Part shown: piece after piece, positions 1-64,000 of the stretch | Layout: every line of letters begins with the position of its first letter | Numbering within the stretch: position 1 is the stretch's first letter | Program-made: the position numbers and the translations under genes | Notes under the pieces: generated by a model | What the model saw: only the letters and a program-made list of their open reading frames with translations | Databases searched by the model: none | Told to the model about the DNA's origin: nothing | Source: Antedon mediterranea | Lineage: Eukaryota > Animalia > Echinodermata | Assembly: GCF_964355755.1 (NCBI RefSeq) | Contig: NC_092673.1 | Span: 34,407,648-34,471,647, forward strand | Length of the DNA: 64,000 bases | Direction: 5' to 3'

Positions 1-2485
1 GTTCGTATTAAAAAGTGAATTTTAAATGTACGAATATGGTATTAATTATCTGTATTACATTGTATTATTATGTATCACATATATAACAAGTCATTTTGAT
101 AAAAAATAAGTCAAATAAATATGAAAAACAAAGGAAAATTGTGATTTTTGCATGTCATCTGAAGTGACCTTCCATACAATGTGATAGCGCCCTCTATAAG
201 TATTGATACACTCGCACTTCAAACTGCAAGCTTTTTGTTGTTATGATTCATTCATTCAGAAATACAATTTAAGGAAGGAATCGAATCAAGGGCATTATTA
301 CTTGGTTTATTATATATTTATGATGTTTTCCCCAAAAATAATTACTAGTATGTACATTTTGCGAATTGTAGATGTACCGGCGGTATGAAATTAAAAAAAG
401 CTGTTTACGCGGTCTGTAGCCTAACGATATAATAATAATTATATGTATAAAATAATTGTTACTTTTTTCTGATAAATCAGTATGAATATGTTTACTTAGC
501 GCTGCTTTAAGCACCCTATTAAAAAGAAAAGAAACAAATTGATTTAAGCCTATTTTTTGTCACGTTTTCGGTAATTAGTTGTCGATCTTCTTCGCTCTCA
601 CTATCTGATTCGTCACTGTTCTCATCATCCGAGTTAAAGGAGTCGTTCTCAGCAATCGCTCGTTCAATTCTGTTGGAAGAATCTCGCTTTCACACCACAA
701 AGGCCCCAGCAAATCGTTATCGCCAACGCACCATCCGTTATTGTCTTGGGGTTTCGGCAACTCGTAAAATCGGTGTTAGTGCGAGCCTCCACAGATCCTG
801 ACTTGATAGTTCGATCATCGTGCGTTGTATATGTTGATGCAAGCATCTACGCGACGGTGGAAAGTTAGCTAATTTTTAAATCAATGTTTTTTTAACACTG
901 ATTATTCCGGGTTTTTTTTCTTGCATTTCCTGCGAAAAAAGTCAAATCTAAGTTCATCGGTAGGCCTACGCCTTGCTTTCGAACGGAATCCATATAATAA
1001 TAACAGGCACGTGAACTATTCCAGTTCCAACATTAACTCTTCTTCTCCTTTCCAACTTTCTCCTACTTTCTTGAAAACCTCTTCAAATTTTGGATATTTT
1101 TCGACAAGTTTAATGGCCTTTAATTTTCCTTTTCCCTTGAAAGCGCTGGTCGTGCTGCACTTTGTGAACGCATGCAGCCCTAGAATGGCAATACATCGAC
1201 TTGGGGTGATTTCAGTGGTGGCTAAACTGGTGAGATTGGTTATTCGTCGATTCCTGCCACTGCCTGTATCGAATAGGACTTTTGCAATAATGGACGAAAC
1301 AAAATGTAACAATATAAAAAAAAAACATCGCTGTCATATGGATCCCGATCGAAAGCAAGGAGTACCGATGAACTTAGATTTTACTTTCTTCGCAGGAAAT
1401 GCAAGGAAAAAGACGGATAATCAGTGTTAAAAAACATTGATTTAGCTAACTTTCCACCGTCGCGTAGATGCTTGCATCAACATATACGACGCACGATCGA
1501 ACTATCTTGGTCATGATCTGGAAGCTCGCACTAACGCCGATTTAAGAGTTGCCGAAACCCCAAGACAATAACGGATGGTGCGTTGGCGATAACGATTTGC
1601 TGGGGCCTCTTCAAACAGAATCGGATGATGAGAACAGTGACGAATCAGATAGTGAGAGCGAAGAAGACGATTAATTACCGAAAACGTGACAAAAAGTAAG
1701 CTTAAATCAATTTGTTTCTTTTTTTTTAAATATGGTGCTTAAAGCAGCGTTAAGTAAACATTATTATTCATACTGATCTATCAGAAAAAAGTAACAATTA
1801 TTTTATACATATAATTATTATTATATCGTTAGGCTACAGACCGCATAAACAGCTTTTTTTAATTTCATACCGCCGGTACATCTACAATTCGCAAAATGTA
1901 GTAATTATTTTTGGGGAAAACATCATAAATATATAGTAAACCAAGTAATAATGCCCTTGATTCGATTCCTTCCTTAAATTGTATTTCTGAATGAATGAAT
2001 TTATAACAACAAAAAGCTTGCAGTTTGAAGTGCGAGTGTATCAATACTTATAGAGGGCGCTATCACATTGTATGGAAGGTCACTTCAGATGACATGCAAA
2101 AATCACAATTTTCTTTTGTTTTTCATATTTATTTGACTTATTTTTTATCAAAATGACTTGTTATATATGCGATACATAATAATACAATGTAATACAGATA
2201 ATTAATACCATATTCGTACATTTAAAATTCACTTTTTAATACGAACGCAAATGTCGACAATGGCGTGTCATTCACTTATGCCCCATGACGTCATTTTTCG
2301 ATGAAAACAAACCACGACGATAGGAAGCAAAAACTGCGTATAAAAACTTCATTTTCTCCACAAATCCCAACTTTTACGCGACGCAACATATATAAATGAT
2401 CTTTACATAATGTCTAGAACCTACGGTGAGAATCTCGTTGACTACTAACGTTATGCAATGGTGAAGGTGATATTTTACTGGACTA
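1..2485. mobile_element. Foldback (palindromic) non-autonomous Academ-type DNA transposon; left end lies outside the window
   Basis: Bases 1-~994 are the reverse complement of ~1336-2246 (window start gttcgtattaaaaagtgaatttt vs aaaattcactttttaatacgaac ending 2246). The right arm continues to ...ttttactggaCTA (2485), a TAG..CTA-type terminus as in the element at 5825. XPG-like coding remnants lie inside. The TSD cannot be checked. Confidence 0.75.
575..1335 (-). pseudogene. Degenerate 3' part of Academ-type ORF (XPG/FEN1-like nuclease region and acidic tail)
   Basis: Frameshifted translation gives DSDVFF..LLHF, FDTGSGRNRR, GLHAFTKCSTTSAFKGKGK (GCDTTSxFxGKGK-like), NFPPSRRCLHQHI.R..NYQ, GW...L.PLW and an acidic tail. 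Confidence 0.7.
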
Positions 2486-3667
2486 GTAGATTTATATTTT
2501 AATGACGTTGAATATATAGTAGAGTTAGCTTTGTGGCATTAGAAAAGATTGGTCGGTCTGTGTAGAAGTAGCGTTAATAACGCCATCTATTAGTATTAGG
2601 GAGCATTGTTATGAATATGCTTGCATTAGACATGGCCATGCGTAGATCAAAAAGGTTAAAATGTCAACAGTTTTATATACATTTGTTTTGACTGATTGGT
2701 ATAGATTATTGGTTGTTTAATAGTCGCGAGATATTATTTAGAGGGTAACAGTAGGACTATGTATATTCAGGAAAGAACACCTATCCTGCAATCTCTCGGG
2801 AAAATTTAACGGTAAATTAATTAAGCTTTTAGTTGATTTATTAAAAGTGACCAGCAAAATTTTCACTATAAGAAAGTGAAACATTGCCTTTAAAAAACTA
2901 TTAATGGTACCAAAATGATACCCGATTTTTGACAAGCGCGTTCAAAAGGTGATGAAAGCAGTGATGATTCTAAACGTCAACCTGTGTTTCCTCGTGTCAA
3001 ATTGGTTGACATTGTCAGTCTTACTGTCCGTCCGTCCATCAATCAATCATAAATAGAAATGACATAGAGAATTTCATAATAGACAATATGAGAGAAAACA
3101 ATATGAATTATATCTCTCTTAAAATGTCAATGTTTTTTTAAGTTTTAATTTTTTTAATAGGCCCCACAGAAAACTTTATTCTATAGGTATTTTTTATTAC
3201 CTTTTAAACACCTATTTTATGTAATACTGAAAGTTAGAAAAGATTTAGAAACAGATAGAAGTAGAAAAAAAGATTTCATTAAAAAAAAATCTGCAGAAAA
3301 AAGAGATTTTGAAGATACAATTACTTACGCGTCTCAACAACAACATGGATTCTATTTTTAACTTCTCATCCGTGTGTAGTATAAGTATATAATTTAAAAC
3401 TATCTTTCAATTAGATTTTGCTTTATACCCGCAGGTCAAAATAATCGGGTTAGCGTAGAGAAAAAGCCGGCCCACATCAAGATAAATTAATAAATGAAAA
3501 TCTAACGACGGCAGCAGCAACATTGTCTGTTCTGTATACAGTATGTGAATGGTGTATTGATTACTAAATCCATTATATTTCTTTTGAATCACGAATTTTG
3601 TTTTTTATTCGAATTTTATTCAATTAATAATTAACATAGAAGAAGTTTTCTTTTTTGTTGATTCAAA

Positions 3668-3854
3668 GAAAGACTAAAAATAATGAAAGACTAAAAGTAA
3701 TGAAAGACTAAAAATAATGAAAGACTAAAAATAATGAAAGACTAAAAATAATGAAAGACTAAAAATAATGAAAGACTAAAAGTAATAAAAGACTAAAAAT
3801 AATGAAAGACTAAAAGTAATAAAAGACTAAAAATAATAAAAGACTAAAAATAAT
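3668..3854. repeat. 17-bp minisatellite (gaaagactaaaaataat) x ~11
   Basis: Direct tandem periodicity. Confidence 0.95.
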
Positions 3855-4164
3855 ACTTACAGCGACGTTTCGCAAACAACCAGTTTGCTTTCTATTTGAT
3901 CAGCGAAAAAGAACAATTTATCTTCTATAATATTAGGATCCAAATTTAATGATTTCAAGAAGAGTTAACGTATTTTCTTACGAGATATAGTAAGAAATTT
4001 CACTTAACAATATTGAATAGTATAGAACATTAATATTAATATAGAATTATTTCCTAGTTGCTTACTATTTCGTAAATATTTTTACGACCTGGCGCCAACG
4101 TGTCAAATTGTAGTTTTTTACAATACTTTGACACAACTCGTGACAGAGGTGAACCATTATTAGT

Positions 4165-4210
4165 ACGCGACTCTACAGCTCACTATGTCGGTCGGTTGGA
4201 TGGTCGGTAA
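4165..4210 (+). mobile_element. Fragment of Helentron/DINE-1-like element
   Basis: acgcgactctacagctcactatgtcggtcggttgg is nearly identical to 56418-56452. Confidence 0.55.
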
Positions 4211-6559
4211 ACAAAAAACACTCGAAAAACTGTTTTTGTATACTGTCATTTCAATCCGCCATGCAGCTTGAAATTCTTTTGGGCGCAACTAATTTTTGAA
4301 CCGTGCATTATGGTATATTGGTAACAAAAGACTATTTGTATTTTGAGGACTATTAACGTAGAAGAAAACGATAACTACTGTTTCTTCTTTCTTTTTATAC
4401 TTTATATGCTTTAGCAAGATCTGTGCAATACAACTTTTCCTCTTTTTTCAATGCTGCTGGCATCAACTTATTTGTATTTATATCAATCAAAAGGCTACTG
4501 GAGCTGTATACAGATTACATATGTCTCGTCTCGGATTATTTTGGTTGTATACTAGAGATGTTTATTATACTGTGTATACAATGTGCGTTTAAGTTAGGCC
4601 TATAAAGTAATTCTTTGGAAAAACAAAAGAAGTCCATTAATCAAATTAAGATCATTGCTTTAACTTTTTTTTAAAGAATATTAGGCCTAGAGTACTTAAC
4701 CATTTATCATACTGGTAAATTTAAAAACTTATATTTTTAAAAATTTAACATACTGAATAACAAACAAATAAATCTTTCTTCAAGTAACTTAAAATATCAA
4801 TGATATTAATCTAAAGCATTGCCTTCTAAATCGTTTAAGTAGCATTAGTATATACGTTGCTTTCCGGCGGACCGATTCCAATATCATGCACGCCAATTCC
4901 GCTTGTCATCCAGTTATAGTGATAAATGAGTGTGGCTAAATAAAGGTTCATTAGATGAATATAAATATATATTTAAACGACCATTCACACGGCTCTATGA
5001 CATCGATATGCCATTCCATCTAAGAGTCATTGTAAAACTTTTAACAAAAAAAAATGTACAGCACGATAGTCAATTAACTTTATTCCGAGAATTTCTGCAT
5101 TCATAATTGCAACACTCCAACAATTCGTCGTCGGCATCACGAAGTGACACTAACCTAAAATTTTTCTTCCATATTTTGATTATGTATATCAAACTCTATG
5201 TTTTCACAAAATTTAAACATTCAAATATCATTAATTAACTAATTACATTAATTAGACAATATCAAAAAACACCATCATATGGAATTTGCGTTTTTACGAA
5301 GTGACACTATTTATTAAATACCCGTATGTGCTGCTTGCGAGCGCCACACTGGTAATGAATTTTGCGCGTTTGTTTACTGTTTGGGCCTAGCCTACAGCCT
5401 AGCTAGGAGGATCTGGACGCACACTCCACAACATTGCATTTCATTAAGAAAGACGGTAAGTTAATTAGTTTATTTAAAGAATTTTAGTCTGCTCATGTAT
5501 TCCTCATGTCGAGGCCTATTATATATTTATTTTATAATTAATATAAAACAGTAATTTGACACACTTTAGCCTACTACTAGCTAGGCATAGGCCTAGTAGT
5601 AGGTAGGCCTAGCCTAGACCTATACTTTACTGTGACGTTTAGGCAAAGCTAGCTTGCCCAGATCTACCTAGGTTAGCATCTGGCCTGGCGTACATTATTC
5701 GGTTAGTAGGCCTAGTTAGTTAGGTCCTCTAAGCCTAGCATAGGCCTAACAAACTAGAGTATGCGTATGCCCAGGGAATAGTAGTAGTAGTAGTACTACT
5801 ACTTGGCTAGAGTAGACTCTTTAATAGACAGGTTCCATTTCTCAAAAAACGGCCTAGAAAACGAATCAAGAAGCATTTTTGGGTAGAAGCTGGGATCCAC
5901 TTGATTTAGGATATTTCGACCTCGCTGATTACGAATATGGCGGATCCCAAGCGAAATTCGGCCATCTAAGCCCTTAATTTGCATAATTAAAAATGGCGGC
6001 CATTTTTTATAATTACCCTATATCTCGAGAACCACTAGTCACAGATAATTAATTTTGGTCTCAAATTGTTTTAAATGTATGTTTTTATATTCACTTTAAT
6101 GACACATTTTCTCAAAAAATGGATGCAAGTCTTATTTCTGACATTTTGACCTTTGACCTTGATTTATCGTATCTCAGTAACCAATAATCTGAGAGACATG
6201 AAATAGGGCTCAAATTGTTCAGAAACTATACATTCATATTTATTATAATGAAACGTTTTTACAAAAAATGGCCGATTCTACAACTATTGACCTTTGAACT
6301 ATTAGTCAAATATAATAATATAATAATAATATAACTTTGAAAATTGTGGTCTTATGATTTTTTTTTTCTTTTTAAATTGTTTAAAACATGTGTGTTTCTA
6401 TCCAGTCTAATGGCACATTTTGTACAAGAATGGCCGATAGTATGATTATTGACCTTTAAAATACAGCATAGGCCTACTGTATACTAAATACAGTATAATA
6501 TAATTGCATAACTATGAAATTATTTATACACAATAATAATTAGTAAAATTATAAAATTC

Positions 6560-7275
6560 ACTGCCATCAAATATGATGTATTATGATTTATATAGATTTA
6601 AAAAAAAATTTGAGCACGCAAGTTACATTTGTTGAAATTCGAAATTTGAAATTACCTGCCATCAATATGATGGAGTATGATTATAGATTTTTTTTAATTT
6701 GAACATGTCAGCTACATTTGGAAATTACCTGCCATCAATATGATGGATTATGATTATAGATTTAAAAAAGAATTTGAACACGTAAGCTACATTTGAAAAT
6801 TACCTGCCATCAATATGATGGATTATGATTATAGATTTAAAAAAGAATTGTAACACGTCAGCTACATTTGGAAATTTGGAAATTACCTGCCATCAATATG
6901 ATGGATTATGATTGTATAGATTTAAAAGAAAATGTGAACACGTAAGCTACATATGAAAATTACCTGCCATCAATATGATGGATTATGATTATAGATTTTA
7001 AAAAGAATTTGAACACGTCAGCTACATTTGGAAATTTGGAAATTACCTGCCATCAATATGATGGATTATGATTGTATAGATTTTTAAAGATGTGAACACG
7101 TAAGCTACATTTGAAAATTACCTGCCATCAATATGATGGATTATGATTATAGATTTAAAAAAGAATTTGAACACGTCAGCTACATTTGGAAATTTGGAAA
7201 TTACCTGTCATCAATATGATGGATTATGATTGTATAGGTTTGAAAGAAAATGTGAACACGTAAGCTACATTTGGA
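6560..7275. repeat. Internal ~60-70 bp tandem array of the left arm (mirror copy at ~8935-9470)
   Basis: Unit aattacctgccatcaatatgatggattatgattatagat...gctacatttgga. Copy number differs between arms. Confidence 0.9.
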
Positions 7276-7293
7276 ATGAACATGTTAAGGGCA

Positions 7294-8545
7294 TCAGTTT
7301 TGATCATTCATCATGCAAAGGTTTCCGTCATCTTTAGCGTTGTTACAGCGGCATAAAGCTGTACATGGTAGTTTTGACTTCTTGCACCTACATCTATATG
7401 GTTATGCATCGTGTCTTGCATCCACAATAAATCATCTCTAACGAAGGAGTAGGAATAGCTTAATTTTTCAGAAGCACTGGTTGAAGTTTACCATTAGATA
7501 GCTCCCAACCAAAATCTGTTGGTGATGGCAATTAATGCTGGATTGGCGATACAGCTTTTTTCCGTACGAGTGCTTGGAAGTGTGCTCTTTTTATATGTTG
7601 GTGCACTGCATCGCTTGTTGGAGGTAATGCCTCTGGTTTTTGTTTTTTTTAAACATGGCATGCCTAACTTCATTGGTACTTTTAACTTGACCAACACCGT
7701 AAACGTAGCAAATGAATCTTTCCGATTTCATAATAACTTGGTCACTGATAGGTTTTCTCCCAGGTCTTTAATTAGTTCATAATTTTTTTGTAATACTTCC
7801 CATGCCGATGCCTTTGAGTGACCACTTAGATATGAGCAGGGAAGAGTTAAATTACTGTATGTATGTATTAATGTAATTTAACTCTTCCCTGGATATGAAT
7901 GTTGTATTTTCTCTTGTTTGTTATGTGCAATTTGGACCCCATTGGAAATGGGCTGGTTTTTCCGGCCTAATGGGTGTTCCTGATGCTCGTTATTTTGTCT
8001 TTTGTCTGTTTGTTATTTTAATGTTGAGCATCAAATAAATTCAATCAATCAATCAATCAGGTAGTATCGCATCCACTAATAGTGTGGAATGGAATCAGTG
8101 CTTTTGCAGAACCATCCGGCAAGTCTTGAAAAATGTCTTTTATAGATACTTTCTTTTTTTTGATGTACCTGTCATCATCCATTTGGATACCATGCTTTGG
8201 TAGTGAGACACTAGAATCACTAGTACGCCTGTATCCCTAGAAGCAACTACAACTGTGTCGTATCGGACATTGGCAGCATGACAAGTCGCGTGTCCGCTTC
8301 TTCATGATATCCTACCAGAGACAACGTATTCGTGTAGACTTTTGATGATTTAACAACTGATTCTTCCATAAATCCACCAGCTGTGACAATTTCTTTGTCT
8401 ATAGGAGCTTGACGAATCAACTCCTCTGATAGAAATCGTGCCAGATCTGCTTTATTTTCTTGTAATGCCAAAAAGTTCGACCAGCAATTTGGCTGGCTTT
8501 GTTTTGGTTCATCTTTGTCTGGTGGTGTCCTTTATCGACAGTTTT
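7294..8545 (-). pseudogene. Degenerate C-terminal part of AcademX ORF (XPG-like nuclease + Cys-rich zinc finger)
   Basis: Motifs NKADLARFL, HEEADTRL, SGCDTT^SYLSGHSKASAW (split by an insertion), LPPTSDAVHQHIKRAHFQ, DFGW, CGCKTRC...CRCKKSKLPCTALCRC. The C-terminal part is mirrored on + at ~8550-8916. Confidence 0.85.
7837..8058 (+). mobile_element. 5'-truncated non-LTR retrotransposon 3' stub inserted in the Academ XPG motif
   Basis: Ends in aataaa + (tcaa)n. Removing it restores GCDTTSYLSG. There is a 19-bp inverted duplication at its 5' end (7837-7855 / 7873-7891). Confidence 0.7.
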
Positions 8546-11500
8546 AAGTTAGGCATGCCATGTTTAAAAAAAAAAAAACCAGAGGCATACCTCCAACAAG
8601 CGATGCAGTGCACCAGCATATAAAAAGAGCACACTTCCAATCACTCTCGTATGGAAAAAAGCTGTATCGCCAATCCAGCACTTGCCATTACCAACAGATT
8701 TTGGTTGGGAGCTATCTAATGGTAAACTTCAACCAGTGCTTCTGAAAAATGAAGCTATTCCTACTGCTTCGTTAGAGATGATTTATTGTGGATGCAAGAC
8801 ACGATGCATAACCATATAGATGTAGGTGCAAGAAGTCAAAACTATCATGTACAGCTTTATGCTGCTGTAACAACGCTAACGATGACGGAAACCTTTGCAT
8901 GAATGATCAAAACTGATGCCCTTAACATGTTCATTCCAAATGTAGCTTACGTGTTCACATTTTCTTTCAAACCTATACAATCATAATCCATCATATTAAT
9001 GGCAGGAAATTTCCAAATGTAGCTGACGTGTTCAAATTCTTTTTTAAATCTATAATCATAATCCATAATATTGATGGCAGGTCATTTTTAAATGTAGGTT
9101 ACGTGTTCACATCTTTAAAAATCTATAATCATAATCCATCATATTGATGGCAGGTAATTTTCAAATGTACCTAACGTGTTCACATTTTCTTTCAAACCTA
9201 TAGGCCTACAATCATAATCCATTATATTGATAGCAGGTAATTTCCAAATTTCCAAATGTAGCTGACGTGTTCAAATTCTTTTTTAAATCTATAATCATAA
9301 TCCATCATATTGATGGCAGGTAATTTCCAAATGTTGCTGACATGTTCACATCTTTAAAAATCTATAATCATACTCCGTCATACTGATGGCAGGTAATTTC
9401 CAAATGTAACTTGCATGTTCATTTTTTTATTAAATCTATATAAATCATAATACATCATATTTGATGGCAGTGAATTTTATAATTTTACTAATTATTATTG
9501 TGTATAAATAATTTCATAGTTATGCAATTATATTATATTTATTATACAGTAGGCCTATGCTGTAGTTCAAAGGTCAATAACCATACTATCGGCCATTCTT
9601 GTACAAAATGTGCCATTAGACTGGATAGAAACACACATGTTTTAAACAATTTAAAAAGAAAAAAAATGTCATAAGACCAACATTTTCAGAGTTATATTAT
9701 TATATTTGACTAATAGTTCAAAGGTCAATAGTTGTAGAATCGGCCATTTTTTGTAAAAACATTTCATTATAATAAATATGAATGTATAGTTTCTGAACAA
9801 TTTGAGCCCTATTTCGTGTCTCTCCGATTATTGGTTACTGAGATACGATAAATCAAGGTCAAAGGTCAAAATGTCAGAAATAAGACTTGCATCCATTTTT
9901 TTAGAAAATGTGTCACTAAAGTGAATATAAAAACATATATTTAAAACATGTTGACACCAAAATTAATTATCTGTGACTAGTGGTTCTCGTGATATAGGGT
10001 AATTATAAAAAATGGCCGCCATTTTTAATTATGCAAATTAAGGGCTTAGATGGCCGAATTTCGCTTGGGATCCGCCATATTCGTAATCAGCGAGGTCGAA
10101 ATATCCTAAATCAAGTGGATCCCAGCTTCTACCCAAAAATGCTTCTTACATCATATTTCAGAGGAAATAGAACTTGTCTATAATAGCTAGGCTAAACTAC
10201 TCTGCTTGATTTTTAACAATAAGAATTAAATCACTGTTATTTTTAAAATGTGTTTTTTTTTTCAGAACAGTTTCAAGAAAATAAGATAAGGGGGAACAAC
10301 CGAAATTCGATCAACAAGCAATCTATCTACATCAATTTAAGGGAGAAGGTATCAAGTTCAAGGTTTAAAAATGGGGGAGGTGTATGTAGGCAGCCTGTAG
10401 CAAGTGTTTATGTTATATGAGCATTTTAGATGATGTGTACATCACAGAACAATGGATTGAATAAATTAAAAAGCATACTGGTAATAGAATAAAATAATGT
10501 AACGACATTGATTAAGTATTTAATGATTTATAACAATAGAGAATAATTTTTGATATAAATTAATACTGGCTGAAATACCAATTGTATTACTGAATTATTA
10601 ATCGTTCAATGTTGAAAAAATAAATAATATTTAATAATATGGAAAAAAAATATGAATATGTACATTATGCTTACTGTACATTCCAGATAGGCCTATTTAT
10701 ATGTCTATGTAATTTGATGTTTTTATTAAAAGTGTTAAAGTAGGTCAAACTATGTTTTTAGATTTATTTGATGTGGTTGTTTCATTTATAAATAACCTAA
10801 CCCTTTCTGCACTATCAAACTAGTTTGACAAAAAAAGTTTGATGTGCCCAAATATGGAGTGATATTATGCCATTGTGTCCATATAAGCACATCAAATTAA
10901 TGTTGGTCACATTAAGTTTGATTTTATTTATTTCAACAATATTTTACTAGGGTGGTCCTTCCAGTCGAAGGTGATCATTAGATAGAGAGAACCTCACAAA
11001 AATGCAATTTGATAAGACAATAACATACAAAAATTAAATAAAAATAAATAGAATTTATGAAAACTAACAAACTAAAATAATGGAAAAATGAATAGAATCA
11101 AAAGGGAAATCAATGAAAACAATACATTAAATGGCCATCTCCGAGGAGATGGCCATGTAATAAATAAGGAAGAGATGGTTCTTGAGCAAAAATTTGATGG
11201 AAATGGAAGATGAAGCAAGTCGGATAGTGCAGGCAGGGCTTAAAGGAGACATGCATGTTTGTAATGTATATATAATAGTGTTCACTTATCAAGGACCATA
11301 CTTAATTGTTATGATGTAAGATCATTGCATTGGAAAGCTATGAATTACACAGTAGTGTCACTTCCAACGCACTAGAAATACGCGGTGAAATCGAATTTGC
11401 GGTTTCACGAAGTGACACTAACGCAGTTAGTGTCACTTCGTAAGCGTAAACTACGTAGGGAAATGAATTTTTCGGTTTCACGAAGTGACACTAAAGTTTA

Positions 11501-12289
11501 ACTTTAATTTACTTGGTAATTAATTAATATGATTAAAATTAAATTAAAGTAACGGGTAGCTGGATTGTCTAACTTTGTATGTATGTAAATTAAAAATCTT
11601 AGTGACATTTTTTTGAGGACGAAATCGTGTGTTTTGTGAAGCTCGTTTCTTCAATCGCGTTTTTCTCGAAACGCTGTTTTTATCAATTACGCGGTTAGTG
11701 TCACTTCGTGGTGTCGACGACGAATTGTTACGAAGATGATATTACGAAGATACTCATACAGTATAATGTCAAAAGTCGTACCTCTCTATTCACACCTGGG
11801 TGAGGGACATATTCTTCTAGCGTCCAAAGCTTCTTCTACACTATCAAAACTTTACAATGTCATATACCCATATATGGACATATAACTGAAAGACGATTAT
11901 GTGACAGATATCCTACTTAAGTACTACATTCAATCATTAAATGAAAACAGTTTTAATCAATTTCCAATCAATTGATTATTTTGATGGATACTGTAGCCAT
12001 TTTCATTAATTATCCCACATCTCAGAGCCGATTCAATCAAGATAAAAATATATCAATGCTTTACACATTAAAACAAAAATTCCGGTAGCGGAAATGAACA
12101 TAGTGTAGAATGTTTTTAATGCGTTAAATATCAAGGTAATGTCATATAAAAAATTAATTGTTTATCGTTCCCTCCTACCGATGAAATCGGCATGACATTC
12201 GTTTTTATGTTTATGCAAACAAAATGTTGTAAGAGCTTATTTCCTATCAAACGTATATCAGACCTGAGGAATTCCATGGAATAATGTAA

Positions 12290-12480
12290 TGTTGTTCGAT
12301 TTATAGCGCTTATACAATAAAAAGATTGTCCCAAAGCTCTGAGAGAAAAAACAGAAAGAAATTACAAAGAAAAAAGAGTGTTTTGAAAACAAAATGATAG
12401 AGGAGGCATTTTTAATAGGATCAGGAAGATTGTTCCACAGTTTAGGAGCTGCAACTGCAAAAGCTCGATCACCATAGACA
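12290..12480 (-). mobile_element. 3' fragment of L2/CR1-group LINE
   Basis: Translation YGDRAFAVAAPKLWNNLPDPIKNASS is typical of L2/CR1 ORF2 C-termini. Confidence 0.75.
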
Positions 12481-12731
12481 AAATGGTTAACTGACAAATA
12501 ATGAGGCGTGGTAGTTTTCCTACAGTTCTTTGAAAAAGACAACCAGCCGCAGTCGCGCCCACCTCTCGTAACTAAGGTGGGTTAAATAGCCTACCAAGGT
12601 TTGCGACAGCAACAATCTTTGTTTTTTGAGGTCGATAAGTGGAAATCCCCTTCATTCCCCCACCCCCGAAATTTAAAACGTAAGAGATAGGACATTCTAT
12701 TCAGCACTGCATTTAACCATCAGGCCCTTCC

Positions 12732-13331
12732 CCCATCCTATATAAAATCCTTGATCTCCTACTGCCCATGGTTGTGCCCATCCTATTTAAATTCTTGATC
12801 TCCCACTGCCCATGGTTGTGCCCATCCTATTTAAATTCTTGATCTCCCACTGTCCATGGTTGTGCCCATCCTATTTAAATTCTTGATCTCCCCTGCCCAT
12901 GGTTGTGCCCATCCTATTTAAATTCTTGATCTCCCCTGCCCATGGTTGTGCCCATCCTATTTAAATCCTTGATCTCCCCTGCACATGGTTGTGTCCATCC
13001 TATTTAAATCCTTGATCTCCCCTGCCCATGGTTGTGCCCATCCTATTTAAATCCTTGATCTCCCACTGCCCATGGTTGTGCCCATCCTATTTAAATTCTT
13101 GATCTCCACTGCCCATGGTTGTGCCCATCCTATTTAAATCCTTGATCTCCCCTGCCCATGGTTGTGCCCATCCTATTTAAATTCTTGATCTCCCCTGCCC
13201 ATGGTTGTGCCCATCCTATTTAAATTCTTGATCTCCCCTGCCCATGGTTGTGCCCATCCTATTTAAATTCTTGATCTCCCCTGCCCATGGTTGTGCCCAT
13301 CCTATTTAAATTCTTGATCTCCCCTGCCCAT
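12732..13331. repeat. 43/44-bp minisatellite x ~14
   Basis: Unit cccatcctatttaaattcttgatctcccctgcccatggttgtg. Confidence 0.95.
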
Positions 13332-14176
13332 AGTGTGTGAGTGATATATAGCCAACGATATAGAATGTATATTATCTAATTAAGTTTATTGCAAAACTAA
13401 AATAAATAAATTATGGAAACTTCATTATGCCATCAATAGATTATGAAATATTGCTATAACGTAATACAAATCAAAGGATCGTGATAAATAGTATAACACT
13501 AGGCTATTCTCATTCAGTATTCTGTTACACGCTAAACAGACATACACATTATTTATTCTCTAAATAGCTATGCTACTAACATTAATCTTAGTATATTATG
13601 GAGTTTTATAATTGAAAAGATAGATTTAATGCTGGATACTAATGTACAGTAATTGAGCACGGTATCGTTACACGGCGCCTGCATTAATACTTTTAAAACA
13701 ATCTGTACAGACAATTAAATTAAATGATGTCATTGGGCAAGTCAAACAAGCAATTATGCTCTTATAGCAACAGGGTTTATTTCCATGAAGGTTTTAAAAC
13801 TTCAAAAACGTCACAATGTAGGCCTACATTGAATCAATATTTGATTAACATTTAAACATGTTATTTAAAAGTTTACGTTAACCTGAATTGTAATCCTTTC
13901 TTATGGAACTGTATTGCTACGTTTAAACATTGTTTGGCCAAAACCTTTGCAATAACACTGATAACAAAAACAATAAAAACTTCGACAGCGACAGCAAAAA
14001 GAAAGGCAATTGTTTGTCGTTTATATATCGTAATTTATTTACACTCTTGTTATCATATTTTGTCCAGTAGTGCAAGTAATTTCCTTGCAGGAGGATGAAA
14101 TAAATAATTGAATCTTGTTAATTTGTTTTTTCTTAAAAGGGTTATAAGAGAGATTTTGATAAATTTCGATGACTAA

Positions 14177-14270
14177 GTTTTATCTATACTATCAAACTAG
14201 TTTGACCAAATTTGTAGTATGGGAATATCAGATGTTTTGTTACATAAAGTTTGATAGTATAGACAGAGTT
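14177..14270. mobile_element. Short MITE (Harbinger-like); related copies at ~10803-10922, ~11835 and 18297-18440
   Basis: TIR tctatactatcaaact...agtttgatagtataga. The same ctacactatcaaa head occurs in the other copies. Confidence 0.6.
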
Positions 14271-15414
14271 GTACAGTCGTCAACCGGGTAACTATTATAT
14301 AGTAATACACACATTATTTCCCTATATAAATAGGATTGTTCTTTATTATATGTACTGTTTCCTTGTTTGTATAAATACGATTGGATATAGACCAGCTACC
14401 AAACGGGCTAAAACTAAAATCACTTAATGCAAGATGTGTTACATGGTTATAAGATTAAGAACTATGCCTTTTCCGAAAGTAAACTAAACAAAAAATGAAT
14501 TCACATTGCTATTATGTGGTTCTGCACTAGTTATATCAAACATTAGTCTTATTTATTTCTTTTTTATGTCATTCCACACGCCGTCGTTTTTATTCATACT
14601 CCAGTAATACACGTATGAAACGCCATATATGCAAAAATATTTATATTTTTACTAATATTAAGACAAAACTCCGTCTGGAGCCCAGACTAATCAAACATAC
14701 GCATGACTAATGTGTGTAAAGAGATAATACAGACATACATAAGGTAGGCCTAGGCCTGCACTTACGATGTCACAACTGATATTCTATAGAATATTATGCC
14801 GGGTTCAATGGTGCATTTCAGATCACGTAAGCATTACTAAACATTACAATTATTGTATTTTGCCATCTTTTAAATTTGACGAAAATAAAACTATCGCGAA
14901 AAAAGGGCGAGAATAGACAATATCGCTAACATTTAGGACCGTGAAATAAAGAGCAGTTAAACATTATTGATATCCAATCAATCAAATCACATTCAATAAA
15001 ATATTACAAGTGTCGTACGATGTATTGTCGTATGAAATGACATGCCCTGGAAACCGAGCCCTAATGAATCATCATCGCCTTTATTACTTTCATCACCGTT
15101 TTCATCATCCTTCTTACAATTCCAGGGGCGAAACCAGGGATTTTTAACAAAATTATATTGACAACTTTAAGACAAAAAACCTCATCAATTTTAGGGTTGT
15201 CCGGTTGCTCTTTGCACAACAATACAATAAAAAAAAGGGAATATTGTGTGTGTATTTTCTAGTGAAATTTTAAGTCTAAAATGTAACTCAACCATGTTTC
15301 ATAGTAATACACAAGTAGCTGGTGCTCGAATAGCTCACGAATCATGTCATACGCACGCCGAATTATTATTTATTTATTATTGTACAAAAATTCGTTATGC
15401 GTAATTATCTCGCA

Positions 15415-15778
15415 GGAATACGTACGTAACATATACCGCGCATACCGGAATACGTAACGTATACCGCATATACCGGAATACGTAACGTATACGTACGGTA
15501 ACGTATACCGGAATACATAACGTATACTGGAATACGTAATGTATACGTACGGTATACAGGGTATACCGGAATACGTAACGTATATCGTATACACCGAAAT
15601 ACGTAACGTATACGTACGGTAACGTATACCGCGTATACCGGAATACGTAACGTATACCGGAATACATAACGTATACTGGAATACTTAACGTATACGTATA
15701 CAGCGTATACCGGAATTTGTAAAGTATACCGGAATACGTAACGTATACCGGAAAACGTAACGTATACCGGAATACGTT
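15415..15778. repeat. Compound CpG-rich minisatellite (ataccggaatacgtaacgt variants)
   Basis: Direct tandem periodicity, which explains the spurious Y/V/R-rich ORFs. Confidence 0.9.
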
Positions 15779-18700
15779 TTAAACATTCAAGTATTGTTCA
15801 CTGTTGGTATAGGCATGATCTTAGTAGGCCACTGCTGTTGTTATTCAAGTTGATACAATTAACTTTTTATTTTGTACTTAATTTACGGAACGGCCAAATG
15901 TCCAAACGGCCAAATGTCCATTTTATGCACAGAACAAATAAAACCAAATTGAATTGAATGATATTTCGATTCGTGATAATCGATTATCTTGACGAGTAAA
16001 CACGATAGTATCAGTTCATAAAAATAATCATAATTCATTTTTTTAAAGCTATGATTAATAACATTATGAATTATAAATTGAAAATCATTGTCAAGTCACA
16101 TTAAGTGTCAAACCAGGTTTCTTTAACTATGAATTATACATTAGTATGAGTTAAATCCAAATCCGTTTTTCTGAAATTTAGCGACATTTTTGCGAATAAA
16201 AAAGCGTAACTAATCATAGCATAGGAAATGCGTTGTCACGTGAGCATAGGAAATGCGTTGTCACGTGAGCATCCAGCACACTATCGAAAAACACAGCGAT
16301 TCACTTTTTATAAACGGGTAGAAGTATTTAATTTGTCTTTTTTTTTATGTTAGTTCACCACTCGGTGTTTCAATTTTTTTGTGTCTGGAAAATATGTGAT
16401 GTGAGCCTCTCAAGACGTATTATACGTATGAAACGCAATATGTGCCAAAATATTACCCTTTAAGTTTTACTAATATTAAGTCGAAACACAGTCTAGAACC
16501 CAGATTAATAAAATGGTAGCGCAAATGTTTTTTCTGCGATTACACTGGATTCGCGCGAATTTTTTTGGAAAACAGGTTTTAGAGCTTTCTAATTTGGTCT
16601 AGAGAGTAGAGAGGGTAATCATACTGTCAGCCGTGGATAATCTAAAAGGCTTAGTCCGTTTTATAATATAAATTCATCATGAAAGATTTATAACTTCTTA
16701 AGGTTGAACGTATTCCAACTAAGGATTCTCACGATCGTGTTGACAAGTTAGGCCTATGTATCTTATCTTACAAAATATTATCTTGAACTGAACAATAGTG
16801 GGCTACATTGCTAATGTATCACTCAGATAAACGCTCTCCTTGATTCAGATAATACGGAACTTAGATAATTGATCGGACGTGATTGGAAACATACCGTGGT
16901 AGTATTTATTTTGTTAGTTTGTTATAATACAGACATTCCAAGAAAAGAAACAGACTACAATTGTTCTTGCATAAGTACCGAAATATTACAACTTTCGGCT
17001 TGAAAGTGAACATTTTAGAACCGAACGCCAAAACCAACACCGTATCTAAAAGCCAACCAAGAGACACTAATTTGAGTAGACCTCTAGATATGACACAGAA
17101 CAATATGATTTAACATGACGTGGTATATTAATGAACAAAATAGTTGCCAAGTCATCGCCATTATCACAAGTCAACCACATTAATAAGTCCAATGACAACA
17201 TTGCTGGTATTTTGTTAACCGAATCAACGACAATGAATCGCTGTATTCGTACAAAGGCCTACCTTCATATTTTACTAATCATTTACTAAAATAATCGTCA
17301 GTTCATGTTGCTCCGACGTATTAAAATATATGTTTTACCTATGCCAAATACATTAACATTTTAATTAAACAAGGCACTTTACAAACTTTTAGGCTAGGAT
17401 GTGTTCATCATTCCCAAAAGAAATACAATTCACTTACCCTAACGTCATGGTTCTTCCTGCTATCTTCAATCGTCTGCCCACACTTATACATAATCCACAA
17501 CATTATAACACAGATTTAAAACTGAAAATATATTCCAACAAAAAGTACATAAATAAGAAACTTCGGGTAATCAAAATCTTCTATAGTTGTTGCTTTTAGT
17601 TTCCTAAAATGTTGATTAATTTCGTAGCGTTATATTAAGATACATCCACAGTTAGTAATCGTTGTCTTGTTCACTTGCATCCCAAGCCGCATGCCAGATT
17701 GCTTGTACAGGTGTGTCTCAATCATTTGCATACATATTACTAACTTAACGACATCTATATACTATCGGCGAAAGGTGATAAATGAAATTATTAAAATATA
17801 TTTTGTTAAATATCAAACTGAAAAAATCTTCTTAATCTTACTGTACGATAAATATTTGTATTATAGAAGATTTAATATTTCCTTTTTTATTAGGCTATAT
17901 AAACTTACTTCCTCTTCGTTCTGGTGGCCTAGTCTTTAAATTTTGTTCTGTTTACTCTCCGCAACCTTTATTGTTAAGTTTCAGATATCTTAACGATTTC
18001 TACTTTTGAATAGAACCGTACTTTAGTTGAATAGATGACGAGAAGAGCAGAGGTAGTCTTTATTCACTGCAATGGCCAACGTCATCGTTTTCAAAACCAC
18101 TCAAGGAACCCTCTTTTTCAATGATGTGGTTGGTGTCTTGGTTTCAGCTACTACTGCCAATCAGACTCTATGTGGTAGTTTAAAGGTCTTCATGACCGGC
18201 ACCACAACTCAATGAAGTATGTTTGCCCTGAAGTAGTAGCCTACATAGTTTCTGCAGCCACTGTGGTCAATATGATCAGTCTCGCGGCTTTTGTAAAGCT
18301 CTGTCTACACTATCAAAGTCTATGTGACAAAAAAATGTGGTGTTCCTATGAACACGATGATGTCATATCACTACCATTTGGGCATATCACTACCATATTT
18401 GGGCATATCACTACCATTTGGGCATATCACTACCATATTTGCCGTTATCTTGATGTACCGTAATCTATTTAATTGTTATATTTCTATTTAATTATTTGTT
18501 CATTTGAGAAAGATTGAAATCATTTGTAGAGTTTGTGTTTGCAGAGTGTAGTCTAATAAGATTAATATTATAATAAAAAGAATTAATACAAATCTGATCT
18601 ATTATTTACAGAAATGATCGTCCGATACGGCGTAATGGAAATTGTGCACCAAGTTTGTTGGTTTATAGGTAAACAATCGTGATAGTAATAGCGGAGTAGT

Positions 18701-19084
18701 TTTCCCGATCACGCGCCGGTTCCATAGTACACACACAAAAGCTTTTAAATCGCGAGATAGATTTTTATACGACCACTATTACTTCACAATAATCAGTCAT
18801 AAAACACAATACCCGTGCTTGATGCGCAAAGCGAGGGTATTTTCTTTAACATCGGGTATACCAATTATTATTTTACAATTTCAACAATAAAAACAAACTT
18901 GACACAACACCATAATGACAAATGACGATAAAAATATATCATGATACATAAGTGCAGTTTTAATTAAGCAGTAATACTGTATACAAGCAGGGCAGGTTAC
19001 ATACAAAATGAACGTGAAAGCCATCGATTGCCCATTGGTTAATACACCTACAATATATATTATCATACAATAAATCATAGATTA

Positions 19085-19560
19085 AGCCTGGTTCCCACTT
19101 GGACGCAATACAAGCACGTAGACGCAACACAAGCGTATTGACCAATGACAAGCGACAGTGCGAATAATCAATCGCTTGTGATTGGTCAACTCACTCAGGC
19201 CTACGTTGCGTTACGTCCCTGTGTTGCGTCTCTAGTGGGAATCAAGCATAAATCGTGTTTCTTACTAGGACGCAACGCAAGCAAGTTGGCAAATCAAAGG
19301 CGAAAACTCTGATAATCCATCGCTTGTGATTGCCTCCTAGTGGGAACCAAACATTAAACTTGGTTCCCATAGAGACGCAACAAAAGAACGCAACGTAAGT
19401 GGTTAACTCTTTTGCTTTTCTTGCGTTGCGTCTCTAGTGAAAACTATAAGCTTAAGGTAATTTGACCAATCACGACGCGATAGATCATCAAAACTGCTGT
19501 TTGTGATTGGTCGACTCACTCTTGCGTCATCATTGCGCGGCACCGAAGTGTTAACCAAAC
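19085..19560. mobile_element. Cluster of 3-4 abutting Harbinger-like MITEs (agcYtggttcccacta TIR family)
   Basis: TIRs agcctggttcccact / agtgggaatcaagc with TWA flanks and an internal gaccaatcacaagcga motif. Same family as 25580-26113. Confidence 0.7.
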
Positions 19561-21214
19561 TTTATAATTACCGCTGCATTATTATCAACATTTTAAAGCT
19601 GTATTTAATATAATATATTAAAGCAAGTTGGAATAATACTAAACCGTTAATATATTTAAACATTTTTTAATATTAATTCTTATTATTTATAACGATCTTC
19701 CAAGAAATATTTGATAAAACCTTACAAAATTGATGATACCTTATCGATATAAATCACTTAAATACATGTTTAAAACATAAATATAATATTTCTATCGTAA
19801 TTTATACTTATATATATATATATATGTTATTTTGTTTGCATTTACTCAGTAATATTAGTATTAATTATAAATTCTGCTTTGTATATTGTTTCAAAATGGT
19901 ACGAAGCAAGACATTTCCTAGAAAATAAAATGTTGTTTATACCAAGTTTTCACTAGGTCTTCGTCAATATCGTCCGCATGTTCGTTATATTCTTAGCCCC
20001 AATGACTGGCAACTGGTGTACTTAAATTGACGTAATTATATTTCTATGTGTGGTTACGTCACGTCATTTAATCCTTTTATTTCAGTATTTTTCACTGTCT
20101 CGTCATCTGCCGCATAACACAACTACAAACGTTTGTACAAAGGATTGTTTACAAGAAAAATAATCTTTTCTTGCTGATCATATTTACAATAAAAAATCAG
20201 ATTGAGAATCGATTTTGTTATGACGTCAATGGTGACGACAAATTAAATTCAGAATATTTGTAAACCTTAGATTGTAAAAATAACTTTAAAACTTAATCGT
20301 TTTGTCACTGCATCTTTAAGATAAGTGACGTCATAATGACGTATTTAAAAATATTGACATCACTAATTTAACAAATTATCAGATTATTATTTAGATTGTG
20401 GGTGGGGAGTTGACCAATCGCGACGCGATGGATCATCCGAACTGTCCATTGCGGCCCATTACGATTTACGTACACCACTTGCATACCTATTTCTTGGATG
20501 CCCCCTATAATAAACAGGACTTACACCGTAACTTTTACACTTACGGTGAATACATTTTGTATCAAGTATTTATACATTTATATTTATACTACTACATCAG
20601 CATAATTGTTTGTCGTCCGCATCATCACTTCTTGTCAGCAAATAACCACCAACATCGTAAACGATTATTTATATCTTCAGGTAGGCCCACATCTGGGCCT
20701 ACATCGTAACATCTAGGTCTAGATCTAGCCATACCTGTTATTAGCTTTAGCGTGAGTTGAATACCACAGGGATAATACATCATCACCGACAGAACCATAA
20801 CATTTCATGACACCACATTTATCAATTTACGTTCTAGTTACGTTTAACTTTATGATTCTAGAAATGGCAAGAAATAACTTTAAAAGTCAATAATAGAAAC
20901 TTTTCGATTCGCGATTTAACACTAAAAAACATTGGAAACAACCAAGTAGGCCTATATAAAACCACTGCGATTGTGTAGAATTTGTTTGATGACGACGACT
21001 GCTCATGACATCTGCTGAAATGGACGCATATTTACAGCTAGTCGGCGCGCGGAATCACGCGTCATGCGTTCGATACGCTCTGTTGCGTCGTAGTTTTTGA
21101 TGTCACGCAAATGATAAGTCCCTAATGTCGATTCAGATGATGTCGGAACAAGACAGTAATAAAAATGCCAAGATCATGTAAATCATAACCAAGATAGTTA
21201 TGAGAAATATTGGT

Positions 21215-21408
21215 CAATTTACACAGAGGAGCGGTCACTAACGGTAAGCGGAAAAGCGCGAGCTTTTCGTAAAATCTGTTTCTACACTCAGCGGCTTTCC
21301 GCTCAACAGCCCGTCCACAACGCGTTCTGTGTAAATTATCGTAAGAAAAACGTAGATTCTATATTTTTGTTTTCCGCTTAATTACGCCCGTCTGTGTAAA
21401 TTCGTCTT
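21215..21408. mobile_element. MITE
   Basis: aatttacacaga...aagcggaaaa mirrored by ttttccgctt...tctgtgtaaatt. Confidence 0.5.
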
Positions 21409-21884
21409 TATGAATAAATATTAAATCTAAATCTACACATTATTTTGTGCATGTCGAAATCAGAAGAAAAAAAAATAAAAAGAATGTAGGGCCTATTCCA
21501 TGTAGGAATATTATTATTTATGATGACAGAGTATAGTAGATAATTCATGCTCTAGTAAATTTCATGGAAATTATAAAAAGAACAATAAAAAAAATACGAG
21601 CTACACAACTGGATGGTATCCAGCAAGATGGTAATAAAAGTATTGATCTCTCTCTCCAATCACAAACTAACAAGTCCAGTTTTACGCGGCTCTTGGCGAG
21701 CGTTCCAGTTTATACATTACTCCAAAATTCCCACTGCGCAGTCTCAGTTCAAAGGGCACTTTAGAAAGCACTTAAGTGCTCAACCGTTATTATTGATTTA
21801 CTCCAGATACCATCTAAGTTATAAAGACTATATATCGATCTTAAAAAATGGACATGCATTGAACAGAGACCATATTTGTAAGAA

Positions 21885-23209
21885 CTAGATGGTACGCTCG
21901 CTTCGCTCGCGTACCATCTAGGTCGTGCCCACAGATGGTTCTCGAATACACAGTAATTTCAGCGTAACAAAACTGGCGATTTCAAATGTACGTACCGCAG
22001 GACTATAGGCCTATACATTGTCGTTTACAGAAACGAATAAATAGACACGATGATTTATGTAGTCAACTAAAATTAGCACCCTGGGAATTACTTCCGAAGG
22101 AGAAACTTATCACAAAATGAGTCCAAGTTTTTGATTTGAACTCATTTAAAGAAACCCAATTTGTGTTTTGTATGTAACATTAGGGTTGAGGGATGGGAAA
22201 GCGGATAGGTACAAAGAGGAACAATTTTTAAATATATTCTTTATCCACTCAGTAACGAAATATTTTTTTCATGTTTTATAGGCCTATAAATAATATACCT
22301 CTAAATACAGTAAAACATTTGCGATTTAATACTTTTTTTATTTTATTTATTTATTTATTTATTTTAAATATTCATTGTACACTAATTTTCCCCGTGTATG
22401 GCAAGAGATTCCTAATTATATTAGAGAACATTCTTTATTTAGTTTAGTTAAAACTGTCACTGTCATAATCGATTGAAATATTAAAGTACCATGTCACGAT
22501 ACACCACTACGACGTTTATATTTGGTAATTATTAATTAATACAAACGTTGAGAAAGAACTGTCAGTATAAAGTTTATTTGTATATAATAATGTGTTTATA
22601 TATCTAACAGTAGAGCCTATCCACAATCTCGCAAGTTTATTCTCAAAGGGCCCATATATTTACCTACCGTATGTGTTAAACCAAGGGCTCATAAATTTAC
22701 CTACAGTACTTGTGTTAAACCAAACTCTGGCAGACTGAGAGATTGGGATGTTCCATTCATCGCAAATCAATAGATTTGTATAATCGTATATTAAATCTAT
22801 CAAAATAGTATTTTTTAAAGAAAATCGGCCTGTCTTCAACATTATGATGGTGTACTCTAGCTGTTCAACCGGTTTTCAGCTATTAAAAACAATTATCGTA
22901 GGAGGAGATAGGAAAATGCGAAGCCTCCTCGCATTTTTGTGGCGGGTATTTTTCAAGATGGACATCCATTAGACAGTGTATACCACGATCGGAAAACACC
23001 CCTATTTGGGGCAAATCTTGGAACCTAAATTCGTTTTAACCGTCAATAACTTATTATCTAACTTAATTTAATTAGTAAACAGGGTTACATCAGGTGGTTA
23101 AAATCAGTACCGAAAGTACGAACCAACTTTATATACCATCGAGTAAAAATTCTAGAAGTAAGGCGCGATTTACCGAATTTTGCCCTTACGTAAATTTATA
23201 TATAGAAGA
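21885..23209 (-). mobile_element. Non-autonomous Helitron
   Basis: On the minus strand it starts TCTTCTATATATAAA and ends with a GC-rich hairpin (13-bp stem 21885-21897 / 21909-21921, gcgaagc loop) and terminal CTAG followed by T. No TSD. Confidence 0.75.
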
Positions 23210-24249
23210 CATATAAATCAAAGATGATGCAAAAATGTGTAAAAAAACAACACTATATAATAATTATGATTGCGTGTACTACCATTTTATAATTATTATC
23301 TGATTAGAATCATTATCATTCAAATCAGTTTTATCACCATTGTTTAAGCTGTCGTCGTCATCGTTGGCTATTCATCTCTATATCGAAATACAATTCCTTC
23401 TGTTTAGTCTATTTAGAACTCAGCATCCATTTGCCCATCACTGTCACTTCGACCATCATCGTAATAATTTCGTCAGCAGTTATTCAAATTACAAAAGTCT
23501 AGTCGTCAGTCATCTACATACATTGGCGACGGAGACGAAGAACAAACGTTAAATCTACCAAATATCATCCCGATGAAAGTAACGGATCATAATGAGGTTA
23601 TACGCATGCGCAGATTAATCGTGTAAAATTCACGTCTCTTTCATCTACCGCCCCCAAGCGAAAGTGTACAGTTTACTAATACTTACAAAGTACAGAGTTT
23701 AAAGAATCTCGTAACAAATGCAATTGAGAAACCTAACAATCCAGATATATAGACACGGTCTTTCAATTTTCTTTCGTTCTTCTGACAGACTTTGAAGCTC
23801 AGAAGCTTCGGACGGACTCATTACAAAGCAAGATCATTCTACTCCTTCCGGATTGTTTACCAGTCACTCTTCCATGTTACCAACAAAAGCGTTAGGATAC
23901 GAGTTTCTCAAAGATACCAAAATAGGTATACAATAATAATACAAGGCATTGTATTAAAGGCTTTTATACATTATAAACTTATTCTTATTCCATCTATAGG
24001 TTAACAATATTATAAATAGATATAATTTCTCTCTAATTTTCTCCTCTTTTAAAAAATAGTTTGTGCAGGGAAACATATCATTGACAAGAAAATAAACAAT
24101 GTTCCTTATAACCTTACGCTTACAAAAGATTCAACTTTAATTCCATGTTAAAACCAATTCCTCTTCCCATTTATTCGATTTCACTGTTCACACACTGCTG
24201 GCGTTCACTCCGCTGGCGTTCACTCACAAGCGTAGAATCTGCTTGAAAG

Positions 24250-25439
24250 TTAAACCTGATCTACCTGGCTCCTTCGACTTGGTAGACTTGATGGATACGA
24301 TGACGTCGAACGGAAATGACGATTATGTCTGCGGTTTTTTATTGGTTTGCCGCAACAAACCGCTTGAAACGCTGCTCGAAATTTTGACGAAATGGCGTTG
24401 TACAGTATTGGGTTAATGGCAGAGTTCAGATACACCATTACTCGTGAAAATATGACGATTCCGTAAAATCCAAAAGGTCCCAGTGTTGGTATGACAGACG
24501 TAGGGCTAATCATGAACCATAAGTTGAGCGTACGAAACGGTAACCAACAGATAAAAAAAGAAATTACCACACAGATCAACATAAACACAATTCGTATGTG
24601 GTGTTGACGCTGGTACGACGCGTTTGACGACGTTTTGCAAACGCCATTTCGCGTTAACTTTGCAAGAAACGACTTTGCTTCTGGACTCGTTTTGTTATCA
24701 ATAATTTGAGAAAGTCGTCTTTCAGAAGAAGACGTTTCGTCGGACGGATATTCAGAAAGTGCTTCTGTTTCATTAATACAAACAGAATTTTTCCCAAAAC
24801 CATTAAATTTAACATTTCCATTGCTATTAGTGTTTGTATGGGAAACTTCTCGAATGAGTTTTTCTCGACTTAATCGTCGGTTTGCGTTCGAAGGGTTGTT
24901 CGCTGAAGCGTAACCATCAACACCACAAATGCCCATCATCCGGAACCCTAAAAACACTGCCATTTCGCGCGTGTCCTTGCCGACGTTCGAATCATCAGCA
25001 ACAGGCTTACTCTTTTTATCTTTAAAAACCTTCTGCTCTCTCATTGATGCTATGAATGCGTCATGTCTCCTCAAAGTGAGTCCTACTTTCGCATAGATTG
25101 TCGACAAAAAGACGACTGGACAGAAGAAAAACAGGATAGGGACAAGAAGGAGATATATTGTTGAAAAGTATTCATTTTCATAAGAGAACGTGCAGGAATA
25201 TCTGGTGTTCCCGGATGAATCAATGCATGGCGTGTGTCTTGACAGAACAAGGTGTGGAACACTACTCAGAAGAGATACGAACCACACAACGATGCACATG
25301 ATAACCGTACGACGTGCTGTACATCGGTAGTTGGCTTTCAGTGGCTTGCAGATGACGTAATAACGTTCCATAGATATAGCCACGTGCGTAAGGATTGTGG
25401 CATGCGCACACGAGTTTTCCATAAAGGATACTATAGTAC
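24250..25439 (-). CDS. Class A GPCR, ETH-receptor-like (GHSR/motilin/NMU-receptor clan), coding exon 2 (TM3-TM7, C-tail)
   Basis: Acceptor gtcttttag|GT at 25440/25439 completes the Cys codon (phase 1). Motifs HATILTHVAISMERYYVICKPLKA, FFICWLPFR, YLNSAINPILYNAISSKFR; stop TAA at 24250. Confidence 0.95.
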
Positions 25440-25579
25440 CTAAAAGACATAAGCATTGACAAAATGTTATTTATTTGCCCATATTGATCCTCTTATGGTA
25501 TCATATCTAAACGACAAAAAACAGTTTCTTGTTGTTAGGCAAGACACCGGGTCGAAGCCCACGTGGATCTGTTCTCTAA

Positions 25580-26113
25580 AGCGTGGTTCCCACTGGCGAC
25601 GCAACGCAAGGACGTAACGCAACGCAAGTGAATTGACCAATCACAAGCGATGGCTTATTCGCTGGTGATTGCTAACTGTCTATAACTTCGCTTGTCATTG
25701 GTTAAAACGCTTGCGTTGCGTTTACGTCCTTGCGTTACGTTCTAGTGGGAATCAAGCTTAAAGCGTGGTTCCCACTAGAACGCAACGCAGCGACGTATTG
25801 CGTAATCACAAGTGGGAACCGACGACGTACAGTGCTGCAAACATCGCATGTTTGATTTCACGCAGAGGGGGAGGGGGGGGGGGGCAAAGACAGTTATTAG
25901 AAGGGCATTTTCTTACCTTGCGTAGGTTGCGTTAAGCTTGGTTCCCACTAGAACGTAACGCAAGGACGTAAACGCAACGCAAGCGTTTTAACCAATGACA
26001 GGCGAAGTAATAGACAGTTAGCAATCACAAGCGAATAAGCCATCGCTTGTGATTGGTCAATTCACTTGCGTTGCGTTACGTCCTTGCGTTGCGTAGCTAG
26101 TGGAAACCACGCT
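25580..26113. mobile_element. Three nested/abutting Harbinger-like MITEs
   Basis: Copy A 25580-25758 is flanked by TAA/TAA. Copy B starts at 25762. Copy C 25935-26113 is an inverted near-identical copy of A inside B (flanks tta/tga). Confidence 0.8.
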
Positions 26114-29100
26114 TGACGCTGCGCTTTAGTCCGAATCGAAATTAATGTATCACAATTTTAGGATTAAGAAATAACTTTCGGTTAAAGTGTAAAGTGGCCC
26201 TGAATTGTGTATAGGTCTTCTATTATATGAGTAAGGCACGTCATGCTCTTTTGATGAGAAGACTTTCTCATCAAAGATTGCACTATGTATTAAAAAAGTC
26301 TATAAAAGACAATTTTTTACCGATAAAAGGAATCATACACGTCACCGTACGTTATGATTTAAGTCTATCTTATACACATTACTAGGTTCTTAATTCTTAA
26401 AGATGTCTTTTATTACGTATACAGTATCTTGCGTAGTAATGACGGTATAATTAGTGTCTCTTAAGTGTTCGGTTAGGTGTCCGTTGGAAATGGCGTTAGT
26501 GATGACAGTCTTATAAAGCTTAGATAAATCTCAATCCGGGTCACTGACATTGAATAAGTGTGTCAAAGACATGATTGGATATATTTTATGTAATTTAGAC
26601 TTGGGGTGTGACTTCATTCTTTTTGTTTGATTATTATATAAAGATTTATTAAGGCATTAATGATAAGCCTAATCGTTTGTATGGCTCTTTTTCACTGCAT
26701 ACAGGAACTAATATAAAACTTTGCTTTAAAAATTACAAAACCTTATAAAGGCATTTTTTAAATTGTATAACGATACGTTTTTATAAACACCGCAAGCTTG
26801 GCTCCCACTTGGAGCAAGAACGTCATTTACTTGATTTGTATTGAACCATGTTTCAGGAGGGTAGTCCATCCAGCAAAGCTGATCATGATCCCCTATAATA
26901 ATCACTTTAAATAACAAGTTGAACCGATTGAACAAAGAGAAAAGTGTGCAATGTGTAATGGGAAGTAATTATATTCTCTTTACTTATTCGTTTACTAAAT
27001 AATGTTAATGTGGTTTTAATTCTTCATTTTCAACATTGATTGTGAATTGATGATTTAAGCTAATTAAACTAGATTAAAAATACATTAATAAATATACGTC
27101 AGAATCGATTTCCCAGTCAGGGCACGTTCAAAAGTTGATGATAATGGACACTTCTTTGTACGCGCGCGCGTCAACGTTATGTTCCATTGAATATGAAAGT
27201 GAGCATATATTTTACACACTCTAACCTTTCATTTTCTTAGTAAAAATATTACTTGCTTTCTATTTAGATAGACTATGTATGTATGTTTCCCAATCCCCAC
27301 TTAAAACAAAATCCGATTCTACAGCTGTCATTAGATAGATTCTAACTGGATATCGCAAGTCATCTAGAAAGGAGTCTAGCTGTACGGAATGTTTTTTAAT
27401 GCATCGCTGTCAGTAGGTTCTATCAGACCAAGCCATTGATTTTATATTAATTATTTTTAATACAATATCAAGTTATCTATGTCTTCGATATGCGCCGAAA
27501 TATTAAATAGCACGCCCTCTTTGCATTATTTCGCTCAGTTTCTGAACGCTTAAATTATTTATTTAATATTTTACTCTGAAATTGAACATACTGAATGGTT
27601 ATAAACTAAACACAGTAGAATTCCTACTAAGTGGACAAACAAATAGGACTGTTACCTGAATAGTGGTTCTACTGTATAAACAAAAGTCTAATATGTATAT
27701 TTAGGCTATACACAACACTAATAGGAGGGAAACAATAAAATAGATTATATATTTATAGATTTATATATAAATAAAGTATAGGCCTGGTGCTCTTCCTTTG
27801 AAATAGCAATGTATTACATTACAAACTATGAATACAACAAAGAAACGCAATCAATTGTAACCGGGATGATATACAGATTAATCAGGCCTAGTATTAGAAA
27901 TACATTGTTATTGATTCTCGTAAAGCTAATGCAATGGAAACAGCATGAAAATGGAAATGAACAATGTAAGCTCGTATAATATCACCTGTACATCGTAACA
28001 CCTGTCCTACAGTCAGTGCAGTCATCCTACTTTTAAACATGTTTTTACTCAGTTTGATATGGATACTTGTGTGATCCAATACGAACTGCAGTGGGAAGGC
28101 TTGCTATGATAATAAAAGTCCAGTTGGGTGTGGACTTGTATTACATTAACATACACTTGTCCCTTTGATGAGTTTGACCATCCGCAGTTATGATAGAATG
28201 GAGCTTATTACACAACTGAAATTGACCTTAACACAAAATAAGGCAATATTATTATACCGATGGTTATGTACCGCATTACAAAGCAAATAAAAGAAATAAG
28301 TCGATAATGAAGGTCGTCGTGGAATGTCGTATGATTTTTTTTTCGCACGGTAATGCAGATCCAAATAATTAATAGGTTGTTGGAAGAAAACACACACACA
28401 TTCTCGGTAGAGTTTATACATTTTCAAATTAAACCAAATTATCAGAAAAAAATCAGATTATTGTATCTAAAATGTTTCCAGCATAATAGGTACATTATGA
28501 TTCATGTTATTCCAACTATTAGTTTCGTTCTAGAAATATAGGATAATCATTTATGCTGTTTTGATAAAAATAATATTTTTAAAATTCCAATCAAATGACG
28601 TAATGATAAATAAAAACAATAAAATCGTTGTATTGTCACGATATTATGGCTCAAGTTTTAACTTTCTGTATTTTAACATTGTTATGTAATCATGTATTGT
28701 ATGTTGATCTTGACCGAATAAATGAATGAAGTCATTTGATTGGACGTGTAAAAATATAATTTTCATCAAAGGAAGCATAGATGGTTATTCTATAGTTCTA
28801 TAATAAAAAGGTTTCATATTTCATATTACTGTCTATTTATCGTCGTTATCGTCCTAGTGTGAATGGGCCTTTACGCGATCGTTATCGTCCTAGTGTGAAT
28901 AGGCCTTTACGTCTACATACTACAGTATATACTATATACATATATTTTTTTTGTTTTATTTACTACTTAATTTCCCCATGAGAATTTTATAGAATTTGTG
29001 CCAGATGGACATAACTAATTACACAATTAAAATAAAAGATACCGATACAGGCACTCTTTATTGTCCATAGGATGGAAATACATTTAATAGCATTAGCGTA

Positions 29101-30613
29101 TAAGAAGCCTAGGCTACTAAAAAATATATACATTTTAGCACCTGCTTGTAAAGGTATTATTTTAATTACTTCCTTCGCATTACAAAGCTAACTACTAATA
29201 TAGGTGAGATTCGATTTTTTTTATAATAAAAGTTGGCAACAATCAGGAGACAAAAAATCTGACCTTAGATACTATGTGTGTCCTTGTCTTTATTTGTACG
29301 TTGATAGGTCTATATATCATATATTTATTTATCTGGAGGACCAAACTTAAATCATTGGCTTAATGCGTCCTCCTCACACGGTAATGTATCAAATGTTTTG
29401 TATATTGTATTGTGTGAAACAATAAAAATAAAAACTTGAAATCCAGGATTTCATAAATTAAATCCTAATGTTTAGCTAATAAGATTCACACGAACAGAAA
29501 TATGACAACATAGATAATATCAATAAGTAAAATGTCATTGCGTTCACACGCTAGTTTGTCGATGTAATTTAAAAATGTCAAAAACTCATTAAATTATGTT
29601 CATATTATGTGCAGATACCGTTGTCTTTTATCGATTATACATCCATGTATCGATTATACATCCATGTATCGATTATACATCCATGTATTCGTTCGGAGAT
29701 TTTACATCAGTTTTATTTAGAAAAATGTTTGTCATCGTATGTTTCTACCTCATCTAGGCCTGCAAATGTTACAGAATTGTTCCGTTACATCAATGTAACG
29801 CGAAGACGAGGGGACGGGTTCAGGGTAGCACCAAGGACATCTACAATCTTTTCTTATCTATTTTTGACAGACTTAGGCTTACAATTATTGTATATGAACG
29901 CTTCCTAGTGTAAAATTCCTGAAACCGACCCTGAAACGAGTTCACATGCTGTTGACGTATATCTAGGTCCTCCTCGCATATTTAACTTAGTATTTCATGC
30001 ATTTCGCACTGATTTAACTATGTTAGATCTTTCGGACCGTAGTTATTTTATTTTTAATAACTTTACGAGAACAGATGCAGTCAATTTATTGCAATAAAAT
30101 GTACACTGATTTCGTCTTCAGAAATGCTTGAATATCGTTCGGTGGGGAAGAGTTAGTCCGGATTTCTTTTTAGAATCTGTTCTATATAGTTGTGTTTTAT
30201 GCACAGCTAACAAGCATTTAGTAGACGTGTCAATTAACTAATATAACTATAAAGCTAGAATCTAGTTTAATAATTACGAACTACAACTATAAATGTCAGA
30301 TAAGCTAGGTTATGATTAATACTGTTAGCTTGTCATAAATATTATAATTATTAAATTTAATACAACAATCCATAAGTCAATCCATATACTGTAGTAAATT
30401 ATAAATTAAATAAATTCTTGCCAATGAATAAATTAAATTTGTATCGCTTGATTTCGTATCATGTGTCGTTGATTATTTAGTTACATTCAACGGTTTTAAT
30501 TTAAGTATTTGAATAGAGTTAGTAAACGACAGACGATTACGGTAATAATGCAACAACGCTGAAACAAAATGTACAATCATTAAAAAGATTCATTCGGTTG
30601 GTATTACAAAAAA

Positions 30614-30801
30614 AAAATATAATAGTTAATTATATCTCAACCGTAATAGTAATAGTAAATAACGATTATTTTATTTACCTGACGTTTCGAAAACTATCAG
30701 TTTGAGAAAGCCAACTGATAGTTGGCGAAACGTGAGGTAAATAAAATAATCGTTATTTACTATTACTATTATGGTTGAGATATAATTAACTATTGTATTT
30801 T
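30614..30801. mobile_element. ~89-bp-arm palindrome, probably an inverted Penelope-like element terminus
   Basis: Near-perfect inverted repeat with loop tgagaaagcc. It contains gaaag-ccaac...gttgg-cgaaacgt, resembling PLE hammerhead-type motifs. A related stub lies at ~3860-3892. Confidence 0.55.
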
Positions 30802-32918
30802 AAAATGTACAATATCTTGATATCAATTAACTGCTCTGCTTGATTTCCTATCATATGTTTCGTTGGTTATTTAGTTGCATTCAACGGTTTTAAGTTCTAC
30901 TATGCAATAGTGCTATTAAACGACCAGCGATTAATGATGCAGAAACAAAACGTTCACAATCTCTATACCAGTCCTATAACACCACGTACAACTATAATTC
31001 ATAATAGTCAATATCTAATCATAGACGGATTTAGAAGGGCAACCCACAAAAGTGAAATCAAGATATAATGTAATATATTGACGGCATAGCTACTGGTTGC
31101 TTATTCCCTTACTGTATACCTATAAGCATTGAATAAATGTCGGTAAAAGATGTCAGACGCACTCGAAGAAAATCAATATTCGATGTAGGCCTATAACTAA
31201 CGGATAATAAGTTCGTTTTAAACACCTAAAAAGACAAGATCAATTGCATTTCTCCACAAGAAGCCGTAAAGTCATTTAAACTATTTAAACATGTATTAAA
31301 TACACCCAGATTTGTAGTGTTACAATATACGGTACGTACGCACACTCAGGTAGCACATACAATGCCATTACTTTATAATTACGGGTAGGCTTAGTTACAA
31401 TCATGGTTTTCACTATTCAAATTATTTGTTGAATACCAAGGTAATATTGTAAGAGAATATCAGATACTACAAACAATAAATTGACAAGATCTTTGTTCTA
31501 GACCGGTTTTATTATCTCCAAGTTTGATTTGGCGCCTTATCGTGAGATGACTTTGATTCACACATTTAAATGTCAAGTTTCTGGCGCCATTTCTTTATGA
31601 GTTCGTACTTAATGAGAACAAACACACAACAACGGCGGGTTATCTAATTTTTACCATTTTTAATCAACTTTAGGTTCCATTTAAAAGTGGAACACATTCG
31701 ACGTATGATACCTAGGATTCCTTAGCGTCTCCTAATGATGAAAGATTTACTAAATGTCATTTAGAAAGAAACGTGATGCTCAGAAAATCTTTGAAACGGA
31801 AAATGAGAAAATCGGCGGCGAGACCAGCCGTCCTAATTGACTACCATTTTAGGTTCACGACGATCAGAAAACACGCGGTATTTCTCAATGTAGGTCTCGC
31901 CTACAACGCATAACGCATACCACACGGATACGCCTTTAATGTGTTCATCATTTCCACATGTTTTCAAAAAACTTTGTTGCCATTTTCATATGAAGAGACA
32001 TTACATTCAGACAAGTTGTATTAATTTAAAAGCGCTTTTCTATAATAGTCTAAGACATTTTCTTAGAAAAAGATAGATTTCATCACAATGGTTATTGTAT
32101 GCGGTGATTGTTGTATTAAAAATCAATCTTTTAGGTGTTCTATAGGATTATCAACATAACAATGTGTATTACCAAACCGATTTTCGGTACTGTTTAATTG
32201 TCAAATATCACAACACCATACGTAATGCGACTCCTGTACTAGACCCTAACCTAACCCTTAATCAATCATCCAGGGGGCGTATAGCAATTAAAAGACACCA
32301 ATCTTGCAGGCCTACGTGTAATACCAGATTGAACTAAGTTAAGCAAACTGATTTAAATATAAATATGAAAATAAATATAAAATATGACTTAAAAGTCATA
32401 TTTTCTATTTGAATTTAAAAAAAAAACCCTTCGACATTCGCTGTATCCGAAACACCCATGGTGGTTCGAATCCCGGTTGTTTCGTCTGCAGGCTTACTCT
32501 CCGCCACGTCCTCCAGTAATGAATTTTAATTTGTTTTGTATATTACTATACTGTACAGCCGCCAGGTTTAAATATAAAGTTGCAAAATATGTATTATATA
32601 CGATAGTATTGTAAAAGCACATTTATGACACACTGATGATGAAAGAGCATGCCGCCTTAGCATTTGGAATAGTTAATCATAATGTACGCGCAGTTATCTG
32701 GTAAATAATCCACCTATCACAAATATTAAGATTAATTGACGGAAGTCTAAATCCTGGCCGATTATAAGCTGGAATTGACAGTATATTTACTGGTTTCTTC
32801 TTCTAAATGATTTTCAAACTTATCATAATCAATGTCACATTAAATTATTCAATTTCAATTTCATTTTTTTTAATTTCCGAAACCAGAGTCAACAAAAATT
32901 GAATCGACATCATTGTGT

Positions 32919-34428
32919 TACATACTATGTGAACAACTTGAAACACGTGTGGAGTATACTCTATGTATACATACTATGTGAACAACTTGAAACACGTGTG
33001 GAGTATACTCTATTATGTATACATACTATGTGAACAACTTGAAACACGTGTGGAGTATACTCTATGTATACATACTATGTGAACAACTTGAAACACGTGT
33101 GGAGTATACTCTATGTATACATACTATGTGAACAACTTGAAACACGTGTGGAGTATACTCTATGTATACATACTATGTGAACAACTTGAAACACGTGTGG
33201 AGTATACTCTATTATGTATACATACTATGTGAACAACTTGAAACACGTGTGGAGTATACTCTATGTATACATACTATGTGAACAACTTGAAACAAGTGTG
33301 GAGTATACTCTATGTATACATACTATGTGAACAACTTGAAACACGTGTGGAGTATACTCTATTACATATACATACTATGTGAACAACTTGAAACACGTGT
33401 GGAGTATACTCTATGTATACATACTATGTGAACAACTTGAAACACGTGTGGAGTATACTCTATGTATACATACTATGTGAACAACTTGAAACACGTGTGG
33501 AGTATACTCTATGTATACATACTATGTGAACAACTTGAAACACGTGTGGAGTATACTCTATTATGTATACATACTATGTGAACAACTTGAAACACGTGTG
33601 GAGTATACTCTATGTATACATACTATGTGAACAACTTGAAACACGTGTGGAGTATAGGCCTACTCTATGTATACATACTATGTGAACAACTTGAAACACG
33701 TGTGGAGTATACTCTATTATGTATACATACTATGTGAACAACTTGAAACACGTGTGGAGTATACTCTATGTATACATACTATGTGAACAACTTGAAACAC
33801 GTGTGGAGTATACTCTATTATGTATACATACTATGTGAACAACTTGAAACACGTGTGGAGTATACTCTATTACATATACATACTATGTGAACAACTTGAA
33901 ACACGTGTGGAGTATACTCTATGTATACATACTATGTGAACAACTTGAAACACGTGTGGAGTATACTCTATGTATACATACTATGTGAACAACTTGAAAC
34001 ACGTGTGGAGTATACTCTATTACGTATACATACTATGTGAACAACTTGAAACACGTGTGGAGTATACTCTATGTATACATACTATGTGAACAACTTGAAA
34101 CACGTGTGGAGTATACTCTATGTATACATACTATGTGAACAACTTGAAACACGTGTGGAGTATACTCTATGTATACATACTATGTGAACAACTTGAAACA
34201 CGTGTGGAGTATACTCTATTACGTATACATACTATGTGAACAACTTGAAACACGTGTGGAGTATACTCTATGTATACATACTATGTGAACAACTTGAAAC
34301 ACGTGTGGAGTATACTCTATGTATACATACTATGTGAACAACTTGAAACACGTGTGGAGTATACTCTATGTATACATATGTGAACAACTTGAAACACGTG
34401 TGGAGTATACTCTATTACGTATACATAC
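32919..34428. repeat. 49/52-bp minisatellite x ~30
   Basis: Unit catactatgtgaacaacttgaaacacgtgtggagtatactctatgtata, with +TAT variants. Confidence 0.97.
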
Positions 34429-36439
34429 TTTGTGGGCTTTACACGACCTGATTATAAATACTCTGTAAACACGTATATGCCTACATACAGTACTATATAA
34501 CGTATAGATGTAGACATGTACACATGTATGTAGGCTTACATACTATGTAGATATAAAGGCCTAGTTACACTAGAACGATAACGATCGACGATAAATAGAT
34601 AAACAAGCATTTTTCTTGCAATAAACAAAAGAAATTAGAATAGTTTTTGTTCTAGAACTAAGGATAACCATTTATGCTGTCGTTATGCTGTCTATTGCGT
34701 ACAGTCGATCACAACGGTGCTTCCATTGTGTTTCGGTGTGACGGACAACCTAACATAATTTACTGTCTATGACTCTACACAAACTAAAGATTCGTGTGTC
34801 TGCTTATGAATAAGTAAATAAACGAAAAGCATGTTTAAGACTATTTATCAGATTACTTACATTTACAGTACTATTATGATGTCCAATTGGTAAACTTTAA
34901 ATTTCAGAACTTCATGTTATGCTTTCTTTAAGCGAGGAATCAAATTTGTTTTTCATATAGATCAAAATGATGTTATATCATTGCCTTGCCAGCCTTACAA
35001 CAATCCACAGAGATATACTCAATAACGTACAACTCTTTTGATTTGTTGTCTGCTTTAACCACGGATTGTTTCTAATAAATCGGATCTCCCCACTGACTTT
35101 GTAAGACCGACCTAAATAACGGTCAAGAAATAGAAGGAGAAATTGATATACATAACGAATAGTAGAGGGAATGCTAAGTAAATACAACCGTCAAGGTGAA
35201 TCTTGAATCTAACAGTAATAAATTGAAAGAGATCATTTGCTGGCCCAGAGGTGAGTCCGATGAGTAGTTTAACAAACTGTGCATAATGTTTGAATGCTCT
35301 GGTGTATAGCACGCTGGATAGATGACATTTTCAATTACATGAGCCAAAATATTGTCTTTCCATTACACGAATGAGATCAGCAAGATACACACCTTACTTG
35401 ATATGATAATTGGGATTATATTCAAATATATAGATAAATACATTTAAGCGATGAAGAAGTTTGAAAACGGAGAGAGCAAACGAAGGCGTGGTATTTGATA
35501 TTTTCGGCTCATAATTAGATAAAGATAACGTAATATTTCAATTTAATCAATTTTGTGACGTCACCAATATATCGATTTTCATGACGATAAATCATGGGAT
35601 GTTGGTATAAAATAAGTAAGATAACTTGATTGTGGATGTTATCAAAACAAACATACATGCAAGGCAATAACAGGCAATGTAAAAAAAGGCCTTCTTCACA
35701 AAATGCTTCAAAAGACGGCTAAAAAACACACCATGCACAAACAACATGAAAGCCAAACGAACTAATGAAGAATGATAAACTGAACATCTCACAAGAAGAA
35801 AGGATGACTGGATTTGAATCAAGGTAATTCAACACAGGACACCGATCTCGCCTTGCCAAGATAGGAACTCGTAACAGTCCTTTGGTCTTATGTCTGGCTG
35901 CGACAAATACCAACAGTACTGTCTGAGAAATCACAGGCAGCCTACTTATGTATACTTCGCGGCGTAGAACTGGTCGTGTCGCAGCCACAGTTAAATCGTT
36001 TGATCTTCGGAGCTCAGCATCCAAATGCTAAGGTTGCCATGATCGAATATACGAGGTGAATTACTACCATCATTCTGTAAATCAAAGCTCTAGTCTCACA
36101 AAATCACAAATTGAACTTGTGTCAAGCGGTTGACAACATTGTCTTAAAATACAACATGTAATTCTCTTTTTGTTAAATTTAATCAATTTAACTACATAGA
36201 CCAAGTTTTCGCTTGGGGAATATACACTACTTATACTAATGCATTGACTTCGCCGATAAATTACAAAAGACAAAATGGGTAATTACATTCTGCGTGTTTT
36301 TTACTTGTCAACGTTCGGTCCATTATTATTTTGCAGTGCGTTTACTTAAGCGTTTAAAATCCATAATAAGTATTGCCATCATGATTGGTCTGATGTTTAG
36401 CCCTACTGTGACGTAATTTGTAATTCATACTAAGTACAT

Positions 36440-36620
36440 TGAGAATACTTGTGACATTTTACGCAAGTAATTCTCGGGTGGGACTCAAACCCACGACCTC
36501 CAGATCACTAGCCTGGCGTTCACTCTACACCACCGAGCTTTCGCTGATGGCTAGTGGTCTTCTGAAGAAATTGTTTAAATTACAGGTAAAAGGTCATGAA
36601 CCTCCTGGATCCACCACATT
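36440..36620 (-). mobile_element. tRNA-derived SINE-like sequence
   Basis: Minus strand agctcggtggtgtagagtg...ctagtgatctggaggtcgtgggtttgagtcccacc has A/B-box-like motifs but no intact cloverleaf. Confidence 0.5.
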
Positions 36621-39600
36621 CATTTCTTTTATTCTTTAATTCGTAATCCAATGAAAAAAAAACCAATAACGATGGAATGCACAAAGTAGAAAGAGCTGTT
36701 GATTCATGTATACCAGAATAATTCATATATAATGTGTTTATAGCTTACAATGCAATTACTATTCAATACTTTATCATAAATATACTGTTTTTATATACAT
36801 TTTGTTATATTAACAATTCCATGTTTATGATAAGTTTTCGATGAAATAAAAGTGGGAAGAACCCAAAAAAGAAGACAAAAAAGGAGAAAAGAGCTGTCGA
36901 TTTCAGGAACAGATGAGCATTGGCATAATGTAGGAACGAGGGTGATATCGGGAACAGTGGAGGAATGAAGTGCAAACAGTTTGATAGTATACAGAAAACA
37001 AGGACAATGGTTTGAAATACAATCAATCAATCAATCAATCAATCATTTATACTACATTTTAATTTATTCAATTGATGTTTTATGCCTGTTTTAAATGTTT
37101 TTATATTTGTAAGTATCATGTAATTCAGCCATTGGCTGCGATTTTGATATGCAATAAAATGAAATGAAATAAAAACAACAGCGATGAAAACCGCCACTAA
37201 CAGACCCAAGATAACAGCATTACAGAGATTTAACATTTACCCTTTACATTTAAGCTATCTTTTAATCATTCTAGTCAAGCAATTTGGGATCATCTTTTCT
37301 TCCTAGATTTTAAATTCAGCATGCGTATACAACTTTATTTTTCCCAGGCTAAAAATACGCGATAAGAACATTATGATGGGCGCAGGATGTGTGGACCGGC
37401 GGCGGAGTGGAGATGATGACAGGTGTTGGGGGAGGGTGGGTGGACCGGCGGCGGAGTGGAGATGATGACAGGTGTTGGGAGAATGCAACATTTTTTCAAG
37501 CAATGTTTTGACACGTATTGTCATCATGTTCGTGATAAGAAAATTATGATATGAAATGTTATATCACTACTCCACGAATAATACGTAGACTCATCAATAG
37601 ATACAGAGTACATTAACCCAAGGATGTCAAGGGGTCTATGTGTATATAGACGCGCCGCCGGTAACTATGTTAACAAAGTAATAAATGGGAGTTGGCATTT
37701 GTTGGAACAACCTTTTGACAATAAATGTTTTAATTCAACATGGTGTTATGTAGAATATGGCAGGTTCTAAAGGGTAACAGTTTAACACGTTCGCGATAAG
37801 AAAATAAGTCGAACTTTATACATTGATTTTAAATGTTCCTACCTTTAAATTTAATAAAGTTAAATAAATGTAAATTTAAATAGCCCTAAACCATTTTTGC
37901 TGCCAACAAATATGTCCTATATAAACATCAGTATATTTTCTACTACTAAAACAGGGTCATAGAAATAGATCCATGCTATAATAAAAATTTAAAAACAACC
38001 ATATAAATTAAGATCAGAACAAACCTAATAATAAACTGGAGCTATTATCTAAAATCTAGAATACTGAGATATAGCGCCTACAAATACACTATATATAGTA
38101 GTATAATGAGTCATAATCCGCAAAGTAGAGCATTTGAGGATTAAAACGAGATAAAAAATATATCGTTAAAAAATTCTAAATACAGTTATTAGCTATGAAA
38201 ATAAGTATAGAAATAGCATAAACCATAAAAGATTACCTATTATTGTAAAAAAAATGCTGTGAGATTATCATCCGGTAATAATTTGCAACTAGGTTATATT
38301 TGGTTAGGTGATATTTGTTATTTGCTATTCAGCAAATATTGTGTTTGATCCTTAATAAATACACATTTTACTGTAACTGCCTAAAAACAAAATATTTATT
38401 TCTAACAAAGTCATTGTTGATTGTGTGATCCCTCCCAATACAAGGTATACTAACAAATGTGTATCTCTCATACGTTGATCTGTCAAAAATTGCCACTTGT
38501 TAAAGGTAAACAATTCCACCACGACTGTATCTAGTATTTGTGGATGGGGGTCCATAAATATGTTTAGTATTGTGGCATTAATTCGTGTAGGCCTAGGTTG
38601 TGTCATTATTTCTCCTTTTAAAGGTCAGGTACGGGCAAAAACATGTATTGATCATACATTCAAATAAATACCAAACTATAGTTTCCCCAATGTTTTATAG
38701 TGATTTGTGTATTTGTGTATGTGTGGGTTACACGACTTCGTAAACATAAGTACTTTCTTATTATTAGTGAGCGAATTCTAGTGCAAATTGCAGAGTAAAA
38801 TCTATATTCCTTTGTATAAGATAAAAGAAGCAATTATAAGCGATGTGGAAAAAAATATCAAATGACAAAATATAGGCCTAGGTATAACAATATTATAATT
38901 TGACATTGTGTGTGACATTGTGTGTGACATTGTGTGTGTTGCTATTTAACTTCAGGAATGTTATGTTCGTGTTCTACCAGATATGGTATTACATCAGGTT
39001 AAACTACAACTACTGAAAAAAGATCTAGTTTTTAGGTCTATAGCAACATTTTACTAAATTCTGTATTTGACCATTTCAAGAGAAATTCATGTTTTTTGTC
39101 GTGACTTCTGTTACACACACATTTGATGTATATACATTTGACTAGACTAAAGGTCATTTATAAAGGTCATTTACTAAAGGTCATTTATTGTGCCTGAACT
39201 TTAAATTATAATACTGTATACGAAGAATATTGTAAAATATCATGAAATACATACAGATCGTCTTTCTACGTTAGATGGGAAAAAAGGGTTATGTTCGAGA
39301 AAAAAAAGGCGAAATTGACGTTACGGAGGACTATGTATCGGACATATATAGTATATATCACTATTACCACTGTAGTCTTACTTTACATAATGTATTGCAA
39401 AGATTATTTGAAATAAATGAAAACTGTTGTATATACCTCTTGATGTATGTTGCTTAATAAACTGGTAATAGTTATCGCAGTGCATAATATTGATATATAT
39501 ATATTGCAATTGAATATGTATCGCAATTTGAGTGTTATGAAAGCGAGTAATACTAGACATAACTGCATGTCGTCATTTATATTTAACCTTTTAAATAAAT

Positions 39601-39689
39601 GCATACACATTCTGTCATGACATTTGTATTGACGTCGTATGACACGATGGAAGGTATGATTAGAGAGATGGTGGGGTGGTGGGGAGTGT

Positions 39690-42600
39690 TTCTGTGTTGT
39701 TTACGGGCGGGATTAATTACCTAAAACAAAATCAGTTAAGTGGGCAACTTGTATACTCAATTAAATAAACAGAACGCATTCTCTATACTACCAGAAATAT
39801 ATCGTATAAGGCCTATCGTATAACATATGCAGAAATGGGCCTCATAAAATATATCGTATAGGCCTATAGTTATATTTTTTGTCTTAAGCCGAATTGACTG
39901 ACGTTATTAATTTTTTAATATAAATTATGGTCTATTATTCACAGATATCCATTGTTTTGATTAGTTTAGCTTTTTGCCGTTATTGTCTTGTAGTTCCTGA
40001 TTCGAGTTGTTCAAAGAATGGTACAGAGTTTATTAATAAAGTTTACTCTAGAGTCTATATTGGGATACCTAAGTACAAGTCAGTATATCGTAGGTCTATG
40101 CTACAACATAGGACGTTTTCAAAGAGCAGGGTGGCCCATGATACCAGTTCAGTGTCCACATTTAATATAGATCTTCTATCATTATGCGTGGATATCCACC
40201 CTAACCCAGGGCCTGATTCCACTTCTAGGTCGACCGATGCTCTAAAACGTTCTGAATCTAGTTTTGTAGGTAGGTCTGGTGTGACAGGCTCTAGTATATG
40301 TGGTACTTGCGCTAGTGACATTTTTCGGAACCGTCAGCAGGCTACTTGCTGCAATTTTCAAATGGTTTTCCATGCTATTTGTGTCTCGATTTCTCAGGTT
40401 AATTATAGACGGTTTTATAAAGATAGGAATTACACCTGGTTTTGTATGTGCATTTTCTTTCTTTCTTTCATTCATTTATTTGGCATCTCAATAAATAACA
40501 TTAAAAATACATCAATAATATATAAAATCACCTTAAATATTAATATACATGTACATCAAAAAAGCAAATAAAAATGGCGGGATTAATGAAGTCTGACGAT
40601 GCACGGGAAAACACATAAAGTCGTTTTAAGTAAAACAACTTAATTCCAATGTGGTCCCTAAAAAGATAGTAATTATAATTTTAACAAAACAAACATTATA
40701 AGACGGGGTTCATAAATATATAAGCATATAAGCAAAACATCTGATATAATGGCACAATAATAATTTATCTATGTTTAATTTTGTAATATTGTTTCAATTC
40801 AGTTTTAAATTTAGATGTGTTGGAAATTTGTTTAATATAGTCAGGAAGGTTATTCCATTCTCTGATTGCATTAAAATAGAACGTATTACATTCTATGCCT
40901 TGGACTTTAGGTACAACAAAATTGAGTTTACTACCACGAGTGAAGTGACCATGTAAGTTATTAACTCTACGAAAGTTTTCGTTTAGGTATGAAGCACTTC
41001 TGCCCATAAATATTTTATGAACTTGGCTAATTTGCAAGAACTTTACTCGATATTTTACATTTAACAATCCATAATCGTCTAATTGATCAGCACCTATATG
41101 TCTTCTGGGTTCAACTCCTTTTATGAGTCTAACCATTTTGTTTTGAGCAATTTGTAGTTTTCTTTGGATAGCTTTACTGGTTCCACAGAACCAAGAAGAT
41201 GCAGCATAATCAAAAACACATTGGATGAGAGCAGAGCATAATAGTTTACGATTCTTACAACTTAGTATCTTACGTTGGCGGTACATAAACTTAAGCCTAT
41301 TATTAATTTTCTTAATGGTTTTACATGCATATTCAGAACACGTTAAATTTTGATCTATTTCAATACCCAGATACTTGACACAATTACTAGTGTTGATATT
41401 GTTACCATTTGTTGCCGCGGTTGAATGACTCTTTGGACTCTATCCGGGATGATCAATCGGATGATGATGTTCATAGAGGCAATCCATGTCTGACTGGAGT
41501 ATGTATGAATGCCAGCAGTTTAAAGAACAAACTTTCCTGCTTTGACAATCTGGTTCATCAAATGGACTTGAGTTTGATTGGAGTCACCGGGAGTTGGCTT
41601 CGTCAGATGATTGAGGAACCAATGAGAATTGCAACCAGTTTAGATCGAAATAGCACTCTCACTGACCTACTATTTACCAACTGTGATCAACAAGTGTGTG
41701 ACATACGTGTTATGGAACCATTCTCAACATCTGATCACTGCATGATTTCTTTTCGGATTCGCGGTGAGCCTAGCCGATAAGGACAAAATACTTGTATAAT
41801 AAGACTGACATAGAATTACTTAACAATAGTGTCAGTAGAATCACATGGGACTCAATTTATGATGACAAATCTGTTAACAAAACATGGGAAAAGTTCCAAT
41901 CATTATTTATGGACTGTATCAATGCCGCAATCCCTAACAGAAGACAGAAAAAGAAAACCAAACCGTGGATTTCTCCGGATATTAAGCGTCTTGTAACATT
42001 AAAACGTCGACTATTTAAACGTGCAAAGTCTTCAGGCACTGTTGAACACTGGAATAGTTACAAGAAAATTCGTAATAAAGTGAAATATGATATAGGTCGA
42101 TGTAAAAGTCAATATTTAAATGACCTAATGTCTAAGCCGGACAATACGAAGCAGTTCTGGTCTAAAAGACAGTCAGATCAGTGTTCCATCTTTGAAGTCA
42201 ACGGTATAGCATGTTCCGATCCTATCATTATCGCAGATTCATTTAATTCCTTATTTTCATCATATTTTACTGAGCCTTCAAGTGACGAAAATTATACTAT
42301 AAGTTCTCCTAATCTGGATATTCCAACTCTGGAAAACATATATATTCACCCTGTCACTGTATATAAAAAATTGAAAAACTTAAAAAATGGAAAAGCACCT
42401 GGTCCTGACAGTGTGACATCGTCTATGCTGAAGCTATGTGCTGCTAGTCTGTCACCACTGCTGACAGACATATACAATTATAACTTGTCTAGTGGCGAAG
42501 TACCTTCGGCCTGGAAAGATGCAAATATTGCTCCCATTCACAAAAAGAGCAAGAAAGGCGAATTGAAAAATTACAGACCGGTAGCCTTAACTTCGCTATT

Positions 42601-44048
42601 TTGTATTGGAGAGCATAGTTGCTGATGAACTTCGTAACCACCTAAACGAGTTCGGCCTTCTGTATGATGCGCAGCATGTATTTATTCCTGGTAAATCTTG
42701 TTCAAGCTTGCTAGCCGAGGCGATAACATCATGGACAACCTTACTTGACAAAGGTGTCCCACGCATTGATATTGTTGCACTGGACTATAGTCGTGCATTT
42801 GATTCCATTTCGCACTCTACAATGATTTCCAAACTAAAAAGAACCTATGGAATTGGTGGTTCCATGTTGCCTTGGTTGGAATCATTTTTAACTGGACGTA
42901 AGCAACAAGTTGTTTTTAACGGAAAGATGTCCGGCAAGAGTTGCGTAATATCAGGGGTTCCTCAGGTGTCTGTGCTTGGACCCCTGTTATTTAACATATG
43001 TTAATGATCTACATATGCACCTACGTGCAAAACAATATCAATATGCAGACGACACTTGCATTGCTAAATGTATAATGACGGAGGAAGATAGTTTAACTCT
43101 GCAACAGGACATTGACACGATCTCCTGGTGGTCAGCACTTAATTCACTTTCCCTTAACCCTAATAAATGTCAAGTGCTGTCATTGTCCAGAAAACGAGAT
43201 CCCGTTGTTCCATCTTACATTCTAAATGGACATGAACTCATGAACGTTCATGACATTACGTTACTTGGTGTGGTAATATCCCATAATTTGTCATGGACAC
43301 ATCAGGTAGATAATGTAACTTTGAAATGCAATAGGATGTTAGGTTTTATACGGTCAATTGCCACAGGTTGTTCTACATCTGTTTTACTTAAACTTTATAA
43401 ATGTCTTGTACTTCCCCATATTCAATATTGCTCCCCTGTTTGGTATCCTTATCGTCAATGTCATATTAATAAGATAGAGAAAATTCAAAGAAGGGCAAGC
43501 CGATTTATCCTTCATCAACGAATCTTAGATCAGCCATATTCTGACCGATTAACTAGTCTGAATTTGATGACAGCTGAATCAAATCGAGATTATTTTACCG
43601 TTATGTTTGTTACAAATATATTATACAAATTACAGAATAGTTTTATTTTAAATATGTTGACTATCAATTGTAGGTATTTTGATGTTCTAACTTTTAAACA
43701 TCTTGCATCCAAAACTGATAGTGGAAAGCATTGTATCCTAACCAGATTTATTCGTTTGTGGAATTCACTATTGGTCAATATTAAAGACGCCTTTGTATGC
43801 GGAAGTTGGGTACAATTTAAAAACATGTTAATGGACCACTTTAAAAACACTATGCCTCTTTAATGTATATAATTATGGTATTAATATTACATAAATACAT
43901 TGTTTTATGTTTTAATGTATGATTTGAGTGCTGGTGTGGGACGCCTTATGGCGACAGTGGTCCTTTGACCTCTTTTGCCACTCCTTGGCACACTCAAAGT
44001 TTATGTATTGTTTTAATGTTGCTAAAATTAATAAAATAAAATAAAATA
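39690..44048 (+). mobile_element. Near full-length degenerate CR1/L2-group LINE: 2A-like peptide - PHD finger - APE endonuclease (internally deleted) - RT
   Basis: DIHPNPGP (40191-40214), PHD-like CxxC..C..HxxC..WFC, NASSL..VTGSWL, SDH, KAPGPD, NYRPVALTS, LDYSRAFD, GVPQ.SVLGPLLF, YADD and an (AATAA)n tail at ~44030-44048. Frameshifted. The 5' boundary is approximate. Confidence 0.88.
40456..41405 (-). mobile_element. 5'-truncated LINE (CR1/L2 group) inserted into the + strand LINE
   Basis: KYLG.EID, RLKFMYRQRK..LCSALIQCVFDY..W, WNNLP. The 3' tail is aataaa(tgaa)(agaa)n. Possible TSD CATTT. Confidence 0.85.
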
Positions 44049-45290
44049 ATTCACGCTGGCCAACATGACTGCGTGGTCCCTTATTGCTAATGAAACGAAC
44101 TACTTTATTTTGCATAACCTGTAATTTATTTTTCATGTACACTGGAAGAGCTGAATACCATGATGAGCAAACGTAATCGTAGTGACCATTGGATTAATGC
44201 AGAGCAAAGTATTTTCTTTGAGTTTACATTTACAGCTTTTGCCTGTCTATACATAAATCGTAGTCTATCTGCACTTTTCTTAACAATTTATTTTGCAATT
44301 AATTCTCCTGAAAGTTTTCTATCAAGTTCAACACCCAAGTATTTAACTGATTCTACATTTCTTATCTGTTTTCCGTCACATACAATACTTAATTCCGTAG
44401 CTTCCGCTCAAGTACCTTAGAAAAAACATTAAGAACACTTATTGGCCTATAGTTTGACACATCTGACCTATCATTCTTTTTGAAAAGCGGTTGAACTTTC
44501 ACCTCTTTTAGTTCAACAGGTACAATACCAGTTGATATAGATAAATAAATAATACATGTAGCAGGAGCTCGTATAATATCGGCCCCATCTTTTAAAAATC
44601 TGGCAGGGATACCATCCAATCCTGTGCCTTTAGAAGTGTTAAGTTTGTTGAGCTCATTGTATACAAATTCTTCAGTTACTTCCTTAAGTTTGAATGCACC
44701 ATGTGCGATTCCCTTTTTACTGTAAAACTCCTTAAACGTATGTGATTCAATACCAAATCGTAGTCCAACTGATTTCAAGTTGCTAGCTAGTTTAGCAGCA
44801 ACAGTAGTAAAAAATGTATTAAAACAGTTGGCAACACTTAATGTATCAAAGTATACGGTATCGTTTGTCTTAAGGACAATTTTGGGAGATAGTTTTGACT
44901 AAATACTGTACCGTAACCTAATGATTTCAGATGCTTCCATATTTCCTTTGTTTTCGTCAATTTTTTGATTAATGTATTCGGCTTTTGCTTTAGTTATCTC
45001 TCTTTTGATCTGGTTTCGTAATTTACAATACCTCTGGTAAGTAATGTTCGATCTATCTGTTTTAAATTTCTGATGTAGGAGGTCACGATTTTTTATGTTT
45101 TCTAAAATATTATTATTCATCCACGGTTCAGTTCTTGCTTTGATTCGTACTTCTTTAAGTGGAGCTACCTCGTTTATTACTTTAAGCAAGGTATCCTTAA
45201 AATTAGTCCAAGCAGTATTAACATCGATTGAAGAAGTTACATTTGTTGAATAATATAGCAAAGATAGGACCTGGGATATCATTTATAATT
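44049..45290 (-). mobile_element. Internally deleted LINE ORF2 fragment (RT core missing)
   Basis: EPWM, KGTGLDGIP, NYRPISVLNVFSKVLER fused at ~44400 directly to the VKYLGVELD region. The 3' end is cut at 44049. Confidence 0.85.
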
Positions 45291-48200
45291 CCATTCGTTA
45301 CGTTTATTGTGTAACGTAAGATCGTCAAGTAGCAAATAGCTGTCAAAATTCCGTTGACTGTCATCGCCAGTGTTGTAAACAAAGCAACGTACGTACGTTG
45401 TGGCTATTAAGTAACTCTATTGTGATGTCGTAACTCTATTGTGATGCCGCAACTCTATTATTATGGTTTGACGCAAAAAGGAAAAAACTACCAACAATTT
45501 TCCCTGTAAAATCTCACATAAATAGAGGAAACCAAAAACTGCTAGTATATTGTTCTGTAGATAAACTCACCAGCTATAAATTGATAACTTTCTGGTAATC
45601 TTTAGGCTCAATTTCCAATAATTGTAGGCCCAGTGAGTGCAGTTTCATTTGACGTTGTCCGTGATGGTAGGGTCCAGTGTGATGGTATTCAAAACCACGC
45701 TTGTTTTTCTTGACCCTGGCCTAACCTAGTTAGAGCCTTAAATTCTCACAATTCTCATGTAAAAAGAAATTCTATATCCATTCACATATGATCATTTGCG
45801 TCACAAACAGTTTACCAAACATAGATCCTACTACTGTACTGTATATCAGATTGACAGATCAAAATAATCCAATGAATTGTAGACCTTATTGCCTTAAGCG
45901 TCACACACTACGCGACGTTACAATAAACATTGTAAACACCCTTATCTTTCATTTTCATATCCAACGTGAGAACTAGTGTGTCAAAATACTCAGTTTGTAC
46001 TCATAGCATGGGAAGCGATTAATATTATTATATTTTATAAGCAGCTAATCAACAATATTATTCTGAATATTATGGAACAGACGTAAAATAAACTGTTTTA
46101 ACCCATATCACATCAGACGTTAGTAGGCCTAATCTACAAATAATTTTGTTTCGATTTTTTTAGATAAACAATTTGGTTCACTGGTCACATTTTCGACAAG
46201 ATACAACAAGGTATAAAAACATTTATTCGAATACGAGTTAAACAAAGAAGTAACCTTTAAATGTACAGCAAGTTCGACTTCAAAGAATACAAACACCAAT
46301 TGTTGACTAAATAAAGATAACAAGTTAAAAGGTATACCGACAACAAAAAAATAATTATAAAAAAAAACAATAAATAAATAAATAAAAATTCTAAAACTAA
46401 AACTAGATATTACAAATTGCAAGTAAGTGGCAACTTGACTATTCATGAATTTACCCGTGTTAGGCCCTATATGCAGTGAACAATCGTGGTCTGTAATTTA
46501 TTTCACTCGCAGAGAGCGAACGCCGTAAACTTGCCTAGGTCGTCTAGGCAACTGTTTTGTAGTTAAACAATGATCTTTCGGTACTGAAAAGTAATGAAGC
46601 GTGACGGAAAATCAAATTGCTTTGCAAAGTATGAATAGCTGCAGCTATCTATGTAAAGTTTGAAGATTTCCAACTAAAAAGTATATTTTTATAGGCTTAC
46701 CCCGAATGACTCTTTGACATTTTGACTAGAAATAAAATGTGACCTAACGAGTGTTGATTAATCTGGTATATAAAAGATACTACATTGTAAATTGGGAACA
46801 TTAAATAAAACAAATTTGAGTTGAGCTATTGACTTTTTAATACAATAAATAGAATTGGATTTTTACCAATTAACAGAATAACTAATATTATATGGTTAAG
46901 AGCCAATTTAATTTTAAGCAACTGCATGGATGTTTATACATGTGTAGATGATCGTAATTGTTTTTTGATATGTTGCGCAATCGAAATGTAGTCACAAAGC
47001 CCGAGATACCATACAATTTTCCTATTATACCTGCTCTTAGTTAATCATATAAACCGTGAAAACTATACTAAACGAAATTAATTATTTTTCTTCGAATTAA
47101 GTTCATGGACAGGACATTGAGATGTTACTATGTGCTGAACAAGATAATTGGTAATTGTGTATAGTTGACAACGCTTAAGACGTTTTTCCACTAACAAACT
47201 CAACAACTAAATAAATATCGTAGTTTAGAGTTACTGTATTCGAACCTTCTAAATATTATGAACATTCACTCACGTTCTATGAGTTGAATTCCGACTTAGA
47301 TATAATGCTAATAAATTCAGTTTTCATAAATTATTTTAGTAATTTCTTGCAGAAGATCTTTAGCACAAGTGTACTTAAAAAGGAATAATAATTGTTCAAT
47401 CATTGTTTATTGTTATTTCTATTCTTAAATCTGTCAGTAGATCCTGACCTGTTATTTCGTGTTTGAACGTAATCGTAATCTTTGATCTTCTTTTGAATTT
47501 TGTTTTCTTCCTTCCATTTATCAGTGAATCCTAAACTTATTTTCTCTCAGAACAAACCATTTCCTAAGACTTCACAGTAATATCTTACTTTTGTTTTCTT
47601 TCTATCTATTCATCATTCCTGTTTTCAGTAGATCCAGAATTTACCTCTTCTTAAAACAACCATTTCGTATTGTTTTAATTAGGCTAATATTTCATAAATG
47701 ATAACAACAATCTTTCGTCTGTGTTTCCTTCCATGTTTTTTTCTATTTTCAGTCAATCCACAATAAAGAATGCGTACCTTTGATGCACTTTGATAAAACC
47801 TCTATTTTTAGAAAACTTGGATATATATAATATTCGTCATAGTATCTGAAATCTAAGTTGCCGGTTTACGTTTATATCAACATGCAAATATTTACCGTTG
47901 TAATTCCACGTTTTTTAGACGTTAACACATTTTTATAAAAACAATGAAATACAAGTTGTCGATTTGAGTTTACAAATATCGATGGTTGCAAAGTCACTGC
48001 AAGCCTATTGCTTTCTTTTTAGCCATTAAAACCAGTTCACTTACAACTACGATATTTATATTCAAGTTTAATGAAACTGTAATTACTTTTCGTGGGTATA
48101 ATACTACTAGGTAATTTAAAAACACTTTTTAAATTCTTGCATTTATATCAGCTGACAATGTATCGATTGCATTCATTTTACTTTCAATTAGTTGTTTAAT

Positions 48201-48397
48201 TGTTGATTCCTTCCGTTTTTTAAAACATAACTTGATACTCAATACCTTAAACAAAAAGAATACAGTACCCGATACAGTACCCGATACAGTACCGTACCCG
48301 ATACAGTATCATGCATAACGCCATAAAAGAGTTCGCAGATAAGCCGTATGGAAGGCTACCATACTCTGAAAACAGTAATTTAAGGGGTGCACAAATA

Positions 48398-49401
48398 TCA
48401 TCCACTCCCCAATCTTAACTCTCCCCAACTTCAACCATCCACTCCCCAATCTTAACTCTCCCCAACTTCAACCATCAACTCCCCAATCTTAACTCTCCCC
48501 AACTTCAACCATCAACTCACCAATCTTAACTCTCCCCAACTTCAACCATCCACTCCCCAATCTTAACTCTCCCCAACTTCAACCATCCACTCCCCAATCT
48601 TAACTCTCCCCAACTTCAACCATCCACTCCTCAATCTTAACTCTCCCCAACTTCAACCATCCACTCCCCAATCTTAACTCTCCCCAACTTCAACCATCCA
48701 CTCCCCAATCTTAACTCTCCCCAACTTCAACCATCCACTCCCCAATCTTAACTCTCCCCAACTTCAACCATCCACTCCTCAATCTTAACTCTTCCCAACT
48801 TCAACCATCCACTCCCCAATCTTAACTCTCCCCAACTTCAACCATCCACTCCTCAATCTTAACTCTCCCCAACTTCAACCATCCACTCCTCAATCTTAAC
48901 TCTCCCCAACTTCAACCATCCACTCCCCAATCTTAACTTTCCCCAACTTCAACCATCCACTCCTCAATCTTAACTCTCCCCAACTTCAACCATCCACTCC
49001 TCAATCTTAACTCTCCCCAACTTCAACCATCCACTCCCCAATCTTAACTCTCCCCAACTTCAACCATCCACTCCTCAATCTTAACTCTCCCCAACTTCAA
49101 CCATCCACTCCTCAATCTTAACTCTCCCCAACTTCAACCATCCACTCCCCAATCTTAACTCTCCCCAACTTCAACCATCCACTCCTCAATCTTAACTCTC
49201 CCCAACTTCAACCATCCACTCCCCAATCTTAACTCTCCCCAACTTCAACCATCCACTCCTCAATCTTAACTCTCCCCAACTTCAACCATCCACTCCCCAA
49301 TCTTAACTCTCCCCAACTTCAACCATCCACTCCCCAATCTTAACTCTCCCCAACTTCAACCATCCACTCCCCAATCTTAACTCTCCGCAACTTCAACCAT
49401 C
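48398..49401. repeat. 37-bp strand-asymmetric minisatellite x ~27
   Basis: Unit catccactccccaatcttaactctccccaacttcaac, essentially without G on the + strand. Confidence 0.97.
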
Positions 49402-50754
49402 CCTTCCGCCACCCTACATCATAATTCTTGCACAATTCAGTAATATTTATTAAGAACGATAATATTTCACAAAGGCATCAAAGAAAACGCTTTAATTTAC
49501 TTTTTTTTACTTTAATTAACTTACTTTAAGTAATATATTTTTTTTCATCGAAGTAGTGCTTTTAAGTAGGTTTATAACTAAAGGTTTTAAATATCATTTT
49601 TCTTTGCAATGGCGGTGAAATATAGAATGTTATTATGAATTTGAAATGTAGGTCTAATCGAGTATATCAACGTGTTATTATTCTGTATGCGCATGCGTAT
49701 TACCCATTGCCATTGACCATCACATAACACCGCAAATTTAGAAATAGATAATATTTCTTATGAAATTATTTCAGATATATACAAACAGTTATAATTCTAA
49801 TTATTTTTTGTGATAAAAAAAACTTTATTTATTGTCATATATAGTTACTAACTCTTTGAAATATATATTTGTTGCGTCATATAGCTTCACGCTTACGCTA
49901 TCTTTTAATAATTATTTAATAAATAATATACTGACATTTATTATCACGCATGTCGAATTTATTATATTGTCGTGATTATTTATATATAACATAAAGTATC
50001 GTGTATTCAAATTCATTACCTTTATGCACACGGTTCAATATGATAGTTAGTGGGTATCGTAGAAAGAATGATGCGATGAGTAGACAAATGCATTTTTTCT
50101 ATAGTTTCTACCGACATATAGAGTAAGAAATAAGAGTAAAAGTCACCAAATCGAATCAATATTTTTTGAAAAAGAAAATTCTAAATCACTCAGCAACATT
50201 ATGATTTTTATATTTCGAATCTGTAATGCAAAATAGATTAATTCCTATCCATCCTTTATATAGAACAATTAGTTAGTATTTAAGAAAGTAAATCAACAAT
50301 TTATGGTGAGGAGTTTCTAAGAATAAGTTTGAAGTTTTATCTTGAAACAAGTGAATTTTGTTTGCTGAATGTGTGATTTTCATTTAATGAAATTAAAACA
50401 TTCATTACTTGATTATAACACATCTAATTTCATTCAATTAATCTCTGTTTCCATCTTTAATATGGCTGAAAAAACGACTCGATTTTGGTCGCCAAGTTAA
50501 AACAGACGGTTTTCGAAAGAGCAACAGTCTGGTGTTTCACAACATTCTAAACATTTTTACACAAAAAAAGTTGTTGTGAAGATTATCATTAACATTATGA
50601 ACTTGTTTACGGTGCAAGACGGTATACCGTAATTTTATTTACGGTATATTAAAATATTGTATGAGACTAACCAATCAAATTACAAAAAATATAATAATCT
50701 ATAAACGAAGCAAATCTGAGAGTTTATGAAGGAAAAAAATAAGAAATCTCCATC

Positions 50755-51588
50755 CGATCTCAAGCATTATGGTAGGCCTATAATACCGATCTCAAGCATT
50801 ATGGTAGGCCTATAATACCGATCTCAAGCATTATGGTAGGCCTATAATACCGATCTCAAGCATTATGGTAGGCCTATAATACCGATCTCAAGCATTATGG
50901 TAGGCCTATAATACCGATCTCAAGCATTATGGTAGGCCTATAATATCGATCTCAAGCATTATGGTAGGCCTATAATACCGATCTCAAGCATTATGGTAGG
51001 CCTATAATATCGATCTCAAGCATTATGGTAGGCCTATAATATCGATCTCAAGCATTATGGTAGGCCTATAATATCGATCTCAAGCATTATGGTAGGCCTA
51101 TAATACCGATCTCAAGCATTATGGTAGGCCTATAATATCGATCTCAAGCATTATGGTAGGCCTATAATACCGATCTCAAGCATTATGGTAGGCCTATAAT
51201 ATCGATCTCAAGCATTATGGTAGGCCTATAATACCGATCTCAAGCATTATGGTAGGCCTATAATACCGATCTCAAGCATTATGGTAGGCCTATAATACCG
51301 ATCTCAAGCATTATGGTAGGTCTATAATACCGATCTCAAGCATTATGGTAGGCCTATAATATCGATCTCAAGCATTATGGTAGGCCTATAATATCGATCT
51401 CAAGCATTATGGTAGGCCTATAATATCGATCTCAAGCATTATGGTAGGCCTATAATATCGATCTCAAGCATTATGGTAGGCCTATAATATCGATCTCAAG
51501 CATTATGGTAGGCCTATAATATCGATCTCAAGCATTATGGTAGGCCTATAATATCGATCTCAAGCATTATGGTAGGCCTATAATATCG
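50755..51588. repeat. 32-bp minisatellite x ~26 containing TAGGCCTA
   Basis: Unit cgatctcaagcattatggtaggcctataata(c/t). Confidence 0.97.
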
Positions 51589-51996
51589 ACTGGCAAAAAA
51601 AACCCAGTTCCTCTAGGCTTATGTTAATTAAGAACAAGGTAATAATTATACAGAATTCTATGAGCAACCTAATTTCCTTTTATAAGGATGAAAGATGTTG
51701 AAACTGATCCACTTTCTAATTTTAGCATCAACCAGGAATTAGTTTCTTCCGAGTGCAAGGGACGAAGTAATCATTCGATTCAAGAAATACTCTACTTGGA
51801 TAAAAAGTCTTAAATATTGAGTGACAAGATATTACAGAATATATTTTGGTGACACTTCTATTTCTAACTTAATACTTGTTATCATGAGCACAATTATGTA
51901 GGTCAGACAACTAAGATGAGGGACCGCATGATGCGAATCCCTGTAATTTAATTACTTTAAAAACAGTACCTGTTTAAATTGTAATCGAAATATTGC

Positions 51997-52058
51997 AGCG
52001 ATGACCGGAAAAGGTGACAATTATAATATCATATTTGTCACCTTTTCCGGTCATCGCT
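51997..52058. repeat. Perfect 24-bp inverted repeat with 14-bp loop
   Basis: agcgatgaccggaaaaggtgacaa / ttgtcaccttttccggtcatcgct. Confidence 0.9.
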
Positions 52059-55000
52059 ACTATATTTTTGGAAAAAGTGACAATTTTAAAAATTTTTCCT
52101 GAGGTTACAGGTGTCTAAACATAGACCTACCCAACAGTTATTGCATTTACTTTAGTATGGTGCGCCGAATATATAAAAAGCAACATATATCTATTTTCAT
52201 ATATTGTTCTGTGTGTTGTAGCATGACGATAAATCATATTAAAATTGTATTTGTTGCGCGATTAGTATAATTTCAGACGCGTGCGGTCGGCTTCTAAGGT
52301 CTTGTAAATGAGCATATCCTGGACACATTCATGGTACATTCTAAAAAAGGTCACTTCTGCTTATTTACACTATTTTTGTTTATATTTTTCTATTTAAAAA
52401 AAGAAAAAAAAACCAGAAAACCCATAAATATACAATTTACAAGTTGGTTACCTCAAGGACGGCAATCTTGTGGCAGTTGATTGTGACCAGCAAGATTTTA
52501 ACAAAAGGAAAATTTTACCAATTATTCTTATATGCAAAACAAAGCTAAAGTACTACAGAACCTCTCATTTAGAGGGAACATACAGCCAACCTCTATTAAG
52601 GGGACACTCCTAATATGAAGGACACGTTGTTTGTTGTGTCCAGAAGGAGTCTGTAATACGTCACATCAAAACAAAATTGTTCAACAGACGAAGTAGTGAA
52701 TGACAAATTATTCAGCGTATGGTATTTATATCGGGAATGTTGACATTTTAAACGTGGTCATGTTGCCATTGAATGGCATAGGATTTACAGGGGCTTTAAT
52801 GATCATCACTGCTGGCCATCACTGCAGACAAAATCCAATGCTTCTTGCGGTAAATGACTGCATGAACATTAGACACGCCGAGTGGAACGGATTACTTCGC
52901 AATGGTTAACTGATCTCAGACGGATATATGCTCCATTTGTTTAAAAACAAAAAAGAAAACATACTAACATATTCATACTTCAGTTATCTTCTTCGTATCC
53001 TGCTAGCTACACAGGTCGGATTAAAAAGAAAACGAGATAGACGCGGGGTATTTTTTTTTTAACAACCCCAGGGGATAGTATAAGACGTTGGCGACTAAAG
53101 CATCGAATCTCGAATAGTGTTAAAACAATAAAACAGCATATACATACTAAAAATACCTGCCGCAAGTATATATTTTTATGTCTTATTAGTACTGTTTGCA
53201 TAAATAGGCCTTATCATGTGAATTATTTTCATAGAGGTCTATGAAAATAAGCTGCGAAAGCGCAGTGATTTGGGAGGCGCGCGTTATAAACGTTGTTTAA
53301 CGGTACCAGTATTTTTATTGTACATTTTTCAGACACTGCTATGGAGGAGGATGTGGATGTGCATAATATTATATCTTTGAGTAATAGACCTATATTACAG
53401 GAACAGTATGTAGATTGTTATGACTGAATTGAACGTTAAAAAACACCTCCTACCTAGCACTAATCGGTACTAATACCCTGTTAACGGCAAAATGAATAAA
53501 CAAAGTATCTGCCATCACAGACATGTCAATAAAAGCCGTGACATTCTGAACGGTAAATGCGCTTAAATTAATTTTCTGCACTGGACACGTAATTTAAGTT
53601 CGTGTAACCGTAAAACTGACAATAGTGCGAACATTAAGGATGTACAAAGCTAATAATTCTTTTTAGGTCGACTTACAAATAGAGTACTTTTGATCAAATT
53701 ACTTGTTGATATATAAGTACAAACTATTTCCACTTCCAGACAATATTACCACTCCATTAGTGGAAAAATTAATTATAGAATTGCAATTGTATAATAATAA
53801 ATAACCATTTAAATGGATGTTAATTGGTTAAAAGCTGTAATACTTCTCACAGCTAATGGAAATAGCTCTTCGTGTATGACACTTGGTAGTAAATTAAGCG
53901 CTCATTTGCATCTTTTGAGCCACAGGTGCCGAATGAACAAAAGTACAAATGTACGCTAGTAGACCTCCGATTGTAAGAGATTTGATTGGAGAAGACGTTT
54001 TAAACCGCCAGAAATATGCACTAGAAGAGCCTCGAACCTGTACCTGACTATAGGTGATATGAAAAGAAAAAAATAGTACATGCCGCTTATCAATAAAGGA
54101 CGGTAATCTCATGAAAATACACCAACTTTGAAAGAAAACCCCCAAATATTTACCTGAATTAAACCCCTGTAATTTAAGGGAAAAATATATGGATTTTGGT
54201 TAAATTTAACTGTTTATTTTGTCTTTTATAGGCTAAGTGTCGTCATTTTCATATGGAAAGGAATAATTTCATTAAAACTGCAAAATGGCCTATAGATTCA
54301 AACTCAATTATATATAAATCCTTATTTTTCATGAGTTAGGGGTACAATACATCTTCAATCATCATGATCTTTTTCTGAACATTTATGACGGCTATTGCAT
54401 CCCTTAGATTGGAGGTATGGAAGGCAAAAATGGAAAAAACACCGTCATTTCCAGATTTAGGATAAAATAAATTCTATACAGAAAATGGTACACATAAATT
54501 GCAAGAAACCATTTGAAAACTAAGCATGACGTAATCTGCTATAATAAAAAATAAAATAAAAGATGGATCGACTGCATTTAATATGGAATAGCAAAAACCA
54601 TAAAATAAATTGGAATATGAACCAAAGGCCAAAACAAAAACAGCTAATATAAAAATATTTTCAACGTTTTACATCGATAAAAATCTTTGTCGTAAAATTG
54701 ACGCTTTTATAATTGCGTTTCGTTGAGTTAAAAAGGCAGATACGCGGTCATTACGCTATTTCTTTAGGAAAGTCACATTTTCATATCGATAATATAGATC
54801 ATATTGAACACATAAATGTCATTCTAAACGTTATTAATGATCTTAATATAAACTTTAAACTCCATTAATCTATAGTTTTTATCAAAGAAATACGGGTATA
54901 TAAATGTTGAAATAGCATTCATCACATCATAAAAGTTTGCGGCGTTTGATGAAAATATGACCGAATTAATCTAACTCGTGTGATTTACGACTCTTTATAT

Positions 55001-56404
55001 AGAAAGGTGACATTTTGAAAATTGAACAAGATTAAGAAATAACGTGGAATAACCCGACGACACAGGCAGGAAGCACAGACAAACCTACGCACTAAAACAA
55101 AGGTTGCGCCTTTTTCTACAAAGTGTTATTCTATTACAACCGGTTATCTGTATTGTACTTAATTCGTTCAGTATAACACGAAATTTCTATGATACAATAT
55201 CACATGTTCGTCTTAAGTATCATAGGAATTATTTGAAAGATATGATTGAAGTTAAGGCAAAAACAATGTCATATGTGATACTGTATTTGGAAACGTGCAT
55301 GATACTACAGTATACATCATGAAATTGTGGATGGAGAATCGGGCTTTAGACATAGATATAGCATGGTGTAATTAATATATATCATGAAACATGGTTTTTA
55401 CCTTTAAAAGTAATATTATTAATGCGTTTCTACAATATAGGCCTAGTCTTAGATAATAACTCTAAACCTAAATGACATACATTTTAACAACATTTGCGAG
55501 TTATATAATTCTTTGTTAGCGAAGATATACATTACCTTTAGGCATTTTAAAACAACTCCTATAATAGCAGTTATCTACCTTGCGTGTTAACATTTCTGTT
55601 TCCGAATAACTAAGCTTATGTTCAGACATAGGAAGTTGATACAAATAGTAACATATAAGGTACTAGGAGTTAGGTAACCAAAAAGTAATATATTATCAAG
55701 AAGGCAGTTTAAACAACATTGCATATCAAACAAACCGATCTAGGTTCTATAATACCCACATCCATTTCAAAAGCCACTTTTGTTTGTGGCCTCGACAAAC
55801 ATTTGGATATACATGGCTTAACTTGAGATTTAATTAGATCATTTCACAGATAAGGCAAATTTGTACTTGATACGACGGAAATTCAATAGTATTTATTTCT
55901 CAATAATAAGAAAAGAGACTTGTGACAATTTTTGCAGTTGATAAATTATTATTCAGAAAAATACTTATAAGTTAATACATAATACTACAAATCCTCGGTA
56001 ACACTTTCCCTCAAAAGACAAAACACAAATTGAACGCGCGCGTACAAAAATGTGCATACAACAAGGTTTGTTTTCTGTGTACAGATGTACTACTATGGTT
56101 TATACGCGCGCGTACTTAATGCAGTATTGATCACCGGCATTTACACGCTCGCGTATAAAGAAATATTACATTAAGGTCCACGATTGTACGCGCGTGTTTA
56201 AATGCATAGTAAATTATCGGGATTTATATGCATGCGTATAAATATGCTATATATTCTAAGCTCAAGTTCAAGAAGGAATAATAAAATACAATAATTAAAC
56301 AGATGTTAGTTAGTTATGTTATGCAAGTTAAGTTATTAATATTTTCTGTTCAGAAGATATTAAAGAATGGCAATTTCATTTCAATATTTAAAAAAAAAAT
56401 CTTT

Positions 56405-56503
56405 TTAGTCGCGTGCAACGCGATTCTACAGCTCACTATGTCGGTCGGTTGGTCGGTTAACACTAACGTGAGCATGCGACTGCAGCCATGAATATGGCCT
56501 TGT
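56405..56503 (+). mobile_element. Short Helentron/DINE-1-like element
   Basis: Inserted in a T-run, with a 5' hairpin agtcgcgtgcaacgcgatt, a (gtcg/gttg)n tract, a subterminal inverted gcgact and a 3' ggccttgttttt end. Confidence 0.6.
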
Positions 56504-57931
56504 TTTTTTAAACTGATGTTGTGAATACATTTGTAATGAATGGTTTGTTATTTTATTTTAAAATATAAAGGCTAGGCCTATACAAAATAACATTTCGTTA
56601 TCTTAAAAGGTCGTCACATCTTGATTAGCTTGTTTGTGATTGGGGTATGCTTTGTTCTGAAAGAGATGTATTTGTTTTCATTCAGTGTTGATAGCGATGG
56701 TTTTCTTTTATCCATGCTCGTGGGAAACTCGATCTATCGATAAATATAATCCTAAAACAACCATTTATCAAGAATACATATAATACAAATATATAAACAG
56801 AAATCATGAGATGATTGTCAGAATCGACTATATTTGACAAAAATACCTTATGGCTATTTCAAAATGTTGAAATGCTACCTAAACCGATAAAAGCTACGAT
56901 TACGTGGTGAATTATGACTCATTTTCAGTAGCTAATGACACAAAACAATTGTAGAACTGACGTTGGAAAAATACCGAATACATCTTTGGGTTGTGCCTGT
57001 TAACTGTACGTCAAGTGGACCTTCGACAAAAAATAAGTAAAACAAGTTGAGAAATTATGTATTCCTTTTAGGCCTACTCTACTGTATGTTAAAGCAGAAA
57101 AGCATTCATAAGCCTAATGGCTCTCTTCTTAAGTTTGGCACTAGCGACGCAACGATTTGACCAATTGACAAGCGATGGATTATTCAAAAAGTGGCTGGTC
57201 ATTGTAACTCGTGTAAACGGGCGCAAAAAAGACAAGGTATTCTTATGTATTAGTATAGGTCAAATCAAAGATATATAGTATTGGCATGTAAAATGAAAAT
57301 AAATAAGAAAATAAGGGTTACAGTTTCTAGCCTGGTGCTCATTAGGTCAATACAAATGATATGTAATATATTGATGGTTCAGAAAATACCTAAGTTCATA
57401 TTTTATCCTGGTAGTTCAGCGAGTGTAGGTCACTCGTGTTCTTTTAAATGTTAAGCCACAGATTATCTAATTATATCTATTGACCGATTGCTGACCTCGA
57501 TATTTCATAATATCAGAATGACCGACGGAACAAATGGTCAAGAATTACCTGGAAGCCACATTGTAGCCTACCATTTATACTGCTAATTAGTGGGTCGGTG
57601 GACAAGTGACCCATGATAGGTTTTCTTTCTCAAATGAATTTGAAATTATTTTATATTTACTGAATTATTTTTAAACTAAAACACGATTTGTAGATAGTTA
57701 ACACGTATTTCCAATTACACATGATCAAAACGTTTTAATTTACATAACATATTAAAATTACAGTAATCAAGACAGTTGTATCTATATTCACTAATTTATT
57801 TCCTATTCCTATTTTACAGCTATTTAATAGTCCAGGAAATTAAAAAAAATCAGACGATTATTATATGGTATGAATTGTAATTAATATGTTGGGGGCGCTA
57901 ATAACAGTTTCGTATAGAGTGCCGTATATAC

Positions 57932-58222
57932 TGGAGAGTGATGGTGTAATGGTAATATCGGACTAGCATGTGATAGGTTCGAGGTTATCTGTGCCATACT
58001 AATTGCATTACTCTCATTGCCTCATCCTTCGGATTGGATGTAAAGCCGTTGGTCCGTACTTAACAATTCACGTTAAAGAACTTGGTACACTATTTGAAAA
58101 GAGTAGGGGATCGTCTCCCGGTGTGCTGATCTGGTAGGCGCTGCACTGCTGGCTGCCGTGGGTCCGTGGAGGGCCTAGTCCGAATTTCCTTAGTTTCCAG
58201 TTAAGCTCGAGGACAAATATAA
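57932..58222 (+). mobile_element. tRNA-derived SINE with Deu/Nin-type conserved core
   Basis: A/B-box-like head (tggtgtaatgg...ggttcgagg) and core ccttcggattggatgtaaagccg...cacgttaaagaac...actatttgaaaagagtagggg...cccggtgt. Confidence 0.7.
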
Positions 58223-58393
58223 ATACCTTAGGCATATAACCCCTCCTCTATTAAGCGGACACTTTGTTGGGTCCCGAAGGTGTTCTCGTAATAACTTGGG
58301 GTTCTACTATATAAGTGAGTAAAATAAAAAGTAATGTTAATCATAGAGGGTGACGTGTTACTTGGAAAATAGTACAAATAGAGTGATACTTAC

Positions 58394-58673
58394 ATAGTGC
58401 TTCGCCCAGCACCCACTGTTCCAGTACAAACGTTTCAATCAATGCCACTGGCATGCAAATAAGAAGCACTAACATATCTGCTATACTTAAATTTAGTAGA
58501 TAGTAATTTGTTGAACTCCTCATGTCAGAGTTCCTCCAAATGACAAAAGCAACCAGAATGTTGCCTACAACTCCGAACGTAAATATTAACACGTAAGCAA
58601 CGGTGGTGGGAATCATGGTAGACATGGGAAGTTCCTCAATAAGAGCTGTTGAGCAATTCTCGTAAGCATCCAT
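58394..58673 (-). CDS. Class A GPCR, ETH-receptor-like, coding exon 1 (N-terminus, TM1, TM2, ECL1)
   Basis: acaATGG start with an upstream in-frame stop and an NCS sequon. Motifs GVVGNILV, DMRSSTNYYLLNLSIADMLVLLICMP, WVLG; donor gtaagt at 58393. Confidence 0.95.
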
Positions 58674-59689
58674 TGTGTCCGATTTGTATTCTCTCAGGCT
58701 AAATCACAAAGTTTGATAGTTTTATCAACAACCTTAGTCGCTAATTGTTTCTATGAAAAATTCGCGTTACGACGACGCACGTTGAACATAAAGCGCGTTA
58801 TTCACGAATACATTAAAGTCACTTTTTACGACGTAGCACACTATCAACATATAACATTCTTAAATATATTTTCCATAGACAATGTTCTCTTGTAGTTGCA
58901 ATATGTTCATAGCGGTATTAGTTAATGTACAAAATTGTATTCAATATGCTATCCTCAGATCACTTTCCTACAATAATACTGTGTCTGACAAATTACACAG
59001 AATGATAGGCGATACAAATCTCGTGTTCACGTACATATATATTTATATATATACAAATATTCGTCTGGGTGACTGTGATTCGCTAAGCGTACGTCAAACA
59101 GGTTGGACATAAAACACATTAGCCAATCACAGAAGGGATAACGCGGCGTAACTTATATCTCATTTTCTGGCCGTTTTCTCATTGCTAGGGTTTTCCTAAT
59201 TGTCATCAATGAACGGATCAATAGACTAATATTGTTTGCGTAGCTCAGGTTCGCATATTTAACTAAAGATAGGAATGGGATGGCTCGCGTGATCAATTTA
59301 AATAATACCTGTACTGGAGCTACAGTATTTCCTGAAATATATGTATTTTTTTAACGCAACAGCAACCCTTTTATTTCTTGAATGATGGTTGCAAAATAAT
59401 ATGACGTAGAACATGACCTTGAATTCTAGATAATATAACGATCCCATTGGACATACGATGAATTGAAATTGACCAAATCTGGGACGTAATTATGCGATCA
59501 TATTCTTTGTACTTAGGAGAAGGGGTCACGGCAGCCGGGGAAATGAGTGGAGTCTGTATTCTTGTTCTATTTATACTAAGAATGAAATTACCGTAAAACT
59601 TAATCTTGTCGTCATTTAAATGTAATTAAACCATTCAATAAATGCATGCAGTGCAATGCCTGTACATCGATCTTCCATAATATTTGTAT

Positions 59690-59975
59690 CTTTTCCTAAT
59701 ATTACTTTTCCATTGGTAGATTTCGTATCACATGTCAATGTTAAATTCGTTCTATTCAACCAATGTCAATAATCATACAGTTCCATTTAACTGCTAACAC
59801 GTTGTCACGTGATAACCTAATATTAATTTTCCATTGGTTGAATTCGTATCACATGTCAATGTTAATTTCGTTATATTCAACCAATGTCAATAATCATATT
59901 CAACAGTTCCATATCAACTGCTAACACGTTGTCACGTGATAACCTAATACTACTTTTCTATTGGTTGAATTTCAA
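59690..59975. repeat. ~125-bp tandem duplication ~1 kb upstream of the GPCR start
   Basis: The block ttttccattggt...ttcgtatcacatgtcaatgttaa...aactgctaacacgttgtcacgtgataacctaat occurs twice plus a partial copy. Confidence 0.85.
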
Positions 59976-60489
59976 TCGTTCCATTCAACTGTCAAGTGAT
60001 ACGTTCATAATTAATCCACAACACCAAATTGCTGTGCTCCCCGGGCCGCAACATTCAAACGCCGCCATTTTGTCATGTCAAGTAAAACCTGTTATTTTGC
60101 CATCCAATGTAAGCTGGAATAGACAATGTCTGTGTAATGTCAGAAGTAATTATTTAATGTTAACAATACATTTACTTTACTATTAGAAAAGTAGATGTAT
60201 TTACGTAAACAATTATAGAAAAAAAAGCATGGGAAAGAGGCAGGATAAGAAGCAATAACTTGATGGATAAGACCATGATAATGAAATATAATACTGATTA
60301 GTATTCAAGATATAACAGATAGTAATTGTGCATAATGACCTTTTAATATACAGTCTAGTACTGTACAAATCAATTTACAACAAAACATACAATAACATTA
60401 ATGCAATCCATCAATGAGGGCGTTGTTGAATGATTACACAAAACAGAGGTACTACACCTTAGTATAATGTACTGATTGTTCAGGGATAT

Positions 60490-60710
60490 CGACTAATAGT
60501 GTCTCCCGAGTCTTCTCGGATAAGGACTATAAACTGTAGGTCCAGTGTACACATCTAGCTCGTGTGCACTTTAAAGAACCTAGTACATCTTTCGAGACGA
60601 GTAGGGGGTTACCCCGGTGTATTAGTACATCACAGCCACTGATCACCAACTGGGCCCTCTGGGAGACCAGTCTTTGACTGAAGAGGTTACCCAGTATAAA
60701 AATAAATAAA
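60490..60710 (+). mobile_element. 5'-truncated Deu/Nin-core SINE (second family)
   Basis: tcggataaggactataaac..aggtcc...gcactttaaagaacc...ttcgagacgagtagggg..accccggtgt, followed by an A-rich tail. Confidence 0.65.
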
Positions 60711-61252
60711 TTTCCCCGTCCCCCGAATACCGTAAAAAGCCGTACCGAAGGTCTATATGACACTATTGATTCTTGTAAAACACATGTGATGCTGTATTCC
60801 CTAATATTTCTATGATACTCAGTACCGAGAATTGCGTGGTAGCGTTTAATAGACGCTGTCTGAATAGATTGAAAATTAATACTTAATATACTTTATAATA
60901 TATAAACGCATAGTGCTCAAATTATATCGTATCTTAATGGAAATGGCATATACCTGACTTTGTAGAGGACTAAATAACACGGGCCTAGGCCTATATAACT
61001 TAATCTTGTGTTTTGTTATTCAATAGATAAAATGCTAACGAACTTGGTTGAAACCTGTTTGAAGATAAGTTTGCTAGCGGGATATACTTTGTGATTAAAT
61101 TTAGCCATCAGCAATATATAAACAACACATATGTCTATACACTGCATATCTACCCAAAATAAAAACATGGTTCTAACAAATTGGATTAGGAACAAATCCA
61201 ATTGTTTACGTAAAAAGAATATAAAATTGGATACTAGTAATACCTTAAATTC

Positions 61253-61313
61253 GTTACGACTTACGTTACGACTTACGTTACGACTTACGTTACGACTTAC
61301 GTTACGACTTACG
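61253..61313. repeat. 12-bp repeat (gttacgacttac) x5
   Basis: Direct periodicity. Confidence 0.9.
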
Positions 61314-61474
61314 TTTAAGCTGTACTTTAGCTGTATTCATCAATGGTAGGGCTTACTTAAGCTAACAAATTCCCTTAACATGCTTTCACTTGGTACAAAT
61401 AGGAGAATATTTAAATTTTAAGGGTAATGCGTTTTCCCTTATTTTAGTTAAAGATAATATATTAAAACAACAAT

Positions 61475-61735
61475 AACAACTAACAATGAACAACTAACAA
61501 CTAACAACTAACAATGAACAACTAACAACTAACAATGAACAACTAACAACTAACAATGAACAACTAACAACTAACAATGAACAACTAACAACTAACAATG
61601 AACAACTAACAACTAACAATGAACCACTAACAATGAACAACTAACAACTAACAATGAACAACTAACAACTAACAATGAACAACTAACAACTAACAATGAA
61701 CAACTAACAACTAGCAACTAACAACTAACAATGAA
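61475..61735. repeat. 7-bp microsatellite (aacaact/aacaatg)
   Basis: Direct periodicity with a 21-bp higher-order pattern. Confidence 0.95.
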
Positions 61736-61841
61736 CCAGCGTGTATCATTTTAAAATCTAAGATGCAATTTACATTCTTCTATTCTAGTATTTTAATTGT
61801 TAATGAATTAGGCCTAACTTGCTACCGTAAATCTTTCTAAT

Positions 61842-62005
61842 ACCGTAAAACCTCGAAAAGAAGCCCATGGACTTAAACCTCGAAAAGAAGCCCATCTCAA
61901 AAAGAAGCCCCCTCTACAGTTTGCAAAAGTACTCTCGAAAAGAAGCCCATCTCGAAATGAAGCCCCCTGGACTTCTTTTCAAGATAGCATGGCTTCTTTT
62001 CGAGA
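61842..62005. mobile_element. Terminus of pogo/Tigger-like DNA element
   Basis: TA|CCGTAAAACCTCGAAAAGAAGCCC with the motif ctcgaaaagaagccc repeated directly and inverted. Confidence 0.55.
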
Positions 62006-62064
62006 TGATGATGATAATAATTAATATGTATGATCGTGTTTATCATACATTTATTTTACAGTTT

Positions 62065-62396
62065 ATTGTCGTCCAAATGGTGCTTTGATCGCATCTTGTA
62101 TCCTTTTCTTGTCTGCTTCGTTGGCAAATATGTAAAATCGGCAGGGAATTTCCACACCTCCACCAAATACCCATTTTCCTTTGGGGCCGTTCGTTCCATT
62201 CCAGTTATCTTGGCTTTAAGGTGCACTACTGTCGATCCTATCCTTCATCAACGGAGCTATTATTTGAGTAAAACATTCAGGACCATGTCAAACATCTGCA
62301 CCATTCAACGAACATACATTGATTGCACCCCCGTGGGGTTACTATTAAAGTCACAAAAATGACATTATGAAGACTGGTCGTTTATGATGCAGCCAT
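62065..62396 (-). pseudogene. Degenerate HIRAN-like domain ORF adjacent to the transposon end
   Basis: Frameshifted translation N....AINV......(G)HGP...IIAPLM....AKITG.ERTAPKGKWVFGGGVEIPCRFYIF resembles the HIRAN-like GHVP...ITG...GGxEIPC pattern. Confidence 0.45.
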
Positions 62397-64000
62397 ATTT
62401 TGAAAATTAGGAGATAGGCCTAATGCATGTTGATCTCGGGGCTCGGGGAGAATTGAGTGTTTTTGAGTTTATAAACTATAAAGTCAGAGCTCAAACAAAT
62501 GATCCGCCTTCAACTTGTTTTTGTTTATTTTATCTCGCTTTTTTGAACCGGTATACAACTGTGTGATAGAGTTTATACATAATTTCCTACAGTTAAACTC
62601 TGCAGTCATAACATTTTACATGATAATAATTTTAGATTATGTGTAGCGCATTATACTAAAGCCTCGGTGCGCAAATGCCAACAGAATTAAGAAAAATACG
62701 AGCTAAAAAGGTGAGTCGACATTAAAGCGGTCTTAAAATCAGCATCCATAGCGGTATGACACGGTTCCTTTATTATACTAATCGTAATGAGCCCGTTTTC
62801 CGGGGCTTGTCATTTACTAATTCAAAGTGGGATTTCTAATAACTGTTACAACCCAACATCGTAATTGGTCTGTCAGCACTTTTCGTAGTTGCATATTTCT
62901 TTAGTGGGTGTAAGTGTTGTTTTACCATAAGGTGTGTATTATGATTGAAGTAATAAGACTTTGTTTATGTAGAGCATCTTGTGTATATGTTTGTCTTGTG
63001 AATCTCCGAGGGTCCCTAATGATCAGCAATTGCTGGATTAAACACCCTCATTAAATATGGTTTAAAAAAATGTAAAAGTAAAATGCGGATATATGACTCC
63101 AATACAGTAATACAAAAACCAGTAACTTAATGATTCCGATATATATAAAAAGAGCGGTGAACAGCATTCTCTGCTGATGGCCATCATAAATGCTCGGTTC
63201 TCAAACACTTTGTGATATAAAGGCTTTTCGTTAAAATATTAAGTTAACCCTTTACGGTTAACGAAGTATAGATATTCAGAAACACATATCCAATTATTAT
63301 GGTTAAAGAGGCATTATAGCTTAGAGGCTGTGTTAGAACATGTCTATTCATTTCATAGTCGATAACCCGATAGAGAAATCCCAGACAGCGCCAACCACAA
63401 CATGGCATTGGTCCATCAATGAAAAGAAACAAGAAAAGGATAGACATTATAACACGAGTGTAAGCACCCTAAATGGGTATTATATAAAATTAAGATTGAG
63501 ATACAAAACATTCATATTATAGTTATGTACAGAAAGGCTACAGTAACAATACTAACCAATTTGGACACATTCTTAATGTTCAAACATAAGTCTGTTTGAA
63601 GATTATTTAAAATAGATTCATTGACAGACAAGTTTAAGGACGCCGCTTACCGCTGCCGATGCATAATAGATGGCATTGATTAGAATTGCGTGACCAATAT
63701 AGAGTGCCAGTCTGTGAAATAAATTCTAAAAAAAAATTAAATTTGATCCAATTTGTTTAGCCAAAGGTTTTCCATCAGTGAATTATTTTATTCCATAAAC
63801 TGATTAAAAAGACGATCATCTGCGTATGATCTCACCAATTGTTAATTTTCAGAAATTGGCGTATTAGAGGAAAGGAATTTAAAACGTGTCGACGACCGTA
63901 TCTTTTGTCTTTTGTTTTGTATGTAGTGTTTCATTCGCCTATTGATTAATGAGAAACATATCTGTACCAGTGCGTTCAAATGCCGATAATAATATTAGAA

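What the first reader, a model, noticed from the sequence alone, without database searches (positions are those of the whole stretch)
961..62422. Recurrent exact TA -> TAGGCCTA insertion: a pervasive 6-bp footprint/mutational signature
Seen: three cases can be polarised against paralogous copies in the window. (1) 961-968 catcggTAGGCCTAcgcc vs catcggTActcc in the opposite arm. (2) 9201-9208 cctaTAGGCCTAcaatc vs cctaTAcaatc in sibling units. (3) 33655-33662, one unit of ~30 with gtaTAGGCCTActc vs gtaTActc. I count about 29 TAGGCCTA by eye outside the 32-bp satellite, against fewer than one expected from base composition (rough estimate), and none in the GPCR exons. Inference: TA duplication plus GG|CC is the excision footprint of a very active TA-targeting cut-and-paste element with GG...CC ends. 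A dedicated repair or insertion process is the alternative. No donor element is visible here.
Basis: partly seen in the sequence, partly recalled or inferred. Interest (0 to 1): 0.85.

Follow-up and report, generated by a model that had tools for sequence, protein, structure and literature searches.

The report
Transposon exit scars at TA sites
The eight-letter palindrome TAGGCCTA occurs about 50 times more often than chance in this animal DNA and is repeatedly a six-letter addition at a plain TA, most likely the scar left when a cut-and-paste jumping gene with GG...CC tips jumps out again, although no such jumping gene was found in this stretch.

Summary
TAGGCCTA occurs 54 times: 25 in one 32-bp satellite, 29 outside. 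With arrays masked there are 26 against 0.5 expected; no other TA-xy-y'x'-TA palindrome exceeds 2.1-fold. Two more 6-letter cases came from paralogous contigs (19196, first T now C; 5572), plus inexact ones (22006, 5588). The textbook Sleeping Beauty-type scar TA>TACAGTA is also enriched (36 vs 12) and polarised twice, an internal positive control. Best reading: end-joining scars of a TA-duplicating IS630/Tc1/mariner/pogo-type element with GG...CC ends. The spectrum (+6 dominant, +5 TAGGCTA/TAGCCTA enriched, +4 TAGGTA not) best fits GGC ends with 3-nt overhangs joined through a 2-bp GC overlap. Decayed copies suggest long, steady deposition, so a 'very active' element is not required. No donor, transposase or filled allele was found; no whole genome was available, so the donor step is inferred. 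Some copies are inherited inside repeats, and absence from the GPCR exons is uninformative. The scan reported the same scar in other animal genomes (unchecked notes, some claiming pogo donors). My paper searches found no description of it.

The parts
961..968 (.). TAGGCCTA; the opposite arm of the same fold-back element has a plain TA (exact 6-base indel, direction not fixed by two copies)
9201..9208 (.). TAGGCCTA in one unit of the ~80-bp subterminal array; sibling units have plain TA
33655..33662 (.). TAGGCCTA in 1 of 30 full units of the 49-bp array; the best polarised and a young insertion
19196..19203 (.). CAGGCCTA (scar with first T read as C) in a high-copy repeat; 6 letters absent in 34 contigs of X7, 30 of X8, 2 of X1, leaving plain TA
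   Evidence: table 4
22006..22013 (.). TAGGCCTA in a high-copy repeat; paralogues lack 5, not 6, letters (43 and 9 contigs of X7): compatible but inexact
   Evidence: table 4
5567..5748 (.). cluster of four TAGGCCTA (5588, 5604, 5707, 5741) plus TAGCCTA at 5567 and 5610; one X7 contig has an extra GGCCTA at the TA at 5572-5573; one contig each of X7 and X10 lacks 9 letters at 5588
6469..6476 (.). TAGGCCTA inherited within a fold-back element: also in the other arm (9550-9557) and in a contig of another sample (X1 record 8)
9550..9557 (.). mirror copy of 6469, not an independent event
50755..51589 (.). 32-bp satellite whose unit contains TAGGCCTA (25 exact copies): one site amplified
4595..62422 (.). 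19 further single TAGGCCTA with no paralogue in the window: 4595, 4682, 10688, 13819, 14745, 16749, 20947, 22279, 31186, 38588, 38873, 39859, 46124, 55438, 56573, 57069, 60986, 61809, 62415
6489..6495 (.). control scar TA>TACAGTA; 5 letters absent in the opposite arm and in paralogous contigs
22702..22708 (.). control scar TA>TACAGTA; 5 letters absent in 35 contigs of X7, 14 of X8, 6 of X1

Best explanation
TAGGCCTA here is a six-base addition at TA sites that is most likely the end-joining scar of a cut-and-paste transposon of the IS630/Tc1/mariner/pogo kind with GG...CC ends. Shown: TA becomes TAGGCCTA with the same core whatever the flanks, and some scars were later copied inside repeats and one satellite. 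Inferred: the element inserts at TA and duplicates it; on excision the transposase cuts a few bases inside the element, leaving its tips as 3' overhangs; end joining keeps them. The favoured geometry is GGC tips with 3-nt overhangs: pairing through the self-complementary GC and filling one base per side gives TAGGCCTA, and full overlap with a central mismatch gives TAGGCTA/TAGCCTA. GG tips with both 2-nt overhangs kept, or cohesive 4-nt GGCC tips, give the same 8-mer and are not excluded. Deposition has likely been slow, long-lasting and includes recent events.
For: 26 vs 0.48 expected. All 3 of the 3 six-letter indels among 28 rows of 3 or more letters between paralogous copies outside satellites are [T/C]AGGCC before TA, plus 1 of 30 array units and a contig-level case at 5572. 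The three most enriched of 32 TA-xyz-TA words are those with complementary x and z: TAGGCTA/TAGCCTA 15 vs 4.8, TACAGTA/TACTGTA 36 vs 12.3, TACCGTA/TACGGTA 12 vs 5.7. TACAGTA/TACTGTA is the canonical Sleeping Beauty footprint, and such footprints copy the first or last 2-4 nt of the element (PMC6943129, passages); it is polarised twice here. Transition neighbours of the 8-mer 28 vs 4.4, transversion neighbours 14 vs 8.8: ageing copies. 4 of 26 sites share a TA with another scar-like word; re-insertion beside a footprint is described for Stowaway (PMC1925063, passages). GG-beginning TIRs exist among Fot/Fot-like pogo elements (PMC7386202 supplement 3 rows).
Against: No TA|GG...CC|TA element of 30 bp to 15 kb and no recurring TA|GG end family in the window. 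No DDE transposase family among 136 ORFs of 62 aa or more scanned, of 146 listed. No filled allele and no heterozygous TA/TAGGCCTA site among the rows shown (12 of 225 and 12 of 22 indel rows). The GG-ended pogo rows I saw were fungal, algal or oomycete with TAA/TAAA duplications; the 2 echinoderm rows seen have CAG ends (only 10 of 99 'GGG' places shown). 22006 (5 net) and 5588 (9 net) are not exact. One contig pair differs by a single G between TAGGCCTA and TAGCCTA at 5611, so some 7-mers may be decayed 8-mers, weakening the 3-nt geometry. A six-letter indel at 4498 is not this motif. In rice, Mariner insertions outnumber excisions 2.6-2.8:1 and excisions are mostly imprecise (PMC4423477, passages), unlike the uniform scars and missing donors here.
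Confidence: 0.72

Rival explanations
1. A fixed-sequence insertion process without a resident transposon: hit-and-run or aborted integration, a domesticated transposase, or a repair enzyme that writes GGCC at a staggered break around TA (equivalently AGGCCT between T and A).
For: No donor in 64 kb against about 26 scars; very uniform product.
Against: Random G/C addition would also enrich TAGCGCTA, TACCGGTA, TACGCGTA, TAGCTA: observed 0, 0, 0 and 13 vs 11.9. Templated repair would depend on flanks, but the core is constant. The known scar TACAGTA shows similar excess also with no donor in the window.
Confidence: 0.13
2. Scars of a GG-ended element with another target: Zator or PIF/Harbinger (TWA) or ISL2EU (AT).
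For: ISL2EU TIRs usually start GG (PMC4482050, passages); Zator GG ends with TWA duplication (recalled). The 22006 site reads TAA in most paralogues.
Against: Only 8 of 29 reconstructed empty sites are in TAA/TTA context vs 54% of all TA sites, P=0.003. The exact pairs duplicate TA only. ISL2EU duplicates AT.
Confidence: 0.06
3. The excess is inherited repeat sequence or a selected binding-site motif, and the indels are deletions between two TA copies.
For: 25 satellite copies, a pair shared by two arms and a cluster in a low-copy repeat are inherited; clustering of 4 in 200 bp, P=0.004; 961 cannot be polarised.
Against: 33655 (1 of 30 units), 9201 and 19196 are the minority state in their families. 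19 single sites have no paralogous flanks in the window. Selection for a site would not act inside a satellite unit.
Confidence: 0.07
4. Library or assembly artefact (linker or ligation junction).
For: The core is palindromic like a restriction site.
Against: Copies decay by transitions, are duplicated with their host repeats, and 6469 is spanned without a 6-letter gap by a contig of a different sample and study (X1 record 8).
Confidence: 0.02

Closest known systems
Sleeping Beauty canonical footprints TACAGTA/TACTGTA (PMC6943129; passages read)
   Same: TA duplicated around a few constant bases independent of flanks; this very scar is also enriched and polarised in the window.
   Different: Core GGCC and +6 dominant instead of CAG/CTG and +5; here a natural, inherited, dense record (about 1 per 2 kb, 0.46% of TA sites), donor unknown.
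Tc1 somatic excision scar of C. elegans (PMC13148408; passages read)
   Same: TA target, short fixed scar.
   Different: The typical Tc1 scar is +4 (78%); the +4 analogue TAGGTA/TACCTA is not enriched here (27 vs 29.7).
Fot/Fot-like pogo elements (PMC7386202; passages and rows of supplement 3)
   Same: TIRs can begin GG; the text reports TA duplications in 50 Fot-like elements. Earlier scan notes name pogo/Fot-like donors for this scar in other genomes (unchecked).
   Different: Rows seen with GG ends have TAA/TAAA duplications and are not animal; no such element was found in this window.
Natural Stowaway/Mariner footprints in grasses (PMC1925063, PMC4423477; passages read)
   Same: Footprints recognised in natural alignments, including re-insertion beside an old footprint.
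   Different: There footprints are varied and fewer than insertions; here one product dominates and no element is in view.

Membership tests
ITm (Tc1/mariner/pogo) excision footprint | TA target present once before and twice after | tested here: met
   961, 9201, 33655; 5572 in a contig; 19196 with one transition
ITm (Tc1/mariner/pogo) excision footprint | short constant core between the TAs, independent of flanks | tested here: met
   same GGCC in different flanks
ITm (Tc1/mariner/pogo) excision footprint | core equals the tips of a TA-flanked TIR element in the same genome | not testable with these tools
   no whole genome; none in the window
ITm (Tc1/mariner/pogo) excision footprint | matching DDE/D transposase | not testable with these tools
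   none among 136 window ORFs scanned against Pfam; genome not held
ITm (Tc1/mariner/pogo) excision footprint | filled / empty / scarred allele trio at one locus | tested here: inconclusive
   no filled allele among the few rows shown
Tc1-type scar with +4 dominant | TAGGTA/TACCTA as main product | tested here: not met
   27 vs 29.7 expected; comparator PMC13148408
Zator / PIF-Harbinger | TWA target duplication | tested here: not met
   8 of 29 sites vs 54% background, P=0.003; TWA for Harbinger from PMC4482050, for Zator recalled
ISL2EU | AT target duplication | tested here: not met
   duplicated dinucleotide is TA; PMC4482050

The most novel reading that the evidence does not exclude
A GG-ended transposase lineage or a domesticated derivative writes a fixed GGCCTA insertion at TA sites by a hit-and-run cycle with self-pairing overhangs, leaving almost no resident elements, and is a leading source of multi-base insertion mutations across several animal lineages: an undescribed germline mutational signature.
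Probability: 0.2. Interest if true: 0.75.

Novelty: new variant of a known kind. Interest (0 to 1): 0.45.

Why it matters
If right, a simple word count reads out the cumulative history of cut-and-paste jumps, including families that left few or no copies. About 1 TA site in 220 carries an exact scar here, which would be roughly 46,000 per 100 Mb if the window is typical. The 8-mer/7-mer ratio would predict the cut geometry of an uncharacterised transposase. The motif would also mislead motif discovery and indel models in such genomes. The chemistry itself is known, and the scan has met the same scar in other genomes.

Tried and rejected
Whole-genome counts and a genome-wide donor search could not be run: no genome is held. 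Search for TA|X...X'|TA TIR pairs in the window: only internal matches within fold-back arms and chance pairs. Recurring solo TA|GG ends: 10 pairs among 311 ends, none a family. Miniature TA|GG..CC|TA elements under 400 bp with arms of 6 or more: 2 seen vs 1.05 in simulations. Pfam scan of 136 ORFs: 7tm_1 twice, RVT_1 twice, two weak unrelated hits, no transposase family. Haplotype test: X7, X8, X10 are one sample and may be the assembly's own source, so they are not independent; tables showed 12 of 225 and 12 of 22 indel rows; 14745 is spanned by a contig with 10 other letters and only 2 gap letters, so that scar is shared. X2 covered 3860-6640 only by short chance pieces. Exon depletion rejected as evidence; 0 in 5.4 kb of LINE fragments vs 2.5 expected is only suggestive. 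Paper searches (listings only, 40 of 283 and 30 of 40 listed for the motif itself) gave no paper describing TAGGCCTA as a footprint or a genome-wide signature; most subscription journals and Repbase reports are not covered. The Passer footprint is in a figure that is not held. An earlier count said 26 satellite copies; the correct number is 25.
Full report
Observation. TAGGCCTA is the commonest 8-mer of the window, 54 copies: 25 in the 32-bp satellite at 50755-51589 and 29 outside. After masking tandem arrays 27 remain against 0.39-0.64 expected at Markov orders 0-2. After also masking the second arms of two fold-back elements, 26 remain in 56,377 bases against 0.48; 100 simulations gave at most 3. 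Of the 16 palindromes TA-xy-y'x'-TA it is 54-fold enriched and the next is 2.1-fold. 33655 is in 1 of 30 full array units and 9201 is the minority state among siblings; 961 has only one partner, so its direction is not fixed. No motif lies in the two GPCR exons (7tm_1 hits), but only 0.7 would be expected.

How the motif arises. A self-alignment of the window outside satellites gave 28 indel rows of 3 or more letters with clean flanks, several of them redundant. All 3 six-letter rows are [T/C]AGGCC before a TA: 961, 9201, 19196. Contigs of public runs add to this. At 19196, 34 contigs of X7, 30 of X8 and 2 of X1 lack six letters, leaving plain TA. One X7 contig has an extra GGCCTA at the TA at 5572-5573, itself the end of a TAGCCTA. 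Against exactness: at 22006 paralogues lack five letters, at 5588 nine, and a six-letter indel at 4498 is another sequence. X7, X8 and X10 are one sample, possibly the source of the assembly; X1 is another sample and study. Only 12 of 225 and 12 of 22 indel rows were shown, and none was a heterozygous TA/TAGGCCTA site.

Inherited copies. 6469 and 9550 are one event in both arms of a fold-back element, and an X1 contig spans 6469 without a six-letter gap, which also excludes an assembly artefact. The satellite is one site amplified. The cluster of four at 5588-5748 (P=0.004 for 4 in 200 bp) lies where several different contigs stack. So part of the count is secondary copying, but 19 single sites have no paralogous flanks in the window.

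Internal control. Among 32 words TA-xyz-TA the top three have complementary x and z: TAGGCTA/TAGCCTA 15 vs 4.8, TACAGTA/TACTGTA 36 vs 12.3, TACCGTA/TACGGTA 12 vs 5.7 (simulation maxima 13 and 19 for the first two). TACAGTA/TACTGTA is the canonical Sleeping Beauty footprint, made by end joining of 3' overhangs that copy the first or last 2-4 nt of the element (PMC6943129, passages). It is polarised as TA>TACAGTA at 6489 (opposite arm and contigs) and at 22702 (35 contigs of X7, 14 of X8, 6 of X1). This DNA therefore keeps scars of known chemistry at a similar excess, likewise with no donor in the window.

Mechanism. Shown: TA becomes TA-GGCC-TA regardless of flanks. Inferred: insertion with TA duplication, excision with cuts inside the element, and joining of the overhangs. 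Three geometries give the 8-mer: GG tips with both 2-nt overhangs kept; GGC tips with 3-nt overhangs pairing through GC and one base filled per side; cohesive GGCC tips. The GGC model also predicts TAGGCTA/TAGCCTA, which are enriched, and not TAGGTA/TACCTA (27 vs 29.7) or TAGCTA (13 vs 11.9), which are not. For Tc1 the typical somatic scar is +4 (PMC13148408, passages). A caveat: contigs differ by one G between the 7- and 8-mer at 5611, so some 7-mers may be decay products. TWA-target donors are disfavoured (8 of 29 sites vs 54%, P=0.003) and ISL2EU duplicates AT (PMC4482050, passages).

Tempo. One-mismatch neighbours are in excess, transitions 28 vs 4.4 and transversions 14 vs 8.8. Their ratio to exact copies, 1.13, matches steady deposition (8/7) or one burst at about 12% divergence; the scar in a 94%-matching array shows that recent events exist. 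Under the steady model each TA gains a scar at about 0.036 of the per-base substitution rate (neutral, ignores copying within repeats). A long-lived family of modest activity would suffice.

Donor. None was found: no TA|GG...CC|TA element, no recurring end family, no transposase family in 136 of 146 listed ORFs. No genome was available. GG-beginning TIRs occur in Fot/Fot-like pogo elements, but the rows I saw were non-animal with TAA/TAAA duplications, and the 2 echinoderm rows seen have CAG ends (PMC7386202, passages and part of supplement 3). Earlier scan notes report the same scar in at least 2 other genomes (15 findings, 8 shown), some claiming low-copy pogo donors with GG...CC tips, and call this genome a feather star; I could check neither.

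Comparison and novelty. It works like a Tc1/mariner-type footprint. Membership is met for TA duplication and the constant core, and open for donor ends and transposase. Natural footprints are described in grasses (PMC1925063, PMC4423477; passages), where they are varied and rarer than insertions; the uniform product and density here differ. Ten paper searches (listings) gave no description of this motif as a footprint, within the limits of an open-licence library.

Verdict. Real feature, new variant of a known kind. Footprint reading 0.72, donor unproven in this genome, interest 0.45.

Noticed in passing
window 5825-10179 and 1-2246: Two long fold-back elements with 97-99% complementary arms. 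The larger ends TAG...CTA between TAA copies and holds broken transposase-like fragments; this resembles Academ elements (label recalled; no Pfam hit).
   Followed up: partly
window 20682-20701: TA-GGCCCA-CATC-TGGGCC-TA: either a 16-bp remnant with GGCC tips or two decayed scars side by side; 0.1 expected within 40 bp in simulations, so only a lead for donor ends.
   Followed up: partly
window 4493-4503: Contigs of X7 and X10 lack six letters (CTGGAG) inside a TACTGTA word: a six-letter indel that is not the GGCC scar.
   Followed up: no
window 5380-5820: TAG/CTAG-rich tract with many scar-like words just after a splice-donor-like GTAAG near 5456; a similar tract follows 20680. Possibly promoter-proximal hotspots; untested, and no RNA run was listed.
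   Followed up: partly
window 24250-25470 and 58341-58703 (minus strand): Two exons of a rhodopsin-family GPCR (7tm_1 profile positions 59-260 and 1-69) about 33 kb apart.
   Followed up: partly
window 39924-45282: Nested broken LINE fragments on both strands (RVT_1 hits at 42591-43860); no TAGGCCTA in 5.4 kb vs 2.5 expected.
   Followed up: partly
window 29529-29560: A paralogous contig carries TAGGCCTA in the letters between the sides of a joint (table 5c): a further scar in another copy of this repeat.
   Followed up: no
window 346-354: A 7-letter TA-duplicating indel (TA vs TAGTATGTA) between the arms of the first fold-back element.
   Followed up: no
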